DNA of 60,967 nucleotides from Candidatus Nanopelagicales bacterium. GTDB lineage: Bacteria > Actinomycetota > Actinomycetes > S36-B12. Positions 1-60,967 of the stretch are shown in pieces. The stretch is from contig JBAYUM010000001.1 of assembly GCA_041675125.1 (NCBI GenBank), positions 1 through 60,967 on the forward strand, given 5' to 3'. Each line of letters begins with the position of its first letter. Positions within the stretch are counted from its first letter, which is position 1. The translations under genes and the position numbers were made by a program. The notes under the pieces are model-generated. The model saw only the letters and a program-made list of their open reading frames with translations. It was not told where the DNA came from and did not search any database.

Positions 1-1074
1 CTCTCGGTCGTTGATCGTGACCAGTTGGTGCTCGACCTCGAGCTGCCTGTGGTGCAGCAGGTCGGTACCGCGCCGGAAGACCTCAGCGAACACGTTCGGG
101 TATTGATCGAAGATGGCGTTCCACTCCGCAAGGGTCTTTCCCTGCACGATGTCGTAGAGCAGGTTCCAGAACTCGAAGCGCATCTCGCCCGAGGCATCCG
201 GTGGTATGAGCACGGTGTCCGTGCACATCCTCACGAAGTCGCCCCACTTCTCATCCTCGTACATCCAATCGAGCTCGCATGCGGTCATGAAGTCGCGGAA
301 CAGGCGAGGCTGGACCTGGGCGAACTGGAGCCAGTGCCCGTCCTTGGTGATCGCCACCAGCAGCTTGTATGAGTAGCTCAGGAAGGGCGCGCCGTCCTCG
401 CGCAGGATCATGCCGCCACCCTGGAATGCGTCGGGGAAGATCTGGGCCAGCGCTGCGTTGGTCTGCTGCCAGGGATCGAGCCCACCGAGCGCATGGGCAA
501 GGCTGGTGCCCACGACCTGCCCGGCACCACTGGTCTCGCGCTCGCGCAGCGCTGCGAAGATGCCCTGCAGGGCTGCCTGCGAGCCGCTCCACGAGGCCCA
601 TGGAGTGCTCGACCAGTTGGGACCCGGCCGGTCGGTAGCGGACCCGAAGGCGTGACTCAGGCCGAGTTTGGCCGAGACGAGGGCCTCGTCGGCCTTCACA
701 TCCGCCAAAGGCCCCTGTTCGCCGAAGCCGGTGACCTGCGCATAGATGAGTCGAGGGTTGAGCGCCGTGATCGAAGTCGCATCGAGCCCGAGGGCTACGA
801 GCTCGCAGACGCGTTCCTGAGTGACCACGACATCAGCGTCCGCCATGAGCCGGCGAGCGACCTCGAGGTCTGCCGCCTCGGCGCGGTCGAGCACGATGCT
901 CTTCTTGCCGCGGGCGATGAACAGGAAGCCAGGCTCCCTGCGCAGGACCGCCCCGCCTGGATTCTCGATCAGCACGACCTCGGCCCCGAAGTCGGCCAGG
1001 AGGTTGCCCACCTGCGCGCAGGACAGCCCATCCCCGAACTCGACGACCTTCAGACCGTTCAACACGCCGCTCAT
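1..1074 (-). CDS. Family III CoA-transferase (CaiB/BaiF-type); C-terminal end lies outside the window
   Basis: The minus-strand frame is open for all 358 codons from ATG (1074-1072) to the window edge. It is absent from the ORF track only because no stop lies inside the window. The N-terminus MSGVLNGLKVVEFGDGLSCAQVGNLLADFGAEVVLIENPGG is the typical family III CoA-transferase opening. Confidence 0.8.
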   Translation of the reverse strand, partial: MSGVLNGLKVVEFGDGLSCAQVGNLLADFGAEVVLIENPGGAVLRREPGFLFIARGKKSIVLDRAEAADLEVARRLMADADVVVTQERVCELVALGLDATSITALNPRLIYAQVTGFGEQGPLADVKADEALVSAKLGLSHAFGSATDRPGPNWSSTPWASWSGSQAALQGIFAALRERETSGAGQVVGTSLAHALGGLDPWQQTNAALAQIFPDAFQGGGMILREDGAPFLSYSYKLLVAITKDGHWLQFAQVQPRLFRDFMTACELDWMYEDEKWGDFVRMCTDTVLIPPDASGEMRFEFWNLLYDIVQGKTLAEWNAIFDQYPNVFAEVFRRGTDLLHHRQLEVEHQLVTINDRE

Positions 1075-1150
1075 GGGAGACCTTTCACCTGCTCGAATCT
1101 GACCGAAGGTCCGCAATCATGCCCGGAATCGGAACCGAAGTCTACGGTGT

Positions 1151-1162
1151 ATAGGTACCTAT
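1151..1162. promoter_or_regulatory. Perfect 12-bp AT-rich palindrome ATAGGTACCTAT, candidate operator upstream of the CoA-transferase gene
   Basis: Read directly. It lies in the 107-bp gap between the acyltransferase stop (1182) and the CoA-transferase start (1074), about 77 bp upstream of the latter. No cognate regulator was identified. Confidence 0.2.
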
Positions 1163-1181
1163 TGAGATGAAAGATCCTGAA

Positions 1182-3227
1182 TTACTGCCGTCCGATAATC
1201 TGCGCAAATACCCCCGAAAGGTGCTCGCTGGCAGCGATGGAGATGTGCCCGTCGTCACGGTAGAGATAGGCCCCGCCGAGTTCGGTGGTGCACAGGCGGC
1301 CAGGGCACAACTGCCCACGCACATCCAGCACGTCAGCACCGGTCACCTTGGCGACCCCGTTGATCGCAGTGCGGGCGGCCTGCTGATTCCTGTCAGCGAA
1401 GTCTTGGGGCATCTGCTCCCCGAGATCGCCTCCGATGGCAATGTCCAGGACCGAGAAGCGATGGGGATCAGAAGCGTAGGGAGAGGCGAAGTACGGCACG
1501 TCCTGAACCAGGACCACGCGGTGCCCTGACTCCTGCAGCTGTCGCACCGTCGACTCCATGCCGGCCTGCAGGCTGAGTCGCTTGGCATCCCGATCATTGG
1601 TCAACGCATCCGCACTCGGACCTGCGGAGAAGGCTTTCGAATTCCAGTAGACGCTCGACGCGCCGATCACGACGATTCCGGGCGGCTGCTGCTTGAGCCA
1701 TGCCAGGGTCTTCTGCACGAACTGCCGGCACGGTGAACGGGGCGCCGCAGTCGAGTGGAAATGCGTGTCGTAGAACGGGCACGCATTTGCCGTGGCAATG
1801 GTGAGTGGTTCATCCAGTGCGCCGGTGGCATTGATCACTGCTTCACTGAAGTGGTCAGCATGCGAATCGCCCACGAGATACACATGGGTTCCCTGTGCGT
1901 CCGCATGCCAGGTGCAGGCCGTCGCTCTGCGATCACTTGGAGCGATCGACTTATTGCATCCCGCCTTGTTTCCCGCATGCATCGGAGCGACCGATGCGAC
2001 GAACTCCTGCACGCGCGGGCTCCAGAATCCGTGGTCTGCTGCGATCCACAGGCCGAAGGCCAGAGCGATCGAGGGAACCATGGTGATGGCGACGATCCGT
2101 GTCATTCGTGGCTTGCTCACATCGCGGAGTCCGCGGATCGGCTGCTCGACCCACTGATACGAGATGAACGAGGGAACAAGAGAGGCAAGAGCGGCGACGA
2201 AGGCGATGCCTGGAGCCGTAGGCCACAGCATCAATGCGAACACGATGAGCGGCCAATGCCAGAGGTACCACGAGTACGAGATGTTGCCGACTGCGACAAA
2301 CGGACGCGTGCCCAGGAATCGACTCACAGGGTTAGTGACTGCGTAGCCGGCCATGAGCAGCAACAACGTGCTCACGACGGGGAGAATGGTCAACGGTCCT
2401 GGCCAGACCGTCTCGCCATTGACGATTCCCAGTGAGATCACCAGCCCGATGACGCCAAGAACTGCCAACACCGTGCCAACTGCACGGCCGATGAACGGCT
2501 CGATCCTGGCCGCGAGAAGTGCGAGCAGGGCTCCCGCAGCGAACTCCCACGCTCTGCTCGCCGGCCCATAGAAGCCGCCGAGCCAACTCGGCATCAATGG
2601 GATGTCGTGCCCCGCCGCCTCGAGCATCGCAATGGCGAAGGACACCAGGGCGACCGCCCCGACGAAGAGAACAGGCACCCAGCGAGCATTGAGCCGGCGC
2701 GCGAGCCTCCAGCCGAGGAAGAGCACTAGGGGGAAGATCAGGTAGAACTGCTCTTCAACTGACAGCGACCACGTGTTGAGCAGCGGGTTCGAGGCCGCCG
2801 GAGCGTCGAAATAGCCACCAGTCGTCTCGGCTATCACGATATTCGCGCTGAGCAGCAGCGCACCCAGCCCGGTCTTGGCGGCGATCTGCTGGTCGCCCAT
2901 CGGCGACTCGATCAGTGCCGACAGGAGGACGACGACTGCCACCAGCAGTGCCAGGGCCGGGGTCAGGCGCCTGAACCGTCTGGCATAGAAGGTCGAGAAG
3001 CGGAGGGTCTGCGTACGCACCCACTCCCGAGCGAGCATCGCAGTGATCACGAATCCGGAGATGACGAAGAACACGTCGACACCGAGAAAACCACCAGGCA
3101 CCGGCAGCCCGGCGTGGAACGCCACTACGAATCCGACCGCGAGGGCTCGCAGCCCCTGGATGTCGTCCCGACGGTTCTCCTGAGCCTGCGGGGACATCGT
3201 GGGCACGGCTGGACGGCCGTTCGTCAT
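1182..3227 (-). CDS. Membrane O-acyltransferase: acyltransferase_3 (OafA/OatA-like) domain fused to a C-terminal SGNH/GDSL-like domain
   Basis: 681-aa ORF. The N-terminal polytopic part has DIQGLRALAVGFVVAFHAG...GVDVFFVISGFVI (AT3 signature). The C-terminal soluble part has VYLVGDSHADH (GDS block). Confidence 0.85.
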   Translation of the reverse strand: MTNGRPAVPTMSPQAQENRRDDIQGLRALAVGFVVAFHAGLPVPGGFLGVDVFFVISGFVITAMLAREWVRTQTLRFSTFYARRFRRLTPALALLVAVVVLLSALIESPMGDQQIAAKTGLGALLLSANIVIAETTGGYFDAPAASNPLLNTWSLSVEEQFYLIFPLVLFLGWRLARRLNARWVPVLFVGAVALVSFAIAMLEAAGHDIPLMPSWLGGFYGPASRAWEFAAGALLALLAARIEPFIGRAVGTVLAVLGVIGLVISLGIVNGETVWPGPLTILPVVSTLLLLMAGYAVTNPVSRFLGTRPFVAVGNISYSWYLWHWPLIVFALMLWPTAPGIAFVAALASLVPSFISYQWVEQPIRGLRDVSKPRMTRIVAITMVPSIALAFGLWIAADHGFWSPRVQEFVASVAPMHAGNKAGCNKSIAPSDRRATACTWHADAQGTHVYLVGDSHADHFSEAVINATGALDEPLTIATANACPFYDTHFHSTAAPRSPCRQFVQKTLAWLKQQPPGIVVIGASSVYWNSKAFSAGPSADALTNDRDAKRLSLQAGMESTVRQLQESGHRVVLVQDVPYFASPYASDPHRFSVLDIAIGGDLGEQMPQDFADRNQQAARTAINGVAKVTGADVLDVRGQLCPGRLCTTELGGAYLYRDDGHISIAASEHLSGVFAQIIGRQ

Positions 3228-3402
3228 GATTCCTCCAGCAGCCCAGCGGCAATGGTCGAGTTGCGGAGTCTACGTGGGCTTTCTCTCATGAACGCGGCGC
3301 GCATGAGGGAGGAGCGACAGGTCATTCAGGCCTCACCGGGAACTGACGTATTCTGGACAACCTGCCTGCGAGCACCTCACCCGAACTCCCTGGAGCGACG
3401 TC

Positions 3403-5082
3403 TTGACCGAAGTACACGGCCGCAAGAGGGTCGAGGTCACGACTGCCACGATCATCACGATTGTCGTAGCGGTCCTTGCCCTGCTGCTCGTCGGCGTCAC
3501 CAATTCCGCCAGGGCCGGCGAGGCAGGACCCGATGGGACCGGCCTGGTCGATGGTTCGACCCAGGCACCATCGGCTCCGCCCACCACCCCGGCCACCGGC
3601 TCAGTGTCGGGGATCAAGAACGTGGTCCTGATCCTGGCCGACGACCTCGACTGGGCAGCCTTCGATCAGGTACCCCGCCTGGCAGCGCTCAAGGCGCAGG
3701 GCACCACGCTCTCGAACTTCGTCGTCACCGACTCCCTGTGCTGCCCCTCACGCACGTCCTTGATGAGAAGCCAGTTCGTGCACAACCACCGCGTGCTGTC
3801 GAATGTGCCGAAGTCTGGCGGTGGTTGGGAGAAGTTCTACGCTCGCGATCTGGAGATGAACTGCCTGCCAACCTGGCTCAATCGCTCGGGTGTGGACACG
3901 TCGCTCATTGGCAAGTACCTCAACGGTTTCCCGACCGGCGCTCCGGCGGAGACCTACATCCCGCCTGGCTGGAACTACTTCGTGTCATCCACCTCGAAGA
4001 ATCAAGCCTACGTGGGCTGGAACTACACACTCAACGAGAACGGGAAACTCAAGAGCTACGGCAACAAGCCGCAGCACTTCCTCAATGATGTGCTCACCGC
4101 GGCTGCCATCGCGCACATTGCCAGCGTGAAGGTTCCCTTCTTCATGGAGTTGGCCACCTACAACCCACATGTGCCGGCACCAGTTGCAGCGCGTCACGCA
4201 GGCACGCACAGCACGGACACCATTCCGCGCACCCCGTCCTTCAACACTCCTGGAACCGGTGAAGTCAACTGGCTGAGCTCGCGCCCGGTGCTCACCGCTC
4301 CACGCGTTGCCAACCTCGACCGGCTCTGGCGCAAGCGGCTTCAATCAACGGAATCCGTAGCCGACTCCTACGACGCGATCACTGCCCAACTCAAGGCGAC
4401 CGGTCATGCCGACGACACACTGGTGATCGTCACATCTGACAACGGATACCACGCCGGTGTCCATCGTCTTGCCACTGGCAAGCAGACCGCGTTCCGCGAG
4501 GATTCAGTTGTGCCCGCCATCTTCATCGGCCCAGGAATCGCCAAGGGTGCCGTCATTGACGAAACGACCTCAATGGTCGATCTCGGCCCCACTATCGCCG
4601 AACTGCTCGGGGCAAGCACCCCTGAATGGGTCGACGGCCGAAGCCTGCTTCCACTGCTCTCCGGCCAAGCAGACGTGCCCTGGCGCACTGCGACCTTGAC
4701 GGAGAGCCTGGCCCGCACCACCCCGGGCGATCCCGACTACACACCATTCGAGCCTCCCCCATTCCATGCACTGCGCAGCAGGCAATGGCTCTACGTCGAG
4801 TACCGCAGCGGTGAGGTCGAGCTCTACAACCTGAAGAACGACCCGTTTGAGATGAACAATGTCGTGAGTTCGACCAACCCCACGATCATTGGCCAACTGC
4901 ACGCTCAACTCGACGCCATGGTCCACTGCACCGGGCCGACCTGTCGAATCGCCGACAGCATGCCCAATGGCACGTCCATTCTTCCGCTTCCGCAGCCGAC
5001 ATCCAGCCCTGTGGCCACGGCTTCGCCAAGTGACTCAGCGAGCGGCACGCCATCGCCTACTGCAGCATCACCTGCTCAATAA
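3403..5082 (+). CDS. Exported formylglycine-dependent (type I) sulfatase with a Pro/Ser/Thr-rich C-terminal tail
   Basis: 559-aa ORF with a TTG start preceded by GGAG. It has an N-terminal hydrophobic anchor/signal (TTATIITIVVAVLALLLVGV...ARA), the metal-site block NVVLILADDLDW, and SLCCPSRTSLM (C-x-P-x-R formylglycine motif). The tail is PLPQPTSSPVATASPSDSASGTPSPTAASPAQ. Confidence 0.85.
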   Translation: MTEVHGRKRVEVTTATIITIVVAVLALLLVGVTNSARAGEAGPDGTGLVDGSTQAPSAPPTTPATGSVSGIKNVVLILADDLDWAAFDQVPRLAALKAQGTTLSNFVVTDSLCCPSRTSLMRSQFVHNHRVLSNVPKSGGGWEKFYARDLEMNCLPTWLNRSGVDTSLIGKYLNGFPTGAPAETYIPPGWNYFVSSTSKNQAYVGWNYTLNENGKLKSYGNKPQHFLNDVLTAAAIAHIASVKVPFFMELATYNPHVPAPVAARHAGTHSTDTIPRTPSFNTPGTGEVNWLSSRPVLTAPRVANLDRLWRKRLQSTESVADSYDAITAQLKATGHADDTLVIVTSDNGYHAGVHRLATGKQTAFREDSVVPAIFIGPGIAKGAVIDETTSMVDLGPTIAELLGASTPEWVDGRSLLPLLSGQADVPWRTATLTESLARTTPGDPDYTPFEPPPFHALRSRQWLYVEYRSGEVELYNLKNDPFEMNNVVSSTNPTIIGQLHAQLDAMVHCTGPTCRIADSMPNGTSILPLPQPTSSPVATASPSDSASGTPSPTAASPAQ

Positions 5083-7360
5083 CGCGCTTGGCCGCAGTCC
5101 CCTGGTCATACGAGCAGAAGCGACGGCGAAATTCAGCGAGCCTTTGCCGGTTCTCGGCTGACTGGTACTCAGCATTCGACATGATCGCGTTCAATTGCGC
5201 TTGATTCGACGCAACTGCACCAGGCGGTCCTGCAAGGAGATCGAAGTACGTGCCCCGAGCCTCCTGGTAGGCCTCCCAGTCATCGGCGTAGATGATGATC
5301 GGACGGTTCAGGACGGCATAGTCGAACATCACCGAGGAATAGTCGGTGATGAGCAGATCCGCTGCCAGGTAGCAGTCGATGATGGATGCGAATGCAGAGC
5401 CGTCGATCACTCGGCCCGAGGCGACCAGACCCTTGATCCGCGACCCCAAGGTCGTCGTGTGGTGTGCCCGCACGATGAAGACGAAGTCCTCGGGAACACG
5501 GCTGATCAGCTCCTCGAAATCAATGCGCAGCGAGGTATCGCCCTCGACATCACGGTAGGTGGGTGCGTAGAGCACCGCAGTCTGATCGGGGCGCACGCCG
5601 ACACGCTCCCTGCTCGCAGCGATGTCACTCGCCGTGGCATTGACGAGCACATCATTCCTGGGATAGCCGAATTCAAGCCACGAGTACGAGCACGGATAGG
5701 CGTGACTCCACATCTCGGTTGAATAGGCATTGGAACTCAAGGCATAGTCCCAATTGTCACTGCGACGCAGCAGGTCTGCGAACTCCTGCCGACTGCGTGA
5801 GGGATCGAGCTCCACGACATGATCGCCCCTGCGGGGAGCCTTTCGATTCGGATCGATGGCAGTGCTCGCGACTGAATGATTCATCACGTCAAGTCCGCAG
5901 TACTTCAATGGCGTGCCATGCATCGTCTGGATGACGACTTGCCCTGGGCGCTTGACGAAGGCCCCCGGGAAATTGACGTTGTTCACGAAGTACTTGGCGC
6001 GGGCAAGCACCGCCCACTGCTTCAGGGTGTTGGGAGCGACGTGCGCGACTCCTGGCGGGAGCTTGCCGACCTTGTCCTTCTCCATGACCCACACGGCCTT
6101 GAGGTGTGGCGCATAGGTCGGCAGGGCCTCGAAGATCGCTCTGGGATTGCAGCCATAGCCGGTGCCCCAGTACTCAGAGAACACGACGACATCGTCCTTC
6201 AATGGAAGCTTGCGGAAGAAGCCGTACCAGAGTCGTCCGACCGCGCGGACCTTGCGAACGGTGCGGCGCAACGGCCAATAGATGCGTCCAATGAAGCGGC
6301 GCAACGGAATGCGCTTCCTGTCCACCCAGTTGTACAGCGCGAACGCACGATACGAGCCCTTGCGGAACAGTCGGCCCCGCACATCACTTGGCAGATTCTT
6401 CGCGTGATCATCCGATGACGGTGGAGCATGCTTGCGCGCCGACAGCGTTGCCTGGGCGAAGAAGGGCTTGCGCTCCGACGCGGCGATGCGTCCTCGATGC
6501 CGAATGATGATGACGAAGTGATTCACCATGATGTCGTAGAGATGCTTGCGCACGCCGTCGCTGACGCCGAGGCGATCGAGCTCGTCGAACACCAGGTCGT
6601 ATTGCGCGAAGACATCGAAATGATGTGGGCTCGGTGTGCCCAGGATGTTGCCGCCCGATCTTCGCTGCCGATACAGGAGCACGACCCGGTTGAGGGTCAC
6701 CGCCCGCCTGGCATTGAGCAGGACCGCATAGGTGAAGGAGATGTCCTCATAGAGACCAGCGCGGAAGCTCACTCCGAGCTGCTGCAGGAAATCACGCCGA
6801 TACGCCTTGTTGCACGCGATGGGGAGCAGATTGAAGAGCCGACGATGGTCCTTGGGCTGGAAGCTGCCCACGGACAGGCTCGCCAGCTGCTCCGCTCCCC
6901 AGCTCACCGCCTCGCGCCCGTCCCACCAGACACGTGAGTAGTTGTAGATCAGGACTTCAGGAAGGTCATTGCTGTTCAGCTTGTCGGCGATGGCCTTCAG
7001 CGAACCGGGGGCGAAGGTGTCGTCCCCGTCGAGGAAGAGGATGTACTCGCCCTCGGCTGCCGCCACACCGGCATTGCGCGCATGACCCAAGCCGACGTTC
7101 TTCTCAAGGTGCAAGGGTCGTATCCGCGCATCCGCCCGCGCCATCTCATCGGCGATGTCGCCACTGTGGTCAGGTGAGCAGTCATCGACGACAACGATCT
7201 CGAAATCCTCGAAATCCTGCTCGAGAACTGACGTGAGGCACTCGCGCAGGTACGACTGCACGTTGTAGACCGGCACGATGATGGAGAAGAACGCCATGGA
7301 AGCCGAGGATAGGCCTACCCGATGCCCGTCCTTGACCCATGAAACTCGCAAGGTGCTCAT
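5057..7360 (-). CDS. Bifunctional GT2 glycosyltransferase / CDP-glycerol glycerophosphotransferase (TagB/TagF family)
   Basis: 767-aa ORF. The N-terminal half has FSIIVPVYNVQSYLRECLTSVLEQDFEDFEIVVVDDCSPD and FLDGDD (GT-A fold, DxD). The C-terminal half has VLYAPTYRD ... LITDYSSVMFDYAVLNRPIIIYADDWEAY, typical of TagF-like enzymes. ATG at 7297 (MAFFSIIVPVYN) is an alternative start. Confidence 0.85.
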   Translation of the reverse strand: MSTLRVSWVKDGHRVGLSSASMAFFSIIVPVYNVQSYLRECLTSVLEQDFEDFEIVVVDDCSPDHSGDIADEMARADARIRPLHLEKNVGLGHARNAGVAAAEGEYILFLDGDDTFAPGSLKAIADKLNSNDLPEVLIYNYSRVWWDGREAVSWGAEQLASLSVGSFQPKDHRRLFNLLPIACNKAYRRDFLQQLGVSFRAGLYEDISFTYAVLLNARRAVTLNRVVLLYRQRRSGGNILGTPSPHHFDVFAQYDLVFDELDRLGVSDGVRKHLYDIMVNHFVIIIRHRGRIAASERKPFFAQATLSARKHAPPSSDDHAKNLPSDVRGRLFRKGSYRAFALYNWVDRKRIPLRRFIGRIYWPLRRTVRKVRAVGRLWYGFFRKLPLKDDVVVFSEYWGTGYGCNPRAIFEALPTYAPHLKAVWVMEKDKVGKLPPGVAHVAPNTLKQWAVLARAKYFVNNVNFPGAFVKRPGQVVIQTMHGTPLKYCGLDVMNHSVASTAIDPNRKAPRRGDHVVELDPSRSRQEFADLLRRSDNWDYALSSNAYSTEMWSHAYPCSYSWLEFGYPRNDVLVNATASDIAASRERVGVRPDQTAVLYAPTYRDVEGDTSLRIDFEELISRVPEDFVFIVRAHHTTTLGSRIKGLVASGRVIDGSAFASIIDCYLAADLLITDYSSVMFDYAVLNRPIIIYADDWEAYQEARGTYFDLLAGPPGAVASNQAQLNAIMSNAEYQSAENRQRLAEFRRRFCSYDQGTAAKRVIEQVMLQ

Positions 7361-7384
7361 TTGGCGCTGTAGTAAGGTCGGCGA

Positions 7385-8281
7385 GTGAATTTAGGTGGAG
7401 CAGATTGCCTGAACCCTGTCCTAGTCGGCGGAACCGGGCGAAGTGGCTCCACGATCCTGGGCCAGATCCTGGGCCAGCATCCTGACCTGATGCTCACTGA
7501 TCCGCCTGAGATCCGGTTCCTCGCCAATGACCATGGCGTCGCCGAGGCACTGACCATGACTCGCGGACCCTGGCTCAAGCGCCGCAAGGCCAAGTCAGAG
7601 GCGAAGTTCTGCCTCGAGCGCACCAAGACGCTGTGGTTCTGGCGTGCGGCCAAGATCGGTCTGCATACTTCGATCACGATCGAGGAGGTCGACGCCCTGG
7701 GCAAGGACTATCTCGACCAATTCGGCCGCGACCCGATCGCCGCGTCACAGGCGTTCACCTACGCCATCATGCGCAAGGTGGCGATCAACGCCAACGGCCG
7801 CAGATGGGTCGACACAACGCCCGCCAATGCCCGCATCTCCGACCAGATCGAGCCGATCTATCCAGATTCCCAGGTCATCGGCATGATCCGTGACGGTCGC
7901 GATGTGGCAGCCTCCTTCGTGGCCCAGACCTTCGGGCCCAATGAGATCTTCGCCTCGCTGCGCCAGTGGGAGAAGCGCTCGCTGCTCATCCACCAGTCGA
8001 CCCTGGCAAGCCGACCTGGCCGCTGCATCATCGTCGACATGCTCGACCTGGTCGATCGTGATCGGGACAGCACCCTCGAGCGGATCTGCGATTTCCTGAA
8101 TGTGCCCGTCGATCCGACGATGAAGGGCTGGTTCGACGAGACGGTCAATGCGTCCAACGCCCACGTCGGGCGTTGGCGCACCCAGTTCGATGAGGCCACC
8201 ACTAGGGAAATCGACCGGATCTACGGCGAGATGGTCGACCGCCTGTCGGCCCAAGGCGTCCAGATCCCGCTCGAGTCCTAG
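7385..8281 (+). CDS. Cytoplasmic PAPS-dependent sulfotransferase family protein
   Basis: 298-aa ORF with a GTG start. VLVGGTGRSGSTILG resembles the 5'-phosphosulfate-binding loop. MIRDGRDVAASF resembles the 3'-phosphate-binding R-x-x-R-D-x-x-x-S block. No signal peptide or TM segment is present. Confidence 0.7.
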   Translation: MNLGGADCLNPVLVGGTGRSGSTILGQILGQHPDLMLTDPPEIRFLANDHGVAEALTMTRGPWLKRRKAKSEAKFCLERTKTLWFWRAAKIGLHTSITIEEVDALGKDYLDQFGRDPIAASQAFTYAIMRKVAINANGRRWVDTTPANARISDQIEPIYPDSQVIGMIRDGRDVAASFVAQTFGPNEIFASLRQWEKRSLLIHQSTLASRPGRCIIVDMLDLVDRDRDSTLERICDFLNVPVDPTMKGWFDETVNASNAHVGRWRTQFDEATTREIDRIYGEMVDRLSAQGVQIPLES

Positions 8282-8369
8282 CCAATGCGCCGGGTTCGGC
8301 CAATGCCGCGCATCCGCAGGCCCTGTCGCCTCTTAAGGTGGGAATCATCATGACCAAGGTAGGAAAGCA

Positions 8370-9284
8370 ATGAGCCGCGGCGCCCCCACGCAGGAGCGCA
8401 CGGTCCAGGTCTTCCTGCCCCATCGCGCCGGACTGCCTCGTCTCACCACCTATTTCGCCACGCTCTGGTCACGACGCCACTTCGCTGCCGAGCTCTCCAG
8501 CGCCACGATGCGCGCAGCCCACACCAACACCTTCTTCGGCCAGTTCTGGCTGGTGATCAGCCCGGCACTCAATGCTGCTGTCTACTTCCTGCTGGTCAAT
8601 GTCATCCGCGGCGGCAGCGCCGGACCCGACTTCTTCATGCACCTGCTGGCAGGCCTCTTCGCCTTCAACTTCATCCAGACAGTCATGACCAATGGCGCGG
8701 ACTCGGTCGTCAAGGGCGGCAGCCTGGTGCTGAATACCGCTTTCCCCCTGCTGCTCCTCCCTTTCTCGGCACTGCGCACGGCCTTCTTCAGATTCCTGCC
8801 CTCGCTCGGGATCCTGCTGGCCTTCTTCATCTACTTCGACTACGCCGGTCCGCATTCCCAGGAGTGCAGCCAGGCGACGGGTGCGTGCTTCGATCTCAAC
8901 ACGATTCACTTCAGTCCAGTCCAGCTCATGGCCATTCCAGCGTTCCTGCTGATCTTCGTCTTCGCCATGGGCCTCTCAGCCCTGATGGCCACCGTGCAGG
9001 TGTACTTCCGCGACACCACCCAGTTGCTGCCCTATGCCACTCGCATCTGGCTCTATCTGTCACCAGTGCTCTACTTCGCCGATCAGATGAAGCCATGGAT
9101 GCTGAAGTTCGAGGTCTTCAATCCCCTCTACCCCCTGCTTGGAGTCTGGACCGACACATTGATCCGCGGCACCATGCCGCCACTGACCTGGTGGCTGGGA
9201 TCGGCAGCCTGGGCCTTCGGCACCCTCATTCTCGGCACCTTCTGGTTCATCTCGCGTGAGCGCGAGTTCGCGGTGCGGATTTGA
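8370..9284 (+). CDS. ABC-2 type polymer exporter permease (TagG/Wzm-like)
   Basis: 304-aa ORF with about 6 hydrophobic helices. The N-terminal cytoplasmic segment LWSRRHFAAELSSATMRAAHTNTFFGQFWLVISPALNA is typical of ABC-2 teichoic-acid/O-antigen permeases. It is followed directly by the ATPase gene. Confidence 0.8.
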   Translation: MSRGAPTQERTVQVFLPHRAGLPRLTTYFATLWSRRHFAAELSSATMRAAHTNTFFGQFWLVISPALNAAVYFLLVNVIRGGSAGPDFFMHLLAGLFAFNFIQTVMTNGADSVVKGGSLVLNTAFPLLLLPFSALRTAFFRFLPSLGILLAFFIYFDYAGPHSQECSQATGACFDLNTIHFSPVQLMAIPAFLLIFVFAMGLSALMATVQVYFRDTTQLLPYATRIWLYLSPVLYFADQMKPWMLKFEVFNPLYPLLGVWTDTLIRGTMPPLTWWLGSAAWAFGTLILGTFWFISREREFAVRI

Positions 9285-9309
9285 TGATGAACCCGACAGG
9301 AGGTGCACT

Positions 9310-10134
9310 GTGATCGACGAAGAGGACGACACCCTCATCCCGAAGATTGCCGAACGAAAGATCTCAGAGGACATCGCCGTATCCGTCACGGAGCTCGATG
9401 TCACCTATCGCACCACGTTCGAGAAGCGGCCGACGCTGAAGCAGGCCGTCGTCCGCCTGGGGCGGGGCAAGCGGTCAGTCAAGACCGTCGAGGCATTGAA
9501 GGACGTCACCTTCGAGGTGCAACGAGGTACCGTCCTGGGCATCGTCGGACACAATGGCGCCGGCAAGAGCACGCTCATGCGCACCATCGCCGGCATCGTT
9601 CCACCGACCCGGGGGCGCATCGAGGTCGCAGGCCGCACGAGCACACTGCTGTCCTTGGGCGTTGGCTTCAACCGAGCACTCACCGGCCGCGAGAACATCA
9701 TCCTTGGCGGCCTGGCAGCCGGGCTGACCAAGGAAGAGCTCGAGGAGCGCTACGAGCGCATTGCGGAGTTCGCCGACATCGGAGACTTCATCGATATGCC
9801 CATGCGTTCGTATTCATCCGGCATGGGCGCTCGTCTGGCCTTCAGCGTCGCAGTCCACCTCGACCCGGACATCCTCCTGATCGACGAAGCACTGTCGACT
9901 GGCGACGCCGTGTTCAAGGAGAAGGCATCGCAGCGCATGATGGAGCTGGTCGACAACTCGAGCACCATGCTGCTGATCTCGCATGCCCTTCGCACGATCA
10001 TCAACATGTCAACTGAGTGCATCTGGCTCGATCATGGCAAGCTCATGATGCAGGGCGATCCTGAAGAGGTGGTCGACGCCTACACCGAGTTCGTCCACGT
10101 GAAGAAGACGTCAGCAGCCATGAACGACATGTGA
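9310..10134 (+). CDS. ABC polymer exporter ATP-binding protein (TagH/Wzt-like)
   Basis: Walker A GHNGAGKSTL, signature YSSGMGARLAF, Walker B ILLIDEALSTGD. I prefer GTG 9310, which has AGGAGG at 9298-9303 with a 6-nt spacer. The ORF track begins at 9256, which would overlap the permease by 29 nt. Confidence 0.85.
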   Translation: MIDEEDDTLIPKIAERKISEDIAVSVTELDVTYRTTFEKRPTLKQAVVRLGRGKRSVKTVEALKDVTFEVQRGTVLGIVGHNGAGKSTLMRTIAGIVPPTRGRIEVAGRTSTLLSLGVGFNRALTGRENIILGGLAAGLTKEELEERYERIAEFADIGDFIDMPMRSYSSGMGARLAFSVAVHLDPDILLIDEALSTGDAVFKEKASQRMMELVDNSSTMLLISHALRTIINMSTECIWLDHGKLMMQGDPEEVVDAYTEFVHVKKTSAAMNDM

Positions 10135-10139
10135 TTGGA

Positions 10140-11663
10140 CTACTCCTCGACCCGTTCCACCTGCTGCGGCATGAAGCGCCAGGCCACCAGAACCCCGGTG
10201 GCCGTGATCAACGCACCGATGAACAGCGCCCAGGTCATGCCCGAGACGAAGGCCTCACCGGCTACTCGACGATAGATCACTGACACGCCCTGGGGTATCT
10301 GACCGGCCGCAATCGAGGCCGCAGCCAAGGACTCGCGCGCTGCAGACAGCGCACCCGCTGGCAGCTGATTGACCTGCTCGCCGGCAGCGGCAATGGCGGC
10401 CTCGATGTTCTGCCGATACGTCACCGACATGGTGGCTCCGAGAATGGCAACACCGAAGGACCCGCCCAGTTCGCCCATCGCATCGTTGACTGCCGACCCC
10501 ATCCCAGAGCGCTCTGTCGGCACAGAGGCAAGGACTCCATTGGTCGCTTGGGGAAGGGTCATGCCCAGGCCCGCTCCCACGATGCCGAAGGTGATGCCGA
10601 CGTAGGCATACGGCGTTGACGACGAGAGGTAGCTGAAGCCGATCATCCCGACGGTCACGATGGACATGCCGATGACGACCATGCGGCGCGAGCCGAATCT
10701 CTCGGCGAGCCGCGGGCTGACCAAGGACGCAACCAGGAGTCCACCGGCGCCAGGCAGTACCGCGACTCCCGATTGCAGCGGGGTCATGCCCTGCACGAGC
10801 TGCAGGAACTGCGGAAGGAAGAACATGGCACCCATCAGCGCGAAATAGACGAGGCCGACGATCACGATGGATGACGAGAACAGTCGCTGCTTGAAGAATT
10901 CAAGGGGCAGCATCGCGCGCGGCGCTCGTCTCTCCCACCAGACAAAGCCTCCGAGCAGCAGGACTGCCGCTATTGCCGCCGAGATGGTTGATGCACTCAC
11001 GCCGGAATCTGGGACCTCGATGATCGTGACGACCAGGGCGATCAGTCCCAGGCCTGAAAGCACCGCACCGAGCAGATCCAGTCTCGGCTTTGCTGCATCA
11101 CGCGATTCGGGAACGAGAATGACCACCGCGATGAGGACGAGTATCGCGATGGGTGGATTGACCAAGAAGATCGCGTGCCACGAGTAATGCTCCAGGAGTA
11201 GGCCACCGACAATCGGGCCGATCGCCACGCCAAGGCCGGCAACGGCCGCCCAGGTGCCGATCGCCTGCGCTCGTTCCCTTCGATCGGGAAACACCTGCAC
11301 GAGGATGCTGAGCGTCGACGGCATGATGAACGCCCCTCCGACGCCCATCAGCGCCCTGCACAGCGTCAGCTCGTTCGCATTCGCGACGAATACCGCGCTG
11401 ATGGACCCGAGGGTGAAGATGCACAAGCCGATGATGAGCATGCGTCGACGACCGAACCTATCGCCGAGCGAGCCGGCAAGAAGCAAGGTGCCGGCGAACA
11501 TGACCGAGTAAGCGTCAATGACCCACTGCAACTGCGAGGTCGTCGCTCCCAGATCCTCCTGCAGGCGCGGCAGCGCGACATTGACAATGGTGTTGTCGAG
11601 TGAGATGACTGCGAGCGCCGCTGACAGCACCACCAGGACGGCCCAACGATTCGTCTGCCTCAT
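10140..11663 (-). CDS. MFS transporter, DHA2 (EmrB/QacA, 14-TMS) family
   Basis: 507-aa polytopic ORF. LDNTIVNVALPRLQEDLGATTSQLQWVIDAYSVMFAGTLLLAGSLGDRFGRRR is the DHA2 motif region. Confidence 0.85.
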   Translation of the reverse strand: MRQTNRWAVLVVLSAALAVISLDNTIVNVALPRLQEDLGATTSQLQWVIDAYSVMFAGTLLLAGSLGDRFGRRRMLIIGLCIFTLGSISAVFVANANELTLCRALMGVGGAFIMPSTLSILVQVFPDRRERAQAIGTWAAVAGLGVAIGPIVGGLLLEHYSWHAIFLVNPPIAILVLIAVVILVPESRDAAKPRLDLLGAVLSGLGLIALVVTIIEVPDSGVSASTISAAIAAVLLLGGFVWWERRAPRAMLPLEFFKQRLFSSSIVIVGLVYFALMGAMFFLPQFLQLVQGMTPLQSGVAVLPGAGGLLVASLVSPRLAERFGSRRMVVIGMSIVTVGMIGFSYLSSSTPYAYVGITFGIVGAGLGMTLPQATNGVLASVPTERSGMGSAVNDAMGELGGSFGVAILGATMSVTYRQNIEAAIAAAGEQVNQLPAGALSAARESLAAASIAAGQIPQGVSVIYRRVAGEAFVSGMTWALFIGALITATGVLVAWRFMPQQVERVEE

Positions 11664-11709
11664 GCGGGCACTCTATTCTCGACTGTTCCGCACATTTCGA
11701 ACCTCGCAG

Positions 11710-12924
11710 TCAGGCGACATGCGCAGTTCGGTTCATTCGCACTGCCCATCTTGCTCCGTAGAGTCCTGCACCCAGAGCAGCAGCAGCTCCAAGCCCCAGC
11801 GCCCATCGAGGTCCCGCGGTCTCGGCAACCCAGCCGACAATTGGCGCGCCCACGGGAGTGCTCCCGATGAAAGCGACTGTCCACAGTGACATGACGCGTC
11901 CACGCATCTGGGGCTCGGTATGCAATTGCACTGCACTGTTGCCGGCCGATGTGAACCAGATGCTGGCGGCACCCACCGGAATCATCGCGACCGCCGCCCA
12001 TATGACTGACGGCATCACTGCAGCTGCGAAGACAGCGAGCCCGAACACTCCTGATGCAAGTGCGATGGCCCTGATTCCGCTTGATTGCCTTGTCGCGCTG
12101 ATGAGGCCGCCGATCACAGCGCCGACTCCCATAGCGGCCGAGAGCAGTCCAAGGCTCTGTGCTCCACTGTCGAATGTCTCTGAAGTGAGTGCAGGCAGCA
12201 CCACCTGGAATTCGTAGGTGAGCGTGCCGACAACGGCCATCATGATCAGGGGCACCCGCAGATCAGGGTTGCGCCATACGTATCTCATGCCTTCACGGAG
12301 CTGGCCCGGTGCCCGTTCAACAGGCTCCACCGGGATGAGCTGATCACTTCGCATGATTGCGTAGGCCGTGATCACGCCGACGAAGCTTGCAGCATTCGCT
12401 GCGAAGCACCATCCAAGGCCTATCGAGGCGATCATGACTCCCGCCAGTGCGGGACCAACAATTCGAGCGCCATTGATCACAACCGAGTTCAGGCTCACGG
12501 CATTGCGAACAAGTTCCGGATCGACCATCTCGCGAACGAAGGCAGCTCTCGCCGGCATGTCAAACACGTAGATGAATCCGAGGAAGAGCGAGAGGATCAG
12601 GACCAGGACGATGTTCGCATGACCGGTCAGCACCAGAACGGCCAGGAGTCCCGCCTGCACGCCGGCAAGTGACTGCGTGGTGATCAGGAGTCTGCGCTTG
12701 TCCACTCGATCGACGACAACGCCACCGTAGGGGCCGAAGACCAGCACAGGCAGGAACTGCAGGGCCACAGCCAGTCCGATGGATGCTGCAGAGCCCGAGA
12801 TCTCGAGAATCAACCAGGCCATGGCCACGGATTGAATCCACGTGCCAATGAGCGATATGGCCTGCCCGGCGAAGAACCTCCGATAGTTCGGAATGCCAAG
12901 GGCAGCGAAGGTATCGCGAACCAT
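11710..12924 (-). CDS. MFS transporter (EntS/transmembrane-secretion-effector-like subfamily)
   Basis: About 404-aa polytopic ORF with NYRRFFAGQAISLIGTWIQSVAMAWL...GGVVVDRVDKRRLL. ATG at 12924 overlaps the AKR stop as TGATG, which suggests translational coupling. The track start at 12927 is a TTG one codon upstream. Confidence 0.8.
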   Translation of the reverse strand: MVRDTFAALGIPNYRRFFAGQAISLIGTWIQSVAMAWLILEISGSAASIGLAVALQFLPVLVFGPYGGVVVDRVDKRRLLITTQSLAGVQAGLLAVLVLTGHANIVLVLILSLFLGFIYVFDMPARAAFVREMVDPELVRNAVSLNSVVINGARIVGPALAGVMIASIGLGWCFAANAASFVGVITAYAIMRSDQLIPVEPVERAPGQLREGMRYVWRNPDLRVPLIMMAVVGTLTYEFQVVLPALTSETFDSGAQSLGLLSAAMGVGAVIGGLISATRQSSGIRAIALASGVFGLAVFAAAVMPSVIWAAVAMIPVGAASIWFTSAGNSAVQLHTEPQMRGRVMSLWTVAFIGSTPVGAPIVGWVAETAGPRWALGLGAAAALGAGLYGARWAVRMNRTAHVA

Positions 12925-13895
12925 CAACGGAAGCCGGCGACTGCCCGGGGGGTGTACGGCTCTTCCAGCAGCAGCATGTCCTCAGGCTGCAGCATCACAT
13001 CGACGGCCGCCACTGCATCAGACAGATGGTGCGGCTTGGTCACGCCGACGATCGGCGCTGTGACCCCTGGTTGCTGCAGGACCCAGGCAAGTGCCACCTG
13101 TGCGGTCGGCAGCCCGAGTCGTTCGGCCAGGGCGGCAACACGCTCGACGATGACGAAATCATCCTCGTGATACAGCGTCTGGCCGAACTCGTCGGTCTCG
13201 CTTCGTGCACTCACGGTGTCCCATGGACGGGTGAGCCGTCCACGCGCCAAAGGACTCCACGGGATGACGCCGACGCCGAGATCCCGGCACAGTGGGAGCA
13301 TCTCGCGCTCCTCTTCACGATGGAGCAGGTTGTAGTGGTCCTGCATGGAGATGAATCGAGTCCATCCGTTGAGATCGGCCGTGTACTGCATCTTGGCGAA
13401 TTGCCAGGCATACATCGAGGAAGCACCTATGTAGCGCGCCTTGCCTGCCTTGACGACATCGTGCAGGGCCTCCATCGTCTCCTCGATCGGAGTGCGCGAG
13501 TCGAATCGATGGATTTGATACAGGTCCACGTAGTCAGTGCCAAGTCGCTCCAGGCTGCGATCGATCTCGGTCATGATCGCCTTGCGCGAAAGACCGCCCG
13601 CGTTGACGTCCTTGCGCATAGGCCCATGCACCTTGGTCGCAATGACCACCTCATCGCGATCTGCGAAGTCGTTGAGCGCTCGTCCGAGAATCTCCTCGCT
13701 GCTGCCTGCCGAATACACGTTCGCAGTATCGAAGAAGTTGATTCCAGCATCGAGTGCGGACTTGATGATGGCGCGACTGTCATCCTCATTCAGAGTCCAA
13801 GCGTGAGGACCTCGATCAGCTTCGCCGAAACTCATCGCCCCGAGGCAAATACGTGAGACTGACAGTCCGGAGTTGCCGAGTCTGGCGTAGCGCAC
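12924..13895 (-). CDS. Aldo/keto reductase
   Basis: 323-aa ORF. MRYARLGNSGLSVSRICLGAMSFG, FFDTANVYS and LDYVDLYQIHRFD are canonical AKR blocks. Confidence 0.9.
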   Translation of the reverse strand: MRYARLGNSGLSVSRICLGAMSFGEADRGPHAWTLNEDDSRAIIKSALDAGINFFDTANVYSAGSSEEILGRALNDFADRDEVVIATKVHGPMRKDVNAGGLSRKAIMTEIDRSLERLGTDYVDLYQIHRFDSRTPIEETMEALHDVVKAGKARYIGASSMYAWQFAKMQYTADLNGWTRFISMQDHYNLLHREEEREMLPLCRDLGVGVIPWSPLARGRLTRPWDTVSARSETDEFGQTLYHEDDFVIVERVAALAERLGLPTAQVALAWVLQQPGVTAPIVGVTKPHHLSDAVAAVDVMLQPEDMLLLEEPYTPRAVAGFR

Positions 13896-13944
13896 GATCG
13901 CTCACTCTCTCCACGTATCGACTCAAGGTTTCAAGCCTCAAGCA

Positions 13945-15519
13945 TCATGTCGCAATATCGTCGACTTCGCTCAGGATTTGATGGGGAACACCAGCCTGCG
14001 AGATTCTCGCTGGGATCGCCTTGACCGCATAGGCAGCACCGATGAACGCCAGTACCGCCGCGACGATCAGGGCGATCCGCATCCCACTGATGTAGGCATT
14101 GCCTGCAATCTCCATGAGTGCCGCATGCAGGGATTCAGGGAGCGAGTCTGCAACATGCACCGCAGCTGAGAGCGACGCATTCGCATGCTGCAGATCCTCA
14201 GCTGAGACCTGTGGGATCGAAGGCGCCTGCTGGCTGAAATAGCGCTGGAATCCAACCGTTGCCAGGCCTCCGAGCAAGGCCACACCCAGGGCCTGTCCGG
14301 TCTGGCGAGTGATCTGGTTGAGCGCAGACGCACCACCCGACTTCTCCGGGGGAACCGCAGTCATCATGGCTTCAGTGCTCGCCGGCATGAAGATGCTGAA
14401 CGCCATTGCCATGGAGGCGAATGCCAGTCCCAGCATCCAATAGGGCGAGGTTGTCGAGGTCGTTGACATCACGAGGGCTGCAACGCCAGTCATTGCGGTG
14501 CCGAAGGCGATCGTCCTGCGCAGGCCGAAGCGCTGCATGATCCACGGCGCACGGGGAACCACGAGGATGTTGACCACTACGACAGGTCCCGAAGTGGCGA
14601 TCGCAGCCTGGAGCGGGGTGTAGCCCTTGACAAGCTGCAGGCACAGGGTTGCAAGGAACATCGAACCCGACATCGCCACGAAGGCCACGGTCAGCGTGAG
14701 GGCAGCAGCGCTCAACTGCGGGCTCTTCATGAGAGTGAGCTCGAACATTGGCGTGGCGGTGTGGTTCTCCCAAACGAAGAAGAGTGCGCCAAAGCCGATG
14801 GCGACGGCAAAACCAGCAAGGATCGGCAGACTCGTCCATCCGTGACCCGGAGCCTCGATCACCGACCAGATGAACGAGGCAAGGGCAACGGTCGACAGCA
14901 GCGCGCCCAGGAGGTCGAAACGTGCGGTGAATGGGTCCCGTGAATCGGGGACCATCAGCACGGTCAGTCCGATGGTGACGAGCAGCAGCGGGACATTCAC
15001 CAGGAAACAGGCCTGCCAGCTGAACCAGGCCAGCAGGAGGCCGCCGGTGATCGGACCGATGAAGGCTCCTATGGCATTCATGAGAGACCAGTAGGCAATG
15101 GCCCGGCGTCGCTCATTGGCCTCGCGGAAGACGTCGACCAGGATCGACAGCGTGGCAGGGAAGGTCAGCGCCGCACCTACGCCCATGAGCCCGCGCCACA
15201 GGATCAACTGCGCAGGATCTGTCGAGAGCGAGGCACCGATGACCGTGACCACTGAGATGCCCAGACCGATGACGAGAGCCTTCTTGCGCCCGTACTTGTC
15301 TCCGACAGCAGCCCCCGTGAGCGTGAGGCCTGCCAGCACGACAATGTAGGAGTCGATGATCCACTGCAATTGCTCGTCCGTGGCACCCAGCTGACGAACC
15401 AAGGTCGGCAGGGCAGTGTTGAGGATCGAGAGTTGCATGCTGATCGTGACCAGCACCAAGCAGAGCACGATGAGTACCCACCAGCGGCGAGGATGTCCGT
15501 GGTCAGGGTTATGAGGCAT
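13945..15519 (-). CDS. MFS transporter, DHA2 family (second copy)
   Basis: 524-aa polytopic ORF. LNTALPTLVRQLGATDEQLQWIIDSYIVVLAGLTLTGAAVGDKYGRKK parallels the motif region of the 10140-11663 protein. Confidence 0.85.
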   Translation of the reverse strand: MPHNPDHGHPRRWWVLIVLCLVLVTISMQLSILNTALPTLVRQLGATDEQLQWIIDSYIVVLAGLTLTGAAVGDKYGRKKALVIGLGISVVTVIGASLSTDPAQLILWRGLMGVGAALTFPATLSILVDVFREANERRRAIAYWSLMNAIGAFIGPITGGLLLAWFSWQACFLVNVPLLLVTIGLTVLMVPDSRDPFTARFDLLGALLSTVALASFIWSVIEAPGHGWTSLPILAGFAVAIGFGALFFVWENHTATPMFELTLMKSPQLSAAALTLTVAFVAMSGSMFLATLCLQLVKGYTPLQAAIATSGPVVVVNILVVPRAPWIMQRFGLRRTIAFGTAMTGVAALVMSTTSTTSPYWMLGLAFASMAMAFSIFMPASTEAMMTAVPPEKSGGASALNQITRQTGQALGVALLGGLATVGFQRYFSQQAPSIPQVSAEDLQHANASLSAAVHVADSLPESLHAALMEIAGNAYISGMRIALIVAAVLAFIGAAYAVKAIPARISQAGVPHQILSEVDDIAT

Positions 15520-15606
15520 GAATCGCAGTCTCTCACTTTCGACTGCGCACGTTCGCCAGACCCAAGAACTGACCCCGAAGGTGGCCCTTTTCGCAGCATG
15601 AGCGAG

Positions 15607-16365
15607 CTAACGCGGCAGCTTCCTGAACACGGGTCGGGGCAAGGTCTTCAGCCCCGCCATGACCAAGCGCAGAGGCCCAGGGGCATAGACCGTCTCGCGC
15701 CCCTTGCGCAGCGCCTTGACGACAATGTCCGCGACCACGTTTGCGTCAAGGGTCATTGGAGCCTCGGGAAGGCCCGCACTCATCCGGGTGCGCACCATCC
15801 CCGGACGCACGACCAGCACATGGGCGCCTGTGCCGTACAGCGCATCACCGAGGCCCTGGGCAAAGGCATCCAGCCCAGCCTTGGTCGATCCATAGATGTA
15901 GTTCGACCGGCGCGCCCTGTCCCCGGCAACGCTCGAGAAGACGACGAGGGACCCATGACCCTGGAGACGGAGTCGACGGGCGACGTGAAGGCCGACGCTC
16001 ACGGCACCTGTGTAGTTGGTGGTTGCGACTTCCACTGCAAGGTGCGGATCAGCCTCAGCGGCCTCCTGGTCTCCCAGTACTCCGAAGGCCAGGAGAACGA
16101 CGTCGATGTCTCCGGCATCGAAGACACCGTCGATGAAAGCACCGTGCGTGTCGGTGCTGCGGGCGTCGAAATCGATGCCGGTGACGCCACTGACTCCTGC
16201 TTGCGTCAGCGCGAGGACTGAAGCATCACGATGAGCAGACGGCCGAGCCGCGAGCACAACCCTGCGAAGCCGGGCACGCGGAAATGCCTTGACCGTCGCA
16301 AGAGCGATCTCGCTGGTTCCGCCGAGCACCAGCACTGATTGCGGCTCGCCTAGTGCGTCATTCAT
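15607..16365 (-). CDS. dprE2: Decaprenylphospho-2'-keto-ribofuranose reductase DprE2 (SDR)
   Basis: 252-aa ORF. It is colinear with my recollection of M. tuberculosis Rv3791 (PQSVLVLGGTSEIALA, NYIYGSTKAGLDAF, VLVVRPGMVRTRMSA, C-terminal FRKLPR). It sits directly downstream of dprE1. Confidence 0.85.
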   Translation of the reverse strand: MNDALGEPQSVLVLGGTSEIALATVKAFPRARLRRVVLAARPSAHRDASVLALTQAGVSGVTGIDFDARSTDTHGAFIDGVFDAGDIDVVLLAFGVLGDQEAAEADPHLAVEVATTNYTGAVSVGLHVARRLRLQGHGSLVVFSSVAGDRARRSNYIYGSTKAGLDAFAQGLGDALYGTGAHVLVVRPGMVRTRMSAGLPEAPMTLDANVVADIVVKALRKGRETVYAPGPLRLVMAGLKTLPRPVFRKLPR

Positions 16366-16382
16366 GTGTTTCCCTCAGTTCG

Positions 16383-17747
16383 CTAAATGGAAAGCCTGCG
16401 TGCTAGATCGGACGTGAAGACTCCTCGCGGGTCGAGCTCATCTCGCACGAGTTGCCACTCGGCCAGGCGAGGATAGGTGCGCGCGAACATCTGGGGAGAC
16501 TGACGGGAGTCCTTTGCCAGGTACAGGCGCCCACCGACATCGGTGATGAGCTCATCGAGTTCATCGAGCGTGGCACCCAGCCCTTCAATGCGTGCTGGCA
16601 CATCAGCAGCCAAAGTCCAGCCTGCCTGCGGAAAGGACAGAGGGGCGGGGTTTGCCGGGCCGAATCGCTTCAGCACCGTCAGGAAGCTCGGTGCACCAAC
16701 CTCACGAAGCCGGTCAAGGGCGATGCGAATCACATGCGAGGCTGAATCCGGGACAACGAATTGGTACTGCAGGAATCCACGGGGTCCATAGATGCGATTC
16801 CAGTTCTGGATGCCGTCCAGCGGATGGAAGAAGGCGCCGATCGACTGCAGCTCACCGACGCGACTCCTGGGCGCCTTGCGAAACCACGCCTCATTGAATG
16901 CACGGATCGTGAGGTTGTTCAGCAACCCGCTCGGGAATATGGCAGGGGCCGTGGCCAATGCCTTGGGGTCGAAGGCCAGCGCCTTGATGCGCTGCTTGTC
17001 CGACAGCTGATCGACCGGGGCATGATCACCACTGGTGATGATGCCGCGACCACTCGATGCGACCGAATCGATCCAGGCGACCGTGTACCGATATCCCGAG
17101 TCCCCTTCAGCCATCCGGGCCATGACATCGTCCAGGTTGCTCACGCGCTGGGTGTCGACGCTGATGAGCGAGCTCGTCAGCGGGATCACGTCGAAGGTTG
17201 CTTCGACGACCGCACCGGTGAGCCCCATGCCGCCAATGGTCGCCCAGAACTGAGCAGCTGTCTCACCCGATGGTGCCAGTTCGCGGATCTCTCCATTGCC
17301 ATCGATGAGCGTCATCTTCTGAACATGGGTACCGAAGGTGCCATCGACGTGATGGTTCTTCCCATGTACATCAGCCCCGATTGCCCCGCCTACCGTGATC
17401 ATGCGTGTTCCCGGGGTGACAGGAACGAAGGCGCCCTGCGGCACGATGCTGCGCATGATCTCATCGAGGCTCGCCCCTGCGCCGGCGGTGACAGTTCCAG
17501 ACAGCGGGTCATAGGCGACACCCGACATCGCTCGCAGGTCGAGCACCGTTCCGCCACCACTTTGCGAAGCGTCTCCATAGGAACGACCCAGTCCTCTGAC
17601 GAGAGCACCTCGAGGACCAGCCTGGCGAATCGCGGTCTGCACATCCTCAACGGACGCGCAGGGCTGTACGCGCGCCAGGCTCGGGCAGGTGCGACCCCAG
17701 CCGGTGAGCAGCTGCTCGCCCTCGGTCACTGAAAGTGACGGTGTCAT
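16383..17747 (-). CDS. dprE1: Decaprenylphospho-beta-D-ribofuranose 2'-oxidase DprE1 (FAD-dependent)
   Basis: 454-aa ORF. It has the FAD-binding N-terminus GWGRT...VRGLGRSYGD and a C-terminus (GFLQYQFVVP, GGRLYLAKDSR, VFTSDLARRL) colinear with Rv3790. Confidence 0.85.
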   Translation of the reverse strand: MTPSLSVTEGEQLLTGWGRTCPSLARVQPCASVEDVQTAIRQAGPRGALVRGLGRSYGDASQSGGGTVLDLRAMSGVAYDPLSGTVTAGAGASLDEIMRSIVPQGAFVPVTPGTRMITVGGAIGADVHGKNHHVDGTFGTHVQKMTLIDGNGEIRELAPSGETAAQFWATIGGMGLTGAVVEATFDVIPLTSSLISVDTQRVSNLDDVMARMAEGDSGYRYTVAWIDSVASSGRGIITSGDHAPVDQLSDKQRIKALAFDPKALATAPAIFPSGLLNNLTIRAFNEAWFRKAPRSRVGELQSIGAFFHPLDGIQNWNRIYGPRGFLQYQFVVPDSASHVIRIALDRLREVGAPSFLTVLKRFGPANPAPLSFPQAGWTLAADVPARIEGLGATLDELDELITDVGGRLYLAKDSRQSPQMFARTYPRLAEWQLVRDELDPRGVFTSDLARRLSI

Positions 17748-17748
17748 T

Positions 17749-18657
17749 TCAAACCCCCAATGCGCCTAGGCCGAACAGGAGCACCCATGCCAAGCCGATC
17801 GACAGCAGGACACGGTCATGCAGCACAGCGTCCTCGGGCGCTTCAGCATTCCCACGATCAATTCCCACTCCATAGCGAAGGATGCCCAGGACGAAGAAGA
17901 GCACACTCCACTGCGCCCATGGAACAGTCGATGGAGCGACTCCGACCTCGAAGGCCCAAAGGCAGTAGGCCGTAATGGTGACGGCCGCCGCCAGAGCCCA
18001 TACGAAGCGCAGATAGCCAGCCGTGTATCCATCAAGACTCTTGCGCTTGACAGCAGCTCCATCGGATGCGGGCGATTCGAGACGCGTCAACTCGCAGTAG
18101 CGCTTGCCCGCCGACATGTAGAGCGCACCGAAACCGGCGACGATCAGGAACCATTGCGAGATCGGAAGATCAGAGGCGACACCTCCTGCAATCGCCCGCA
18201 GCAGGAACCCCATCGAGAGCAGGGCCAACTCGATCACCGGCTCGTTCTTGAGGCCAAGGGAGTACGACAGCGTGAAGACGAAGTAGATCGCGATCACGCC
18301 CGCCAGCTCAGGTCTGATCCAGTACGACAGGGCAATCGAGACGATGACCAGGACGATGGCCATCGCAATTGCGATGGCGGGCGCCAGCTCGCCCGCAGGA
18401 ATCGGACGAAAACACTTGGTCGGATGCTGCCTGTCGGTGTCGACATCGCGCACATCATTGATCAGGTACGTGGCACTGGCAATCATGCAGAAGGCGACGA
18501 ACGCGCCGACCGTCGGCCAGAGGACCGAGGACTCGAAAACCGACCCCGCAGCGAGCGGGGCCGCGAACACCAAGGAGTTCTTCAACCACTGACGGGGTCG
18601 CATCGCGATAAACGCTGCCACGGGCAATGCGCGACTGCCCACACGCGTTGTCGTCAT
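17749..18657 (-). CDS. ubiA: Decaprenyl-phosphate 5-phosphoribosyltransferase (UbiA prenyltransferase superfamily, Rv3806c-like)
   Basis: 302-aa polytopic ORF with RPRQWLKNSLVFAAPLAAG and YLINDVRDVDTDRQHPTK (UbiA-type Asp-rich motif). Its stop lies 1 nt from the dprE1 start. Confidence 0.8.
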   Translation of the reverse strand: MTTTRVGSRALPVAAFIAMRPRQWLKNSLVFAAPLAAGSVFESSVLWPTVGAFVAFCMIASATYLINDVRDVDTDRQHPTKCFRPIPAGELAPAIAIAMAIVLVIVSIALSYWIRPELAGVIAIYFVFTLSYSLGLKNEPVIELALLSMGFLLRAIAGGVASDLPISQWFLIVAGFGALYMSAGKRYCELTRLESPASDGAAVKRKSLDGYTAGYLRFVWALAAAVTITAYCLWAFEVGVAPSTVPWAQWSVLFFVLGILRYGVGIDRGNAEAPEDAVLHDRVLLSIGLAWVLLFGLGALGV

Positions 18658-19163
18658 CGCTGGACTTCGCTCAGGAGCTCCCGCGCCTGGCTCGCATCGG
18701 GTTCTGAGTCACCCGCAATGCGGGCGATCTGAGGGACGATCAGGAACCAGGCAACTGCGTGCATGACCATCAGCCAGATCCTTGTCGACCAAAGCACCCC
18801 GCTCGGCTGCAGCGCTGGCCAGGCAATCGAAGCGATTGCGATCAGGCCACCAGCCCACAGCACCACCTGCTTGGCATGGCGCCGACCGAGCACCAGACTC
18901 GAAGCAAGGGCGCCCAGCACTGCCACCGCGAAGGGCACTGCCAGCGGCACGAACCAGGGCACGATCCGCAACTCGTCACCCTCGCGCGGTGCGGTGAGGA
19001 AGGGCACCCCAAGCAGCCTGCCAAGTCCATAGACGACAAGGGCGGCCAATCCGGCCCAGGCTCCCGTGACGACACCTGCATAGAGCAGGGAGCGCCACGT
19101 CGGGTTTGCCGACTTCGGCGGCGCGATTGGCGTCTTCGACGTCAGCCAAGGGCGGAAGGTCAT
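18654..19163 (-). CDS. Hypothetical integral membrane protein (about 4 TM helices), translationally coupled to ubiA
   Basis: 169-aa ORF with four hydrophobic stretches. Its stop overlaps the ubiA start as ATGA. I recognise no PAP2 (PSGH/SR..H) or clear GtrA motifs. Confidence 0.5.
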   Translation of the reverse strand: MTFRPWLTSKTPIAPPKSANPTWRSLLYAGVVTGAWAGLAALVVYGLGRLLGVPFLTAPREGDELRIVPWFVPLAVPFAVAVLGALASSLVLGRRHAKQVVLWAGGLIAIASIAWPALQPSGVLWSTRIWLMVMHAVAWFLIVPQIARIAGDSEPDASQARELLSEVQR

Positions 19164-19283
19164 GCCCCCATTGTGTCGAATGCCGTGCCCTGGTGTGCTG
19201 GTGAGGCAGGCCGAAGCCGTTGGGGAACTGTTTCGGCGCTGACGCCGTCATACTCGTCGTTACCCCAAGCCCCAGGAGGACTC

Positions 19284-19712
19284 ATGCGTTCCACTCTCGC
19301 TGTCGCCGCTGCCGCCACATTCGTCATCGGGGCAGCCCTTGCCCCACTGGCTCAGGCTGCCCCCGCCGCACCCAGCAAGACGAAGATCGTCGCCTGCACG
19401 AATGCCGGCACCGTGCTGGAGACCAAGCCCAAGTCGTACATCCTGACGTGTGCGGATGCCAACAGCCTGCTCAAGGATCTCAAGTGGTCCTCGTGGACTT
19501 CAGGCACGGCAAAGGCGACTGGCATCTTCCAGGAAAATGACTGCAAGCCGAACTGCGCTGCCGGGAAGTTCATCGACGCCCCCGCAACAGTCTCGCTGAC
19601 CGTGCCGAAGACGATTGACGGAAACCGGGTGTTCACCTCGATCACGGTGACCACCTCGAGCAACGGCAAGACGCACAGGCAGGTCTATGAGGCGCCACGC
19701 CTGACGAAGTAG
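19284..19712 (+). CDS. Small secreted protein with four Cys, unknown function
   Basis: ATG 19284 is preceded by AGGAGGA (19274-19280). The signal peptide is MRSTLAVAAAATFVIGAALAPLAQA. The mature part has C-x13-C and C-x3-C pairs. The 317-aa track ORF (18759-19712) is an artefactual upstream extension antisense to the membrane-protein gene. Confidence 0.6.
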   Translation: MRSTLAVAAAATFVIGAALAPLAQAAPAAPSKTKIVACTNAGTVLETKPKSYILTCADANSLLKDLKWSSWTSGTAKATGIFQENDCKPNCAAGKFIDAPATVSLTVPKTIDGNRVFTSITVTTSSNGKTHRQVYEAPRLTK

Positions 19713-19718
19713 CCGTCG

Positions 19719-21791
19719 GTGGGCCACTCGCGAGACAGGCGCGTAAGGTCGTCGAGTGGGCAGATGGAGCAGGGGATGAGCCGGCTGGTGCAGACAGGGC
19801 AGCCGACTCGGGTTCCCGTCGCCCTCATCGGCCTGGGACTCGTCGCAGCTCTCATCAGCGTGCTGTCGGTAGCCCTGGTGATCAGCGGCGGCGGCTATGA
19901 GCCACCTGCATCCGGGCTGCCCGATCCTGGACCCCTCGTGGTCTGGGGCACGCCGATCCTGCGGCTGCTGACCGACCTCGCAGCCCTGGCGACCATCGGC
20001 TGGCTGTTGGCTGCCAGCGTGCTGGACCCCGCCGGCAAGAAGGGAGTGGTCTCGCCTGCCGGAAGGCAGGACCTCGTGCGCGCTGGTACCGCGGCCTGCA
20101 TCTGGGCTGTTCTGGCTCTCGTGCAGATGGTCTTCGCACTGGCCGATGTCCTCGGACTGACCCTAGGCCAGGTGCTGAACCCTCAGCTCATCGCGACGTA
20201 CGCCAACGACATCCCGGCGACTCGGGCCCTGCTTGCAATCGCCCTGATCGCGGTCGTGGTCGCAGCAGGCTGCTTCGTGAGTTCGACAACCGGGGCCGGC
20301 CTCGGTTGGCTGGTGGTGTCGCTCCTCGCCGCCGCACTGCCGTCGCTCGGCGGTCACGGGTCGGGGCTCGGCGACCACGCCCTGGCACTGACATCCGGTG
20401 TCGCACACGTACTCGGCGCCTTCCTCTGGATCGGCGGCCTCCTGGCACTGGCACTGCATGCCCTGCGTCGTGACATACCCGTGCAGCGATCGGTCCAGCG
20501 GTTCTCCAGCATCGCTCTCATCGCCTTTGCACTCGTCGCGGCGAGCGGACTCGGCAACGCGTACACCAGGCTCGACTCAGCGTCGCAACTGCTCACCACT
20601 GGCTACGGCCAGATCACCATCGTCAAGGTCCTGGTGCTCGTCGCACTTGCAGCCATCGGCTGGCAGATGCGCCACCGCGTCGCCGCATCGCTCACGAGCT
20701 CACGCAGTCAGGTCTTCATTCGCGTCGCCGCACTCGAGCTGCTCACGATGGGCGTGGCGATCGCCTTGGGCGTCGCGTTGGCATCCTCGGCCCCACCGCG
20801 CATCGAGACGCAGTTCACGACCCTCGGCGAGAGTCTTCTCGGATTCGCGTACCCACCAGCGCCAACAGTGAGCTCTGTCGTCCTCGGCTTCCATCTCGAC
20901 CCCTTCTTCTTCACGGGATCACTGATCGCAGCAGGCCTGTACTGCTATGGAGTTGCACGTCTGCGCGCGCGCGGCGACAAATGGCCTTGGGGCCGCACCA
21001 TCTCGTGGCTGGGCGGCATCGGTGTCGTCATCTGGTGCACCAACGCCGGCATTGCCAACTACGCACAGGTGTCGATCGCCTTGCACATGACCGAGCACAT
21101 GACGATGGCCATGCTGGCACCGATCCTGCTCGTTCTCGGGGCACCGGCGACCCTTGCCCTACGAGCCTTGAAACCGTCACACGGAAACGAGCGTGGACCA
21201 CGCGAATGGCTTGTCTGGTTCCTGCACAGCTGGGTCACTCGACTGCTCACCAACCCGTTCTACGTGTTCTTCGTCTATGTCATCGGGCTCTACGGCCTCT
21301 ACCTGACCCCCGCCTTCGGCTGGCTCATGGGCAGCCACGTCGGGCATATCTACATGCAATTGCACTTCCTGCTCGCGGGCTACCTCTTCTACTGGGTGGT
21401 GATGGGCATCGACCCACGTCCGAAGCCACTGCCGTACTGGGGGCGCTTCATGCTCCTGCTGCTCGCCATATCCGTGCATGGCTTCTTCGCCGTCATTCTC
21501 ATGATGAGCTCTGACCTCTCACTCGCACCAGAGTGGTACGGGGTCGTGCAGCCTCCGTGGGTCACCAGTCTCGTGCAGGACTCGCTCATCGGCGGGCAGA
21601 TCGCCTGGGCACTGGCCGAGATCCCATCGATCATGGTGATGGTCGTCATCGCAGTTCAATGGGCTCGCAGCGATGACAGGGAGAATGCGCGAGCCGACCG
21701 ACAGGCCGATCGCGACGGCAATGCGGAGATGGTTGCCTACAACGAGCGCCTGGCTCGAATAGCCGAACGCGACCGGCGCCTGTCGCAGTGA
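19719..21791 (+). CDS. CopD-domain / cytochrome c oxidase assembly factor CtaG (caa3_CtaG) fusion membrane protein
   Basis: 690-aa polytopic ORF. The N-terminal half has CopD-like helices. The C-terminal half has HMTEHMTMAMLAPILLVLGAP and the FYWVVMGIDP style of caa3-type CtaG. The exact start is uncertain (GTG 19719). Confidence 0.75.
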   Translation: MGHSRDRRVRSSSGQMEQGMSRLVQTGQPTRVPVALIGLGLVAALISVLSVALVISGGGYEPPASGLPDPGPLVVWGTPILRLLTDLAALATIGWLLAASVLDPAGKKGVVSPAGRQDLVRAGTAACIWAVLALVQMVFALADVLGLTLGQVLNPQLIATYANDIPATRALLAIALIAVVVAAGCFVSSTTGAGLGWLVVSLLAAALPSLGGHGSGLGDHALALTSGVAHVLGAFLWIGGLLALALHALRRDIPVQRSVQRFSSIALIAFALVAASGLGNAYTRLDSASQLLTTGYGQITIVKVLVLVALAAIGWQMRHRVAASLTSSRSQVFIRVAALELLTMGVAIALGVALASSAPPRIETQFTTLGESLLGFAYPPAPTVSSVVLGFHLDPFFFTGSLIAAGLYCYGVARLRARGDKWPWGRTISWLGGIGVVIWCTNAGIANYAQVSIALHMTEHMTMAMLAPILLVLGAPATLALRALKPSHGNERGPREWLVWFLHSWVTRLLTNPFYVFFVYVIGLYGLYLTPAFGWLMGSHVGHIYMQLHFLLAGYLFYWVVMGIDPRPKPLPYWGRFMLLLLAISVHGFFAVILMMSSDLSLAPEWYGVVQPPWVTSLVQDSLIGGQIAWALAEIPSIMVMVVIAVQWARSDDRENARADRQADRDGNAEMVAYNERLARIAERDRRLSQ

Positions 21792-22537
21792 GCCGGTGCG
21801 CAGTGCGGCATGTCATCGGCTCCGCCGTGGTGGCTCTCGCACTGTCCGGCTGGGCCGGACCAGCCTTCGCTGATCAGCCAGCCGCCCTCGAGACCGTCAC
21901 GAGCTCGGATCAAGTGGTGCTGGTATCCGCGCCAGCGCTCACGTCGACCAAGGGAACCCTGCGCACCTACCAACGCTCAGCTGGGCGCTGGACGCAGATC
22001 GGCAGACCAACGCCGGTCTTCCTTGGCATCCATGGCCTCGTGGCCGGGAATCAGCGCATCCAGTCGACGGGCAAGACACCGATGGGCCGGTACCGCCTGA
22101 CCTCGGCATTCGGCAGGCAGCCCGATCCAGGGGCGCACCTCCCATATGTTCGTGTCGATCACGATGACGCGTGGACGTACGACCCGCGAGTGCCTGCGAC
22201 ATACAACCTCTTCCAGTCGGCGCCACGCCCATGGGCGTCCTATGGGAGATTCGTCGAGCACCTCTGGCAGATGGGACCGCAGTACGACTACGTCGTGGCC
22301 ACGGACTTCAACGCCCCGCCAGGACCGATCGTGCGCACTGCTGACGGGATCAACCGCGCTTCGCAACCCGCGAACACGCGCCGCGGTGGTGGGATCTTTC
22401 TGCACGTCTCCAAGGGAGTCCCGACGGCAGGATGCATCAGCATGCCCAAGGTGCGCATGCGCGAACTGGTCACCTGGCTCAAGCCTGCAAGCAATCCGAT
22501 TGTCGTGATCGGTCTGGAGCGTCAACTCACGAAGTGA
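21788..22537 (+). CDS. L,D-transpeptidase (YkuD) family protein, secreted
   Basis: The signal peptide is ...AVVALALSGWAGPAFA. The catalytic region GGGIFLHVSKGVPTAGCISMP carries the H ... G-C motif. The GTG start overlaps the upstream stop as GTGA. Confidence 0.8.
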   Translation: MSRCAVRHVIGSAVVALALSGWAGPAFADQPAALETVTSSDQVVLVSAPALTSTKGTLRTYQRSAGRWTQIGRPTPVFLGIHGLVAGNQRIQSTGKTPMGRYRLTSAFGRQPDPGAHLPYVRVDHDDAWTYDPRVPATYNLFQSAPRPWASYGRFVEHLWQMGPQYDYVVATDFNAPPGPIVRTADGINRASQPANTRRGGGIFLHVSKGVPTAGCISMPKVRMRELVTWLKPASNPIVVIGLERQLTK

Positions 22538-23336
22538 ATGAGCCGTGAATGCGCATGTCGCGCAGCACGGGAAACGACGTGCGCAGTTGCTCTGCCGCTG
22601 ATGCATCGACTTCCACGATGAGGATCGACTCTGAGTCATCGGCGCAGGCAACGACATCCCCTGCTGGGCTCACCACCTGCGAGCAGCCTCCGAGCGCTAT
22701 CTGGTCACCGACAGGTCCCTGCAGTCCAACCTCGTTGCACGCGAGGACCCACGCCTGATTCTCGATCGCTCGGGCACGCACCAGGACCTTCCAGTGCTCC
22801 AGGCGCGCCATGGGCCAACCGGACGAGATGACGAACGAATCTGCGCCTTCGTCAGTCAGGGCACGGAACAACTCTGGGAAGCGCAGGTCGTAGCAGGTGG
22901 CCAAGCCCGTCCTGCCAAGTGGCGTGCTCACGCATACGAGCTCATCACCACTCGAGAGCTCTGCAGCCTCCCCAGATTCGAAGCCGAACAGATGCACCTT
23001 GCGGTACGTCGCAATGCGCTCACCGGCCGGATCGAACACCAGGCTGGTGTTGAACAGATGCCCGTCGACTGCGAGCTCAGCGAAGGAGCCCGCATGCAGC
23101 CAGGCGCTAGCAGCCCTCGCCGCTGCGCTCATCCGCAATGCCAGATCCCCGTCCAGTGAGATCGCATCGGTCTTCGCCGCGGGAATGTCGAAGGCACCAA
23201 CGTGCCAGAGTTCGGGCAGCACAATCAGATCGGCCCGGGTGGCCGCCTGTGCCACCATGTCCAGGGCGCGGGCGCACCTCGACTCGACTGGCTCGGCGCT
23301 GGACACGTCCAACTGGATGAGCGCAACCGAGGTCAT
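22527..23336 (-). CDS. Carbon-nitrogen hydrolase (nitrilase superfamily) protein
   Basis: 269-aa ORF. The E-K-C triad contexts are LIVLPELW, YRKVHLF and LATCYDLRFPE. Confidence 0.85.
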   Translation of the reverse strand: MTSVALIQLDVSSAEPVESRCARALDMVAQAATRADLIVLPELWHVGAFDIPAAKTDAISLDGDLALRMSAAARAASAWLHAGSFAELAVDGHLFNTSLVFDPAGERIATYRKVHLFGFESGEAAELSSGDELVCVSTPLGRTGLATCYDLRFPELFRALTDEGADSFVISSGWPMARLEHWKVLVRARAIENQAWVLACNEVGLQGPVGDQIALGGCSQVVSPAGDVVACADDSESILIVEVDASAAEQLRTSFPVLRDMRIHGSFTS

Positions 23337-23453
23337 GCTGAAAGCCTATGACGCACCGACCAGATCCAGCCGATCCCACGATCCCCTGGAACCTGGAATG
23401 ACTCAGCGCCTGGCTTCTCCATGGCTGGTCATCGGTTAGGGCAGAATGGCCCA

Positions 23454-24122
23454 ATGCCCAGCCCCGTCGAGCCCATTCGCGTCTTCCTGCTTGATGACCA
23501 TGAAATCGTTCGCCGAGGTCTTGCTGATCTCATCAATCTCGAGTCCGATATGGAAGTGGTCGGCGAGGCCTCCTCGAAGGACGAGGCACTCCACCGGATC
23601 CCAGCCTCACGTCCGACAGTTGCCGTGCTCGATGTGCGGCTTCCCGACGGATCAGGTGTCGAGGTCTGCCGGGATATCCGATCCGACCTACCGGATGTCC
23701 GCTGCCTCATGCTCACCTCCTATGCAGACGATGAGGCGCTCTTCGACGCGATCATGGCTGGCGCCTCCGGCTATGTGCTGAAGGAGATTCGGGGAAACGA
23801 CCTCATGACGGCAATCCGCGAGGTGGCCGCAGGCAAGTCACTGCTCGATCCAGGCGCCACTCAAAGAGTCCTGGACCGGCTTCGCTCCGGCGACCAGCAG
23901 GATCAACGCCTTCAGGGCCTGTCAGATCAAGAGCACAGGATTCTGACCCTGATAGGCGACGGTCTCACCAACCGACAGATCGGCGAGACGATGCACCTTG
24001 CCGAGAAGACCGTCAAGAACTACGTCTCCAGCCTGCTGGCGAAACTTGGCATGGAACGACGAACCCAGGCCGCAGCGCTGGCCGCTCGCATGGCTGCCGA
24101 GCAGCACTCCAAGAACTCCTGA
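23454..24122 (+). CDS. Two-component response regulator, NarL/LuxR family (DosR/DevR-like)
   Basis: The receiver domain has [16 protein letters not shown] ... [11 protein letters not shown]. The C-terminal LuxR HTH is [47 protein letters not shown] 23454 gives the usual short N-terminus. The track start at 23421 is 11 codons upstream. Confidence 0.9.
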
Positions 24123-24142
24123 GCATTGGGGCGAGCCAAGGT

Positions 24143-25867
<1,725 letters not shown>

Positions 25868-25886
25868 TCACCGTTCTCACATCTGC

Positions 25887-27656
25887 CTACTTGGACCTGA
25901 ACAGGGACCGGTCGGAGGCCACCAAAGCGATCTCCCGCTGAGCCTGCCATTGCTGTGCGAACCAGCCGGGCCCCACCTGGAGATCACGGCAAGCTCCCTC
26001 GGCAGTGATTCGTCCCTCCTGCATCTCGATCACCCGAGCCTCATCAGGGATGCCCAGAAGCGCATGGGTGATGGTCAGCGTCGTGAACGATGCAAGTTGC
26101 TCACGAAGCACCCCCTCCACGGAGTCCGCAGTGCCAAGATCCAGGTGCTCAGTGGGCTCATCCAGAATCACCAATGGGCGGGGTTCGACAATGAGTCGAG
26201 CAAGCGCGATGCGCTGCGCCTCGCCACCGGAGATCGCAGAGCCGAAGGCTCCAACCGAAGTCTCTGCGCCGTGCGGCAGGCGCGCGACCATGGTGTCCAG
26301 TTGAGCACCGCCGATCGCTGCCGAGACGACATCTTCCGCCAGAGCCCTTCGACCGAGTGTCACGTTCTCCTGGATCGTCGTATCGAAGATGTGCGCACGC
26401 TGTGCCAAGAGGCCCACGCGCTCGCGCAACTGGTCATGGTCAGAGTCCGCAATCTCCACGCCGTTGATGAGCGCAGATCCCGTGTAGGGCAGGAATCCCA
26501 TGAGGACCATGGCGAGCGTCGACTTGCCAGCGCCGCTTGGACCGACGAGAAAGACATGCTCGCCCTGATGGATGCTCAATTGGATTGATACGAGGTCCCC
26601 GTGGACGTCATTCGTCCATGAGGCATGGAGGTCCAGCAGGTCAAGGCCTTGGAAGCCTTCAGGAATTGCGCGTGGAGACGACGGCTCGTCAACGGGGGTT
26701 GGCATACCGCTGAGCGCTGCGATGCGAACCGCCCCCGCACGCACCCGCTGGAATGCAATCGCTGAAGCAGGAAGGGTGGCCAGGACGTCGAAGACCGCTA
26801 TCGGCAGCAGTGCGGCCACGGCAAGCCACACCGCATCCAGCCGACCGCTGGAGACAGCGGGGGTCACCAGACAGATTGCACCGACGACCGCGGCCCCTTG
26901 AACAACTGTCATCAGCGCACCCGCCAGTCCAAGTCCGAAGGCCTCGCGACGGCCGTGCATTGTGAGCTCTGCGTCGATGGTCGCGAGTCGACCAAGAGCC
27001 CGGTCACTGGCGCCGAGGGCATTCAGGTCTGCAACAGCAGAGAACCCGTTGACCATTGCAGCAGACAGTTCAGCGCGAACAGGAGTAAGGCGCTCCTGGG
27101 CTCGCAGAGTGAGGCGGGATATCAGCCATGGCACCAGGGTCAGGGCCATGAGCCCTACCGCCGCCATGAATGCGGCAAGCACGGGAAGCAGCCACCAGAA
27201 GAAGACCAGAGCACCCGCGACCACGAGCGCTGCCTGCAGCCATGGCAGTACCACGCGCAAAGGGAGGTCGACCGCGGAATCCACATCAGTCACCAGTCGG
27301 CGCAGGAGATCACCACGCCCGAAGTTGACCAGTCCACCGGGTGCAAGGCGTTCCAGTTGTCGATACACGGAGACTCGCAGGCCTGCGAGACCTCGGAAGG
27401 CTGCGTCATGCCCGGCCAGACGCTCGGCGTAGCGGAAGATCGCTCGAAAGAGCGCAAAGGCCCGCACCATGACCGCTGCCACAGTGAGCGTCAGGACTGG
27501 AGGTGCGCCTGCGGCAGTAGCAATCAGCCAACCCGAGGTGCCCAGGAGCGCCACTGCGCTGGCAGAGGCGATGAAGCCAAGGACCGCTGCGCCGGTGAGC
27601 TCTCGACCCTGCGCACGCATGGCCATCCAGACCTGCCATACCGGACTGCGCCTCAC
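25887..27656 (-). CDS. cydC: Thiol reductant ABC exporter subunit CydC
   Basis: 589-aa ORF with 6 TM helices plus an NBD (GPSGAGKSTL, SGGEAQRIALAR, LVILDEPTEHLD). It is the fourth gene of the cydABDC order and overlaps cydD by 4 nt. Confidence 0.85.
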   Translation of the reverse strand: MRRSPVWQVWMAMRAQGRELTGAAVLGFIASASAVALLGTSGWLIATAAGAPPVLTLTVAAVMVRAFALFRAIFRYAERLAGHDAAFRGLAGLRVSVYRQLERLAPGGLVNFGRGDLLRRLVTDVDSAVDLPLRVVLPWLQAALVVAGALVFFWWLLPVLAAFMAAVGLMALTLVPWLISRLTLRAQERLTPVRAELSAAMVNGFSAVADLNALGASDRALGRLATIDAELTMHGRREAFGLGLAGALMTVVQGAAVVGAICLVTPAVSSGRLDAVWLAVAALLPIAVFDVLATLPASAIAFQRVRAGAVRIAALSGMPTPVDEPSSPRAIPEGFQGLDLLDLHASWTNDVHGDLVSIQLSIHQGEHVFLVGPSGAGKSTLAMVLMGFLPYTGSALINGVEIADSDHDQLRERVGLLAQRAHIFDTTIQENVTLGRRALAEDVVSAAIGGAQLDTMVARLPHGAETSVGAFGSAISGGEAQRIALARLIVEPRPLVILDEPTEHLDLGTADSVEGVLREQLASFTTLTITHALLGIPDEARVIEMQEGRITAEGACRDLQVGPGWFAQQWQAQREIALVASDRSLFRSK

Positions 27657-29323
27657 TCGTGACCACCGCCGATGCGCACGACCTGATCCGCGATGGCCAG
27701 CATGGCTGGCCGGTGCGCGACAACCAGCACGACCGCACCGCGATCGGCTGCCTGGCGAATTGCCAGCAATACCGCCTGCTCGCTCTTCGCATCCAAGGCC
27801 GCAGTCGGCTCATCGAGGATGAGCAGCTCGGGCAGCCGCACCAGGGCGCGTGCGAGGGCCAATCGCTGCAACTGGCCAACAGAGAAGCCTGCACCGTCGA
27901 CATGCAGTTCGCGTGCGAGTCCACTGGGGTCGTGCGTCACTTCGTCCGCGATGCCTGCCTGCACCAGCGCATCCATCACCTCGCGATCACCTGCCGCAGG
28001 TGCTCCGAGTGCGACCACCTCACGGAGAGTGACGTTCGAGCGCAAGGAGGCAGACACCAGATGAGCTCGCTGAGGAACCCAGCCGATCGACGACCTCCAC
28101 GCCTCGAGGTCCACATCCTTCTGGTCAACGACCACATCGGTCTGCAGCCAGACGGACCCTTCAGTTGGCGGTATGAATCCCATGACAACTGCAAGCAATG
28201 TGGTCTTCCCCGCTCCCGAGGGACCGGCAAGGGCCGTGATCTGTCCCGCCTCGGCGCGAAAGGAGACCGGTGCAAGGGCTTGATGATCGCCGAATCTGAC
28301 CTGGAGATCAGTAACGCCAAGGGCTGCCACCGGTCCCTTCACCGTGACTGTGGCTTTCTCCATATCAGCATCAGGACCGATCAGGGCGAAGACGTGCTCG
28401 GCCGCACCCATGCCCTCAGCTGCAGCATGGAACTGCTGCCCGACCATGCGCAATGGCAGATAGGCCTCCGGAGCCAGGATCAGGATGAAGAGCGCAGTGG
28501 AGTACTGGATCTGCCCCTCAGCCAGTCGCAGACCGACGGATACGGCCACCAGGGCAACCGACAGGGTCGCCAGCAGTTCGAGGGCAAGTGAGGACAGGAA
28601 GGAGATGCGCAGAACGCCCATAGTCGAGGAGCGGTATTCCTCACCCATGGCACGGATGGCCCGTTCTTGATCCTTAGCCCGACCGAAGGCCTTCAGGGTG
28701 GGGAGCCCGGCCACGATGTCGAGGAAATGGCCGGACAGCCGGCCCAGGGTGCGCCACTGTCGATCGACTCGAGTCTTCGTGTACATGCCGATCAATGCCA
28801 TGAACAGTGGAATCAACGGAATGGTGACGGCGATGATGAGAGTGCTGAGGAGATCAGCGCCAACCATCACCCCCAGCACTGCGAGTGGCACCACTACGGC
28901 AAGGATCAGTTGGGGAAGGTACCTGGCGTAGTAGGCATCAAGGCCATCGATGCCACGGGTCATCAGTGTCGCAAGCTCACCTGGCTGTGTCCCCGCGGGA
29001 CCGTACGGACCAGCAAGGAGGATCTGCTCCGTCGCAGCGCTGCGGAGTTCCTGCTTCGCGGTAGCCGCAGACCTGAAGGCTGCCACCTCAGACCACCAGT
29101 TGAGCAAGGCTCGCACTGCGAAGACAGCTCCCAGCAGCCAGATCGCCGGCATGACGCTGCTCAGTCCAGCGCCTTCGGACGTGACGTCAACGATGATATT
29201 CGAAAGAACCCGAGCCTGGACGATCACGACAATCGAGGTGAGGACCCCGAGCAGCACCGCGAGCACGAGAAACCGACGACTGCTGCGTACGTACCGCAGC
29301 AGTCGCGGATCAATAGGCCTCAC
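27653..29323 (-). CDS. cydD: Thiol reductant ABC exporter subunit CydD
   Basis: 556-aa ORF with a TM domain plus an NBD (GPSGAGKTTLL, SVGQLQRLALARAL, LLILDEPTAALD). It follows cydB. Confidence 0.85.
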   Translation of the reverse strand: MRPIDPRLLRYVRSSRRFLVLAVLLGVLTSIVVIVQARVLSNIIVDVTSEGAGLSSVMPAIWLLGAVFAVRALLNWWSEVAAFRSAATAKQELRSAATEQILLAGPYGPAGTQPGELATLMTRGIDGLDAYYARYLPQLILAVVVPLAVLGVMVGADLLSTLIIAVTIPLIPLFMALIGMYTKTRVDRQWRTLGRLSGHFLDIVAGLPTLKAFGRAKDQERAIRAMGEEYRSSTMGVLRISFLSSLALELLATLSVALVAVSVGLRLAEGQIQYSTALFILILAPEAYLPLRMVGQQFHAAAEGMGAAEHVFALIGPDADMEKATVTVKGPVAALGVTDLQVRFGDHQALAPVSFRAEAGQITALAGPSGAGKTTLLAVVMGFIPPTEGSVWLQTDVVVDQKDVDLEAWRSSIGWVPQRAHLVSASLRSNVTLREVVALGAPAAGDREVMDALVQAGIADEVTHDPSGLARELHVDGAGFSVGQLQRLALARALVRLPELLILDEPTAALDAKSEQAVLLAIRQAADRGAVVLVVAHRPAMLAIADQVVRIGGGHE

Positions 29324-29365
29324 TCAGTCATTCTTGCTGAAGGTGCACAGCAGCACCAATCCCTG

Positions 29366-30391
29366 CTAGCTGGGGATCATTGCCGATGTCAGGCGCTTGC
29401 GGAAGACCCAGTACGTCCAGCCTTGGTAGAGCAGCACCAGAGGTGTCATGATCACCGCCACAACCGTCATCACGGTCAAGGTGTACGACTGGCTGGAAGC
29501 GTTGAACACCGTGAGATTGAACGCTGGGTCAATGGCGCTTGGCATGACATTCGGGTACAGGCCGAAGAACAGTGCGGCTACGGCAAAGACAATCGTTCCT
29601 GCACTCAGGATGAATGCCCAGCCATCCCGGCCCTTGAGCGTCGCAACCAGGCCGCTGAGCCACATAACGGCGGCAATGAGCACCAATGGCAGGGTCACGG
29701 CGACGCGCTCACTGAACGTCTGTGCCCACAGCAGCGCGATCACTGCGAATACGGCGGCAACCAGGCCAATGCGCACGGCCGCTTTGCGCGAGGCCTCGCG
29801 CACTTCACCGGAAGTCTTCAAGGCCAGGAATATCGCACCGTGCGTTGCAAACACCGTCAGCGTCATCAGGCCGACGATGACAGAGAACGGATTGAGCAGA
29901 TCGAAGAATGAACCTACGTAGTTGATGGAACCAGCATCAGCAGCATTCGCTGATGTCGATGCAATCTGCGACCCGCCGACGATGTTGCCGAAGGCAACCC
30001 CGAACAGCAGGGCAGGCAGACTGGAGCCGACGACGATTGCTGCATCCCAATTTCGGCGCCAGTTGACGTCGTCCTTCTTTCCGCGATATTCGAATGCGAC
30101 GCCTCTCAGAATCAAGGCCAGCAGGATGAGGAACAGGGCGAGGTAGTAGCCGCTGAACATCGTGGCGTACCAGAGCGGAAAGGCTGCGAACGTCGCGCCA
30201 CCGGCAACCAGTAGCCAGACCTCATTGCCGTCCCAGACGGGCCCGATGGAGTTCACCATGACTCGGCGACTGACGTCGTTGCGCCCAATGATCGGGAGCA
30301 GCATCCCGACGCCGAGGTCGAAGCCATCGAGTACGAAGTATCCGATCCACAGCACGGCGACCAGAATGAACCAGACGGTTACGAGTTCCAT
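29366..30391 (-). CDS. cydB: Cytochrome bd ubiquinol/menaquinol oxidase subunit II
   Basis: 341-aa polytopic ORF that opens with MELVTVWFILVAVLWIGYFVLDGFDLGVGMLLP, the canonical CydB N-terminus. Confidence 0.9.
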   Translation of the reverse strand: MELVTVWFILVAVLWIGYFVLDGFDLGVGMLLPIIGRNDVSRRVMVNSIGPVWDGNEVWLLVAGGATFAAFPLWYATMFSGYYLALFLILLALILRGVAFEYRGKKDDVNWRRNWDAAIVVGSSLPALLFGVAFGNIVGGSQIASTSANAADAGSINYVGSFFDLLNPFSVIVGLMTLTVFATHGAIFLALKTSGEVREASRKAAVRIGLVAAVFAVIALLWAQTFSERVAVTLPLVLIAAVMWLSGLVATLKGRDGWAFILSAGTIVFAVAALFFGLYPNVMPSAIDPAFNLTVFNASSQSYTLTVMTVVAVIMTPLVLLYQGWTYWVFRKRLTSAMIPS

Positions 30392-30411
30392 GTCAGTTCC
30401 TTAATCCCAGA

Positions 30412-31815
30412 TCAGTATGCGAAGTAGAGCTGCTTGTCGGAAGAATCCTTGGCGTCCCCGAACGGATCCTCAGATGAGATCTCCGGGGGACCGGCCTTGA
30501 TCGCCTTGAGCATCAAGCGCACTTCGAATATCGCCAGCACTGCGTAGACCACGGTGAATCCGATGAACGAGATGAGCACCTCAGTCGACGTCACTGTCGG
30601 AGAGACTCCCTCGGCTGTCTTCTGCAGCCCGAACACAAGCCAGGGCTGGCGTCCCATCTCGGTGAAGATCCATCCGGCTGAGATGCCGAACAATGGCATC
30701 AGGGTGATACCTGCGGTGGTGAGGGCGAAGATCTTGCTCTTCGGATTTCTACCACCGCGGAAGCGCCACAAGGCCCAGACTGCATAGAGGGCAGCGAGCA
30801 TCCCGAGACCGATCATGAGGCGGAAGCCCCAGTAGGTGACCGGCACATATGGGCTGTAGTCACCAGGTCCGTACTGCTGCGTATAGGTCTCCTGCAGGTT
30901 GTTGATCCCCTGCACGGTGCCATCAAAGGATCCTGTCGCCAGGAAGGACATCAACCCGGGCACCTCGATGATGCGAGTAGCGGTGTCACCCGAGATATCG
31001 CCGATGCTCAGAATCGAGAATGGCGCGTTCGCCGTGGTCTGGTAGAGGCCTTCAGCAGCGGCCATCTTCATCGGCTGCTGCTCGACCATGATCTTGGCAT
31101 CAAGATCGCCAGTGACCGATACGACGACTGCTGCAATCAGGATCACCCACGAAGCCGCCTTCACAGCTGGGCGGAAGACGTCGACGTCGCGGCCTTTGGC
31201 CATGTGCCAGGCGCCGACCGCAGCGACAAAGGCCCCCGCAACCAGGAATGAGGCGAAGATCGTGTGCGTGAACGCGATGAGCGAGGTGTTCTGGAACAGC
31301 ACCGAGCCGATGTCGTTCAACACTGCTCGACCCGTCGTCGCACTGATCTCATACCCGGTTGGATGCTGCATCCACGAGTTCGCGGCAAGAATGAAGAACG
31401 CCGAGGAGAGCGTGCCGATGGCCGCCGCCCAGATCGTTGCGAGATGCAGTTTCTTCGGCAGTCGATCCCAGCCAAAGATCCATAGCCCCAGGAAGGTGGA
31501 TTCAAGGAAGAACGCCAGCAGTCCTTCCATCGCCAGTGGGGCACCGAAGACGTCACCCACGAACTTGGAATAGTCCGACCAGTTCATCCCGAATTGGAAC
31601 TCCTGGACGATTCCCGTCACCACGCCCATGGCGAAGTTGATCAGGAAGAGCTTTCCGAAGAACTTGGTCAGTCGCAGGTACTTCACGTTTCCAGTGCGCA
31701 CCCAAGCAGTCTGGAAACCGACCACGAACCACACCGTACCAAGAGTGAGCGGCACGAAGAAGAAGTGATAGACGGTGGTAACCGCGAATTGCCAACGGGC
31801 TAGGTCAAGATTCAT
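30412..31815 (-). CDS. cydA: Cytochrome bd oxidase subunit I
   Basis: 467-aa ORF with ARWQFAVTTVYHFFFVPLTLG, EFQFGMNWS and WMQHPTGY, which are canonical CydA blocks. Confidence 0.95.
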   Translation of the reverse strand: MNLDLARWQFAVTTVYHFFFVPLTLGTVWFVVGFQTAWVRTGNVKYLRLTKFFGKLFLINFAMGVVTGIVQEFQFGMNWSDYSKFVGDVFGAPLAMEGLLAFFLESTFLGLWIFGWDRLPKKLHLATIWAAAIGTLSSAFFILAANSWMQHPTGYEISATTGRAVLNDIGSVLFQNTSLIAFTHTIFASFLVAGAFVAAVGAWHMAKGRDVDVFRPAVKAASWVILIAAVVVSVTGDLDAKIMVEQQPMKMAAAEGLYQTTANAPFSILSIGDISGDTATRIIEVPGLMSFLATGSFDGTVQGINNLQETYTQQYGPGDYSPYVPVTYWGFRLMIGLGMLAALYAVWALWRFRGGRNPKSKIFALTTAGITLMPLFGISAGWIFTEMGRQPWLVFGLQKTAEGVSPTVTSTEVLISFIGFTVVYAVLAIFEVRLMLKAIKAGPPEISSEDPFGDAKDSSDKQLYFAY

Positions 31816-31885
31816 TTCGCCTCTTCACACATTGGTGTCTGCATGAACACTATTGCGCGAAATGCGAATTCACCATCATCAGCCC

Positions 31886-31899
31886 AGGACCAAAGTCCC
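31886..31899. promoter_or_regulatory. DosR/DevR-box-like inverted repeat AGGAC-CAAA-GTCCC in the cydA / PP2C divergent region
   Basis: Read directly. It matches 12 of 14 positions of the core GGGACTWWAGTCCC of the mycobacterial DosR consensus TTSGGGACTWWAGTCCCSAA. It lies 71 bp upstream of the cydA start and 61 bp upstream of the PP2C start. A DosR-type regulator gene is 8 kb away. Confidence 0.35.
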
Positions 31900-31959
31900 G
31901 ACTTTTCGGTCTGGCACGCCGTATCTTCTCTGGGACGCAGTGGAGTGCGGGGGTAGACC

Positions 31960-33432
31960 ATGCTGAGTCTGAAATCATGGGCACGAGGGCTCACGACAAC
32001 AAGTGCCCTGCTGGTGCTCGTCTGTGGTGCTCTGCTCATCGATGACGAACTGCAATCGCGACGCACGAGGGCACTGATAGATGAGCAGTGGATTCCTGCG
32101 TTCGATTCATACCTCGCCCTGAATCACAGTGAGCAGCTCGCGATCGCCGCCCTGTCCGACTTCGAGCACCATCGATCACGGGGCCCGAGGCAGCACGCCC
32201 TCTCGACGATCACCTCCCTGGACAATGCTCTTGAGCATGCTTCAATTCCATCTGCGGATGCTCAATTCGTCAGCCTGAGTCAGTCTGCCCGCAAGTCCGC
32301 GCGCGAATGGGTCACCGGTGTGGCTGCATCCGTACTGGCCGACGATCCACCACGACTGTCGAAACCGCAACTCGCTCTCTCCGAGGAGATGCTCGACTCC
32401 TCACGGACCCTGACGGATGCAATCGCCGAAGGCAGCCAGCCCCTGCGCTCCTCATTGCGGCGCACCGAGGCACTGCTCCGAACGACCGTCGCGATAGAGA
32501 CGGTGCTGCTGCTAATCCTGATCATGGCAATGCTGATCGGAATCGACCGACGAGTGCTTCGACCGCTCTCATCACTGCGAAGGGACTTGAGCACGTCGAC
32601 TCGACACCACGAACACGTCATTGCAGGCTGCGGACCTGCCGAGATCGCATCGGTCGGCAGCGACGCCGAACTGCTCCGACGAGCACTTGTGCACGAGCAC
32701 GACACCGCAGCGCAGAAATCCCAAGCCCTGGAACAGGCTGCCCCGATCACTGTGGCCATACACGCAGCCCTTGATCAGTCGGGTGCGGCCGTCCCCGGAA
32801 TCCACGGCTTCCATCGACCGATCGAAGGAGTCATTGCAGGTGATTGGTGGTGGGCAGGAGAGCGCACTGACGGCCGGCGGGTCTTTGCCATGGCCGATAT
32901 CGCCGGCCATGGAGTCCCGGCGGGCGTGATCGCGCTGCAGAGCCAAGCGATCGTCAGTACAGCCCTCCAAGCAGGTGTCCCGCTGGCAGTCATTGCGCAC
33001 TCCCTCGCAGTTGGTGGCTGGGATCCGGGCAGATTCCTCACCCTGTTCATGGGCGTACTTGATGGTGAGTCCCTCGAGTTCTGCTCGGCAGGCCATCCCT
33101 TCGCCCTGCTCCTGGAAGCCGGCCAGACACAGGTGCTCCCGACAACTGGTCCGGTGGTCAGCGGCCTAGGTGGCCAGTGGACATCGATGACCATCCACAT
33201 GGCTCGCGGCACCGCCTGCCTGATCGCAACTGATGGGCTCATCGAGTGCAGCGACGATTCAACAGTGACCCGCTGGGCCAGCGAAGCCTGGCACCAGGCA
33301 CAAGGAGACGCCGCCGAGGCGCTCGAGCTGCTCATGGGCCAAGCGCGCGAACAGTCACTCCCATGGGCAGATGACATCACCGTGATCATTGCCACTCAAG
33401 AACAGCAGTGGCGCACGCCGGCCGACACCTGA
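31960..33432 (+). CDS. Membrane-associated PP2C (SpoIIE-family) protein-serine/threonine phosphatase
   Basis: 490-aa ORF. It has N-terminal TM segments and a helical linker. The C-terminal domain has GDWWWAGER...FAMADIAGHGVPAG ... SAGHP ... IATDGLIE, which are PP2C/SpoIIE metal-site blocks. Confidence 0.85.
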   Translation: MLSLKSWARGLTTTSALLVLVCGALLIDDELQSRRTRALIDEQWIPAFDSYLALNHSEQLAIAALSDFEHHRSRGPRQHALSTITSLDNALEHASIPSADAQFVSLSQSARKSAREWVTGVAASVLADDPPRLSKPQLALSEEMLDSSRTLTDAIAEGSQPLRSSLRRTEALLRTTVAIETVLLLILIMAMLIGIDRRVLRPLSSLRRDLSTSTRHHEHVIAGCGPAEIASVGSDAELLRRALVHEHDTAAQKSQALEQAAPITVAIHAALDQSGAAVPGIHGFHRPIEGVIAGDWWWAGERTDGRRVFAMADIAGHGVPAGVIALQSQAIVSTALQAGVPLAVIAHSLAVGGWDPGRFLTLFMGVLDGESLEFCSAGHPFALLLEAGQTQVLPTTGPVVSGLGGQWTSMTIHMARGTACLIATDGLIECSDDSTVTRWASEAWHQAQGDAAEALELLMGQAREQSLPWADDITVIIATQEQQWRTPADT

Positions 33433-33453
33433 TCGAGTGCCACGATTGCTTGC

Positions 33454-34701
33454 ATGCGCCTGAACAGACCCCTTGCCTTCATCGCCAGTGCTGCTATCGC
33501 CATGACGGTGCTGGCTCCAGCCCAAGCAGCCCCAGGAGCCAGGGGCAATAACCCGTTGAAGGGCCAGGTCGTTCCCGCGACTCTCTTCGGCATGCATGTC
33601 ATGAACGCCGAGATCGGCTCCTGGCCGACTATTCCGATCGGTTCGCTTCGCCTTTGGGACAACCAGACCAGCTGGGCGAATATCGAGAAGGTCCAGGGGA
33701 CTTTCGACTGGACCAATCTCGACAAGGCAGTCGCAACCTCTCAGGCACACGGCGTCAACGACATCCTGATGGTCCTGGCCGGTACCCCTTCCTGGGCCAC
33801 CAACGACCCGTCGCCGGATGCACTGCCCCAGCCGGGAGCCGCAGGCATGCCCAAGGACTTCGCATGGTGGAATCAATGGGTCACGGCCGTGGTGACCCGC
33901 TACAAGGGCAAGATCACCTCGTACCAGCCATGGAATGAGGCAAACCTCAGCACCTTCTCCACCGGCTCGCCAGCGCAGATGGCAGACCTGACCAAGCGGG
34001 CCTACGACATCATCAAGCGCATCGACCCGGCAGCCACCGTGGTTGCCCCCAGCACGGGCACACGCCTTGGTGGACCGTTCAAGAAGTTCTACCCGGCCTT
34101 CCTCGAGGAGCTCGGCAGCAAGGGCTGGCCGATCGATGTATGGGCAGCCCACACGTACCCCGCAAGCCTGGGCACCCCCCTTGACCAGGCTGCACTGGCC
34201 CAGCAATGGCAGGACATGCTGGTCAAGGCGCATGCCCCGACCAAGCCCATGTGGGAGACCGAGGACAACTACGGGCTCAAGGGTCCAGGACCTAAGAACC
34301 CGGATGTCGATATCGACGACACCCGCGCTTCCTCATGGGTGGCTCGCACCTATCTCGATGCTCTCAATATGGGCATCAGCCGGGTCTACTGGTACCGATG
34401 GGAACCATTCAACGATCTCTGGGGCATCCAGATGTTCGACAAGTCCCTCGGCGCCAAGGCCTACGCCTCCATGGAGGAATGGATCGTCGGCGCGACGTTC
34501 AATGGCTGCTCGACCAGGGGCCGCCAGGTCGCCTGCGCTTTCTCGAAGGCAGGCAAGCCCTTCACGATCCACTACAGCACGAATGACAAGCGGATCACGG
34601 TCAAGACCAAGGGTGCAACTGAGGTCTGCACCCTGGTCGGTGGCTGCTCTGCGTTGAGCAAGAAGGTGATCAGCACACACGTGCCGATCAAGATCGGCTA
34701 G
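33454..34701 (+). CDS. Secreted glycoside hydrolase, clan GH-A (GH5/GH39-like TIM barrel)
   Basis: The signal peptide is MRLNRPLAFIASAAIAMTVLAPAQA. YQPWNEANL (acid/base N-E) and PMWETE (nucleophile Glu) have the spacing typical of clan GH-A. The family number is not resolvable by eye. Confidence 0.65.
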   Translation: MRLNRPLAFIASAAIAMTVLAPAQAAPGARGNNPLKGQVVPATLFGMHVMNAEIGSWPTIPIGSLRLWDNQTSWANIEKVQGTFDWTNLDKAVATSQAHGVNDILMVLAGTPSWATNDPSPDALPQPGAAGMPKDFAWWNQWVTAVVTRYKGKITSYQPWNEANLSTFSTGSPAQMADLTKRAYDIIKRIDPAATVVAPSTGTRLGGPFKKFYPAFLEELGSKGWPIDVWAAHTYPASLGTPLDQAALAQQWQDMLVKAHAPTKPMWETEDNYGLKGPGPKNPDVDIDDTRASSWVARTYLDALNMGISRVYWYRWEPFNDLWGIQMFDKSLGAKAYASMEEWIVGATFNGCSTRGRQVACAFSKAGKPFTIHYSTNDKRITVKTKGATEVCTLVGGCSALSKKVISTHVPIKIG

Positions 34702-35930
34702 GCCGGAGAGCGCACTCGACCCAGATAGCGCGCATGCGCGTCATTGAGGCCCAGTTCCACGGCCTGTGCACTGGCGGCGCGTGCCTCTTCAGTTCGATCG
34801 AGTCGATGCAGCAGCTCGGCGCGTGCTGCATGCCACCAGGCATGCAGCTCAAGACCGCGAATCGCCTCGACTTCCGTCAACCCGATCTCCGCACCATCGC
34901 GCTCGCCGATTGCACTTGCCCTTCCCAGTTGGGCAGCCGGCGAGTTCTGCACGGTGAGCAGTACGTCATACCAGGAGATCACCGCATCCCAGTCAGTGTG
35001 CGCGAAGTCCCCAGCGAGAGCATGACATGCGGCAATGGCTGCCTGCACCGCATAGGCATCAGGTTCCTGCGGAGTCCTTCGCAGGGCTTCTCCGACGAGT
35101 TCGACTCCCTCGCGTATCCCAGCAGCGTTCCATTGGGTGCGATCCTGTTCGGACAGCGGGATCACCGACCCCTGGCTTGATACTCGGGCCTGCCTGCGCG
35201 AGTCCTGGAGCAGCATCAATGCGAGCAGGCCAGTCGCAGAAGCCTCATCTGGCATCAAGTCGTGCACAAGACGCCCAAGCCTCAGCGCCTCATCGATCAG
35301 GACGATCCTCATCACCTGTTCGCCACCGCCAGCCGCGTAGCCCTCATTGAAGATGAGGTAGATGGTCGACAGCACTGCAGGCAGGCGAAGAGGCAGCTCT
35401 TCATCCGACGGCACACGATACGGAATTCGTGCAAGCCGGATCTTCTGCTTCACTCGGGTCAGGCGCTTTGCCATCGTCGGTTCCGGCACCATCAATGCTC
35501 GTGCCACCTCTGCCGTGCTCAATCCGCCGAGGGTCCGCAGGCTCAAGGCGACCTGCGCATCGAGCGAGAGACTGGGATGGCAGCAGGTGAAGACCAGGCG
35601 CAGGAGGTCATCGCGCACAACCGAATCGGACGGCTCAGGAACGTCCTCGAACGTGAACGCCACCGCTGCGGCCTCCTTGGCCTCGCGCACCAGATCACGA
35701 CGGATCCGGTCGATTGCGCACCGTCGAGCCACGGTTGTCAGCCATGCTCGCGGTTGCTCGGGTATGCCGTCTCGAGACCAGGTCTGCAGTGCACGCACCG
35801 TCGCCTCTTGCAGCGCATCCTGGGCGATATCCACATCGCCGGTGACGCGGATGAGCGTGGCAAGAATGCGCGAGTAGTGCTCGCGCACAGCCAACTCAGC
35901 CGCGTCAGCCGGCGAAGGTGTCGGACTCAA
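34698..35930 (-). CDS. ECF sigma factor with long C-terminal extension (ECF42-like)
   Basis: Region 2 is ALQEATVRALQTWSRDGIPEQPRAWLTTVARRCAIDRIRR. Region 4 is LGGLSTAEVARALMVPEPTMAKRLTRVKQKI. About 230 aa of helical C-terminal extension follow. The track ORF (to 36167) runs through the upstream YciI gene. A TTG at 35930 (8 nt after the YciI stop) or a GTG at 35888 is the realistic start. Confidence 0.75.
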   Translation of the reverse strand: MSPTPSPADAAELAVREHYSRILATLIRVTGDVDIAQDALQEATVRALQTWSRDGIPEQPRAWLTTVARRCAIDRIRRDLVREAKEAAAVAFTFEDVPEPSDSVVRDDLLRLVFTCCHPSLSLDAQVALSLRTLGGLSTAEVARALMVPEPTMAKRLTRVKQKIRLARIPYRVPSDEELPLRLPAVLSTIYLIFNEGYAAGGGEQVMRIVLIDEALRLGRLVHDLMPDEASATGLLALMLLQDSRRQARVSSQGSVIPLSEQDRTQWNAAGIREGVELVGEALRRTPQEPDAYAVQAAIAACHALAGDFAHTDWDAVISWYDVLLTVQNSPAAQLGRASAIGERDGAEIGLTEVEAIRGLELHAWWHAARAELLHRLDRTEEARAASAQAVELGLNDAHARYLGRVRSPA

Positions 35931-35940
35931 TGCGCGAGCA

Positions 35941-36288
35941 TCACATGATCGGCAGGACCGGGCGCACCTCGACCGCCCCGTCCCACGCAGCAGGAATCTG
36001 GGCGGCAAGCGCAATGGCCTCGTCGAGATCAGCGCACTCAAGCACGAAGAATCCCGTGAGTGACTCCTTCGTGTCGGCATACGGGCCGTCAGAGGCCAGC
36101 ACCTCGCCGCCCTTGCCACCGGATACACGCACGGTTGTCGCCGTGACAGTGGGGTACAGGGCTGCACCGCCGCGGATCACGGCAGCGGCCGCCTCATTGA
36201 AGGCTCCGTACTCAGCCATGTCAGCGGCCTGGTCAGGATGCGACCAGTCGACATCCTTGGTGTAGAGAATTGCGACGTACTGGGGCAT
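35941..36288 (-). CDS. YciI/DGPF-family protein
   Basis: 115-aa ORF: MPQYVAILY...GFFVLECADLDEAIALAAQIP. ATG 36288 lies 5 nt after GGAGG. The GTG at 36291 in the track is too close to the SD. Confidence 0.85.
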   Translation of the reverse strand: MPQYVAILYTKDVDWSHPDQAADMAEYGAFNEAAAAVIRGGAALYPTVTATTVRVSGGKGGEVLASDGPYADTKESLTGFFVLECADLDEAIALAAQIPAAWDGAVEVRPVLPIM

Positions 36289-36409
36289 CACGACCTCCTC
36301 GGGTGCCGGCGCCTATCGCCAGCGTCATCCTATGGACGAATGGAAGCACCGCAGAAGGACACTTCTTCCCTGGAGATCTCGGGATCGCCACAACCGGTCT
36401 GGCCCTGCA

Positions 36410-36449
36410 ATTGAGGAAGGCCCGAGCATGCGCTCGGGCCTTCCTCAAT
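36410..36449 (-). terminator. Perfect 18-bp stem hairpin downstream of etfA
   Basis: ATTGAGGAAGGCCCGAGC-atgc-GCTCGGGCCTTCCTCAAT, read directly. It lies 22 bp after the etfA stop. There is no clear U-tract, which is common in high-GC actinobacteria. Confidence 0.55.
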
Positions 36450-36470
36450 GAACTGCTGGACTGGATACGA

Positions 36471-37427
36471 CTAGCCCTTGCGCTTGTTGACCTCTTCGGT
36501 CAGCTGGGGGAGCACGACAAACAGATCGCCAACGACGCCGAAGTCAGCGAGTTCGAACATGGGTGCTTCCGCATCCTTGTTCACCGCCACAATCAGCTTC
36601 GAGGTCTGCATGCCAGCGCGATGCTGGATTGCACCCGAGATGCCGTTCGCGATGTAGAGCTGGGGCGAGACCGTCTTGCCGGTCTGGCCCACCTGGAAGG
36701 TGTGCGGGTACCAGCCTGCGTCGGTTGCTGCGCGCGAGGCTCCAACGGCTGCACCAAGCGCATCGGCGAGGGCCTCCACCACTCCAAAGCCCTCAGCTGC
36801 GCCAACACCACGTCCACCGGAGACGACGATTGCAGCCTCGGTGAGCTCTGGTCGTCCGCCCTTCTGGGCGACCGCACGACCGGTGACCTTGGCCTTGGTC
36901 GCAGCCTCGCTCAGGTCAACTGACACGTCGACACGAGCCGCAGCCCCGGCAGCCGCAACTGGAGCCGTGGAGTTCGGGCGCACCGTGATGATCGGGGTGC
37001 CATTGGCGACCTTCGACTGCACGACCGTAGAACCACCGAAGATGCTCTGCGTTGCCACGAGGTCAGAGGTGAGCCCGATGGCATCAGTGATGATGCCCGA
37101 GTTCGTGCGGACTGCCAGGCGAGCCGCCACTTCCTTGCCCTCTGCTGAAGAAGGCACCAGGACTGCAACCGGCGAGACATCTGCAACGAGCTTTGCAAGC
37201 ACCTCCGCCTTGGGGGCGATCGGGTGATCGACGTACTGCGCACCATCGGCAACGTAGACCTTGGCTGCACCGAACTCACCAAGCGTTGCGGCTGCGGCAT
37301 CGGTGTAACCCGGGCCGATCCACACTGCACTTGGCTCGCCAACCGTGCGAGCAAGGGTCAACAACTCAGTGGTGACCTTCTTGACTGAACCGTCTGCGGC
37401 CTCTACGAGGACGAGAACCTCTCCCAT
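36471..37427 (-). CDS. etfA: Electron transfer flavoprotein alpha subunit
   Basis: 318-aa ORF. The C-terminal FAD block is [49 protein letters not shown]. Confidence 0.95.
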
Positions 37428-37478
37428 TACGACTCCTTTAAAGTTCCAAAAACCAGTGATGTAGTGAGCGAGTAGCTC

Positions 37479-38261
37479 TTAGAGGACCTTCTGCGCAGCC
37501 AGGAAGTCGGCAATGGCGATTCCGCCGTTGCCCTCGTCCTGAACAACCACGCCAGCGGCCTTCGGCGGACGAGCCGCGAAGCTGTCGACCTTGGACCAGG
37601 CGGCGCCGAGACCGATCTGCGCAGTGTCGAGGCCTGCGTCAGCCGCAGAGAGCGTCTCGACTGGCTTCTTCTTGGCGGCCATGATGCCCTTGAACGAGGG
37701 GTAACGAGGCTCATTGATCTTCTCGACGACGCTCACGACTGCAGGAAGAGTCGCCGTGATGGTCTCAATGCCATTGTCGCTGACGCGATCGATCGTGACC
37801 GAGCCACCGGCGACCTCGACCTTGTTCGCGAAGGTCAACTGCGCGAGGCCCAGGCGCTCTGCGACCATGGCGGGCACCACGCTCATGCGCGCATCGGTCG
37901 ACTCCGAGCCGAAGAGCACGAGATCGAATCCACGCCCGTCGATGACCTTGGCGAGCGCGTAGCTGGTGGCGACCGCGTCTGAACCGGCAAGGCTGGCGTC
38001 AGCGAGGTGGATTCCCGAATCGGCGCCCATGCTCAACGCCTTGCGGACGGCTTCTGCGGCACGATCAGGGCCCATGGAAACGACGACGACTTCGCCACTG
38101 CCATTGGCTTCAACGATCTTCAGGGCCTCTTCGACAGCGTACTCATCGAGTTCATTCATGACGCCCTCGACTGATTCGCGATCCAGGATGGCATCGCCGT
38201 CACGGAGCTTCTTCTCAGCCCATGAGTCTGGAACTTGCTTCACACAAACTGCGATCTTCAC
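37479..38261 (-). CDS. etfB: Electron transfer flavoprotein beta subunit
   Basis: 260-aa ORF that opens with MKIAVCVKQVPD and has DLVLFGSESTD. Confidence 0.95.
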   Translation of the reverse strand: MKIAVCVKQVPDSWAEKKLRDGDAILDRESVEGVMNELDEYAVEEALKIVEANGSGEVVVVSMGPDRAAEAVRKALSMGADSGIHLADASLAGSDAVATSYALAKVIDGRGFDLVLFGSESTDARMSVVPAMVAERLGLAQLTFANKVEVAGGSVTIDRVSDNGIETITATLPAVVSVVEKINEPRYPSFKGIMAAKKKPVETLSAADAGLDTAQIGLGAAWSKVDSFAARPPKAAGVVVQDEGNGGIAIADFLAAQKVL

Positions 38262-38324
38262 GACACATTCCTTTCGAGAGCGGCCCGCATGTGACGGAGC
38301 GTTCTGCTGTGGTTTGGGTAAATG

Positions 38325-40532
38325 CTAGGACTTGGTGGCATTGAGCAGAAGAGTGGAGACGTCTACGACCTCTACTCCTACGGCTCGACCCTCTTCTTGC
38401 TGGCGGCTGGTCACCGCGTCGTTCAACATGACTGAGCAGAACGGACAGGCAACCGCAATGCGCTTCGCTCCCGTTGCGATGGCCTCATCGCCGCGGTTCT
38501 GATTGATGCGGGTGCCGATCTTCTCTTCCATCCACATGCGTGCGCCACCGGCGCCGCAGCAGAAGCTCTTGTCACCGCTGCGCTCCATCTCAACGGTGTT
38601 CTCAACTGTGGCCCCGACAAGCTCACGCGGCGGCGTGTAGATCTTGTTGTGACGGCCCAGGTAGCACGGGTCGTGGTAGGTCACGGTCTTGTCGATCTTG
38701 TTGACCGGTGTCAGGCGACCGGCCTTGACCAGGTCGTTGAGCAACTCGGTGTGGTGGACAACGTCGTAGTTGCCACCCAACTGCGGGTACTCGCGCTTGA
38801 GGGTGTTCAGGCAATGCGGGCAGGTCACGACGATCTTCGTGGCCTTGATCTCATTGAGCACCTCGACGTTCTGGGCAGCCTGCATCTGGAACAGGAACTC
38901 ATTGCCGGCACGACGTGCGGGATCGCCCGTGCAGGTCTCACCCTCGCCCAGCACCATGAACTTGACCCCTGCGATGTGCATGAGCTCAGCGACGTTCTTG
39001 GTCGTGCGCTTGGCGCGATCCTCGAAGGCGCCCGCACAGCCAACCCAGAAGAGGTAGTCGACGTCAGCAGGGATCGTGTCCTCGCCATTGGCGCCGAAGA
39101 CAGCGACATCGAAGTCGACCTCCCCGATCCAAGCGTTGCGATCCGAGGCATTCATGCCCCAGGGGTTGCCCTTGTTCTCGAGGTTCTTGAACAGGCCATT
39201 GAGCTCGGTCGGGAAATCACTGGCGATCATGACCTGGTTGCGCCGCATGTCGATGAAGTGATCGATGTGCTCGATGTCCACCGGGCACTGGTTGACGCAG
39301 GCGCCACAGGTGGTGCAGTTCCAGAGGGCTTCCTCATCGATGATCGCAAGATCGGCGCCAGTCGAACGGTGTCCGTCGAAGGTGTAGCCGTCTTCAGCCG
39401 AGTGCTCCGAGCCCTCGCGAGATCCGATGAAGGGGCGCTCGACCTCTGCTCGAACCTCGGGGCTGAGGCTGTTGAGTGCCGCCTCATCGAACTCGCCGAG
39501 GCCTGGATGCTTGCCCTTGGCCGCGAGCAGGTAATCGGACTGGGCGAACATCGTGTCGCGCAGGTTCATGATCATCAGCTTCGGTGACAACGGCTTCTCG
39601 GTGTTCCAGGCCGGGCACTGCGACTGGCAGCGACCGCACTCAGTGCAGGACATGAAGTCGACATAGCCCTTCCACGTGAACTCGGCAATATGGCCCTTGC
39701 CGAAGAGTGCATCCTCCGGTGGATCCTCGAAGTTCAATGGCTCACCGTTGTACATCATCGGCAGCAGCGGGCCCAGCGCATTCGGGCGACGCGAGGTGAA
39801 GACGTTGACGGGAGCGGCACCGATATGCAAGTGCTTGGAGTGCAGCACGATGAGCAGGAACAGCAGCACCACGGCGATCTGGAGCCAGATGCCGATGGTC
39901 TCAAGCCACTCATTGGCAGTCTCGCCCAGCGGCTCGAGCCATGAGGCAACAGTCTCGGTGACGAAGGCGCCGCCATCCATGAACGGGAAGACACCGGTGT
40001 TGTACTGGGCAGCGCGGTACAGGAACAGGGTCCAGACCACGTTGAAGATCATGAACAGGATGATCCAGGCGCCAGAAGTGTGCGATCCGAAGAACCGGGA
40101 CCATCGGCCCCTCTTCTCCGGATTGTTCCTCAGGCGCAGAATTGCGAAGATCGAGATACCCACGAGCACCAGCAGGCCGAAGAGATCCTCGAGGAAGCCC
40201 ACGAGCGACCAATGCCCGACGATCGGGATGGCGAAGTCGGAGATGAACAGTGCGCCGTAGACCTCGAGGATCGTGGCGCCAAGCACCAGGAAGCCCCAGA
40301 ACGCGAACACGTGCGCGATACCAGGAATGGTCCACTTGAGCAGTTTCCTCTGGCCCAGAACCTCGACGGCCTCGGCTTCGACCCGTGCGGTGGGATCGGT
40401 CAGGCGCCCTGAGGCGGGCTTTCCACTGCGTGCGAGCTTCACAAGGAACGCCATTCGGCGACCAGCGAAGGCCAAGATTCCGATGGTCAGCGCAAGCCCA
40501 ACAATCAGGCGCAACACCATGTCCGACTCCAT
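38325..40532 (-). CDS. etfD: Membrane-anchored Fe-S oxidoreductase with two CCG (HdrD/GlpC-like) domains, EtfD-like (Rv0338c-like)
   Basis: 735-aa ORF. It has N-terminal TM helices, two 4Fe-4S motifs (CTECGRCQSQCP, CTTCGACVNQCP), and CCG-domain motifs (FWVGCAGAF, YHDPCYLGRHN, FCCGAGGA). It sits immediately upstream of etfBA on the same strand. Confidence 0.75.
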   Translation of the reverse strand: MESDMVLRLIVGLALTIGILAFAGRRMAFLVKLARSGKPASGRLTDPTARVEAEAVEVLGQRKLLKWTIPGIAHVFAFWGFLVLGATILEVYGALFISDFAIPIVGHWSLVGFLEDLFGLLVLVGISIFAILRLRNNPEKRGRWSRFFGSHTSGAWIILFMIFNVVWTLFLYRAAQYNTGVFPFMDGGAFVTETVASWLEPLGETANEWLETIGIWLQIAVVLLFLLIVLHSKHLHIGAAPVNVFTSRRPNALGPLLPMMYNGEPLNFEDPPEDALFGKGHIAEFTWKGYVDFMSCTECGRCQSQCPAWNTEKPLSPKLMIMNLRDTMFAQSDYLLAAKGKHPGLGEFDEAALNSLSPEVRAEVERPFIGSREGSEHSAEDGYTFDGHRSTGADLAIIDEEALWNCTTCGACVNQCPVDIEHIDHFIDMRRNQVMIASDFPTELNGLFKNLENKGNPWGMNASDRNAWIGEVDFDVAVFGANGEDTIPADVDYLFWVGCAGAFEDRAKRTTKNVAELMHIAGVKFMVLGEGETCTGDPARRAGNEFLFQMQAAQNVEVLNEIKATKIVVTCPHCLNTLKREYPQLGGNYDVVHHTELLNDLVKAGRLTPVNKIDKTVTYHDPCYLGRHNKIYTPPRELVGATVENTVEMERSGDKSFCCGAGGARMWMEEKIGTRINQNRGDEAIATGAKRIAVACPFCSVMLNDAVTSRQQEEGRAVGVEVVDVSTLLLNATKS

Positions 40533-40555
40533 GCCAGTTCACTCCCTGCAGACCG

Positions 40556-40584
40556 ATTGTGTGGGGATTCCCAGATCACACAAT
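40556..40584. promoter_or_regulatory. Inverted repeat ATTGTGTG-N13-CACACAAT in the etfD / tetR divergent region (candidate operator)
   Basis: Read directly. The 8-bp arms are perfect, and the spacer contains the near-palindrome GGGATTCCC. It lies 24 bp upstream of the etfD start and 73 bp upstream of the TetR start. Confidence 0.35.
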
Positions 40585-40656
40585 GAGTTATAACTTTAGC
40601 ACAAATGGGCTTTGGCCCCCTGGGCCTGCTGAACCTACCGAAACCCGTCGCTCGGC

Positions 40657-41397
40657 ATGCAAGAATCCCATGATATGACTGCCGATCCGGAGGCGGTGCC
40701 CCTGCAGGCACCCGCGCCGCGCAAGCGTAATCCTCGTGGTTCGCTGAACCCAGAGGTCATTCTGGCCGAGGCCTTCCGACTCTGCCGCGAGGAGACTCTC
40801 GACGAGTTGAGCATGCCCAAGCTGGCCAGGCGGCTCGGCGTGGGCGTCACCAGCCTCTACTGGTACTTCCACACCAAGGAAGAGCTCCTCCAGGTGATGC
40901 TCGAGCAGGTGGCCCATGAGTTCCTCCATGCGCTGCCGGATTACGACTCGCTGCCCTGGGATGAGCACTTCCGCCGCTACTTCACCCAGATGCGACGCAT
41001 CTTCCTGGCCAATGAGGTCATCTGCGACTTCCTGGTGATGCGCACCCATATGTCGATCATGAACCCCGGGCAGTTCTTCATCGAGCGTCTCAATCGGGAG
41101 GTCGGAGTGCTCCTCGACGCCGGCTTCGCGCCGGATATCGCCACTCGTGGGTACCAGGCGATGTCGGTCTACACCACGGGTTCGGTTCAGAAGATCCGTC
41201 AACTGCAGATTCGTGGCGAGAACACAGAAGGCAAGATGTTCCCAATCGACGATATGGAGACCATGCAGTCAATCGCCGACAAGTACCCGAACCTGCAGCT
41301 GACCGCCCCGTACTGGCACCGCACCTACTCGACCAATATCGACTATGAGGTCGGCCTCAACCTCATCATCGACGGGCTTCGCACGCACTTGAAGTAG
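40657..41397 (+). CDS. TetR-family transcriptional regulator
   Basis: 246-aa ORF. The HTH is ILAEAFRLCREETLDELSMPKLARRLGVGVTSLYWYFHTKEELL. Confidence 0.9.
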   Translation: MQESHDMTADPEAVPLQAPAPRKRNPRGSLNPEVILAEAFRLCREETLDELSMPKLARRLGVGVTSLYWYFHTKEELLQVMLEQVAHEFLHALPDYDSLPWDEHFRRYFTQMRRIFLANEVICDFLVMRTHMSIMNPGQFFIERLNREVGVLLDAGFAPDIATRGYQAMSVYTTGSVQKIRQLQIRGENTEGKMFPIDDMETMQSIADKYPNLQLTAPYWHRTYSTNIDYEVGLNLIIDGLRTHLK

Positions 41398-41409
41398 CCG
41401 GTTGAAATA

Positions 41410-41443
41410 AGGAAAGGCCCCGACGTGAGTCGGGGCCTTTCCT
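41410..41443. terminator. Bidirectional hairpin between convergent tetR and acyl-CoA dehydrogenase genes
   Basis: AGGAAAGGCCCCGAC-gtga-GTCGGGGCCTTTCCT is a perfect 15-bp stem, read directly. Confidence 0.7.
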
Positions 41444-41456
41444 GTTGACCGAGTTC

Positions 41457-42587
41457 TTACAGACCGATCAGATCGGCGATGCGGCGCTTGTGGTCTGCCG
41501 GCGTGCCGAACAGCTGGCGATCGACCATCGTGCGGCGCAGGTAGAGGTGGCAGTCGTGCTCCCACGTCACGCCGAGGCCACCGTGCATCTGCACGCAGTC
41601 CTGGATGATCTGAACGGCCTTGGTTCCGACGTAGGCCTTGGCAACGCTGGCCAGACGCCCTGCGTTGTCATCGCGATCGTTGACGGCCTTGACGGCTGCA
41701 TCCGTTGTCGCCATGCAGCACTCAAGCCAGGTGCGCATATCCGAGAAACGGTGCTTGAGCGCTTGGTAGGACGCGAGAGGACGGCCGAAGGAGTAGCGAT
41801 CGAAAGCCCACTGAACAGTGAACTCGAACACGCGATCGATCGCACCGCACATCTCAGCGGACTGCAGAGTGATGGCCACCTGGAACATGCGCTCGACGAT
41901 GTCGGCTGAGGTTGCCTCCGTGCCGACCATTGCCTCAGCAGGCACTGTCACGCCATCGAACCGGATGGTCGCGTAGTTGCGGACGAAGTCCAGGGAGTCA
42001 ACCGGCTCGACCGTGACGCCGTCGGCATCGGTTGGCACGAGGAACAGTGCAACACCTGAATCAGTCTTTGCCGACACCAGCACGACATTGGCGACGTCGC
42101 CGACCTCGACACGATCCTTGACACCGGTGATGACGTAGTTGCCGCCGTTCTTTGCGGCCGTGGTTCCGGGATTGAGCGGATCCCAGTGACCCTTGGGCTC
42201 ATAGGCGGCCCAACTGCCAATGCTCTCGCCGGACATCAGGCCCTCGATTGCCTCGCTGTGGTCGGGGCCGCTTGCAGCGCCCTCGACCAGGCCAGCGATC
42301 ACGGTGTTGACGGGCAACAGCGGTCCCGGGCTGACCAGGCGACCGAACTCCTCGGCGACAATGACCAGATCCTGGAATCCATTGCCCGAGATGCTGCCGC
42401 CACCGAGGTCTTCAGGAACAAGCAGCGCTGCCCAGCCGAGCTCGGCACCCTGTGCCCAGAACTCGGGGGGGAAACCTCCACCGGCCTTGTTGAGCTCGCG
42501 CACCTTCTCAACAGGTGCCTCGGTCTCGAGGAACTTCACGGTCGTGTTGCGGAAAAGCTTCTGGTCCTCAGTGAGTTGCAGGTCCAT
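41457..42587 (-). CDS. Acyl-CoA dehydrogenase family protein (376 aa)
   Basis: It has the ACAD N-terminal, middle and C-terminal layout (MDLQLTEDQKLFRNT..., GSWAAYEP..., KAYVGTKAVQIIQDCVQMHGGLG). It lies 66 bp downstream of the second ACAD. Confidence 0.9.
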   Translation of the reverse strand: MDLQLTEDQKLFRNTTVKFLETEAPVEKVRELNKAGGGFPPEFWAQGAELGWAALLVPEDLGGGSISGNGFQDLVIVAEEFGRLVSPGPLLPVNTVIAGLVEGAASGPDHSEAIEGLMSGESIGSWAAYEPKGHWDPLNPGTTAAKNGGNYVITGVKDRVEVGDVANVVLVSAKTDSGVALFLVPTDADGVTVEPVDSLDFVRNYATIRFDGVTVPAEAMVGTEATSADIVERMFQVAITLQSAEMCGAIDRVFEFTVQWAFDRYSFGRPLASYQALKHRFSDMRTWLECCMATTDAAVKAVNDRDDNAGRLASVAKAYVGTKAVQIIQDCVQMHGGLGVTWEHDCHLYLRRTMVDRQLFGTPADHKRRIADLIGL

Positions 42588-42653
42588 GCGGACTCCTCAA
42601 TTCTTTCTTCGCCCTTGCGAGCAATTGGTCGATGACAAGTGAACGGGACGCTC

Positions 42654-43895
42654 TCAGCGTCCGCGGCGAACCTCACGGAACGGAACATCGCGGTCAGCAG
42701 CAGCCTCACGCGGCATCATCAGCACGCGCTCGGAGATCATGTTGCGGCTCATCTCCGAAGAACCGCCGCCGAGGCTTGCGCCTTGGCGCATGAGGTACGA
42801 GACACCGATCGAACGCAGGTATCCGTCGCCCTCAGGCACGCTCGTGACGGCTTCATCGCCAGCGATGTCGAACATGATGTCCTGCTTGGTCTGAGGAATC
42901 TCAGCATGTGCAAGGCGCATCATCGAGCTGGCCATCGCCGGGTACTCACCCGAAGTCATGCCGATCGTGATGCGCTTGATCAACTGGTTGTTGACGACGT
43001 CCTGGGCGTGAACCCAGCCGACGAGCTCACGAGTCGCCGGATCCTTGTCCTTGCCGACCTGGCGGGCCAGATTCTCGATGCTCAGGCCAGCTGCGTTTCC
43101 GCGTGAAGGCGCACGACCGCTGACATAGGGCGATCCGCCGCCGACTGCCTGGCGCTCGTAGAACAACTGCCGCTGACCGACGGTCCAGCCGTCGTTCTCA
43201 GTGCCCACGAGATTCTCGGCAGGGACCACGAGGTCGGTGAAGAACTCCTCGCAGAACTCGTCCGAGCCATCAACCATGCGCACGCGGTTGAGGTGGGTCT
43301 GTGGGTCATGGACGGGAACGATGATCATCGAGAGGCCACGGTGCTTAGGCGCATCCCAGTCGGTGCGCACGAGACAGGTGGCGTAGTCCGCTGCATAGGC
43401 GAAGGTGCTCCACGTCTTCTGACCGTTGATGACGTAGGTGTCACCATCGCGCTGGGCACGGGTCAGCAGGCCCGCGAGATCAGAGCCTCCGCTTGGCTCC
43501 GAGAGGAACTGGCACAGGATGATCTCGCCGGAGATCGCGCCGCGCAGGTACTTCTGCTTCTGCTCTTCGCTGCCCATGTCGAGCAACATGCCCGAGCAGA
43601 TGCCCAATGATGGGACGTTCAGCCGGAGTGGCATCTCATAGGGGAGCGACTCCTCGGTGAATGCAGCCTGGTGCGCTGGGGTGAGGCCCTGACCGCCGTA
43701 CTCCTTGGGGAAGCACAGACCTGCGAAACCGCCGGCGAAGAGCTTCTTCTGCAGTTCGCGGTGCTCAACCCACTCGCGATCGGCGACCCGGTTGGTGTTG
43801 TATTCCTTGTTCGGATCCAGCTTTGGCATGTTGTCTGCGAGCCAAGCACGAGCGCGGATGCGGAAATCCTCAACCGATTCAATCTGGTCTGACAT
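42654..43895 (-). CDS. Acyl-CoA dehydrogenase family protein (413 aa)
   Basis: LSEPSGGSDLAGLLTRAQRDGDTYVINGQKTWSTFA (ACAD middle-domain signature) and GGGSSEMSRNMISERVL near the C-terminus. Confidence 0.9.
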   Translation of the reverse strand: MSDQIESVEDFRIRARAWLADNMPKLDPNKEYNTNRVADREWVEHRELQKKLFAGGFAGLCFPKEYGGQGLTPAHQAAFTEESLPYEMPLRLNVPSLGICSGMLLDMGSEEQKQKYLRGAISGEIILCQFLSEPSGGSDLAGLLTRAQRDGDTYVINGQKTWSTFAYAADYATCLVRTDWDAPKHRGLSMIIVPVHDPQTHLNRVRMVDGSDEFCEEFFTDLVVPAENLVGTENDGWTVGQRQLFYERQAVGGGSPYVSGRAPSRGNAAGLSIENLARQVGKDKDPATRELVGWVHAQDVVNNQLIKRITIGMTSGEYPAMASSMMRLAHAEIPQTKQDIMFDIAGDEAVTSVPEGDGYLRSIGVSYLMRQGASLGGGSSEMSRNMISERVLMMPREAAADRDVPFREVRRGR

Positions 43896-43913
43896 TTACT
43901 CCCCAACTCTGCG

Positions 43914-43935
43914 GTGACCAAGGGGTATTGGTCAC
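43914..43935. promoter_or_regulatory. Inverted repeat GTGACCAA-N6-TTGGTCAC upstream of the acyl-CoA dehydrogenase pair (candidate TetR-type operator)
   Basis: Read directly. The 8-bp arms are perfect and start 19 bp upstream of the ACAD start codon (43895), inside the 197-bp divergent region shared with moxR. Confidence 0.4.
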
Positions 43936-44092
43936 AAACATTCCGAATGCGAACACGGGAGGTCCGATAAGTGATAAAAATCTGCCTATTAGACCTAGAT
44001 GGTTATACGACCACTCGGCGAAGGCCTTGTCAACCGATCTTGGATAACCCGTCCGAGATGTTTGTCGCATGGTTCAGCCCTGAAGGAGTTTC

Positions 44093-45004
44093 ATGTCCGC
44101 CACGCCCAACCCCGCCCCATCAGTGATGGCCTCCGCCGTTGCCGCCTTTCCGAATATCTCGGAAGTACAGGCGCGACTGGCTGCCGTCGGTTACGTGGCC
44201 GATCCCCATATCGCCGGAGTCGTCTCGCTGGCCAGCCAGCTCGGCAAGCCCCTGCTCGCCGAGGGTCCTGCGGGCACAGGCAAGACCGAACTCGCCAAGG
44301 CGATCAGCCGTGCGCTGGGTGCTCGACTCATCCGACTTCAGTGCTACGAGGGCCTGGACGAGTCGCGCGCACTCTACGAATGGGACTATCGCAAGCAGCT
44401 GCTGCGCATCCAGGCCGTGCGCCAGGAGGCCGCTGGCGACTGGAATGCCATCGAGGATGACATCTTCGGCGAGGAGTACCTGCTGCATCGACCACTGCTT
44501 GAGGCCATTCAAGCCGAGGACGACGTCGTGCTGCTGATCGACGAGGTCGATCGCCTCGACATCGAGACCGAGGCGCTCCTGCTGGAGATCCTGTCGGACT
44601 TCCAGGTCTCCATTCCAGAACTCGGCACCGTTCATGCCCGTCAGCACCCGCTCGTCGTGCTGACCTCGAACAACAGCCGTGATCTCTCCGAGGCGCTCAA
44701 GCGCCGGTGCCTGTTCATGCACGTGGGCTACCCCACGGTCGAGCGCGAGCGCGAGATCATCCTCGCTGCGGTTCCAGGCATCACCGAGAACCTGGCCGAG
44801 CAGGTCGCGCGCATCGTTCGCACCCTGCGCGATCTCAACCTGAAGAAGAGCCCATCGGTCTCCGAGACCATTGACTGGGCCCGGGCGCTCGTGCTTCAAG
44901 GCAAGGCGGACGTGACCACCGATATCGTCATTGAGCACCTCTCAGTGCTGCTGAAGCATCAGACAGACATTGAGAAGGCCACCGAGGAACTCGCTGGGGC
45001 ATGA
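44093..45004 (+). CDS. MoxR-family AAA+ ATPase (CoxD/NorQ-like)
   Basis: 303-aa ORF with AAGGAG upstream. Walker A is EGPAGTGKTELAKA and Walker B is VVLLIDEVDR. It has the YEWDYRKQLLRIQ insert typical of this MoxR subgroup. Confidence 0.9.
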   Translation: MSATPNPAPSVMASAVAAFPNISEVQARLAAVGYVADPHIAGVVSLASQLGKPLLAEGPAGTGKTELAKAISRALGARLIRLQCYEGLDESRALYEWDYRKQLLRIQAVRQEAAGDWNAIEDDIFGEEYLLHRPLLEAIQAEDDVVLLIDEVDRLDIETEALLLEILSDFQVSIPELGTVHARQHPLVVLTSNNSRDLSEALKRRCLFMHVGYPTVEREREIILAAVPGITENLAEQVARIVRTLRDLNLKKSPSVSETIDWARALVLQGKADVTTDIVIEHLSVLLKHQTDIEKATEELAGA

Positions 45005-45027
45005 GCAGCCTTGGCTCTCGCCACCGA

Positions 45028-45660
45028 CTACTCCGACAGGAATCGGAGAACTTCGTCCTGGCACTTGAAGTTCGACGTGGTCGCGTAGTGGTCGACGCCC
45101 TTGAGCACCACCAGCCGGGCATCGGGCAGTGCCGCGGTGAGCGCGTCAGCCGGACCAACCATGTCACGATCGCCAATGACGACGAGTGCCGGAACCGTCA
45201 CCTTCGACAGCTGGCCGAGGTCGGGCATCTCCGTGAAGCCCTTCACGTACCGCTCAACCAAGGCTCGGTCATTGCCAGCTGTCTCAAGCAGCTGGAGCAC
45301 GAGATCTGCCAACTCGAAATCGCCTTCAGCCGGTCGGTGATTCCACATGCCATCGCCAATGCCGAGCAGCACGATCTTGTGGAAGGCCTCAGGCTTGGCC
45401 AGCGCTGCGCGCAGCACCAGGCGTGCACCAGCGCTGAAACCCACCGCGTCCACCGGCCCGATCTCGCTCACCAGATCCACCAGTCGCTGAACGGCCTCTG
45501 TCTCACCGCCGGGCGCCGCGGGTGCCGAGCCGTGACCGGGAAGCTCATGGGCAATCACGGCGAAGCCCTCGGACTGCAGGATGTCGTCCCAGCCGCTCAC
45601 GCCCCAGTTATGCGCGAAGGACGAGCCAAGACCATGAACGAGCACTACAGGAATGGACAT
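45028..45660 (-). CDS. Small alpha/beta-fold hydrolase
   Basis: About 210-aa product from ATG 45660 (MSIPVVLVHGLGSS). It has the oxyanion HG, the nucleophile elbow GFSAG, GDRD, and the C-terminal VDHY. The 362-aa track ORF (to 46116) is an upstream extension antisense to the VWA gene. Confidence 0.8.
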   Translation of the reverse strand: MSIPVVLVHGLGSSFAHNWGVSGWDDILQSEGFAVIAHELPGHGSAPAAPGGETEAVQRLVDLVSEIGPVDAVGFSAGARLVLRAALAKPEAFHKIVLLGIGDGMWNHRPAEGDFELADLVLQLLETAGNDRALVERYVKGFTEMPDLGQLSKVTVPALVVIGDRDMVGPADALTAALPDARLVVLKGVDHYATTSNFKCQDEVLRFLSE

Positions 45661-45697
45661 TCGCCGAGCATAGGACGAACCCAAGGCCGGAGGCAGC

Positions 45698-47089
45698 ATG
45701 CTTTCAACAGTTGAGGGACTCGTTCGCGAACTTCGCACGATTGGCATCCCCGTCTCGACAACGGAGCACATCGACGCCGCTCGGGCCTTGAAGGTCATTG
45801 ACATCAGTGACCGCTCGCAGGTCAAGGCGGCACTCTCAGCAACCATGATCAAGCGCATCGAGCACATGAAGACCTTCGACACGGTCTTCGACCTGTTCTT
45901 CTCGGGACTGGCGCAGTCGGAGATCACCTTCGAACTCGCCGAGGGTGGGCAGGACAACAGCATCGAGGCAATGCTCAACGCCCTCGACGATGACCAACTG
46001 CACGAGATGCTCGTCGATGCCACGGCAGCCAATGACGAACTCATGGTCAATGCCCTGGTGCAGGTGTTCGTCAATCGCAAGGCCAATATCCAGCAAGGCG
46101 CACAGGTTGCGGGCAACCTCTACGTGTTTCGCGTCCTGCGGGCGCTCGACTTGCCCGGCATCCGCGAAGAGCTCATCGACCGCGAGCAGATCGACCCGCA
46201 GAGCCCCGGCGCTGACCTTCAGCAGCGAATCGCCGAGAGCGATGCCGACCACAAGGTCGAGACCTTGCAGCAGAAGGTCGAGGCCGCAGTGCGTGCCCAA
46301 CTCGTCGCTGACCGAGGACCCAGTGCGGTCGCGCGTTCACTTCGATCGAAACTGCCGGAGGATATCGACTTCCTCACCGGATCGACCGCTGAGATCGAAG
46401 CACTCGAATGGACTCTCGCCCCCCTTCCGATCCAGCTCGCCCAGAAGCTTGCCCAGAAGCGATCACATGGCCGCCGCGGCGCAATTGACTTCCGTGGCAC
46501 CGTCCGTCATTCGATGTCCACCGGCGGCGTTCCTGTCGACATCGCCTTCAAGAAGCCTCATCCGCCGAAGCCCGAACTGATCGTGCTCGCTGACATCTCG
46601 GGTTCTGTCGCATCTTTCGCGACATTCACGCTCCAGCTCACATTCGCTATCCGGTCGCAGTTCCGAGCGGTCCGCAGCTTCGTCTTCATCGACGGCATCG
46701 ATGAGGTCACCGACATCATGTCCACGGCTGACAACATCTCGCAGGCCGCCCAGCGCATCGATGAGGAGAAGAAGGGATTCTCTCTCGACGGTCGCTCGGA
46801 CTACGGATCAGCCTTCAAGATCTTCCACAAGCGCTGGGGCCAGCAGATCACCAGCCGCAGCATCGTCCTTATTCTCGGCGACGGTCGCTCGAACTACCGT
46901 CAGCCGAATGCAGACGCCGTCGAATTCATGCACAAGCGTGCGCACCGGGTGTACTGGTTGAATCCTGAGCGCGAGGTGAGCTGGAACGAGGGCGACTCGA
47001 TCATCGCCAAGTACGCCCCGTACTGCAATTCGGTTTTCGAGTGCAGAAATGTTCGGCAACTGAAAGCATTCATCGAAGAACTCGACTAG
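45698..47089 (+). CDS. VWA domain protein, CoxE-like partner of MoxR ATPases
   Basis: 463-aa ORF. The C-terminal VWA domain has a MIDAS-type LADISGSVASF and LILGDGRSNY ... VYWLNPE, characteristic of CoxE-family proteins. Confidence 0.85.
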   Translation: MLSTVEGLVRELRTIGIPVSTTEHIDAARALKVIDISDRSQVKAALSATMIKRIEHMKTFDTVFDLFFSGLAQSEITFELAEGGQDNSIEAMLNALDDDQLHEMLVDATAANDELMVNALVQVFVNRKANIQQGAQVAGNLYVFRVLRALDLPGIREELIDREQIDPQSPGADLQQRIAESDADHKVETLQQKVEAAVRAQLVADRGPSAVARSLRSKLPEDIDFLTGSTAEIEALEWTLAPLPIQLAQKLAQKRSHGRRGAIDFRGTVRHSMSTGGVPVDIAFKKPHPPKPELIVLADISGSVASFATFTLQLTFAIRSQFRAVRSFVFIDGIDEVTDIMSTADNISQAAQRIDEEKKGFSLDGRSDYGSAFKIFHKRWGQQITSRSIVLILGDGRSNYRQPNADAVEFMHKRAHRVYWLNPEREVSWNEGDSIIAKYAPYCNSVFECRNVRQLKAFIEELD

Positions 47090-47122
47090 CACCACCAAAG
47101 GTTCCAACGAAGAAAGGAAGCC

Positions 47123-47644
47123 ATGAGCAACATCTCGGAGGCCATGAAGGCCGCTGTGGGCACAGTCACTGCTCGCACCACGAGTTATCCCATCAGCGAA
47201 TCCGACATTCGCAAGTGGGCGCTCGCCGTCTACTGGCCCGACAAGCCACCGGCATACTTCATCGATTCTGCTGAGGCGGCCAAGACAGTGCACGGCGGAA
47301 TCGTCGCGCCAGAGGACTTCAACCCGTTCGCCTGGATCAGCGCCGGCCACGAGTCCCTCATCAAGAACTCCCTGCGCGCAGGGACGAATGACCCCGACTC
47401 GACCGAGAAGTCGCTCGGCATCGAAGGTCCAGGCCTGACCTTCATGCTCAACGGCGGTCTCGTGTGCGAGTACGGCGTCCGCATGCGTGCCGGCGACGTC
47501 ATCACGAGCGAGAGTTCGGTCGGCGAGTACAGCGAGCGCGAGGGTCGCCTTGGGCTCATGCTCTTCAGCCGCAGCATCTCGACTTGGACAAACCAGAAGG
47601 GTGAGATGGTCAAGCGGACCACCGGCACCCTGATTCGGTACTAG
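47123..47644 (+). CDS. MaoC_N / FAS1-like dehydratase N-terminal-type hot-dog protein (hydratase subunit A-like), copy 1
   Basis: 173-aa ORF with YPISESDIRKWALAVYWPDKPP ... PGLTFMLNGG ... LMLFSRSISTWTNQKGEMV. It is paired with the following MaoC gene, as in HadA/HadB-type heterodimers. Confidence 0.75.
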   Translation: MSNISEAMKAAVGTVTARTTSYPISESDIRKWALAVYWPDKPPAYFIDSAEAAKTVHGGIVAPEDFNPFAWISAGHESLIKNSLRAGTNDPDSTEKSLGIEGPGLTFMLNGGLVCEYGVRMRAGDVITSESSVGEYSEREGRLGLMLFSRSISTWTNQKGEMVKRTTGTLIRY

Positions 47645-47655
47645 GAGGAATGAAC

Positions 47656-48048
47656 ATGACTGTCAACGTTGGCGATGCCATCCCAACCTTCACCCGCGCC
47701 ACGGGCTTTGCGAACTGGAACCGCTATGCAGCGGTGAACGATGAGTTCGTACCGATCCACATGGACGACGAGGCCGGCGCCGCAGCTGGCAACGGCGGGG
47801 CGTTCGGCATGGGCAACCTCCAGTGGGCCTACCTGCACAACATGCTCCGCGACTGGATGGGGCCGAACGGCGAGATCCTCAGCATCGAGGTGCAGTTCCG
47901 CAGCCCGAACGTCAAGGGCCAGACCGTGACCGCCCATGGCGTGGTCACCGCTGTCGAGGGCGATGTCGTGACCCTCGACGTCTGGACCGAGCAGCAGGAG
48001 GGCACCAAGCTCGCACCGGGCTCGGCCAAGGTCCGCCTGGCCAAGTAG
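47656..48048 (+). CDS. MaoC-like (R)-specific enoyl-CoA hydratase hot-dog subunit, copy 1
   Basis: NWNRYAAVNDEFVPIHMDDEAGAAAG carries the D-x(4)-H-type hydratase motif region. ATG 47656 lies 7 nt after AGGAGG (47643-47648). The track start at 47650 is only 1 nt after the SD. Confidence 0.8.
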   Translation: MTVNVGDAIPTFTRATGFANWNRYAAVNDEFVPIHMDDEAGAAAGNGGAFGMGNLQWAYLHNMLRDWMGPNGEILSIEVQFRSPNVKGQTVTAHGVVTAVEGDVVTLDVWTEQQEGTKLAPGSAKVRLAK

Positions 48049-48063
48049 CGAACCGATCGACTC

Positions 48064-48100
48064 GCGTACGGCCACTGGGCACGACCCAGTGGCCGTACGC
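48064..48100 (+). terminator. Perfect 16-bp stem hairpin between the two hydratase gene pairs
   Basis: GCGTACGGCCACTGGG-cacga-CCCAGTGGCCGTACGC, read directly. There is no U-tract, so it may be an attenuator or mRNA-stability element rather than a full terminator. Confidence 0.45.
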
Positions 48101-48135
48101 GCTTCCAACCCCATGATCACCTGAAGGAGACACCC

Positions 48136-48633
48136 ATGACCGAGTCGTACCTCACTGAGGTGGTGCTGCAGGCCGCGGGCCGCGAGTGCTCGCGTGCGAC
48201 CAGTTACCCGATCGAGGCCTCCGACATCCGCAAGTGGGCTCTCGCCTCCTACTGGCCAGAGCAGCCCCCGCAGCACTTCATCGATGCCGAGGTCGCCCCG
48301 GAGGACTTCGACCCCTTCGCCTGGGGCCCTGCGCACTACGAGTCACTGCTGCCCGACGACGATGGCAGCGTCATCGTCCGCCACGGCATCAACGAACGCG
48401 CCCTCGGCTTCCCCGACTGGAAGTTCCGGGCTGGCCTCAATGGCGGCATGAACTGCACCTATGGGATGCGCATGCACGTCGGTGACGTCATCACGGACAC
48501 CAAGTCATGCGGTGAATACACCGAGCGCCAGGGCCGCAATGGCCTCATGCTCATCACCCAGTCGATCAGTACCTGGACCAATCAGAATGGCGAGGTCGTC
48601 AAGCGCACGATCAACTCCGGGATCAGGTTCTGA
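48136..48633 (+). CDS. MaoC_N / FAS1-like dehydratase N-terminal-type hot-dog protein, copy 2
   Basis: 165-aa paralogue of 47123-47644 (YPIEASDIRKWALASYWPEQPP ... LMLITQSISTWTNQNGEVV). Confidence 0.75.
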   Translation: MTESYLTEVVLQAAGRECSRATSYPIEASDIRKWALASYWPEQPPQHFIDAEVAPEDFDPFAWGPAHYESLLPDDDGSVIVRHGINERALGFPDWKFRAGLNGGMNCTYGMRMHVGDVITDTKSCGEYTERQGRNGLMLITQSISTWTNQNGEVVKRTINSGIRF

Positions 48634-49034
48634 GCACCATCGCAGTCGCCGCGATCGGCGACCTTGTTCGCGATGTCTCAATCCAGTCCGGGGTCGACAA
48701 TTGGAACAGGTTCGCGGCGGTCAACGATGAATTCCTGCCCCACTCCATGGACGACTCCGCCGCGCGCGCGGAAGGCTTCCCCGCAGCAATAGGCATGGGC
48801 AACTACCAGTGGGCGATCCTGCATCGCATGCTTCGTGGGTACACCGGACCCAACGGCGTGATTGTTCGGGTCGAAATCAAATTCCGACGCCCGAACGTCA
48901 AGGGGCAGATCCTGACACCCATGGGCCGCGTGACCTCTGTCGACGGCCGGGTCATCGGTCTGGATGTATGGACCGAGGACCAGACCGGCGCGCGTCTTGG
49001 TGAGGGAACAGCCCAAGTCGTCCTGGCAGCGTAG
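48630..49034 (+). CDS. MaoC-like hydratase subunit, copy 2; 5' end lacks a canonical start codon
   Basis: The frame is open from 48516. Residues encoded upstream of the first ATG (48747) align with copy 1 (IGDLVRDVSIQSGVDNWNRFAAVNDEFLPHSMDD versus VGDAIPTFTRATGFANWNRYAAVNDEFVPIHMDD). No ATG, GTG or TTG occurs in frame between 48516 and 48747. Candidate starts are a CTG at 48630, which overlaps the upstream TGA as CTGA, or an ATC at 48639. Confidence 0.55.
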   Translation: MSTIAVAAIGDLVRDVSIQSGVDNWNRFAAVNDEFLPHSMDDSAARAEGFPAAIGMGNYQWAILHRMLRGYTGPNGVIVRVEIKFRRPNVKGQILTPMGRVTSVDGRVIGLDVWTEDQTGARLGEGTAQVVLAA

Positions 49035-49079
49035 GCCATAGACCAGGCACCGAATCCAGTACCGGCGGTAGTGCAAACT

Positions 49080-49113
49080 GAGAGGACCCCGCAGAAATCC
49101 ACGGGGTCCTCTC
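49080..49113. terminator. Hairpin between convergent hydratase and VOC genes
   Basis: GAGAGGACCCCG-cagaaatcca-CGGGGTCCTCTC is a perfect 12-bp stem, read directly. Confidence 0.55.
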
Positions 49114-49144
49114 ATGCCGCTCTCACGAAATGCGGCAAGCGTGC

Positions 49145-50080
49145 CTAGCCTGCGAACGGATCGCCTGGAATGTCCTCATCCGTGAAGAACATCGGAGCAC
49201 CCAGGGTGTCCTCGACGTTGCAGTGGATGAGGTTGTCACGCAGTCGTGTGGTGCGAACACCCTGCTTGTTCAGCCATGCCTCTGCCGAGTTGAGGTCCTT
49301 GACCTTCCAGCGCAGCGAGTAGATGCAGTTGCCCCACTTCTCGACATGGCGCCCAAGATCGGAATCCATCTCGAGGGGTTGAGCCAGCTGCAGCAGGCAG
49401 TCACCCAGGATCACGGTCTGGTACTTGCACTGCAGGTCCTCATCTATTCCATCAGCCAATGGAACTGCCTGCATGATGTCGACATAGGTTGCCACGGCCG
49501 AATCAAGATCCTTGACGCCGAGCGTGACGTAGTTGAATCGCTCGAAGGTCATCGGATGCTGTTCGTACAGGCGCATCAACTCCGTGTAGGTGTCCTGATC
49601 CTTGGGGTCGTTGCGCATATCGATCTTGCAGAGCTCGACCATCAGGCCTGCAGTGTCGCGAGGGCTCGGGTAGAAGTAGAGCGTCTCGGGATCGAGCTTC
49701 TCGATCTTGCCACCACCCGGAGCGCCGATGTACACGCCCTTCTCAAGCAGGCGATCTGCGAGACCGGCGAGGTCCTCGACCTTGTAGCCCACCGAGTGCA
49801 GGTGCTCACCGAACTTCGAGTAGAACTTGCCCACCGGCTTGTTCACGTCGACCGGGAAGTTGGGGGCCATGGTCTCGATGCAGACATCCGCAACCATGAG
49901 CAGGCTCGCCCAGCGGTCCTCCGGCGGCAGGTAGTTGAGTTCATCGATACCCATGTAGAGGTACCCACCCAGACCACGACGGTAGAACTCGTTCAACTTA
50001 TTCACATCGTCGGTCATATGCACGATATGAATCATGTTGCCGATGCCGTAGTCACCGGTTGTCTTGTATTGCCTTCTCAT
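49145..50080 (-). CDS. Two-domain VOC (glyoxalase/bleomycin-resistance/dioxygenase fold) protein, paralogue 1
   Basis: 311-aa ORF. It has repeated beta-alpha-beta-beta-beta-type modules with candidate metal ligands in NMIHIVHM, GEHLHSVGYKVEDL and GLMVELC. The second domain begins FNYVTLGVKDLDSA. Confidence 0.75.
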   Translation of the reverse strand: MRRQYKTTGDYGIGNMIHIVHMTDDVNKLNEFYRRGLGGYLYMGIDELNYLPPEDRWASLLMVADVCIETMAPNFPVDVNKPVGKFYSKFGEHLHSVGYKVEDLAGLADRLLEKGVYIGAPGGGKIEKLDPETLYFYPSPRDTAGLMVELCKIDMRNDPKDQDTYTELMRLYEQHPMTFERFNYVTLGVKDLDSAVATYVDIMQAVPLADGIDEDLQCKYQTVILGDCLLQLAQPLEMDSDLGRHVEKWGNCIYSLRWKVKDLNSAEAWLNKQGVRTTRLRDNLIHCNVEDTLGAPMFFTDEDIPGDPFAG

Positions 50081-50121
50081 TGATCTCCTTTAAGGGCTTC
50101 GGCCTCGTTGGTAGGTCTGTC

Positions 50122-51057
50122 TTACTCAGCGAACGGGTCGCCCGGAATGTCCTCAGTGGTGAAGAACATCGGCGCACCGAAAGTGTCCTCTTCATTCGCC
50201 TGCAGCAGGTTGTCGCGGAGTCGCTCCGTGCGCACACCCTGGCTGTTGAGCCAGGTGGCAGCTGCGTCGAGATCGCGTACCTTCCAGCGCAGGCTGTAGA
50301 TCATGTTGCCCCACTTGGCCACATGGCGACCCAGATGCGAATCCTCCTCGAGCGGCTGAGCCAACTGAAGCAGGCAGTCACCGAGGTGCAGGGTCATGTA
50401 CTTGCACTGCATGGCCTCATCGATGCCCTCTTGAAGCGGGATCGCCTGCATCGTGTCTACGTACGTCTGCACGGCACTGTCGAGGTCCTTGCAGCCAAGA
50501 GTCACGTACGAGAAGCGCTCGAAGGTCATGGGATGGAACTTCCACATGCGGAACAGTTCCGACCAAGTTGGCAGGTCCTTGGGGTCGCTCGGCATGTCGG
50601 TCTTGCAGAGCTCGACCATCAAGCCGGCAGTATCGCGGGGACTGGGATAGAAGTAGGCGGTGTCCTCCTCGAGCTTGTCGATCTTGCCGCCGCCAGGTCG
50701 GCCGATGTACACGCCCTTGGAGATCAGCCGGTCAGCGAGGCCTGCCAGATCATCGACCTTGTAGCCCACTGAGTGCAGGTGCTGGCCGAACTTCGAGTAG
50801 AACTTGCCCACGGGCTTGTTCACGTCCGGCGGCATATTCGGCGCCATGGTCTCGATGCACACGTCAGAGACCATCAGCAGGCTTGCCCAGCGATCCTCGA
50901 TCGGAAGATAGGTGGGTGCATCCGGGCCCATGAAGACGAATCCGCCGAAGACGCGTCGATAGAAGTTATTGAGCTCCTCCACATCGTCGGTCATGTGGAC
51001 GAAGTGGATCATGTTGCCGATGCCGTAGTCACCGGTCTTCTTGTACTGGCGCTGCAT
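50122..51057 (-). CDS. Two-domain VOC-fold protein, paralogue 2
   Basis: ATG 51057 (MQRQYKKTGDYGIGNMIHFVHM) lies 5 nt after GGAGG and gives exactly 311 aa, like the other two copies. The track ORF (to 51183) adds 42 unsupported codons. Confidence 0.75.
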   Translation of the reverse strand: MQRQYKKTGDYGIGNMIHFVHMTDDVEELNNFYRRVFGGFVFMGPDAPTYLPIEDRWASLLMVSDVCIETMAPNMPPDVNKPVGKFYSKFGQHLHSVGYKVDDLAGLADRLISKGVYIGRPGGGKIDKLEEDTAYFYPSPRDTAGLMVELCKTDMPSDPKDLPTWSELFRMWKFHPMTFERFSYVTLGCKDLDSAVQTYVDTMQAIPLQEGIDEAMQCKYMTLHLGDCLLQLAQPLEEDSHLGRHVAKWGNMIYSLRWKVRDLDAAATWLNSQGVRTERLRDNLLQANEEDTFGAPMFFTTEDIPGDPFAE

Positions 51058-51217
51058 GGAGGCCTCCATCGAAGATGCGTGCAAGTCCGAAGGCAAAGTT
51101 AGGCCTCTGCAGCAGCCAAGGAGGTCAAAACAGGGAAATATTCGGCGGAATTCGGATGAACCCGGCAACCCGTCGCGTTCCAACTGGCCACGACTACTAG
51201 TGACCTTTGCGGATATC

Positions 51218-51237
51218 GCAGGGACCTAGGTCCCTGC
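51218..51237. promoter_or_regulatory. Perfect 20-bp palindrome GCAGGGACCTAGGTCCCTGC (DosR-box-like core GGGAC-N4-GTCCC)
   Basis: Read directly and checked to be self-complementary over all 20 nt. It lies in the 263-bp divergent region between VOC paralogue 2 (start 51057) and the amidohydrolase (start 51321). Confidence 0.45.
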
Positions 51238-51320
51238 CAGTTCCCAGATCACAGTTCCACTCTGAGTCCACGAGTACTCGCCGCACTCGCGCCGAGACCG
51301 TATCAATGGCTGGAGGAAAT

Positions 51321-52550
51321 ATGACACATTCGGCAATGGATGCCCAACAAGTGGAATCCATCATGGGCGGGCTCACCATCATCGACGGTGACAGTCACTT
51401 CGCTGAGCCGGCTGATCTTTGGACCTCTCGGGCACCAGCCAAGTACAAGGACCGCGTGCCGCAGTTGGGCGTGGTCGATGGAACGACGTGCTGGATGCTC
51501 GAGGGCAACTACTGGACAGGCCTCGGTGGTCACACGATCGCCAAGGGACAAACCAAGACACTCGGCGTGTTGAGCCTGCCGTACGAGGAGATCGACGACT
51601 CGGCATGGTCAGTTCCAGGTCGTCTGGAGCTCATGGACAAGCAGGGCGTCTACGCGGCGGTGCTGTATCCCAACTCCATCGGATTCGCATCGAATGCGGT
51701 CATGGGCATTCAGGATATCGAGTTCCGCAACATCGTCAGCAGCATCTACAACGACGGCATGGTCGATTTTCAGCACGAGTCAGGAAACCGCCTGCTCCCG
51801 CAGTGCATTCTCCCCATTTGGGATATGGACCTGACCGTCAAGGAGATGGCGCGACTGCATGATCAGGGCATCCGTGGTTTCACGGTGACTGACAAGCCGC
51901 AGATGGTGGGGCTCCCCGACCTTGACTCGCCCTATTTCGCTCCGATGTGGGCCTTGGCAAATGAGCAAGGTGCGGTCATCAACTTCCATATCGGCAGCGG
52001 CCTTCCGCCAAGCACTGGTGAGGCCTCACGTACGAACACGGTCGTCTCAGGGGCGAACTCCGACATCTACTGGCAGTCATTCGGTCCTCAGCGCCGCCTT
52101 GCAGTCCTTGCAACGCAGTTCTACATGTCGAATGTCCGAGTGATCACGAACCTGATCATGAGCAACATGTTCGATCGCTATCCCAACCTCAAGATCGTGT
52201 CTGCCGAAAGCGGCATCGGATGGGTGCCCTTCGTGCTGGAAGCATGTGAGTACCAACTCGACGAGATGGTGACGACGAAGGACGAGAGGGGTTTCCAGAA
52301 GCTCCGTCCCACCGAGTACTTCCGCAACCACATCTACGTGATGAGCTGGTTCGAGAAGTCAGCGATGAAGGTGCTCGACGATGTCGGCGTCGACAACGTC
52401 ATGCTCATGACTGACATCCCGCACCCCACCTGCTTGTACCCCAACTCCCGTGAGTACTTCGCAGAGGTGACCAAGGACCTTGCACCTGATGTCCGCCGCA
52501 AGTTGGTGCAGGATAACGCAGCGCGGGTTTACGGAATCACCATTCCATAG
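51321..52550 (+). CDS. Amidohydrolase_2 (ACMSD/LigW/LigI-type metal-dependent hydrolase/decarboxylase) family protein
   Basis: IIDGDSHFAEP (N-terminal metal ligands), INFHIGSG and LMTDIPHP (C-terminal Asp/His block). Start ATG 51321 follows GGAGG (51312-51316). ATG 51306 is possible. The track start at 51207 is unlikely. Confidence 0.8.
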   Translation: MTHSAMDAQQVESIMGGLTIIDGDSHFAEPADLWTSRAPAKYKDRVPQLGVVDGTTCWMLEGNYWTGLGGHTIAKGQTKTLGVLSLPYEEIDDSAWSVPGRLELMDKQGVYAAVLYPNSIGFASNAVMGIQDIEFRNIVSSIYNDGMVDFQHESGNRLLPQCILPIWDMDLTVKEMARLHDQGIRGFTVTDKPQMVGLPDLDSPYFAPMWALANEQGAVINFHIGSGLPPSTGEASRTNTVVSGANSDIYWQSFGPQRRLAVLATQFYMSNVRVITNLIMSNMFDRYPNLKIVSAESGIGWVPFVLEACEYQLDEMVTTKDERGFQKLRPTEYFRNHIYVMSWFEKSAMKVLDDVGVDNVMLMTDIPHPTCLYPNSREYFAEVTKDLAPDVRRKLVQDNAARVYGITIP

Positions 52551-52571
52551 CCGGTACTGTTCACCGAAAGA

Positions 52572-52607
52572 GATGAAGGGCGGGTGCAACAGCACCCGCC
52601 CTTCATC
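52572..52607. terminator. Bidirectional hairpin between convergent amidohydrolase and VOC paralogue 3
   Basis: GATGAAGGGCGGGTGC-aaca-GCACCCGCCCTTCATC is a perfect 16-bp stem, read directly. Confidence 0.7.
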
Positions 52608-52627
52608 ATGGCCTCAGACCGCAAGGA

Positions 52628-53563
52628 CTACTTGGCGAATGGGTCGCCAGGGATCTCCTCGTCAGTGAAGAACCAAGGTGCACCGAGGGTGTCCTCGACG
52701 TTGCAGACAATGAGGTTGGTGCGTGGACGGGTCGTGCGAATGCCCGCCTTGTTGAGCCATGCGTTTGCCGACTCGATGTCCTTGACCTTCCAGCGCAGGC
52801 TGTAGATGAAGTTGCCGTACTTCTCGACGTGGCGGCCGAAATCGGTATCGGCCTCGAGAGGCTGGGCGAGCTGCAGAAGGCAATCGCCGAGCTGCATCGT
52901 GTAGTACTTGCACTGCAGATCGTCGTCGATGCCCTCTTGCAGCGGAACTGCCTGCATGATGTCGACGTACGTCTTCACTGCTGCGTCAAGATCCTTGACA
53001 CCGAGCGTGACGTAGCTGAAGCGATCGATCGTCATCGGGTGCTGCTCGAACAGGCGCATGAGCTCCGTGTAGGTATCAGCGTCCTTGGGGTCATTCGGCA
53101 TGTCGATCTTGCACAACTCGACCATGAGGCCGGCGGTGTCGCGCGGGCTCGGGTAGAAGTAGTGCGTGTCCTCGTCGAGCTTCTCGATCTTGCCGCCGCC
53201 AGGTGCACCGATGTAGATGCCCTTCTCGAGCATGCGGGCTGCGAGGCCGGACAGGTCATCGACCTTGTAGCCCACCGAGTGCAGGTGCTCACCGAACTTC
53301 GAGTAGAACTTGCCAACGGGCTTGTTCACATCGACCGGGAAGTTCGGGGCCATGGTCTCGATGCAGACATCGCCGACCATGAGCAATGACGCCCAGCGGT
53401 CTTCTGGCGGGAGATAGCTCGGCACGTCAACGGTCATGAAGCCGAAGGCCCCGAAGACACGGTGGTAGAGCTCGTTGAGCTTGTTCACGTCATCCGACAT
53501 GTGGATGACGTGGATCATGTTGCCGATGCCGTAGTCACCGGTCTTCTTGTAGTCGCGCTTCAT
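52628..53563 (-). CDS. Two-domain VOC-fold protein, paralogue 3
   Basis: 311-aa ORF. By my hand count of a gapless alignment it has 58 differences from paralogue 1 (about 81 % identity). It includes an identical run MAPNFPVDVNKPVGKFYSKFGEHLHSVGYKV. Confidence 0.75.
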   Translation of the reverse strand: MKRDYKKTGDYGIGNMIHVIHMSDDVNKLNELYHRVFGAFGFMTVDVPSYLPPEDRWASLLMVGDVCIETMAPNFPVDVNKPVGKFYSKFGEHLHSVGYKVDDLSGLAARMLEKGIYIGAPGGGKIEKLDEDTHYFYPSPRDTAGLMVELCKIDMPNDPKDADTYTELMRLFEQHPMTIDRFSYVTLGVKDLDAAVKTYVDIMQAVPLQEGIDDDLQCKYYTMQLGDCLLQLAQPLEADTDFGRHVEKYGNFIYSLRWKVKDIESANAWLNKAGIRTTRPRTNLIVCNVEDTLGAPWFFTDEEIPGDPFAK

Positions 53564-53607
53564 TACTCTCCAATTGCGATTGCTAGTTGAGGATCTGGGG
53601 GGTCTAA

Positions 53608-53940
53608 CTAGGCCACGTAGCCGGTGTTGCCCGCCCAGTGCAGGACGGCAGGATCGTTCTCGCGGTCCATGGTGTCGGTCTGGGTGAAGCCTGCGGCGTT
53701 CGAGAACAACTGGCCGGCGGCCGTCGCGATGTCGGCCTCGTCGATCTCGTAGATGGCGACGAAGCGATTGAGCTTCGCTCCGGTCTGCGGATCGGTGAGC
53801 TGGTACCGCGTGACATTGCTGATCGATGGGATCGCAGCACGCACCTCGGGGATGTGCGTGCCCTCGTACCAGGACGCGAACTCAGGGATCTGCGTCTCGG
53901 TGGTGGCGCTCGAGAAGGCGATGAGCAGGGTATTGGCCAT
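53608..53940 (-). CDS. Small alpha+beta-barrel protein (EthD/Dabb-like; family assignment tentative)
   Basis: 110-aa ORF in operon position between the 3-hydroxyacyl-CoA dehydrogenase and VOC paralogue 3. Its size and the pattern LLIAFSS...FASWYEGTHIPEV...RYQL...FVAIYEID fit ferredoxin-like dimeric barrels. This is not verified by search. Confidence 0.45.
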   Translation of the reverse strand: MANTLLIAFSSATTETQIPEFASWYEGTHIPEVRAAIPSISNVTRYQLTDPQTGAKLNRFVAIYEIDEADIATAAGQLFSNAAGFTQTDTMDRENDPAVLHWAGNTGYVA

Positions 53941-54004
53941 GGTTGTCTCCGTTGTTGTCAGGCGTCGAAGCAGCCGCCAGCGGTGCCGGCGACCGTGTCA
54001 GCGG

Positions 54005-54859
54005 TTACGAGTCGTAGCGGTAGAAGCCGCGTCCGGTCTTGCGGCCGAGCCAGCCGAGCCGCACGTACTGCGTGAGCATCTTCGGCGGGAAGTACTTGGG
54101 ATCCTTCGTCTCGTTGTAGATCGAGACGCCCTGGGCGTGCACGATGTCCAGGCCGACGAGGTCGGCCAGGCGGAACGGGCCCATCGGGTGGTTGAAGCCG
54201 AGGGTCATGACGTCATCGATCGACTCCATCGGAGCCACGCCGCTCTCGAAGGCACGGATGGCATCATTGAAGAACGGGGTGATGAGCAGGTTGCCGATGA
54301 AGCCGGGCACGTCGTTGACGACCACCGGACTCTTGCCCATGCGCTGGGCGAGCTCCACCATCGCGGCCACGTCGTCCTCGGACGTGACCGGAGTCTTGAT
54401 GACCTCGACGAGCTTCATGGCCGGCACCGGGTTGAAGAAGTGCAGGCCCACGACGCGCTCAGGGCGGGTGGTGGCCGCAGCCAGGACCACCAGGGGAATC
54501 GTGGACGTGTTGGACGCGATGAAGGTGTTGGGCCCGACGAGCTTGTCGATGCGCCCCAGGATGTCGTTCTTGAGCTCCACATCCTCGTAGACCGCTTCAA
54601 CCACGATGTCGGCACCGGCGACATCGCCCAGGTCGGTGGTAATGGTGAACAGCTCGCGTGCCTTGGCCGCTACCTCCTCGGTGATCTTGCCGCGCTTGAG
54701 GGTGCCGTCGAGGCCTGCGTTGACCCGGTCACGCGCACGCTGGGCGCCGGCCTCACTGGTCTCGACGCCGACGACCTCGATACCGGTCTGCGCCGCGACT
54801 TGGATGATGCCGGTGCCCATGACGCCGCAGCCGACGACTGCCATCTTGTTGACTGTCAC
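54005..54859 (-). CDS. 3-hydroxyacyl-CoA (3-hydroxybutyryl-CoA-type) dehydrogenase
   Basis: KMAVVGCGVMGTGI (NAD fold), GLHFFNPVPAMKLVEVI and PGFIGNLL. GTG 54859 lies 8 nt after AAGGAG. The track start at 54898 is 13 codons upstream. Confidence 0.9.
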   Translation of the reverse strand: MTVNKMAVVGCGVMGTGIIQVAAQTGIEVVGVETSEAGAQRARDRVNAGLDGTLKRGKITEEVAAKARELFTITTDLGDVAGADIVVEAVYEDVELKNDILGRIDKLVGPNTFIASNTSTIPLVVLAAATTRPERVVGLHFFNPVPAMKLVEVIKTPVTSEDDVAAMVELAQRMGKSPVVVNDVPGFIGNLLITPFFNDAIRAFESGVAPMESIDDVMTLGFNHPMGPFRLADLVGLDIVHAQGVSIYNETKDPKYFPPKMLTQYVRLGWLGRKTGRGFYRYDS

Positions 54860-54932
54860 GTGAATGTCTCCTTGATCGCGCAGGCCGCGGCCGCGCATGG
54901 TCCGTCTGGTGATGATGGGACGCTAGTACAGA

Positions 54933-54971
54933 GCTGAGGCCCCGTCCACCTAGGGGGGACGAGGCCTCAGC
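54933..54971 (-). terminator. Imperfect GC-rich hairpin between thiolase and 3-hydroxyacyl-CoA dehydrogenase genes
   Basis: GCTGAGGCCCCGTCC-acctagg-GGGGACGAGGCCTCAGC, with one mismatch/bulge and a weak U-tract. It may be an intra-operon attenuator. Confidence 0.35.
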
Positions 54972-54980
54972 GCGGTCTGG

Positions 54981-56159
54981 CTAGGCCTTGGGAACCTCGA
55001 TGATGACGGCGCCGCCCTGGCCACCGCCGGCACACATGGTCGACAGGCCGATGCCGCCGCCACGACGACGAAGCTCGTGGATGAGCGTTGCGATCTGGCG
55101 GGTGCCCGACGCTGCCACGGGGTGGCCCAGTGAGCAGCCACTGCCGTAGATGTTCACCTTCTCCTCATCGATGCCCATGATCTTGCATGCGGCTACGGGG
55201 ACGGAGGCGAAGGCCTCATTGATCTCCCACAGGTCGATGTCCTCGACCTTGAGGCCGGCACGCTCGAGCACCTTCTCAGCAGCGGCAAGGGCTCCCATGC
55301 CGGTGTACTTGGGATCAACGCCAGCAGCGGCCCATGCCTTGACCGTGGCAAGTGGGGTCAGGTTGTGCTCGGCGGCGTACTTGTCGCTGACCACGACTAC
55401 GGCCGAGGCTGCGTCGTTGACGCCCGACGAGTTGCCTGCCGTGATCGAGAAGTCCTCGATCTCCGGGTGCAAGGGCTTCAGGGTGGCCATCTTCTCCAGC
55501 GTCGAACTGCCACGTGGGTGCTCATCGACTGCGAACTCGACCGTCGAGCCGTCCTTGGTCTTCACCGTGATGGGACGGATCTCGTCGAGGAACTTGCCGT
55601 CCTCGATCGCCTTGGCCGCACGCATGTGCGAACGCCAGGCCCACTTGTCCATGTCCTCGCGGCTCAGGCCGGCCTTCTGTGCAACGTTCCAGCCAACGGA
55701 CAGGCTCACGTCGTCCGTCGCGTCCTCGCGGTGGGGGAATGTCGGGGCCATGCGGGTCTCGAACTCGTCCTCGGTGCCCAGGACGCGGAAGACGGTACGG
55801 GGGCCTGCGGACGAGGCCTGGACACCGCCGGCGACGACGACGTCCTCCATGCCTGCCTTGATCGAGGCGGCGGCATTGCCCAGTGCAGCAAGGCTTGAGG
55901 CGCAGTGGCGGTTGATCGCCTGGCCGGAGACATCCTGAAGGCCGTTGGCTACCGCGGCGTAGCGAGCGAGGTCGCCGCCGCCATAGCCTGACTCGCCGAG
56001 GATGACGTCGTCAACGTCATTGCCATCGATGCCCGCGGCCTTGATGGCCTCACCAATGATGAAAGTGGCCAGATCCTCGGCAGAGGTCTCGCTCAGGGTG
56101 CCCTTGCGAGCGGTGCCAATCGGGGTACGAACTGCACTGACAATGACGGCTTCGGTCAC
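54981..56159 (-). CDS. Acetyl-CoA C-acyltransferase (degradative thiolase)
   Basis: 392-aa ORF with a GTG start. It has NRHCASSLAAL (nucleophilic Cys), GCSLGHPVAASG and MCAGGGQGGAVIIE (C-terminal His/Cys blocks). Confidence 0.9.
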   Translation of the reverse strand: MTEAVIVSAVRTPIGTARKGTLSETSAEDLATFIIGEAIKAAGIDGNDVDDVILGESGYGGGDLARYAAVANGLQDVSGQAINRHCASSLAALGNAAASIKAGMEDVVVAGGVQASSAGPRTVFRVLGTEDEFETRMAPTFPHREDATDDVSLSVGWNVAQKAGLSREDMDKWAWRSHMRAAKAIEDGKFLDEIRPITVKTKDGSTVEFAVDEHPRGSSTLEKMATLKPLHPEIEDFSITAGNSSGVNDAASAVVVVSDKYAAEHNLTPLATVKAWAAAGVDPKYTGMGALAAAEKVLERAGLKVEDIDLWEINEAFASVPVAACKIMGIDEEKVNIYGSGCSLGHPVAASGTRQIATLIHELRRRGGGIGLSTMCAGGGQGGAVIIEVPKA

Positions 56160-56398
56160 AACTACCTCACACAGACATAGGCGCCGGGATTAGCGCCACA
56201 CGGGATGACTCTAAGGAGGGAATCTGTCGGGTGACGAGGCCTCCTCAGGCACCGTTACTTTAGAATAATAAGGCCATCTATGTAAATGCGGTAGACAATT
56301 CGCTAATATTCGCTTTCGGCGCAGGCACCGTGGCCTGAAGCCCCCTTACGGGTCCGGATTCTGTCGGCCCGAACGGACCCAACTCAGGAGGAAATCTT

Positions 56399-57163
56399 AT
56401 GGAGCTCAAGGGCGCATCCGCCATCGTGACCGGCGGAGCCGGCGGCTTCGGCGAGGCAACTGTCCGCCGTCTGGTCGACAAGGGCGTCAAGGTCGTCATC
56501 GCCGACCTGCACGACGAGCGGGCGACCGCACTGGCCAAGGAGCTGGGCTCGGCCGTCCAGTACGTCCGCACCGACATCACCGACGAGCAGAACGTCATCG
56601 AGGCCATCAATGCAGCACAGGCCATGGCCCCTCTCCGCGTGGCCGTTGCAGTGCACGGCGGCCCAGCAGCCGGCAAGCGCTTCGTCGGTCGCAATGGCGA
56701 GACCTACCCGGTCGAAACCTTCCGTCGCACGGTCGAGATCTTCCTGGTCGGCAACTTCACGGTGCTCAGCCGCGCAGCAGCGGTCATGAGTCAGAACGAG
56801 CCCTTGGCGGACAACCAGCGCGGCGTGTGCATCGGCACCGCATCCATCGCCGGCTTCGAGGGCCAGGTCGGCCAGTCCGACTACTCGGCAGCCAAGGGCG
56901 GCGTCATCGGCATGACCCTCACCGCGGCACGTGACCTCGGTCCAGCCGGCATCCGCGTCATGACCATCGCACCAGGCACCTTCCACACGTACGCCTACGG
57001 CGATGTTGATGCAGCCACCCTGAACGAGCGCTTTGGCGCTCTCATCCCCAACCCCAAGCGCATGGGACACCCGGATGAGTACGCGCAGCTCGCACTCCAG
57101 ATCTGCGAGAACGACTTCCTCAACGGCTACACCATCCGCCTCGATGGAGCCCAGCGCTTCTAA
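56399..57163 (+). CDS. SDR, type-2 3-hydroxyacyl-CoA dehydrogenase (HSD17B10-like), tandem copy 1
   Basis: 254-aa ORF with TGGAGGFG, NEPLADNQRGVCIGTASIAGFEGQVGQSDYSAAKGG and FLNGYTIRLDGAQRF. It is colinear with my recollection of human HSD10. Confidence 0.85.
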   Translation: MELKGASAIVTGGAGGFGEATVRRLVDKGVKVVIADLHDERATALAKELGSAVQYVRTDITDEQNVIEAINAAQAMAPLRVAVAVHGGPAAGKRFVGRNGETYPVETFRRTVEIFLVGNFTVLSRAAAVMSQNEPLADNQRGVCIGTASIAGFEGQVGQSDYSAAKGGVIGMTLTAARDLGPAGIRVMTIAPGTFHTYAYGDVDAATLNERFGALIPNPKRMGHPDEYAQLALQICENDFLNGYTIRLDGAQRF

Positions 57164-57176
57164 GCAGGACCCAGAA

Positions 57177-57211
57177 GTGGCCGGCGGATGTTCCGTCGGC
57201 CACTTTTCCTT
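57177..57211 (+). terminator. Rho-independent-type terminator after SDR copy 1
   Basis: GTGGCCG-gcggatgttcc-gtCGGCCAC followed by TTTTCCTT, read directly. Confidence 0.55.
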
Positions 57212-57291
57212 GTATCCCCTGCACGCGTGGCACACGACAGCCATAATTCGCAGACTCGACAACCCAAGCACTTGGTACATCTGGAGGAACT

Positions 57292-58068
57292 ATGGAACTC
57301 AAGGGCGCATCCGCCATCGTGACCGGCGGAGCCGGCGGCTTCGGCGAGGCAACAGTCCGCCGTCTGGTCGACAAGGGCGCCAAGGTCGTCATCGCCGACC
57401 TGCACGACGAGCGCGCCAACGCACTCGCCAAGGAGCTGGGCTCGGCCGTCCAGTACGTCCGCACCGACATCACCGACGAGCAGAACGTCATCGAGGCCGT
57501 CAATGCGGCCCAGGAGATGGCCCCGCTGCGCGTGGCCGTTGCAGTGCATGGCGGCATGGGCGGCCCCGGCGGCGGCGCGGCGCGCATGGTCGACCGCCAC
57601 GGCGTGCCGATCTCGCTGGAGTCCTTCCGATTCTCGGTCGAGATCTACCTCATCGGTCACTTCACCGTGATCTCCCGCGCGGCTGCGGTCATGAGCCAGA
57701 ACGAGCCGGATGACGACAACCAGCGTGGTGTCTGCATCGGCACGGCCTCCATCGCCGGCTTCGAGGGCCAGGTCGGCCAGGTGTCGTACTCGGCGGCCAA
57801 GGGCGGCGTCATCGGCATGACCCTCACCGCGGCACGTGACCTGGGCCCGGCTGGGATCCGCGTGATGACCATCGCGCCAGGCACCTTCCACACCTATGCC
57901 TACGGCGATATGCCGATCGAGCAGCTCAACGAGCGCTTCGCCTCACTCATCCCCAACCCCAAGCGCATGGGTCGGGCCGATGAGTACGCGCAGCTGGCCA
58001 TGCAGATCGTCGAGAACAACTTCCTCAACGGCTACACCATCCGCCTCGATGGAGCGCAGCGCTTCTGA
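57292..58068 (+). CDS. SDR, type-2 3-hydroxyacyl-CoA dehydrogenase (HSD17B10-like), tandem copy 2
   Basis: 258-aa paralogue of copy 1. The first 264 nt differ from copy 1 at 16 positions by hand count. Confidence 0.85.
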   Translation: MELKGASAIVTGGAGGFGEATVRRLVDKGAKVVIADLHDERANALAKELGSAVQYVRTDITDEQNVIEAVNAAQEMAPLRVAVAVHGGMGGPGGGAARMVDRHGVPISLESFRFSVEIYLIGHFTVISRAAAVMSQNEPDDDNQRGVCIGTASIAGFEGQVGQVSYSAAKGGVIGMTLTAARDLGPAGIRVMTIAPGTFHTYAYGDMPIEQLNERFASLIPNPKRMGRADEYAQLAMQIVENNFLNGYTIRLDGAQRF

Positions 58069-58081
58069 CGAACACCAGATG

Positions 58082-58119
58082 AAACGGCCGACGGGATCTC
58101 CCGTCGGCCGTTTCTCTTG
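58082..58119 (+). terminator. Rho-independent-type terminator after SDR copy 2
   Basis: AAACGGCCGACGG-gatctc-CCGTCGGCCGTTT followed by CTCTTG, read directly. Confidence 0.7.
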
Positions 58120-58149
58120 GCCCATCAGTGCATGCGTAAGGTTTGAGCA

Positions 58150-58926
58150 ATGGCTGGCATTCTGGACATTCTGACAATTGATCAAATCGATGACGATCAC
58201 TTCATCACGCGAGTAGTCGACAAGGAGTTCCCGGGGCTGTACGGCGGTCAGGTCGCCGCACAATCACTGTTGGCCGCCTGTCGCACGATCAGCGAGCATC
58301 AGGTGCCTCACTCGCTGCATGCCTACTTCCTGAGAGCCGGGCGCAGTGCCGTACCCATCGAGCTCCAGGTCTTCCGCGACCGCGATGGTCGCTCCTATGC
58401 GGCGCGGCGCATCGTTGCAACCCAGTCCGGTGAGGTCATCTTCAACATGTCCGCGTCATTTCACGAACTTGAGGATGGGCCAGACGTGCAGGCGGTCTCG
58501 ATGCCGTCGGTCCTGCCACCGCTCACCGAGAACTCCCAGCCAGTGCCGCGCGGATCAGATGACATCGAACTGGTCAATGCCTCCCCAAACGATGAACATG
58601 AGATGCCGTATCGGACATGGACCCGCGCAAGGATCGAGCTACCCGACGATCCTCATATCCATGCCTGCGTGCTCACCTACGTCTCGGATTTCTACACCGG
58701 ACTCGTGCAGTTCGAGGAGTTCCCGAAGAACCCACGCGTCGCGAGCCTGGACCATGCGATGTGGTTCTATCGCGCGGTCAACATGAACCACTGGCACCTG
58801 ATGGACTGGCAGGCCCAGTCCATGGCCAATGGCCGAGGGCACTACGTCGGTCATATCTATGACGACCAGGGCCGACTCGTCGCCGGCCTCGGTCAGGAGA
58901 TGGTCGTCCGTGCAGCACGCACTTAG
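58150..58926 (+). CDS. tesB: Acyl-CoA thioesterase II (double hot-dog, TesB-like)
   Basis: 258-aa ORF with LYGGQVAAQSLLAA and SLHAYFLRAG, and the C-terminal half SLDHAMWFYR. These are typical TesB blocks. Confidence 0.8.
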   Translation: MAGILDILTIDQIDDDHFITRVVDKEFPGLYGGQVAAQSLLAACRTISEHQVPHSLHAYFLRAGRSAVPIELQVFRDRDGRSYAARRIVATQSGEVIFNMSASFHELEDGPDVQAVSMPSVLPPLTENSQPVPRGSDDIELVNASPNDEHEMPYRTWTRARIELPDDPHIHACVLTYVSDFYTGLVQFEEFPKNPRVASLDHAMWFYRAVNMNHWHLMDWQAQSMANGRGHYVGHIYDDQGRLVAGLGQEMVVRAART

Positions 58927-59732
58927 TTGATCGCGGGCGAGATCCCTGCATCCACATGAAAGTTCGTGCCATTGATGATGTCTGCGCGTGGGCTTGCAAG
59001 CATGGTCACGGCGTAGGCGATATCGGCGACTTCGCCCACCCGGCCAACGGTTTGCCCTGTTCCCTTCACGAAATACTCCTCGGCCTTGGGGATGTCATCA
59101 CCCCAGCCGCGCTTCTGCGCGAAATTGCCGAGGAACTCCATCAGGCCCTCCGTACGGATCATTCCCGGTGACACGCAGTTCACCGTGACACCCGTCATGC
59201 GCAGCGTCTTGGAAAGCCCGAGGGACAGATTCACCATTGCCGCTTTCGCAGGGCCGTAGTCGGGCTGTGCGGATGTGGGCGTGATCGCTGCTGCGGTGGC
59301 AATGTTGATGATCCGGCCCCAGCCACGCTCCTTCATCGCCGGCGCCAAAGCCTGGATCAGGCGGAAGGCTGCCACGGTGTTGGCCTCGTAGGTGGCGACC
59401 AGGACTTCTGGGGTGACGCTGAAGAAGGACGGATCGGGAGTATCGGAACTGCCACCAGCGTTGTTCACGAGGATGTCGATGCCGCCGAAAGCGGCAAGGG
59501 CGGCCTCAGCCACTGCTGCCGCACCCTCATTGGTCGAGAGGTCACCGATCGCAACCGCGGCCTGACCGCCTGACTCCCGAATTCGCGCAGCAACGGCTTC
59601 GGCGCGCTCACTGTTGCGCCCGTGCACCACGACCCGGGCACCCTCGGCAGCCAACTCGGCTGCAATGCCAGCACCAATGCCACTGCTGCTACCCGTGACC
59701 AGCGCACGGCGTCCAGTGAGGTCAAGCTCCAT
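58923..59732 (-). CDS. SDR-family oxidoreductase
   Basis: 269-aa ORF with VTGSSSGIGAGIA, NNAG and YGPAKAA (Y-x3-K). The convergent 4-nt overlap with tesB is read directly. Confidence 0.85.
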   Translation of the reverse strand: MELDLTGRRALVTGSSSGIGAGIAAELAAEGARVVVHGRNSERAEAVAARIRESGGQAAVAIGDLSTNEGAAAVAEAALAAFGGIDILVNNAGGSSDTPDPSFFSVTPEVLVATYEANTVAAFRLIQALAPAMKERGWGRIINIATAAAITPTSAQPDYGPAKAAMVNLSLGLSKTLRMTGVTVNCVSPGMIRTEGLMEFLGNFAQKRGWGDDIPKAEEYFVKGTGQTVGRVGEVADIAYAVTMLASPRADIINGTNFHVDAGISPAIN

Positions 59733-59894
59733 GAATTGATCCTTCTTCCTTCATCGCACTTCGAACTTCGTGAAAATCGATACTAATAGCACAAAACAGA
59801 CTTAGCGGATTTTCCTTGGAAGGTCCTACCGAAAGCCTTACCGTGACCGGTAGGTGAACCGTATTGGATCGCGTTACCCGAGGAAAGGAAATCC

Positions 59895-60967
59895 GTGGAC
59901 ATCAACGACATGATCTTGCTCAGCATCGATGATCACATCATCGAGGCGCCAACGACGTTCGACAAGCACATGCCAGCCAAGTACAAGGACCAGGCTCCCA
60001 GGCTCGTTGCCGATCCTGACAACCCAGCGATCGATCGTTGGGAGTTCCAGGGGACTGCAGCGTTCACCGGCGGGCTGGGAGCTGTTGTCTCGTGGCCCAA
60101 GGAAGAGTGGGGCTTCGAGCCAACCGGCCTCGCCGAGATGCGGCCGGGCACATACGACATTCACGAGCGAGTGCGCGACATGAACGTCAACGGCGTGCTG
60201 GCCGGCATGAACTTTCCGACCTTCCCCGGCTTCGCCGGCACGCACCTTGCGAACATGCCTGACAAGCAGCTGGCTCTTGCGGCGATCCAGGCCTACAACG
60301 ACTTCCTGATGGATGAGCTTGTCGGCTCATACCCGGGTCGCTTCATTCCGATGGGCATCATCCCGTTCTTCGACATCGAGGAGTCGGTCAAGGAGATCCA
60401 TCGTCTTGCAAAGAAGGGCTGCGTATCCATCACGATGCCCGAGACTCCCTACGGCATCGGTCAGCCTGACTTTGCGACCGGTCACTGGGATCCAGTGTTC
60501 AAGGCACTCGTCGACACCAACATGGTCGCCAGCATGCACATCGGTGGTGGCTTCGGCCTGATCCAGCGCCCGCCGTCAGCCCTGGTCGACGACATCGTGA
60601 TCATCGCCGCTCTGGTGTCCACGATCGCAGCGACGGACATCCTGACCAGCGGTGTCATCAAGAGATTCCCTGACATCAAGTTCGCGATGAGCGAGGGCGG
60701 CCTGGGCTGGATCCCGTTCCTGCTCGACCGGATGGACCGCCACATGGTCAACCACTCCTGGACGCACCTGGACTCACTGCCCAAGGGAATGTCGCCAACT
60801 GAGGTCTGGAAGAAGAACTTCCTCGCCTGCTTCATCACCGAACCCACGGCGCTGCGCACGCGCGATCGCTACGGTGTTGAGACCATCGCCTGGGAATGCG
60901 ACTACCCGCACTCCGACTGCACCTGGCCGTACTCGCCAGAGCTCCTGCTCAAGGAACTAAATGCGGC
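59895..60967 (+). CDS. Amidohydrolase_2 family protein, second copy; C-terminus outside the window
   Basis: The frame is open from GTG 59895 (AGGAAAGGAA upstream; ATG 59910 is an alternative) to the window edge, so it is absent from the ORF track. It has LSIDDHIIEAP, MHIGGG and ECDYPHSD metal-site blocks. It is a paralogue class of 51321-52550. Confidence 0.8.
   Translation, partial: MDINDMILLSIDDHIIEAPTTFDKHMPAKYKDQAPRLVADPDNPAIDRWEFQGTAAFTGGLGAVVSWPKEEWGFEPTGLAEMRPGTYDIHERVRDMNVNGVLAGMNFPTFPGFAGTHLANMPDKQLALAAIQAYNDFLMDELVGSYPGRFIPMGIIPFFDIEESVKEIHRLAKKGCVSITMPETPYGIGQPDFATGHWDPVFKALVDTNMVASMHIGGGFGLIQRPPSALVDDIVIIAALVSTIAATDILTSGVIKRFPDIKFAMSEGGLGWIPFLLDRMDRHMVNHSWTHLDSLPKGMSPTEVWKKNFLACFITEPTALRTRDRYGVETIAWECDYPHSDCTWPYSPELLLKELNA

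What the first reader, a model, noticed from the sequence alone, without database searches (positions are those of the whole stretch)
1182..10134. Candidate sulfated wall-teichoic-acid-like polymer locus: sulfotransferase, exported sulfatase, TagF/GT2, ABC-2 exporter and O-acyltransferase
Six adjacent genes cover the logic of a decorated cell-wall glycopolymer pathway. They are a GT2/TagF-type glycerophosphotransferase fusion, a TagG/TagH-like ABC-2 exporter, an OafA-type O-acyltransferase, a cytoplasmic protein with both PAPS-binding motifs (GTGRSGST and RDGRDVAAS), and a membrane-anchored or exported sulfatase with an intact C-x-P-x-R formylglycine motif. A cytoplasmic sulfotransferase would write the mark and an extracytoplasmic sulfatase would erase it, both embedded in teichoic-acid machinery. 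That arrangement suggests sulfation of a teichoic-acid-like polymer or its lipid-linked precursor, followed by remodelling outside the cell. I know of no characterised sulfated teichoic acid pathway. No PAPS-synthesis genes and no formylglycine-generating enzyme lie in the window, so key accessory functions must be encoded elsewhere.
Basis: partly seen in the sequence, partly recalled or inferred. Interest (0 to 1): 0.7.

Follow-up and report, generated by a model that had tools for sequence, protein, structure and literature searches.

The report
Teichoic-acid locus with sulfotransferase–sulfatase pair
In uncultured freshwater actinobacteria, a teichoic-acid polymerase gene is always flanked by a cytoplasmic sulfotransferase gene and an exported sulfatase gene, which suggests (without any chemical proof yet) a wall polymer that is sulfated inside the cell and trimmed outside it.

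Summary
All six genes lie at the stated coordinates, with the stated domains and motifs. The window holds no PAPS-synthesis or formylglycine-generating gene.

It is a three-gene core: exported S1 sulfatase (+), TagF-type glycerophosphotransferase (−), PAPS-type sulfotransferase (+).
- All 26 species-level genomes of one sulfotransferase clade with enough flank keep this order and orientation.
- So do 6 of 6 orthologous metagenome loci with both flanks, although the surrounding genes differ.
- None of 40 genomes carrying the sister sulfotransferase clade has the core.
- None of 70 more distant TagF loci has a sulfatase.
- The ABC exporter and the O-acyltransferase are frequent but dispensable neighbours.

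The sulfotransferase has a confident sulfotransferase fold with invariant PAPS motifs. The sulfatase keeps the full formylglycine catalytic set, and its model most resembles exo sugar-6-O-sulfatases. The "GT2/TagF fusion" is simply the domain layout of Staphylococcus epidermidis TagF.

The best reading is a glycerol-phosphate polymer that is sulfated in the cytoplasm and desulfated outside the cell. The acceptor, the sulfate on the polymer and the sulfatase's target are all inferred. I found no published sulfated teichoic acid. I rate it a new variant of a known kind and moderately to highly interesting.

The parts
1182..3227 (-). AT3 + SGNH O-acyltransferase (OafA/OatA type). A frequent but not obligatory neighbour of the core.
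   Evidence: Pfam Acyl_transf_3 and SGNH. About 10 hydrophobic segments followed by a C-terminal SGNH domain. Orthologue adjacent in 13 of about 30 related loci.
3403..5082 (+). Exported or membrane-tethered Cys-type (formylglycine) S1 sulfatase. Core gene 1.
   Evidence: Pfam Sulfatase and SGSH_C. Invariant D80 D81 C113-x-P-x-R117 K171 H256 D346 N347 K360 in 38 homologues. N-terminal hydrophobic segment 14-32 followed by a Pro/Thr/Ser linker. AF2 core pLDDT above 90. Best PDB folds are exo sugar-6-O-sulfatases of subfamily S1_11. Present in 26 of 26 clade-A loci with enough flank.
5057..7360 (-). TagF-type CDP-glycerol glycerophosphotransferase with an N-terminal GT2 domain (probable true start at 7297). 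Core gene 2.
   Evidence: Pfam Glyphos_transf 360 bits and Glycos_transf_2 130 bits. Aligns over both domains with S. epidermidis TagF 3l7i, E 4e-65. The two catalytic histidines are conserved (IQTMHGTPLK, VRAHH), as is the GT2 DxD motif (FLDGDD). NCBIfam best match is TarF.
7373..7378 (+). Conserved TANNNT box (TAAGGT) 6 nt upstream of the sulfotransferase GTG. Probable -10 element of a leaderless transcript.
   Evidence: Alignment of the TagF/sulfotransferase intergenic region from 19 loci. The motif ..GCTG-TAGTAGGGT.. is kept across all lineage groups while the rest diverges. Sequence read. The promoter role is inferred from general knowledge of actinobacterial leaderless genes.
7385..8281 (+). 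Cytoplasmic PAPS-type sulfotransferase (Sulfotransfer_3; TPST/CurM-ST-like fold). Core gene 3.
   Evidence: Pfam PF13469 80 bits. Invariant GGTGRSGST, E42/R44 and RDGRDV..SF in 38 sequences. AF2 pLDDT 92. The top 50 Foldseek PDB hits are all sulfotransferases. Monophyletic clade A coincides exactly with the TagF and sulfatase neighbourhood.
8370..9284 (+). ABC-2-type glycopolymer exporter permease (Wzm/TagG-like), downstream of the sulfotransferase on the same strand.
   Evidence: Weak Pfam ABC2_membrane. NCBIfam galactan-export Wzm/RfbD-like, E 8.5e-13, below cut-off. Orthologue adjacent only in sulfotransferase lineages of 82% identity or more and in L040.
9256..10134 (+). ABC exporter ATPase (Wzt/TagH-like) with no extra C-terminal carbohydrate-binding domain.
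   Evidence: Pfam ABC_tran. NCBIfam Wzt/RfbE-like 223 bits and TagH-like 183-213 bits, all below equivalog cut-offs. The match runs to residue 277 of 292.

Best explanation
The core is a three-gene cell-envelope module.
1. The TagF-type enzyme builds a glycerol-phosphate-containing polymer, or glycosylated glycerol-phosphate units, on a lipid carrier at the cytoplasmic face of the membrane.
2. The divergently transcribed cytoplasmic sulfotransferase uses PAPS to O-sulfate that polymer or its lipid-linked precursor. The most likely site is a sugar hydroxyl, possibly C6.
3. In this genome the sulfated polymer is then exported by the co-directional ABC-2 transporter, and it may be O-acylated outside by the AT3-SGNH enzyme.
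4. The membrane-tethered formylglycine sulfatase sits on the outer face on a flexible Pro/Thr/Ser linker. It removes some or all of the sulfate after export. This would edit surface charge or structure, or clear and recycle the mark.

Shown here:
- The identities, folds and catalytic motifs of the proteins.
- Their predicted sidedness.
- The strict co-inheritance of the three genes.

Inferred:
- The acceptor.
- The position of sulfation.
- That the sulfatase works on the cell's own polymer.
- That PAPS and formylglycine are made from genes elsewhere in the genome.
For: 1. Parts are genuine.
- Sulfotransferase: Pfam, invariant 5'-PSB and 3'-PB motifs, a high-confidence model, and only sulfotransferases among the top 50 PDB fold hits.
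- Sulfatase: complete invariant S1 catalytic set and export signal. The nearest folds are exo sugar-6-O-sulfatases.
- TagF: catalytic histidines conserved against 3l7i.

2. Linkage is strict.
- In one genome per species, all 26 clade-A sulfotransferase loci with enough flank show sulfatase(+), TagF(-), sulfotransferase(+).
- Three more loci show TagF plus sulfotransferase before the contig ends.
- 0 of 40 clade-B loci show either neighbour.
- In the TagF-centred metagenome scan, 6 of 6 orthologous loci with both flanks hold both partners, and 4 truncated loci hold the partner that could be seen.
- 0 of 70 more distant TagF/GT2 loci hold a sulfatase; 47 of those have at least 1.8 kb of downstream flank.

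3. The trio is kept while its surroundings change. At least four different flank arrangements occur, two of them with no adjacent ABC exporter.

4. Both enzymes form trio-specific clades.
- The sulfotransferase and the sulfatase each form a monophyletic clade.
- Each is sister to a 'housekeeping' paralogue at another conserved site, so the pair was recruited together.

5. The sister sulfatase clade usually lies next to a SulP sulfate permease. This argues that the family hydrolyses sulfate esters.

6. In more distant relatives the trio sits inside larger glycopolymer loci with a second TagF, GT1/GT2 enzymes, a nucleotidyltransferase and ABC-2 genes.

7. A sulfated surface polysaccharide that also carries glycerol phosphate, is exported by an ABC transporter and has a sulfotransferase in its locus is chemically documented in Cobetia marina (PMC11766843).
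Against: - There is no chemical evidence of any kind. The organisms are uncultured MAG lineages.
- No PAPS-synthesis gene, CysQ, FGE or anaerobic sulfatase-maturing enzyme lies in the window or beside the trio in any locus examined.
- Cultured Nanopelagicales are reported to lack complete assimilatory sulfate reduction (PMC12817590). Sulfate activation alone was not assessed.
- No TagO/TagA/TagB/TagD or LCP ligase gene is in the 61-kb window, so attachment to peptidoglycan is not shown.
- The sulfotransferase's closest solved relatives act on tyrosine in peptides or on a polyketide intermediate, not on glycans. Acceptor type therefore cannot be read from homology.
- Making and then removing a PAPS-derived sulfate is costly, and no regulatory logic was found.
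- Phosphonate-monoester/phosphodiester hydrolases of the same fold score nearly as well as sulfatases.
Confidence: 0.5

Rival explanations
1. Transient cap model. The sulfotransferase places a single sulfate on the non-reducing terminal sugar of the growing chain. This stops polymerisation and marks the chain as finished, as methyl or phosphate caps do in ABC-dependent O-antigen synthesis. After export the exo-acting sulfatase removes the cap. This is a more specific form of the main explanation.
For: - The sulfotransferase and the polymerase are divergently transcribed across about 90 bp and are never separated.
- The best structural neighbours of the sulfatase are exo-acting 6-O-sulfatases that take a terminal sugar: BT4656, BuS1_11 and Bacple_01701.
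- In this window the sulfotransferase is directly followed by the ABC exporter genes.
Against: - The ATPase has no C-terminal carbohydrate-binding domain of the kind that reads terminal caps in Wzt proteins.
- In two lineage groups no ABC exporter is adjacent to the trio.
- Fold similarity (TM about 0.65) does not establish exo action.
- No sulfate cap is known in any such pathway (my own knowledge).
Confidence: 0.12
2. Sulfate-supply model. The exported sulfatase does not touch the cell's own polymer. It releases sulfate from environmental organosulfates such as algal or humic sulfate esters. That sulfate is taken up and activated to PAPS for the sulfotransferase, so the two genes are linked as supplier and consumer.
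For: - The sister sulfatase clade (about 51% identity) is translationally coupled to an MFS transporter. In three of the four loci examined it lies beside a SulP sulfate permease and sulfur-amino-acid genes, a scavenging-type context.
- Cultured Nanopelagicales are reported to depend on external sulfur sources (PMC12817590).
Against: - No sulfate transporter or sulfate-activation gene accompanies the trio in any of about 30 loci.
- A general scavenging enzyme has no reason to stay convergently abutted to the TagF gene through repeated rearrangements.
- The trio sulfatase forms its own clade, distinct from the MFS/SulP-linked one.
- Free sulfate is usually not limiting in lakes (my own knowledge).
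Confidence: 0.13
3. Phosphodiesterase ('teichoicase') model. The 'sulfatase' is a formylglycine-dependent phosphodiester or phosphonate-monoester hydrolase. It trims or recycles the glycerol-phosphate polymer, for example to recover phosphorus. The sulfotransferase has an unrelated acceptor.
For: - Phosphonate monoester hydrolases are the best sequence hits over the C-terminal half and lie within the top 50 fold hits.
- NCBIfam's best, sub-threshold hit is the phosphoric/sulfuric ester hydrolase PehA.
- Phosphorus limitation is common in lakes, and wall-polymer phosphodiesterases are known in Bacillus (my own knowledge).
Against: - Full-length sequence matches and the best fold matches are carbohydrate sulfatases.
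- The gene co-occurs strictly with a sulfotransferase and never with the 70 other TagF/GT2 loci.
- The sister clade sits by a sulfate permease.
Confidence: 0.08
4. Different-acceptor model. The three genes are co-regulated envelope functions, but the sulfotransferase sulfates something other than the TagF product. Candidates are a glycolipid, a lipid carrier, a peptide or protein tyrosine, or a small metabolite. The sulfatase then acts on that molecule.
For: - The closest solved relatives are tyrosylprotein sulfotransferases, the CurM sulfotransferase and mycobacterial Stf1.
- The sister clade B sits at a housekeeping locus with no glycopolymer genes, so the ancestral acceptor was probably not a TagF product.
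Against: - Clade A is defined exactly by adjacency to TagF.
- An independent, distantly related TagF/GT2 locus (L110) also has a Sulfotransfer_3-like gene next to it.
- The sulfatase's nearest folds are glycan sulfatases.
Confidence: 0.15

Closest known systems
Wall teichoic acid pathway of Staphylococcus epidermidis and Bacillus subtilis (TagF polymerase, TagGH exporter)
   Same: - Same polymerase family and the same two-domain layout as S. epidermidis TagF, with both catalytic histidines conserved.
- An ABC-2-type exporter whose ATPase resembles TagH/Wzt.
- Cytoplasmic assembly followed by export.
   Different: - No TagO/A/B/D or LCP genes nearby.
- A PAPS sulfotransferase and a formylglycine sulfatase flank the polymerase. 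I know of no such arrangement in a characterised tag/tar locus, and the paper library holds none.
- The known tailoring reactions are D-alanylation, glycosylation and O-acetylation.
Sulfated capsular polysaccharides exported by ABC transporters in Gram-negative bacteria (Cobetia marina KMM 1449 CPS; Mesorhizobium loti KpsS, the latter from my own knowledge)
   Same: - Cytoplasmic PAPS-dependent sulfation of a surface polymer that leaves the cell through an ABC transporter.
- The Cobetia polymer carries both sulfate and glycerol phosphate (PMC11766843).
   Different: - Those loci include PAPS-synthesis genes and no sulfatase.
- Their glycerol phosphate is a side group added by an LtaS-like enzyme, not by a TagF-type transferase.
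- The organisms are diderm.
Heparan sulfate 6-O-sulfation and extracellular editing by Sulf1/Sulf2 in animals (my own knowledge)
   Same: Logic only. A sulfotransferase writes the mark inside a compartment, and a formylglycine sulfatase edits 6-O-sulfate on the finished polymer outside the cell.
   Different: There is no homology of the pathway. The polymer is different, and the Sulf enzymes are endo-acting with a large hydrophilic insert. No bacterial counterpart is known to me.
Polysaccharide synthesis loci that encode an enzyme degrading their own product (AlgL, BcsZ, PslG; my own knowledge)
   Same: A degrading or trimming enzyme for the product is kept inside the biosynthetic locus and acts outside the cytoplasm.
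   Different: Those enzymes cut the backbone. Here the candidate enzyme would remove a substituent.
Streptomyces bifunctional GT2/CDP-glycerol glycerophosphotransferases
   Same: Next-closest relatives of the TagF gene, at 44-46% identity over the full length.
   Different: Their loci hold rhamnose-synthesis genes, a second large TagF/GT2 and a GT1, but no sulfotransferase and no sulfatase.
Mycobacterial Stf sulfotransferases and sulfolipid/sulfoglycolipid pathways
   Same: Actinobacterial PAPS sulfotransferases acting on envelope molecules. Stf1 (2zq5) is among the fold hits.
   Different: Identity is low (about 17%). The acceptors are trehalose lipids or menaquinone-type molecules. There is no TagF partner and no paired exported sulfatase in those loci (my own knowledge).

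Membership tests
PAPS-dependent sulfotransferase (Pfam Sulfotransfer_3; TPST/CurM-ST-like fold) | Profile match above the curated threshold | tested here: met
   PF13469 80.3 bits against a cut-off of 27; PF00685 27.9 against 22.
PAPS-dependent sulfotransferase (Pfam Sulfotransfer_3; TPST/CurM-ST-like fold) | 5'-phosphosulfate-binding loop and 3'-phosphate-binding motif | tested here: met
   GGTGRSGST (15-23) and RDGRDV..SF (169-178) are invariant in 38 homologues. They align with the TPST motifs GG.PRSGTT and RDGR.
PAPS-dependent sulfotransferase (Pfam Sulfotransfer_3; TPST/CurM-ST-like fold) | Sulfotransferase fold | tested here: met
   AF2 pLDDT 92, pTM 0.90. The top 50 Foldseek PDB hits are all sulfotransferases, TM 0.5-0.6.
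PAPS-dependent sulfotransferase (Pfam Sulfotransfer_3; TPST/CurM-ST-like fold) | Catalytic base positioned next to the PAPS sulfate | tested here: inconclusive
   E42 is invariant and lies 23 residues after the P-loop arginine, against 21 in TPST2 by my count. Its position in the model was not inspected.
PAPS-dependent sulfotransferase (Pfam Sulfotransfer_3; TPST/CurM-ST-like fold) | PAPS-dependent sulfuryl transfer to a defined acceptor | not testable with these tools
   Needs an enzyme assay.
S1 formylglycine-dependent sulfatase | Profile match and C/S-x-P-x-R maturation motif | tested here: met
   PF00884 130 bits against a cut-off of 25. C113-C-P-S-R117 is invariant.
S1 formylglycine-dependent sulfatase | Metal- and sulfate-binding residues (two Asp, Asp-Asn, two Lys, His) | tested here: met
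   D80 D81 K171 H256 D346 N347 K360 are invariant in 38 sequences. The second His of the GKWH motif is replaced (GKYL), as it is in the ulvan rhamnose-sulfatase 6hr5.
S1 formylglycine-dependent sulfatase | Sulfatase fold, closest to carbohydrate sulfatases | tested here: met
   Foldseek top hits are S1_11 6-O-sulfatases: 5g2v E 9e-28, TM 0.65/0.73. Phosphonate monoester hydrolases also score, at about E 1e-23.
S1 formylglycine-dependent sulfatase | A formylglycine-generating system in the same genome | not testable with these tools
   None in the 61-kb window. The whole genome is not available.
TagF-type CDP-glycerol glycerophosphotransferase | Profile match and conserved catalytic histidines | tested here: met
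   PF04464 360 bits. Aligned to 3l7i at E 4e-65. H of IQTMHGTPLK corresponds to the residue mutated in 3l7j, and the second His (VRAHH) is conserved.
Wall teichoic acid pathway (strict sense) | Linkage-unit enzymes (TagO/TagA/TagB), CDP-glycerol synthase (TagD) and LCP ligase encoded with the polymerase | tested here: not met
   None found among ORFs of 180 aa or more in the 61-kb window. Distant relatives have a second TagF, a nucleotidyltransferase and GT1/GT2 genes nearby.
Wall teichoic acid pathway (strict sense) | TagG/TagH-type ABC-2 exporter | tested here: inconclusive
   The permease is below the Pfam threshold. The best NCBIfam hits are galactan exporter Wzm/Wzt and TagH, all below equivalog cut-offs.
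AT3-SGNH O-acyltransferase (OafA/OatA type) | Membrane AT3 domain fused to an extracytoplasmic SGNH domain | tested here: met
   PF01757 91 bits and PF19040 123 bits. About 10 hydrophobic segments precede the SGNH domain.
Cap-dependent ABC glycan export (Wzt with carbohydrate-binding domain) | C-terminal cap-binding domain on the ATPase | tested here: not met
   The 292-aa ATPase matches Wzt/TagH nucleotide-binding domains up to residue 277 and has no extra domain.

The most novel reading that the evidence does not exclude
A reversible sulfation cycle on a teichoic-acid-type polymer. Sulfate is written in the cytoplasm by a dedicated sulfotransferase. It is edited on the cell surface by a dedicated tethered sulfatase, either as tunable surface charge (a counterpart of D-alanylation) or as a removable chain-end cap. 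This would be the first sulfated teichoic-acid-like polymer. It would also be the first bacterial sulfatase whose natural substrate is the cell's own envelope, in an abundant order of lake bacteria.
Probability: 0.35. Interest if true: 0.8.

Novelty: new variant of a known kind. Interest (0 to 1): 0.62.

Why it matters
- Teichoic-acid tailoring is known to control charge, autolysins, phage binding and resistance to cationic compounds. Sulfate has not been described among the tailoring groups in anything I could find.
- Bacterial formylglycine sulfatases are almost always treated as catabolic enzymes for host or algal glycans. A sulfatase locked into a biosynthetic locus points to post-export editing of a bacterial polymer. 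That principle is known from animal heparan sulfate but not from bacteria.
- The carriers belong to Nanopelagicales-type freshwater actinobacteria. Surface chemistry in that group is thought to shape phage and grazer pressure.
- The sulfur economy of this group is unusual (reported dependence on reduced sulfur). A PAPS-consuming wall modification would therefore also say something about their sulfur budget.
- The three-gene core is compact, strictly defined and directly testable with recombinant enzymes, even without a culture.

Tried and rejected
1. A second sulfotransferase. A 377-aa protein ('cluster 5') lies next to the sulfatase in more distant loci. It has HKTGTT and TLRN..PSAW motifs that resemble PAPS loops. 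It has no Pfam, NCBIfam, PDB or profile-profile support and is absent from the window. It is left as a motif-level suspicion only.
2. PAPS genes near the module. E. coli CysC, CysN and CysD were searched against 1.4 Mb of held loci plus the window. The only hits were CysD-like genes about 6 kb from clade-B sulfotransferases in L059 and L079, plus a weaker, fragmented hit in L073. There was no CysN or CysC, and nothing lay near any trio.
3. Regulatory RNA and signals. There were no Rfam matches in 1-12000. There were no sigma-70 consensus promoters, and terminator-like sites were no more frequent than in shuffled sequence.
4. Literature. No paper in the library uses any phrasing of 'sulfated teichoic acid'. 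The closest are a genome paper speculating about PAPS sulfotransferases for wall modification in Pontimonas and putative sulfated exopolysaccharide clusters in Actinoplanes.
5. The idea that the GT2-TagF fusion marks a capsule-type sugar/glycerol-phosphate co-polymerase. It is rejected as a necessary reading because S. epidermidis TagF has the same layout.
6. The idea that the six genes form one fixed operon. It is rejected because the flanks vary.
7. The public gene call for the sulfotransferase (263 aa, P0003). It starts after the P-loop and is wrong.

Full report
**Observation**

They carry the stated domains:
- an AT3+SGNH acyltransferase (1182-3227, −);
- a Sulfatase+SGSH_C protein (3403-5082, +);
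- a Glycos_transf_2+Glyphos_transf protein (5057-7360, −);
- a Sulfotransfer_3 protein of 298 aa (7385-8281, +);
- a weak ABC-2 permease (8370-9284, +);
- an ABC ATPase (9256-10134, +).

The quoted motifs are present: GGTGRSGST and RDGRDVAAS in the sulfotransferase, and CCPSR in the sulfatase. Hydropathy gives no membrane segment in the sulfotransferase, TagF or the ATPase. It gives one N-terminal segment in the sulfatase and about ten in the acyltransferase. Pfam scans of the remaining large ORFs of the 61-kb window found no sulfate-activation gene and no formylglycine-generating enzyme. The window is a contig of an uncultured freshwater actinobacterium. Its proteins are named 'Candidatus Nanopelagicales bacterium' by public sources.

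**The parts**

*Sulfotransferase.*
- An alignment of 38 homologues keeps the 5'-phosphosulfate loop, the 3'-phosphate motif and a Glu/Arg pair (E42, R44) invariant.
- The AlphaFold model is confident (pLDDT 92).
- All of its top 50 PDB fold matches are PAPS sulfotransferases, led by the CurM sulfotransferase domain, tyrosylprotein sulfotransferases and mycobacterial Stf1. TM-scores of only 0.5-0.6 show it is a distant member.
- In a library of 1.8 billion representatives, only two clusters exceed 50% identity, and the next relatives are at 39% or less.

*Sulfatase.*
- It keeps every canonical S1 catalytic residue across 38 homologues.
- It has an N-terminal hydrophobic segment followed by a Pro/Thr/Ser-rich linker, and a similar C-terminal tail. 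Both regions are disordered in the model.
- Its best fold matches are exo-acting sugar 6-O-sulfatases of subfamily S1_11. Phosphonate-monoester hydrolases score somewhat lower.

*Polymerase.*
- It aligns over both of its domains with S. epidermidis TagF (3l7i, E 4e-65), and the two catalytic histidines are conserved.
- The 'GT2/TagF fusion' is therefore the classical TagF layout.

*ABC exporter.*
- It resembles mycobacterial galactan Wzm/Wzt and TagH about equally, below curated cut-offs.
- The ATPase has no cap-binding domain.

**Linkage**

This is the main result. A scan of one genome per species returned 80 loci with relatives of the sulfotransferase, all from freshwater Actinomycetota MAGs.
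- A neighbour-joining tree splits them at the midpoint into two clades.
- In clade A, all 26 loci with enough flank carry sulfatase(+), TagF(−), sulfotransferase(+) in the same order and orientation. Three more show TagF and the sulfotransferase before the contig ends.
- In clade B, none of 40 loci with flank has either neighbour.
- Clade B instead sits at a conserved housekeeping site, near murI, znuACB and a Cpn10-like gene, and next to a cysteine-synthase-like/ThiS pair or an amine-oxidase-like gene.

The reverse test centred on TagF:
- All six orthologous metagenome loci (58% identity or more) with both flanks carry both partners.
- Four truncated loci carry the partner that could be seen.
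- None of 70 more distant TagF/GT2 loci (27-44% identity) carries a sulfatase.
- The nearest non-orthologous TagF/GT2 proteins are from Streptomyces (44-46%). Their loci have rhamnose genes and a second TagF, but no sulfotransferase and no sulfatase.

The trio's surroundings change between lineages:
- acyltransferase + trio + ABC exporter + MFS pumps (this window and close relatives);
- acyltransferase + trio + an unrelated Fe-S protein;
- 'cluster 5' + trio + ATPase/ABC-2 permease/GT1/TagB-like;
- 'cluster 5' + trio + a 2-oxoglutarate oxygenase and an aquaporin.

The conserved, selected unit is therefore the three-gene core. The exporter and the acyltransferase are common accessories.

The trio sulfatases also form their own clade. 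Its sister clade is a sulfatase translationally coupled to an MFS transporter, and in three of the four loci examined it lies beside a SulP sulfate permease. Both the writer and the eraser thus look like duplicates of lineage-wide paralogues that were recruited together to the TagF gene.

A small detail supports the annotated start of the sulfotransferase. A TANNNT box (TAAGGT, 7373-7378) lies six bases before the GTG. It is conserved across all lineage groups while the rest of the intergenic region diverges. This is the pattern of a leaderless actinobacterial transcript (my inference). The public 263-aa gene call removes the P-loop and is wrong.

**Mechanism**

The best-supported reading has four steps.
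1. TagF assembles a glycerol-phosphate-containing polymer in the cytoplasm.
2. The sulfotransferase O-sulfates it there, the only compartment with PAPS.
3. The polymer is exported, in this genome by the adjacent ABC-2 system, and may be O-acylated outside.
4. The tethered sulfatase removes sulfate on the outer face.

The protein identities, their sidedness and their co-inheritance are shown. The acceptor, the position of sulfation and the sulfatase's substrate are inferred. The resemblance of the sulfatase to sugar 6-O-sulfatases hints at a sugar C6 sulfate, but it does not prove it.

The rivals are:
- a chain-end cap version of the same idea;
- a supply role for the sulfatase, releasing environmental sulfate;
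- a phosphodiesterase role for the 'sulfatase';
- a non-polymer acceptor for the sulfotransferase.

The strict, rearrangement-proof adjacency to TagF argues against the supply and non-polymer models. So do the separate sulfatase clade and the absence of any sulfate transporter next to the trio. Those models are not excluded.

**Comparison with what is known**

- The polymerase and exporter belong to the teichoic-acid/ABC-dependent glycopolymer world. Strict wall-teichoic-acid membership is not shown, because no linkage-unit, CDP-glycerol or LCP genes lie in the window.
- Cytoplasmic sulfation of ABC-exported surface polysaccharides is known in Gram-negative bacteria. One documented polymer carries both sulfate and glycerol phosphate (Cobetia marina, PMC11766843). 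Those loci have PAPS genes and no sulfatase.
- A genome paper on the marine actinobacterium Pontimonas speculated that PAPS sulfotransferases modify its wall (PMC6106888).
- No paper in the searchable library mentions a sulfated teichoic acid in any phrasing.
- The write-inside/edit-outside logic resembles heparan-sulfate editing by extracellular Sulf enzymes in animals (my own knowledge).

**Verdict**

- Novelty: a new variant of a known kind. Sulfated surface glycopolymer synthesis is coupled here to a TagF polymerase and a dedicated exported sulfatase in monoderm freshwater actinobacteria.
- Interest is moderate to high. The association is unusually clean and directly testable, but everything about the chemistry remains inference.

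Noticed in passing
window 15607-18657 (-): A complete decaprenyl-phospho-arabinose donor pathway lies 5.5 kb from the ABC exporter. It comprises DprE2 (15607-16365), DprE1 (16383-17747) and decaprenyl-phosphate phosphoribosyltransferase (17749-18657). All three score above NCBIfam equivalog cut-offs. This suggests arabinofuranose-containing envelope polymers in a Nanopelagicales-type actinobacterium. The exporter's best NCBIfam match is the mycobacterial galactan exporter.
   Followed up: partly
L002:4713-5846(-), L005:4854-5984(-), L024, L026, L028, L032 (alignment A2): A conserved protein of 377-441 aa lies divergently upstream of the sulfatase in 10 more distant trio loci. It has LHIGVHKTGTT and TLRN..PSAWQQ motifs that resemble PAPS-binding loops. 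It has no Pfam, NCBIfam, PDB or profile match and is absent from the window. It may be a second, very divergent sulfotransferase.
   Followed up: partly
L004, L030-L085 (clade-B loci): A sister sulfotransferase clade (44-54% identity) occupies a conserved housekeeping site across Nanopelagicales, including an acI MAG. The site runs murI, Ham1, znuACB and a DUF3618/Cpn10-like gene, then the sulfotransferase, then a PALP/ThiS pair or an amine-oxidase-like gene. Its acceptor is unknown.
   Followed up: partly
L086, L087, L088, L091, L092: The sister sulfatase clade (about 51% identity) is always translationally coupled (4-bp overlap) to an upstream MFS transporter. It usually lies beside a SulP sulfate permease, a Cys/Met PLP enzyme and msrA. 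This looks like an organosulfate-scavenging unit. L086 is on the same chromosome (OZ257128.1) as the clade-B sulfotransferase locus L055.
   Followed up: partly
L059:1795-2766(+), L079:2767-3648(+): A CysD-like gene (52-54% identity to E. coli CysD, PAPS_reduct domain) lies about 6 kb upstream of clade-B sulfotransferases, after two methyltransferase genes. There is no adjacent CysN or CysC.
   Followed up: partly
L110:8335-9117(-): In an unrelated metagenome contig, a TagF/GT2 gene of only 40% identity is followed by a convergent Sulfotransfer_3-like gene (motif VIRDGRDCVSS) that is cut by the contig end. ABC exporter genes lie upstream and no sulfatase is in view. This may be an independent pairing of TagF with a sulfotransferase.
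   Followed up: partly
window 7385-8281: The public gene call for the sulfotransferase (P0003, 263 aa) starts at an internal Met and removes the PAPS P-loop. The conserved N-terminus and the TANNNT box at 7373-7378 support the GTG at 7385.
   Followed up: yes
L028, L037, L085, L025, L044 (record titles): Several freshwater MAGs that carry these genes are deposited under implausible names ('Bifidobacterium breve', 'uncultured Bifidobacteriaceae', 'uncultured Rubrivirga sp.'). Their genes cluster with Nanopelagicales MAGs.
   Followed up: no
window 38325-40532(-) versus L013:10938-13136(-): The CCG/4Fe-4S protein lies 28 kb from the trio in the window but directly abuts the sulfotransferase in L013, L015 and L016. 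The ABC exporter, MFS pumps, DPA genes and other genes in between therefore look like an insertion or rearrangement relative to those genomes.
   Followed up: no

Follow-up and report, generated by a model that had tools for sequence, protein, structure and literature searches.

The analysed window is a complete contig of 60,967 nucleotides from Candidatus Nanopelagicales bacterium (GCA_041675125.1, JBAYUM010000001.1), which from position 40657 onwards carries a block of β-oxidation-type genes directly preceded by an electron-transfer flavoprotein (ETF)/EtfD region at 36471-40532 on the minus strand (Table 1). Pfam, NCBIfam and PDB searches confirmed every gene that an earlier note had listed here, and its description of a CoA-thioester catabolic cluster is supported, with a core built on steroid-type β-oxidation enzymes; omitted from its list was the α/β-hydrolase gene located between the AAA and VWA genes. 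What was taken for a 20-kb island is instead a block of at least 47 kb, without anomalous base composition, that runs from etfBA/etfD past the end of this contig and on into a second one (C14). As the window is a whole contig, position 60967 marks where the assembly breaks off, and the cluster goes on beyond it.

Table 1. Features of the block and its upstream ETF/EtfD region.
Feature	Coordinates	Strand	Basis or remark
etfA	36471-37427	-	Pfam ETF_alpha/ETF; electrons from ACADs
etfB	37479-38261	-	Pfam ETF_alpha/ETF
EtfD-like membrane Fe-S/CCG oxidoreductase	38325-40532	-	Pfam CCG + Fer4 domains
TetR-family regulator	40657-41397	+	Pfam TetR_N + TetR_C_1
ACAD small subunit, heteromeric pair	41457-42587	-	Pfam ACAD N, M, C domains
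ACAD large subunit, divergent C-terminal domain	42654-43895	-	Pfam N + M domains only; PimC-like
AAA+ ATPase, CoxD/GvpN/'MadB'-like class	44093-45004	+	Pfam AAA + AAA_5
α/β-hydrolase, 210 aa, GFSAG nucleophile motif	45028-45660	-	Pfam Abhydrolase_1 + Abhydrolase_6
VWA (CoxE-type) partner of AAA ATPase	45698-47089	+	Pfam VWA_CoxE, E = 3.7e-43
Hot-dog pair 1, FAS1_DH-type subunit	47123-47644	+	Pfam
Hot-dog pair 1, MaoC subunit	47650-48048	+	Pfam
Hot-dog pair 2, FAS1_DH-type subunit	48136-48633	+	Pfam
Hot-dog pair 2, MaoC-like subunit	about 48654-49034	+	Pfam
VOC1, two-barrel, 311 aa	49145-50080	-	Pfam Glyoxalase + Glyoxalase_4
VOC2, two-barrel, 311 aa	50122-51057	-	Pfam Glyoxalase + Glyoxalase_4
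AH1, PF04909 (Amidohydro_2)	51321-52550	+	Pfam
VOC3, third 311-aa paralogue	52628-53563	-	Pfam
EthD-like ferredoxin-fold protein, 110 aa	53608-53940	-	AF2 + Foldseek
3-hydroxyacyl-CoA dehydrogenase (3HCDH)	54005-54898	-	Pfam, NCBIfam
Thiolase	54981-56159	-	Pfam, NCBIfam
HSD10-type SDR (type-2 3-hydroxyacyl-CoA dehydrogenase), tandem copy 1	56399-57163	+	Pfam adh_short
HSD10-type SDR, tandem copy 2	57292-58068	+	Pfam adh_short
TesB-type acyl-CoA thioesterase II	58150-58926	+	Pfam, NCBIfam TIGR00189
Extra SDR	58923-59732	-	Pfam adh_short
DitZ-like amidohydrolase-related dinuclear (predicted diiron) oxygenase, cut by contig end	59895-60967	+	Amidohydro_2; PDB 8UYR

C14 adjoins the window contig: the two overlap in 69 of 70 nt, compared with only 84% identity among internal paralogues, and the tail of C14 supplies the C-terminus lacking from the truncated DitZ-like gene. 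It contributes two further DitZ paralogues, SCPx-type thiolases (Thiolase_C_1) with ChsH2-type DUF35, an MFE-2 hydratase, a family III CoA-transferase and an Hsd4A-like SDR. The block is divided into at least eight transcription units with strong hairpins between them, and a search across these units found no shared operator; the block may therefore not be regulated as one.

Within the β-oxidation core, the small acyl-CoA dehydrogenase (ACAD) subunit best matches the NCBIfam models PimD and IpdE2, both below cut-off, and the large subunit is closest in the PDB to the heteromeric steroid-type ACADs Tcur3483 (6WY8) and 4X28. The two hot-dog pairs are paralogous (50-55% identical), with no canonical start before 48747 for the second MaoC gene. 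The best PDB matches of the HSD10-type SDRs are 3PPI, human HSD10 (1SO8) and Rv1144 (E = 1e-59 to 1e-68). The genome has no other classical thiolase, 3HCDH, ETF or EtfD, so some of these genes may double in general fatty-acid oxidation.

The AAA+ ATPase is coupled with a VWA_CoxE protein as in the CoxD/CoxE, NorQ/NorD and BchI/BchD maturation pairs but, unlike CoxD/CoxE-type pairs, the two genes always enclose the short α/β-hydrolase gene in this cluster type. Both proteins fall under the NCBIfam cut-offs, the ATPase scoring 317.6 bits against MadB_ATPase (cut-off 475) and the VWA protein 173.5 bits against MadC (cut-off 600). Most other actinomycetes carry a paralogous AAA/VWA pair between proA and nadD.

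A gene module conserved across actinomycetes

All 12 genus genomes searched match the block, the closest relatives being freshwater MAGs; in the genus relative G008 it lies on a single contig and the EtfD gene again adjoins the TetR gene. Additionally, a core comprising the ACAD pair, AAA ATPase, α/β-hydrolase, VWA protein, a hot-dog pair, the 311-aa VOC and the EthD-like protein recurs at five distant loci, mostly at 40-70% protein identity: in the culturable carriers Arthrobacter sp. MMS18-M83, Streptomyces canus, Actinocorallia herbida and Jatrophihabitans DSM 45814, and in a UBA MAG. Because this synteny is conserved, the genes belong to a genuine cluster that chance would not have assembled, and the enzymes formerly regarded as grafted onto the β-oxidation core (VOC, EthD-like, AAA and VWA) form one module with the α/β-hydrolase, hot-dog pair and ACAD pair across actinomycete orders.

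Identities to these foreign clusters are 54-56% for the small ACAD (three clusters), 57-58% for the large ACAD (three clusters, with 38% in a fourth), 46-71% for the AAA ATPase (four clusters), 45-47% for the VWA protein, 47-65% for hot-dog pair 1 (all five) and 61-68% for the VOC. The α/β-hydrolase is wedged between AAA and VWA in Arthrobacter, Jatrophihabitans and the UBA MAG (41-46%), and an EthD-like orthologue sits beside the VOC gene in all five clusters. Further homologues include 3HCDH (68-70%), thiolase (62-66%), HSD10-type SDR (63-67%), Ltp-type thiolase (78%) and DUF35 (61%), together with a TetR regulator (36%) in the S. canus cluster and both EtfD (49%) and a TesB gene in that of Jatrophihabitans. 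A carboxyltransferase gene, which the VOC gene adjoins, is present in all five foreign clusters and missing in this genus, so the pathway of this genus may be truncated or altered.

DitZ-like, VOC and EthD-like proteins

Two proteins of the block belong to PF04909, a family that had been read as decarboxylases or lactonases. The contig-end copy is instead closely related to Rhodococcus DitZ (PDB 8UYR; E = 3.9e-157, residues 3-357, 60% identity), and a C14 paralogue matches the same structure over its full length (E = 2.7e-193). The copies of this genome share 60-66% of their residues with 8UYR and those of genus relatives up to 71%, a level that no other genus reaches among the 401 Actinomycetes genomes compared. 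DitZ is described as a diiron hydroxylase of diterpenoids, with dehydroabietic acid, a conifer resin acid, as the compound examined, and the amidohydrolase-related oxygenase (ARO) signatures are an N-terminal D-x-H and a C-terminal D-x-P-H-x-D/E motif (PMC13154177). Six PF04909 genes of the genome encode both, and in the window product they read DDH and DYPHSD; the window gene and its paralogues align with DitZ end to end and resemble the diiron-type class in their variable residues (Asp inside D-x-H, Ser after the motif His), with DitZ, PtmU3, AibH2 and SfbO as the ARO members named for comparison. On these sequence grounds, we predict that they are DitZ-type diiron hydroxylases. They differ from DitZ in forming several tandem paralogues within a β-oxidation-type cluster devoid of other dit genes.

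Since the gene at 59895 to the contig end is DitZ-like with both ARO motifs, the block does contain a putative oxygenase; the earlier view that oxygenases are absent stands for Rieske and P450 enzymes and fails for this type. AH1, on the other hand, keeps D-x-H while its C-terminal motif is atypical (DIPHPT, without the final acidic residue), and its PDB matches to DitZ and PtmU3 are weak. Relative to the long ORF, its homologues begin only near residue 39, and it is sited elsewhere in the genomes G008 and G009, hence not a fixed cluster member. Across other actinomycetes, DitZ-like genes often adjoin family III CoA-transferases, ACAD pairs and Ltp/DUF35 genes.

The VOC proteins (VOC3 is 82% identical to VOC1; AF2 model pLDDT 93) belong to a rare family, with 32 representatives at E<=1e-30 among 1.84 billion, and their copy number varies across the genus. 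H18, E69, H95 and E149 are invariant in a 32-sequence alignment and all fall in the N-terminal barrel, whereas no 2-His-1-carboxylate set is conserved in the C-terminal barrel. Judged from this alignment, the VOC site is most readily assigned as the H/E/H/E type of glyoxalase I and methylmalonyl-CoA epimerase, with the tetrad inside one βαβββ-pair barrel, and not as a ring-cleavage site, contrary to the proposed role in ring processing. The proteins depart from those enzymes in their 311-aa length and second, ligand-poor barrel, and score far under the TIGR03081 cut-off. Their EthD-like neighbour (AF2 pLDDT 92) owes its label to the fold, EthD proteins 2FTR and 3BF4 being the top PDB matches; its Pfam EthD score of 14.9 bits falls below the cut-off of 22.

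Comparison with known pathways and candidate substrates

The dit cluster of Pseudomonas abietaniphila and Paraburkholderia xenovorans serves abietane diterpenoid catabolism, and in Pseudomonas an 'amidohydrolase' ORF lies beside genes for an ACAD, a CoA ligase, a thiolase and a 3HCDH. Our block shares with it the DitZ-type ORF beside an ACAD, as well as the thiolase, 3HCDH, SDRs and TetR regulator. It lacks the Rieske oxygenase DitA1A2A3, the extradiol enzyme DitC, the FAA-family DitM/H/D and the P450 DitQ, canonical dit genes that are largely absent genome-wide too, and has as extras of its own the heteromeric ACAD and hydratase pairs, the methylmalonyl-CoA-epimerase-like VOC, the EthD-like protein and the AAA/hydrolase/VWA trio. 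With actinobacterial steroid enzymes (ChsE, IpdE, ChsH, Ltp2/DUF35, Hsd4A/B and Rv1144) it shares its enzyme architectures, namely ACADs and MaoC hydratases that are both heteromeric, an SCPx-type thiolase partnered by DUF35, and HSD10-like SDRs, but at only about 30% identity and with all steroid equivalog models below cut-off. In agreement with the earlier note, neither the dit nor the steroid pathway, nor any other that has been described, corresponds to the block in every gene.

The most plausible substrates, as previously suggested, are acyl-CoAs that are bulky, branched or alicyclic, in keeping with the large ACAD near 6WY8/4X28, the HSD10/Rv1144-like SDRs and the MFE-2 hydratase, Thiolase_C_1/DUF35 and family III CoA-transferase of C14. 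The substrate had been called not deducible; this is not wholly so, since acids of diterpenoid type are suggested by the resemblance of the oxygenases to DitZ. With confidence that is about evenly balanced, we propose that the block forms the left half of a cluster spanning at least 47 kb, and that this cluster breaks down, in CoA-thioester form, a carboxylic acid that is bulky and methyl-branched and/or alicyclic, most likely a diterpenoid (resin-acid)-type terpenoid acid.

In the route that we infer, the DitZ-type oxygenases, supplied by three tandem copies at the junction of the window contig with C14 and more on C14, would hydroxylate unactivated carbons with O2 and so prepare or unblock the molecule. 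The steroid-type heteromeric ACAD would then dehydrogenate it, passing electrons to the adjacent ETF/EtfD; the heteromeric MaoC-type hydratases would hydrate the enoyl-CoA, and 3HCDH and the HSD10-type dehydrogenases would oxidize the 3-hydroxyacyl-CoA. The thiolase, with the SCPx-type thiolase/DUF35 and MFE-2 hydratase of C14, would finish β-oxidative or retro-aldol cycles. The two-barrel VOC probably epimerizes or isomerizes an α-substituted thioester, TesB may free dead-end CoA esters and the AAA/α/β-hydrolase/VWA trio is probably a maturation or remodelling system for one of the enzymes. Against this reading, DitZ was studied with the free acid and not the CoA ester, the paralogues may have diverged in substrate, and neither the canonical dit genes in the block nor a CoA ligase in the window was found.

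An unlikely alternative is the β-oxidation of acyclic methyl-branched isoprenoid acids (phytol, phytanate/pristanate type or oligo-isoprenoids), in which the oxygenases would hydroxylate blocked positions while the VOC and the racemase-like family III CoA-transferase handle 2-methyl stereochemistry. The HSD10-type SDRs together with the MFE-2 hydratase, SCPx-type thiolases and CoA-transferase of C14 make up a bacterial equivalent of the enzymes that handle pristanate in peroxisomes, the VOC metal site is of epimerase type, and the nearest relatives come from freshwater, where chlorophyll-derived phytol would be available. However, the characterized enzyme nearest to the oxygenases has a tricyclic diterpenoid acid as its substrate, ChsE/IpdE-like heteromeric ACADs and heteromeric hot-dog hydratases typify polycyclic or very bulky substrates, and neither an α-oxidation lyase nor a biotin carboxylase was seen.

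A cluster for sterol or bile-acid side chains, or for late C/D-ring-like fragments, is improbable. It would account for the IpdE/ChsE-type ACAD pair, the ChsH/Had-like hydratases, the Rv1144-like SDR and the Ltp/DUF35, MFE-2 hydratase and Hsd4A-like SDR of C14, yet the block yielded no signal of KshA, KstD or HsaA-D, and genes of the Rieske, P450, Mce and IpdAB types are missing from it as well, consistent with the earlier report that steroid hallmarks are missing. The 93%-complete genome is without Mce4, KshA, KstD, HsaA-D and IpdAB (two Rieske, five P450, no MlaD/Mce and no PF01144 genes), and the matches to steroid-specific equivalogs are far under cut-off.

We give equally little credence to the block being no single pathway at all but a general β-oxidation locus around which unrelated lineage-specific genes have gathered. 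The genome's sole classical thiolase, 3HCDH, ETF and EtfD, the many separate transcription units and the variation of AH1 and of VOC copy number within the genus would fit; against it, five actinomycete genomes from distant lineages keep the VOC, EthD-like, trio, hot-dog and ACAD genes together with those for thiolase and 3HCDH.

Least probable is that the genes serve to cleave aromatic or hydroaromatic rings, a scheme in which the oxygenases would make a diol, the VOC would act as an extradiol-type dioxygenase and the α/β-hydrolase would cut the product: the two-barrel VOC does find its best folds in HPPD and hydroxymandelate synthase, but HPPD and extradiol enzymes bind iron in the C-terminal barrel while the candidate ligands here are N-terminal, the hydrolase has only 210 aa and is always inside the AAA-VWA pair, and a search for extradiol dioxygenase sequence matches to the VOC proteins returned none, only methylmalonyl-CoA epimerase and a glyoxalase.

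Content, extent and conservation of the catabolic block

A GC3-guided ORF map combined with Pfam, NCBIfam and PDB searches located each gene listed in the earlier note at its coordinates and added one that the list lacked, a 210-amino acid α/β-hydrolase wedged between the AAA ATPase and VWA genes (see table); a 237-amino acid plus-strand ORF in the same region was rejected as a shadow ORF of this gene. True starts shorten two of the predicted proteins, VOC2 to 311 amino acids and AH1, a PF04909 protein, to approximately 409. The ACAD pair is heteromeric, its large subunit carrying a divergent C-terminal domain (nearest PDB entries Tcur3483 (6WY8) and 4X28), and the tandem pair of SDRs belongs to the type-2 3-hydroxyacyl-CoA dehydrogenases, with top PDB matches to 3PPI, human HSD10 and Rv1144. 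For the second MaoC-like gene, alignment with its paralogue starts at approximately position 48654 and the first in-frame ATG/GTG/TTG is at 48747; the gene either uses a non-canonical start or is in decay.

Features of the catabolic block, its continuation and related loci
Feature	Contig	Position	Strand	Remark
cydA + cydB	window	29366-31815		cytochrome bd oxidase, upstream of the cluster
Block	window	36471-60967		from etfBA/etfD to the contig end
TTCCCAGATCACA, copy 1	window	40568-40580		etfD/TetR divergent intergenic region
AAA ATPase	window	44093-45004		
α/β-hydrolase	window	45028-45660	-	210 aa
VWA_CoxE	window	45698-47089		
Second MaoC-like gene	window	48516-49034		
VOC1	window	49145-50080		
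VOC2	window	50122-51057		311 aa
TTCCCAGATCACA, copy 2	window	51241-51253		VOC2/AH1 divergent intergenic region
AH1	window	51321-52550	+	PF04909
VOC3	window	52628-53563	-	
EthD-like protein	window	53608-53940	-	110 aa
AH2	window	59895-60967	+	DitZ-like PF04909, cut by the contig end
Overlap, window side	window	60898-60967		
Overlap, C14 side	C14	22675-22744		
Two more DitZ paralogues, two further AROs	C14, reversed			1st in order
Two crotonases, second TetR	C14, reversed			2nd
Two metallophosphoesterases, two DUF2889 proteins	C14, reversed			3rd
SDR, SCPx-type thiolase with ChsH2-type DUF35 partner	C14, reversed			4th
LivK-type binding protein, SRPBCC protein, FMN reductase	C14, reversed			5th
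Second SCPx-type thiolase, MFE-2 hydratase, Hsd4A-like SDR	C14, reversed			6th
Family III CoA-transferase	C14, reversed			last; interrupted by the far contig end
AH1 and large ACAD subunit paralogues	C10	14123-16903		divergent pair
Fourth VOC paralogue, PF04909/ARO-like gene	C8	22912-26187		

The window is one full contig (C1) of a MAG that comprises 2.17 Mb in 245 contigs and is 92.6% complete, and its proteins find their nearest named relatives in freshwater 'Actinomycetota', 'Acidimicrobiia' and 'Nanopelagicales' MAGs. The class-level genome sample extends to genomes of 8-10 Mb, which suggests Actinomycetes as the GTDB class and, for the source organism, an order with small genomes. At 0.58-0.66, the GC content of the block is no different from that of the remainder of the contig, and a horizontally transferred 'island' was dropped as a reading in the absence of a compositional anomaly. 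The cytochrome bd oxidase genes upstream have no relation to the cluster described here.

The earlier note had taken the contig end as the limit of the block, but this end is an assembly break. The final 70 nucleotides match the end of a second contig of the same genome, C14, at 69 positions, compared with only 84% identity between internal paralogues; the C14 tail supplies the coding sequence for the C-terminus that AH2 lacks, and a relative in the same genus (G008) has the gene order of the joined contigs on a single contig. The break lies inside a run of three tandem DitZ-like genes; the cluster carries on along C14 in reversed orientation. With etfBA and etfD counted in, the length of the cluster comes to at least 47 kb, over 2% of the assembly.

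Each of the 12 genomes of the genus contains matches to the block, at approximately 73-86% nucleotide identity. It is contiguous in two of them (G008 and G009), where AH1 is located elsewhere, and copy numbers of the VOC and DitZ-like genes vary. Outside the genus, the family and order lack the block at the DNA level, and none of their sampled genera yielded the VWA, VOC or DitZ-like proteins. Two synteny anchors were discarded: AH1, a mobile, multi-copy member, led to nine loci with hardly any common neighbours, and VWA, searched across 251 Actinomycetes genomes, reached housekeeping AAA-VWA paralogues rather than a catabolic cluster.

A global search with the 311-amino acid VOC protein recovered homologues of 60-68% identity in cultured actinomycetes, and around such homologues the same module recurs in Streptomyces canus, Arthrobacter sp. 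MMS18-M83, Actinocorallia herbida, a UBA MAG and Jatrophihabitans sp. DSM 45814. The module consists of an ACAD pair, the AAA ATPase, the α/β-hydrolase (often on the opposite strand), VWA, FAS1_DH and MaoC subunits, VOC, an EthD-like protein of approximately 110 amino acids and a carboxyltransferase, accompanied by 3HCDH and/or thiolase, an HSD10-type SDR, aldehyde dehydrogenase, acyl-CoA synthetase, ARO genes and Ltp/DUF35; the Jatrophihabitans cluster additionally holds TesB and an EtfD-like protein. These foreign proteins are 41-78% identical to those of the window and C14, except for TetR, the EthD-like protein and one ACAD match (36-40%). The carboxyltransferase (Carboxyl_trans/ACCA, 472-480 amino acids) adjoins the EthD-like and VOC genes in all five foreign clusters (L059, L061-L064) and is the sole core gene missing altogether from the window's genus, which has two to three tandem VOC copies in its place. 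Given the recurrence of the module in distant actinomycetes, the enzymes that the earlier note saw as grafted onto a β-oxidation-like core are part of one co-inherited unit, and we regard the block with high confidence as one conserved catabolic cluster.

Probable DitZ-like oxygenases annotated as amidohydrolases

AH2 matches the PF04909 TIM-barrel fold (Pfam Amidohydro_2, E = 1.6e-15). Even as truncated by the contig end, it aligns with PDB 8UYR, the Rhodococcus protein DitZ, across residues 3-357 (E = 3.9e-157), and its full-length paralogue on C14 reaches E = 2.7e-193. Identity to the 8UYR query amounts to 60% for AH2, 64-66% for the C14 copies and 71% for a copy in two relatives of the genus (G002 and G008); among 401 sampled Actinomycetes genomes, no genus except the window's reached E ≤ 1e-130.

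DitZ, a member of the amidohydrolase-related dinuclear oxygenases (AROs), is described as a diiron-dependent hydroxylase of diterpenoids and has been studied with dehydroabietic acid (PMC13154177). The defining features of AROs are two motifs, D-x-H on the first β-strand at the N-terminal end and D-x-P-H-x-D/E at the C-terminal end, both absent from characterised PF04909 hydrolases and decarboxylases (PMC13154177); we counted the C-terminal motif where at least about 200 residues lie ahead of D-x-P-H-x-[D/E], as they do in AH2. There, the N-terminal motif lies in SIDDHIIE (residues 9-16), aligned with SIDDHVVE of DitZ, and the C-terminal motif reads DYPHSD at residue 336. Diiron use has been tied to the Asp within D-x-H and to a non-aromatic residue after the motif His (PMC13154177), and AH2 has both features.

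Both ARO motifs are present in six PF04909 genes of this small genome. AH1 and its paralogue on a further contig, C10, have the D-x-H motif as DSH but read DIPHPT at the C-terminal motif, with Thr replacing Asp/Glu, and are therefore not filed as canonical AROs. AH2 and its C14 paralogues, judged by sequence, are likely to be DitZ-type oxygenases, with metal content and activity as predictions. The similarity of AH2 to DitZ, together with its ARO motifs, restricts the earlier description of the block as free of oxygenases to the classical oxygenase families, for which it stands. This adds another case of 'amidohydrolase'-annotated genes that would encode oxygenases, shifting pathway prediction from 'no oxygenase' to 'oxygen-dependent'.

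The VOC family, the AAA/hydrolase/VWA trio and the EthD-like protein

The 311-amino acid VOC family is rare, with 32 matches at E ≤ 1e-30 among 1.84 billion cluster representatives, and among 251 Actinomycetes genomes it is confined to the window's genus. In an alignment of 32 sequences, the invariant metal-ligand candidates H18, H21, E69, H93, H95 and E149 all fall in the N-terminal barrel at β1, β4, β5 and β8, as is typical for glyoxalase I and methylmalonyl-CoA epimerase, and the H-E(Q)-H-E tetrad of paired βαβββ modules is represented by H18, E69, H95 (and H93) and E149. The C-terminal barrel conserves just H175 and H245 and no invariant Glu, and the 2-His-1-carboxylate iron site of extradiol/HPPD type is not present in it. 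Ring cleavage, one sense of the earlier description of these proteins as ring- or carboxyl-processing enzymes, is the less likely reading, as the ligand candidates are confined to the N-terminal barrel. A fold search with the VOC model returned generic two-barrel VOCs (HPPD and HmaS; TM 0.62-0.68, 11-13% identity), confirming the architecture, and was set aside as a guide to function.

Sequence matches were to methylmalonyl-CoA epimerase and a glyoxalase only. Scores against the epimerase model TIGR03081 were 47-55 bits, with the C-terminal half alone matching, below the equivalog cut-off of 115 bits. Because the setting is one of thioesters and other genomes have a carboxyltransferase gene next to VOC, we infer that these VOC proteins catalyse proton transfer, as epimerases or isomerases, on an α-substituted acyl-CoA.

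The trio of AAA ATPase, α/β-hydrolase and VWA protein stays with the ACAD, hydratase and VOC genes even at two loci that have no ARO in the surrounding 10 kb (L063 and L064). In Actinocorallia an ARO is adjacent, but the trio was not seen over the same distance; an oxygenase is thus no likelier as its client than VOC or another enzyme. The window's genome has only the cluster copy of AAA-VWA by tblastn, and no VWA homologue was found in other sampled genomes of the order. Many actinomycetes have a pair of AAA and VWA paralogues (54-62% and 33-40% identity) that lies apart from clusters of this type and has no hydrolase; the gene order there is obg-proB-proA-AAA-VWA-nadD-rsfS (L019-L036). Scores against the MadB and MadC models (NCBIfam NF047784 and NF047783) were 317.6 and 173.5 bits, under the equivalog cut-offs of 475 and 600. 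The α/β-hydrolase matches the BchO model at 30 bits, among many weak α/β-hydrolase matches. BchO is a hydrolase encoded next to the AAA+/VWA Mg-chelatase genes bchI and bchD, so the arrangement is not peculiar to this cluster, but so weak a match supports no further conclusion.

The EthD-like protein is modelled confidently (AF2 pLDDT 92), with the EthD proteins 2FTR and 3BF4, from a family of dimeric ferredoxin-like α+β fold, as top fold matches (E = 6e-5). Its PF07110 score of 14.9 bits is not significant against a cut-off of 22, which the Arthrobacter orthologue passes at 22.3 bits.

Comparison with known pathways and a proposed function

The Pseudomonas dit cluster for abietane diterpenoid catabolism places an 'amidohydrolase' ORF next to ACAD, CoA ligase, thiolase, 3HCDH and TetR genes (PMC10710418, Table S11). 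A DitZ/ORF4-type oxygenase together with ACAD, thiolase, 3HCDH and TetR is thus common to dit and the block, whereas the Rieske dioxygenase DitA1A2A3 and the P450s of dit have no counterpart in it; the two Rieske-domain ORFs of the genome (147 and 373 amino acids) are both on other contigs. The extradiol enzyme DitC and the FAA-family DitM/H/D are likewise absent: the block has no FAA-family gene, and its VOCs lack an extradiol-type site. Enzyme architectures, though not hallmarks, are shared with actinobacterial steroid pathways. No Mce4-type, IpdAB or KshA/KstD/HsaA-D genes occur within the block, Mce (PF02470) and IpdAB-type (PF01144) models gave no matches in the 93%-complete genome, and block scores against steroid equivalog models were all far under cut-off. 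In other actinomycetes, DitZ-like genes often adjoin family III CoA-transferases, ACAD pairs and Ltp/DUF35. No described cluster was found that matches the block gene for gene, in agreement with the earlier note. Of its interpretation, a CoA-dependent catabolic cluster without an assigned pathway and acting on a bulky substrate survives; its views on oxygenases, VOC chemistry, cluster limits and modular origin need revising.

The best-supported overall reading, which we hold with about even confidence, is that the cluster catabolises terpenoid-type acids (diterpenoid-like or branched alicyclic) in the form of CoA esters and that diiron hydroxylases carry out the O2-dependent steps; the assignment of the substrate class to terpenoid-type acids is itself tentative, slightly short of an even call. 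A further proposal, possible but rather unlikely, is that the module and the DitZ-type hydroxylases constitute an undescribed O2-dependent route for terpenoid-derived alicyclic acids with blocked carbons, acting on CoA esters and independent of the Rieske/extradiol dit pathway. The substrates would carry quaternary or branched carbons, as in resin acids or carboxyl-rich alicyclic matter. The route would employ the heteromeric ACAD and hydratase, the two-barrel VOC resembling methylmalonyl-CoA epimerase, the EthD-like protein and the AAA/α/β-hydrolase/VWA trio, joined by the DitZ-type diiron hydroxylases and, in soil actinomycetes, by the carboxyltransferase.

If so, over 2% of the genome of a streamlined freshwater actinobacterial genus would serve this route, providing a genetic handle on the use of plant-derived terpenoid acids by abundant uncultured freshwater actinobacteria. 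To our knowledge, the enzymology acting on this carbon pool is scarcely known beyond a few Pseudomonas and Paraburkholderia strains. The comparison also defines three co-inherited uncharacterised components, namely the rare VOC family, the EthD-like protein and the trio, which culturable carriers such as Arthrobacter and Streptomyces make open to testing.

Transcription units of the block number eight or more and run in both directions; six intergenic regions contain long GC-rich hairpins. No common palindrome or operator was found among its intergenic regions, and a consensus promoter/terminator scan was uninformative, with counts no higher than in shuffled sequence. The 13-mer TTCCCAGATCACA has two copies in the 2.17-Mb genome, both in the block (see table), and the upstream regions of TetR and AH2 both contain TAGCACAAA and CCTACCGAAA, 37 and 38 nucleotides apart, respectively. 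They are candidate shared regulatory elements, too weak a signal for a regulon claim.

Paralogues of block genes occur on two other contigs. C10 carries an AH1 paralogue (70%) divergent from a paralogue of the large ACAD subunit (81%), a pair found likewise in a 'Nanopelagicales' MAG (L006), and C8 carries a fourth VOC paralogue (70%) near recA, with a PF04909/ARO-like gene at the contig end.

Follow-up and report, generated by a model that had tools for sequence, protein, structure and literature searches.

Three paralogues of a two-domain VOC family with sequence likeness to methylmalonyl-CoA epimerase in an actinobacterial cluster of acyl-CoA genes

The window (the whole stretch of 60,967 nt analysed here) encodes three paralogous two-domain VOC proteins which, judged by their profile matches, most resemble methylmalonyl-CoA epimerase (MCE) and not ring-cleaving dioxygenases. 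They are embedded in what is probably a catabolic island that depends on CoA and O2 and degrades a bulky carboxylic acid, the substrate probably being branched or alicyclic (terpenoid- or steroid-like). Our preferred reading, to which we assign a probability of roughly 0.4, is that the family comprises enolate-forming epimerases or isomerases acting on an acyl-CoA. This is a large conserved VOC family without known function, structure or curated model, and it sits in a cluster without a described pathway that combines recently recognised amidohydrolase-related dinuclear oxygenases (AROs), steroid-type CoA enzymes, a fused carboxyltransferase and a MoxR/VWA chaperone pair. The catabolic pathway occurs both in soil Streptomyces and their relatives and in freshwater Actinomycetota, which are abundant, and it matters for how recalcitrant organic matter of branched or alicyclic structure is turned over. 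Solving the VOC reaction would help define it and would probably add a reaction type or a class of substrates not yet seen with the VOC fold; were the protein simply to epimerise an intermediate already known, only the annotation would improve.

The three genes and their family

The three VOC genes are found on the minus strand as ATG-initiated open reading frames (ORFs) of 936 nt including the stop codon (TAG/TAA/TAG), each encoding 311 aa. Paralogue 1 (49145-50080; ORF, Pfam Glyoxalase_4 + Glyoxalase) stands second in an operon of two genes, VOC2-VOC1, paralogue 2 (50122-51057; ORF, alignment, Pfam) lies exactly 41 bp away and is divergent from an ARO-like gene, and paralogue 3 (52628-53563; ORF, Pfam, AF2 model) is the last gene of a thiolase, 3-hydroxyacyl-CoA dehydrogenase, EthD-like, VOC operon. 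For copy 2, the ORF lister gives a longer TTG-initiated frame reaching 51183, but the ATG at 51057 appears the likelier start because a GGAGG lies 7 nt upstream, the product has 311 aa and its first residues agree with the family N-terminus, M-x-R-x-Y-K-K-T-G-D. The proteins were aligned with MAFFT over 311 columns with zero gaps, giving identities of 81 % (1/3), 77 % (1/2) and 73 % (2/3), with nucleotide identities of 75-79 %. The initial annotation had described three exactly 311-aa paralogues at these coordinates, the 41-bp spacing, about 81 % identity between copies 1 and 3 with lower values to copy 2, copy 3 as the last gene of a thiolase, dehydrogenase, EthD-like operon, and the invariant run MAPN(F/M)P(V/P)DVNKPVGKFYSKFG(E/Q)HLHSVGYKV, and all of these were recovered here.

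The VOC fold is confirmed because all three copies exceed the Pfam gathering cut-offs for Glyoxalase_4 (PF13669; 43-52 bits, cut-off 27) and Glyoxalase (PF00903; 29-44 bits, cut-off 20.6), and the AF2 model of copy 3 (pLDDT 94.7) displays two beta-alpha-beta-beta-beta-type domains, spanning residues 13-151 and 179-300. On this evidence, the proteins belong to the VOC superfamily by homology, and a chance match is ruled out. The NCBIfam profile search returned no equivalog, leaving only generic Pfam matches; its top match was the MCE model TIGR03081 (E 1e-12 to 1e-14, 48-55 bits versus a cut-off of 114.95). As no close PDB entry was found and database names are generic only, the earlier description as an uncharacterised two-domain VOC family stands. 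Profiles of the separate domains matched MCEs: the C-terminal domain found the enzymes of Mtb (6bu2, 1e-10) and S. coelicolor (5e-9), and the N-terminal domain found 1jc4 (6e-5, over residues 18-151). MCEs were the only solved proteins below E 1e-3 for either profile, followed by HPPD 3zgj at 3.8e-3. Foldseek, run with the VOC model, gave 258 matches in the PDB at E<=1e-3; every one of the 50 listed is a two-domain VOC enzyme of HPPD/HmaS type. The family (~310 aa) is confined to Actinomycetota, with 57-92 % identity across many genera, and its members below E 1e-30 form 67 clusters when grouped at 50 % identity; remoter ~300-aa relatives occur in other groups.

The candidate active site

The MCE metal ligands, which we take to be His12, Gln65, His91 and Glu141 in 1jc4 numbering (consistent with the chain numbering), served as the reference. 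In the alignment of the N-terminal domain with 1jc4, H18, E54, E69 and E149 correspond to His12, Glu48, Gln65 and Glu141, the E54/Glu48 equivalence falling in a stretch of low similarity, and these four residues are invariant in 49/49 family members. The His91 position is taken by an invariant Ser96, and the invariant H95 and H93, at -1 and -3 from it, nominally point to the opposite strand face; therefore, the candidate metal site is not a plain epimerase site. The candidate His/His/Glu ligands initially proposed are not a dioxygenase triad but an epimerase/glyoxalase-I-like set restricted to the N-terminal domain, with an invariant Ser in place of the canonical third ligand.

Across the 49 members, 42/160 columns are invariant in the N-terminal domain, among them clustered His, Glu, Asp, Arg and Cys residues, versus 15/133 in the C-terminal domain, and all invariant residues are kept in the three window copies. 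At the MCE ligand positions, the C-terminal domain carries Y184, Q231 and S255, and the Glu is absent. It is a degenerate copy of the same module that has lost the epimerase-type residues, and catalysis probably takes place in the N-terminal domain.

The likeness to MCE (TIGR03081; 1jc4, 6wf6, 6bu2, 3rmu) comprises a Glyoxalase_4-type module shared with both VOC domains, N-terminal residues that align with His12, Gln65 and Glu141 and, more tentatively, with Glu48, and a setting among acyl-CoA enzymes, often adjoining a carboxyltransferase. MCE, however, is a homodimer of single-domain subunits of ~140 aa (130-150), whereas the VOC family is a fused 311-aa protein that has Ser for His91, no site in its C-terminal domain and a score of half the equivalog cut-off, along with a 17-residue extension at the N-terminus (KTGDxGIG) and a partner gene, both conserved. 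Glyoxalase I has a four-position metal site, to which two modules contribute their first and last strands, and uses Glu for enolate/enediolate proton transfer, as proposed for the VOC family, but it acts on a thiol-hemithioacetal, gave no sequence match above noise, and has the third ligand that is missing here.

The gene cluster and its conservation

The left border of the cluster is marked by genes for ETF alpha (36471-37427), ETF beta (37479-38261) and an Fe-S/CCG oxidoreductase (38325-40532), all on the minus strand and assigned by Pfam, which are likely the electron outlet for the acyl-CoA dehydrogenases (ACADs); genes further left are unrelated. They are followed by the small (41457-42587, minus) and large (42654-43895, minus) subunits of a heteromeric ACAD, both with Pfam ACAD domains, whose best NCBIfam matches are PimD/PimC and IpdE2 and whose best PDB matches are Tcur3483 (6wy8) and 4x28, which are steroid-type ACADs. 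A MoxR-type AAA ATPase (44093-45004, plus; Pfam, and NCBIfam MadB-like at 318 bits, below cut-off), an alpha/beta hydrolase (45028 to about 45870, minus; Pfam) and a CoxE-type VWA protein (45698-47089, plus; Pfam, and MadC-like at 174 bits, below cut-off) form a triad that is conserved in many loci. Two plus-strand hotdog hydratase pairs of FAS1_DH-region and MaoC subunits lie at 47123-47644/47650-48048 (Pfam) and at 48136-48633/about 48630-49034 (Pfam for the first subunit). Stretch 48747-49034 had no Pfam match, and this second MaoC subunit was assigned from its membership of BLAST cluster 11 with 47650-48048 and from the frame left open upstream of it, which encodes the N-terminal residues of the paralogue.

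On the other side of the VOC genes, the paralogue 3 operon (minus strand) comprises a thiolase (acetyl-CoA C-acyltransferase; 54981-56159; Pfam Thiolase_N/C, TIGR01930 at 381 bits, above cut-off), a 3-hydroxyacyl-CoA dehydrogenase (HADH; 54005-54898; Pfam 3HCDH_N + 3HCDH, NCBIfam 3-hydroxybutyryl-CoA dehydrogenase subfamily at 311 bits) and a 110-aa EthD-like, possibly dimeric ferredoxin-like protein (53608-53940). The name of the last was qualified: a remote relationship to EthD holds, but Pfam EthD (PF07110) reaches only 14.9 bits (E 0.064), below the gathering threshold of 22 bits. The same model is sub-threshold in 10/16 homologues (best E 4e-4), and the top Foldseek matches are the EthD structures 2ftr and 3bf4 (E ~1e-2, probability 0.96-0.99, TM ~0.45, from a model with a pLDDT of only 70). 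Beyond the operon are a tandem SDR pair (56399-57163, Pfam adh_short, and 57292-58068, from the same BLAST cluster, 6; both plus), a TesB-like acyl-CoA thioesterase (58150-58926, plus; Pfam Acyl_CoA_thio, 4HBT_3) and a third SDR (58923-59732, minus; Pfam adh_short).

Two PF04909 genes complete the cluster. As a class, AROs hydroxylate with O2 at a dinuclear Fe/Mn cofactor. The ARO signature consists of an N-terminal D-x-H and a C-terminal D-x-P-H-x-[D/E] (PMC13154177). The gene at 59910-60967 (plus), cut by the window end with 352 aa seen, contains both motifs (DDH and DYPHSD), as do 29/30 of its cluster orthologues in a motif scan (DDH ... DYPHSD), and is assigned to the canonical ARO type on these motif positions; it occupies the same gene position as the two ARO genes of locus L001. 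The divergent gene wedged between VOC2 and VOC3 (51321-52550, plus; Pfam Amidohydro_2), whose ORF opens at TTG 51207 with a likely ATG at 51321, has DSH, but its second motif reads DIPHPT and lacks the final acidic residue of the signature; its best PDB matches are DitZ (8uyr, 2.8e-28) and PtmU3 (6omp, 5e-23). Overall, the signature of the PF04909 neighbours is that of dinuclear oxygenases (PtmU3/DitZ type) and not of hydrolases. DitZ and PtmU3 are the nearest matches of these proteins, and the PtmU3/DitZ diterpenoid pathways also place ARO genes alongside CoA-dependent beta-oxidation-like genes for bulky substrates, but the similarity is only ~100 bits, and no gene for a Rieske ferredoxin was found in the window. 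We know of no report of a VOC protein of this family in the ptm or dit clusters. The initial statement that all neighbours are CoA-thioester enzymes does not hold, since the two PF04909 ARO-type genes, the MoxR/VWA pair and the alpha/beta hydrolase are also among them.

Across genera, the order thiolase, HADH, (fused carboxyltransferase), EthD-like, VOC is conserved with VOC last, and MaoC/hotdog hydratase pairs, steroid-type heteromeric ACADs, MoxR/VWA and ARO-signature PF04909 proteins are also nearby. Neighbour frequencies, counted over the 36 loci with full flanks, were 64 % for ACAD, 61 % each for thiolase, carboxyltransferase and MaoC, 58 % for ECH, 53 % each for HADH and ARO-signature PF04909 genes, and 42 % for an SSADH/HpaE-like aldehyde dehydrogenase. 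The gene directly upstream of VOC is most commonly EthD-like (27 loci), with a carboxyltransferase in 10, and the ARO gene is less tightly linked to VOC than are the genes for the EthD-like protein, carboxyltransferase, HADH and thiolase. A carboxyltransferase beside an epimerase-like VOC protein may parallel propionyl-CoA carboxylase/MCE logic; in the freshwater clade including this window, no carboxyltransferase was found near the VOC genes. Some VOC loci contain SCP2-thiolase/DUF35 pairs. Among five remoter relatives examined, three sit among CoA enzymes, the fourth is accompanied by just an ECH and an SDR at a distance of several kb, and the fifth has no CoA enzymes. The conserved actinobacterial neighbourhood, together with the MCE likeness of both domains, lends strong support to the initial proposal that the VOC protein is tied to CoA-thioester metabolism.

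Possible reactions and paralogue history

The fold, family, conservation, gene context and paralogue history rest on direct evidence; from them we infer metal use, a CoA substrate and proton-transfer chemistry for the family. In the preferred epimerase/isomerase reading, the N-terminal His/Glu/Glu centre (H18, E69, E149), probably with a divalent metal, would bind the two oxygens of a 1,3-dioxygenated acyl-CoA, candidates being 2-carboxy-, 3-oxo- or 3-hydroxyacyl-CoA, and thereby stabilise the thioester enolate. Two Glu residues, E149 and E54, the latter at the position of the second acid/base Glu of the epimerase, would then move the C2 proton, and the resulting epimerisation or isomerisation would let the neighbouring stereospecific dehydrogenases, hydratases and thiolase proceed. 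Against this reading stand the best TIGR03081 score (55 bits versus 115), Ser96 at the His91 position, the best global fold matches, HPPD and HmaS, being oxygenases, and the freshwater loci lacking a carboxyltransferase near VOC.

The same enolate-stabilising centre might instead serve a C-C bond-cleaving enzyme, namely a retro-aldol/retro-Claisen lyase or a decarboxylase, which we consider rather unlikely. Here, the ARO would hydroxylate the beta-carbon or a methyl of an acyl-CoA with a quaternary alpha-carbon, and VOC would cleave the resulting 3-hydroxy-/2-carboxy-acyl-CoA, refractory to ordinary beta-oxidation enzymes. PtmU3 performs such a hydroxylation in platensimycin biosynthesis. The frequency of ARO-signature genes, the two in the window, the steroid/bulky-substrate type of the ACADs and hydratases, and the general suitability of His/Glu/Glu plus a second Glu for enolate chemistry are in keeping with this proposal, as are the SCP2-thiolase/DUF35 pairs, unusual C-C cleavage belonging to such clusters. 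However, to our knowledge no VOC enzyme is an acyl-CoA lyase or decarboxylase, the linkage to ARO is the looser one, and cleavages of this kind could be the work of the MaoC/hotdog pairs or of SCP2-thiolases. A more specific version, which we hold to be less likely still, is that VOC and its EthD-like partner constitute a new metal-dependent lyase/decarboxylase completing an undescribed aerobic route for quaternary or heavily branched carboxylic acids such as terpenoid, resin-acid or steroid-like compounds. ARO dinuclear oxygenases would replace blocked dehydrogenase/hydratase steps, and the MoxR/VWA pair would mature one metalloenzyme. If true, the paralogue expansion in freshwater Actinomycetota would reflect the use of such a compound family in lakes.

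An O2-dependent dioxygenase (extradiol, hydroquinone-cleaving or HPPD-like) that attacks an aromatic or enediol intermediate, perhaps a CoA-borne one, corresponds to the alternative raised in the initial annotation and is decidedly unlikely. It would fit the two VOC barrels per chain shared with HPPD/HmaS (Foldseek E ~1e-14, TM 0.6-0.68), the aerobic pathway (AROs), the SSADH/HpaE-like gene and the source annotations 'catechol 2,3-dioxygenase-like', but the latter are generic COG-style labels, and identity to HPPD/HmaS is 10-12 % over proteins ~40-80 residues longer. Type I extradiol dioxygenases (BphC, HsaC, DitC) are also two-domain VOC proteins of ~300 aa from catabolic clusters for polycyclic compounds; no significant sequence match to them was obtained (E 0.01-0.08 over ~30 residues). 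Scores were 12-16 bits for BphC TIGR03213 and HpaD TIGR02295 (cut-offs 366 and 321), in line with the initial remark that the protein is unlike HsaC/BphC, and 20-24 bits for HPPD TIGR01263 (cut-off 277). In BphC and HPPD, the C-terminal domain is catalytic, with a 2-His-1-Glu site in HPPD and a catalytic triad in the extradiol enzymes. The VOC family has Y184 (37/49), Q231 and Y254 (47/49) at these positions and F/T without Glu on the last strand, and its N-terminal set includes only one securely placed His. Moreover, genes for ring-hydroxylating oxygenases or dihydroxylating enzymes were not found in the cluster, and the conserved alpha/beta hydrolase falls outside the meta-cleavage-product hydrolase type.

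A non-catalytic role, as a ligand-binding/sequestering protein like the VOC binders of bleomycin and mitomycin or as a scaffold for the EthD-like protein or an oxygenase, would suit the incomplete metal site, the degenerate C-terminal domain and the constant pairing with a small EthD-like protein, but is very improbable given the invariant N-terminal cluster, the terminal place of VOC in an enzyme operon in many genera and purifying selection on all copies.

That selection is evident from dN/dS values of 0.16-0.23 among the three copies, and orthologues of each paralogue are found in other freshwater MAGs: paralogue 1 in loci L002, L004, L006 and L007, paralogue 2 in L005 and L007, and paralogue 3, at 98 % identity, in L001. 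These sequence data support old functional paralogues under purifying selection, and the triplication is an old expansion common to a freshwater actinobacterial clade. The initial view that it implies selection for three related specificities holds as regards retention under selection, and three specificities are a reasonable inference, but having three copies is no peculiarity of this window. Hydratase, SDR and ARO genes next to them have multiplied too and, like these, the three VOC copies most likely act on related substrates or on successive intermediates.

The VOC paralogues and their family

Three open reading frames of 936 nt and 311 aa each were recovered on the reverse strand at 49145–50080 (copy 1), 50122–51057 (copy 2) and 52628–53563 (copy 3). 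Gap-free alignment yielded identities of 81% for copies 1 and 3, 77% for copies 1 and 2, and 73% for copies 2 and 3. The initial annotation was thus borne out as to the frames and their coordinates, the 41-bp spacing of copies 1 and 2 in tandem and the 81% identity, as well as the position of copy 3 as the operon's final gene, following those for a thiolase, a 3-hydroxyacyl-CoA dehydrogenase (HADH) and a 110-aa protein. A Shine–Dalgarno-like sequence lies 5' of each copy. Copy 2 has an alternative upstream TTG start at 51183; the ATG at 51057 is likelier because it fits the family N-terminus and is preceded by GGAGG.

All three proteins passed the thresholds of the Pfam models Glyoxalase_4 and Glyoxalase. 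None came near the cut-off of any NCBIfam model, the top one being methylmalonyl-CoA epimerase (MCE; TIGR03081) at 48–55 bits versus a cut-off of 115, while the BphC, HpaD and HPPD models gave 12–24 bits versus cut-offs of 277–366. A single-sequence search of the PDB retrieved weak MCE matches only and no close solved structure. An AlphaFold2 model computed with 49 homologues (pLDDT 94.7, pTM 0.92) comprises two VOC domains, spanning residues 13–151 and 179–300. Foldseek comparison of this model with the PDB placed HPPD and hydroxymandelate synthase on top, at 10–12% identity and a TM-score of about 0.6, which reflects the generic two-barrel VOC architecture.

A sequence search over 5.8 billion proteins returned 238 relatives. 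The best 120 of these share 57–92% identity and are almost all 305–325 aa long, except for four shorter, apparently truncated entries; their named sources are all actinomycetes or actinobacterial MAGs, and their only labels are 'VOC family protein', 'hypothetical' and 'catechol 2,3-dioxygenase-like lactoylglutathione lyase family enzyme'. The nearest genome is that of a 'Candidatus Nanopelagicales' MAG, at 98% identity. A profile search over 1.84 billion cluster representatives gave 67 matches below an E-value of 1e-30 and 1279 below 1e-3, many of them two-domain proteins of 290–320 aa; those looked up carried generic labels only, and some derive from Dehalococcoidia. A literature search found no publication on the family or its cluster type. 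The earlier description of an uncharacterised two-domain VOC family accordingly holds, given these labels, the NCBIfam scores and the PDB search. The VOC fold was already known, and MCE is the closest functional analogue; the family nevertheless stands apart as a conserved two-domain group whose site is altered, which has its own partner gene and whose pathway context is undescribed.

Candidate catalytic residues

A whole-family profile searched against the PDB retrieved MCEs only, via the C-domain (6BU2 at 1e-10; Streptomyces coelicolor MCE at 5e-9), and a profile of the N-domain alone matched Propionibacterium shermanii MCE (1JC4) at 6e-5 over residues 18–151. The metal ligands of 1JC4, which we take to be His12, Gln65, His91 and Glu141, in agreement with the chain numbering of the alignment, align with N-domain residues H18, E69, S96 and E149, respectively. 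Glu48, which acts as acid/base in MCE, as does Glu141, aligns with E54 in a stretch of low similarity. All five family residues, along with H21, H93 and H95, are invariant in 49 family members. A flanking V-D-D-[IL] motif, common to the family N-domain and MCE, makes the alignment of Ser96 with His91 look secure; relative to S96, H95 lies at −1 and H93 at −3. From the matches at H18, E54, E69 and E149, the N-domain is predicted to retain both putative acid/base glutamates and all but one of the four ligand positions. Of the His/His/Glu ligand set proposed initially, the conservation of candidate residues was upheld, and their nature and location were revised to H18/E69/E149 of the N-domain, with serine at the position of MCE His91.

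The equivalent C-domain positions are occupied by Y184, Q231 and Y254–S255, and the last strand lacks a glutamate. Many relatives of 22–41% identity carry His/Glu/His there, including the distant relatives P0154, P0157, P0162 and P0163 (alignment A5), which indicates that the subfamily of the window has probably undergone a specific loss of a second site and that the superfamily ancestor may have had two sites per chain. In another distant relative, P0307, the N-domain histidines are lost instead. Invariant columns number 42 of 160 in the N-domain versus 15 of 133 in the C-domain. This polarity is the reverse of that in BphC and HPPD, whose C-terminal domain is catalytic. Membership of the classical extradiol dioxygenases or HPPD was rejected on the model scores and the loss of the C-domain triad, in line with the original remark that the proteins are unlike the HsaC/BphC type.

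Gene neighbourhood and proposed reaction

Sixty-one genomic loci were fetched and all their ORFs clustered, antisense shadow ORFs being removed by overlap and GC3, and the clusters were labelled via Pfam and NCBIfam. The neighbourhood is kept in Streptomyces, Actinomadura, Microtetraspora, Amycolatopsis, Pseudonocardia, Nocardioides, Arthrobacter, Janibacter, Blastococcus, Kineosporia, Actinoplanes and freshwater MAGs. Isolates that carry the cluster include Janibacter limosus NBRC 16128, Streptomyces prunicolor NBRC 13075, Pseudonocardia kunmingensis DSM 45301 and an Arthrobacter sp. Its core operon encodes a thiolase, HADH, a fused AccD–AccA-type carboxyltransferase, a protein of ~110 aa and, last, the VOC protein, whose gene is directly preceded by that of the small protein in 27 loci and by the carboxyltransferase gene in 10. 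Among the 36 loci with full 10-kb flanks, an ACAD small subunit is present in 64%, thiolase, carboxyltransferase and MaoC in 61% each, crotonase (ECH) in 58%, a PF04909 protein and an ArsR regulator in 53% each, and a VWA protein and an SSADH-like aldehyde dehydrogenase in 42% each. The hydratases are hotdog pairs of an FAS1_DH-region subunit and a MaoC subunit. The ACADs are heteromeric, resemble PimC/PimD and IpdE2 in NCBIfam, and have as closest solved relatives Tcur3483 and 4X28, which are steroid-type ACADs.

The small partner (53608–53940, reverse strand, in the window) had no Pfam match at normal thresholds and no PDB sequence match. Pfam EthD was found below threshold in 10 of 16 partner homologues (best E-value 4e-4), and a model with a moderate pLDDT of 70 retrieved EthD-family crystal structures first (probability 0.96–0.99, E-value about 1e-2), so that its former label 'EthD-like' is acceptable for a remote relationship only. 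Homology with the 'AtuA_ferredoxin' preceding a distant VOC relative was rejected (hhalign probability 0.8%).

The carboxyltransferase (478 aa) belongs to the VOC operon of soil actinomycetes, in which it lies just upstream of the EthD-like and VOC genes (loci L010, L012–L015, L017, L022–L026, L028, L031–L034, L036, L038, L040, L042–L044, L047, L050 and L060), and is absent from the freshwater clade with multiple VOC copies. No biotin-carrier or biotin-carboxylase gene was found beside it, and a weak match to biotin-independent malonate decarboxylase (gamma subunit) suggests possible decarboxylase activity.

Another conserved element is the triad of MoxR ATPase, alpha/beta hydrolase and CoxE-type VWA protein (44093–47089 in the window), also found in loci L002, L004, L006, L008, L010, L020, L026, L046 and L048. 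The nearest NCBIfam models for the ATPase and the VWA protein are 'MadB' and 'MadC', both below cut-off, and a literature search on these names found no paper. By analogy with NorQD (PMC9976466, PMC13036017), the MoxR/VWA pair may mature one metalloenzyme of the cluster, the ARO (see below) and VOC proteins being candidate clients.

The PF04909 gene between copies 2 and 3 (51321–52550, forward strand) encodes a protein closest to DitZ (8UYR, 2.8e-28) and PtmU3 (6OMP, 5e-23), the LigW- and ACMSD-type decarboxylases being much more distant. The reaction of PtmU3 is beta-carbon hydroxylation on a diterpenoid acyl-CoA with a quaternary alpha-carbon. DitZ and PtmU3 belong to the amidohydrolase-related dinuclear oxygenases (AROs), C–H hydroxylases with an N-terminal D-x-H motif and a C-terminal D-x-P-H-x-D/E motif, the latter absent from PF04909 hydrolases and decarboxylases (PMC13154177, PMC10811679); the substrate of DitZ is dehydroabietic acid (PMC13154177). 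The full C-terminal motif occurs in 29 of 30 PF04909 proteins of VOC clusters, mostly as DDH plus DYPHSD. The sole exception is the 51321–52550 product (DSH plus DIPHPT), possibly an oxygenase that has diverged or else a non-redox derivative. A second window copy with canonical motifs (DDH, DYPHSD) starts at 59910 on the forward strand, where the nearest MAG has its ARO genes, and is truncated by the end of the window at 60967; lacking a stop codon before that point, it was missing from the ORF listing. A LigW/ACMSD-type decarboxylase or hydrolase role was rejected on the PDB ranking and the ARO motifs, and the PF04909 neighbours are predicted to be oxygenases. The pathway would therefore be aerobic and include C–H hydroxylation, and the substrates of ARO relatives, together with the steroid-type ACADs and hydratases, point to a bulky, branched or alicyclic acid. 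A motif search for a Rieske ferredoxin serving the AROs gave matches only in frames overlapping annotated genes. The initial view that the neighbours are all CoA-thioester enzymes was not sustained, the PF04909/ARO, MoxR/VWA and alpha/beta hydrolase proteins being counterexamples.

Three of five remoter VOC relatives looked up lie amid CoA enzymes: one is flanked by crotonases, a TesB-like thioesterase and a luciferase-like oxidoreductase; one has CoA transferases, a crotonase, an SDR and a P450 nearby; and one lies in an operon of ECH, AtuA, AtuA-ferredoxin, VOC and CoA-ligase adjoining an SCP2-thiolase/DUF35 pair. Around the fourth, the genes are unrelated except for a crotonase and an SDR several kb off, and the fifth, from short Dehalococcoidia-like contigs, lacks CoA genes in its vicinity.

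Taken together, the data favour an enzyme that would bind an acyl-CoA intermediate and form a thioester enolate at the MCE/glyoxalase-I-like centre of the N-domain. The simplest reaction would then be proton transfer at C2, as epimerisation or isomerisation, to which we assign a probability of roughly 0.4. No acyl-CoA carboxylase to pair with an epimerase was found elsewhere in the window. It is rather doubtful that the same centre breaks a C–C bond, as a retro-aldol/retro-Claisen lyase or a decarboxylase acting downstream of the ARO hydroxylase. A dioxygenase is unlikely: the domain that is normally catalytic is degenerate, none of the dioxygenase models reached its cut-off, and no ring-hydroxylating or meta-cleavage hydrolase genes that would support it are present. 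The conserved alpha/beta hydrolase, which as a meta-cleavage-product hydrolase would have favoured a dioxygenase, gave only weak matches to chloroperoxidase F and monoacylglycerol lipase, leaving that identity unsupported. A non-catalytic role is most improbable, and the leftover probability falls to reactions outside these readings.

History of the paralogues and layout of the window

Neighbour-joining analysis of 68 family members assigned the window copies to three distinct sub-lineages; each has orthologues in other freshwater MAGs, and all lie within one clade, sister to Janibacter. Related MAGs have two or three tandem VOC copies, one with three directly after the EthD-like gene, and an independent duplication occurred in Geodermatophilaceae. 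Between the window copies, dS is 0.8–1.1 and dN/dS 0.16–0.23, and no family-invariant residue has been lost, from which we conclude that the copies are old and that each has been maintained. The selection first read from the triplication thus stands as maintenance; the triplication itself is not special, given the copy numbers in related MAGs and the hydratase pair, SDR and ARO genes present two, three and two times, respectively, in the window. Multiplication in this lineage extends to the whole pathway and not the VOC gene alone, an arrangement consistent with several related substrates but no proof of them.

The catabolic island begins at the ETF genes (36471) and occupies the rest of the window rightwards; everything to its left is unrelated. 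Its left border comprises ETF alpha and beta and a 735-aa Fe-S/CCG-domain oxidoreductase (36471–40532, reverse strand), the last of which resembles EtfD, the membrane ETF-oxidising enzyme of mycobacteria; together they are probably the electron outlet of the heteromeric ACADs. Two tandem SDR paralogues and a third on the opposite strand lie at 56399–59732. Transporters and unrelated enzymes occupy 7–19 kb, and cytochrome bd, ABC exporters, a kinase and a sigma factor 19–36 kb. The latter stretch includes an ordinary, unrelated respiratory block (19719–31815) with a CopD–CtaG fusion protein (19719–21791), a GAF/HisKA_3 sensor kinase (24143–25849), cytochrome bd subunits II and I (29366–31815) and two half-size ABC exporters, probably CydDC. 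The ORFs at 8370–9284 (forward) and 40588–41202 (reverse) had no Pfam match; the second overlaps an opposite-strand TetR-family gene (40657–41397, cluster c42) and is probably a shadow ORF.

The ORF listing gave the second MaoC-like subunit (48630–49034, forward strand) as 95 aa starting at 48747. The reading frame stays open 5' of that position and encodes the missing conserved N-terminus, and the CTG codon at 48630 shares bases with the preceding TGA (cTGA), which suggests a start other than ATG, GTG or TTG, with translational coupling.
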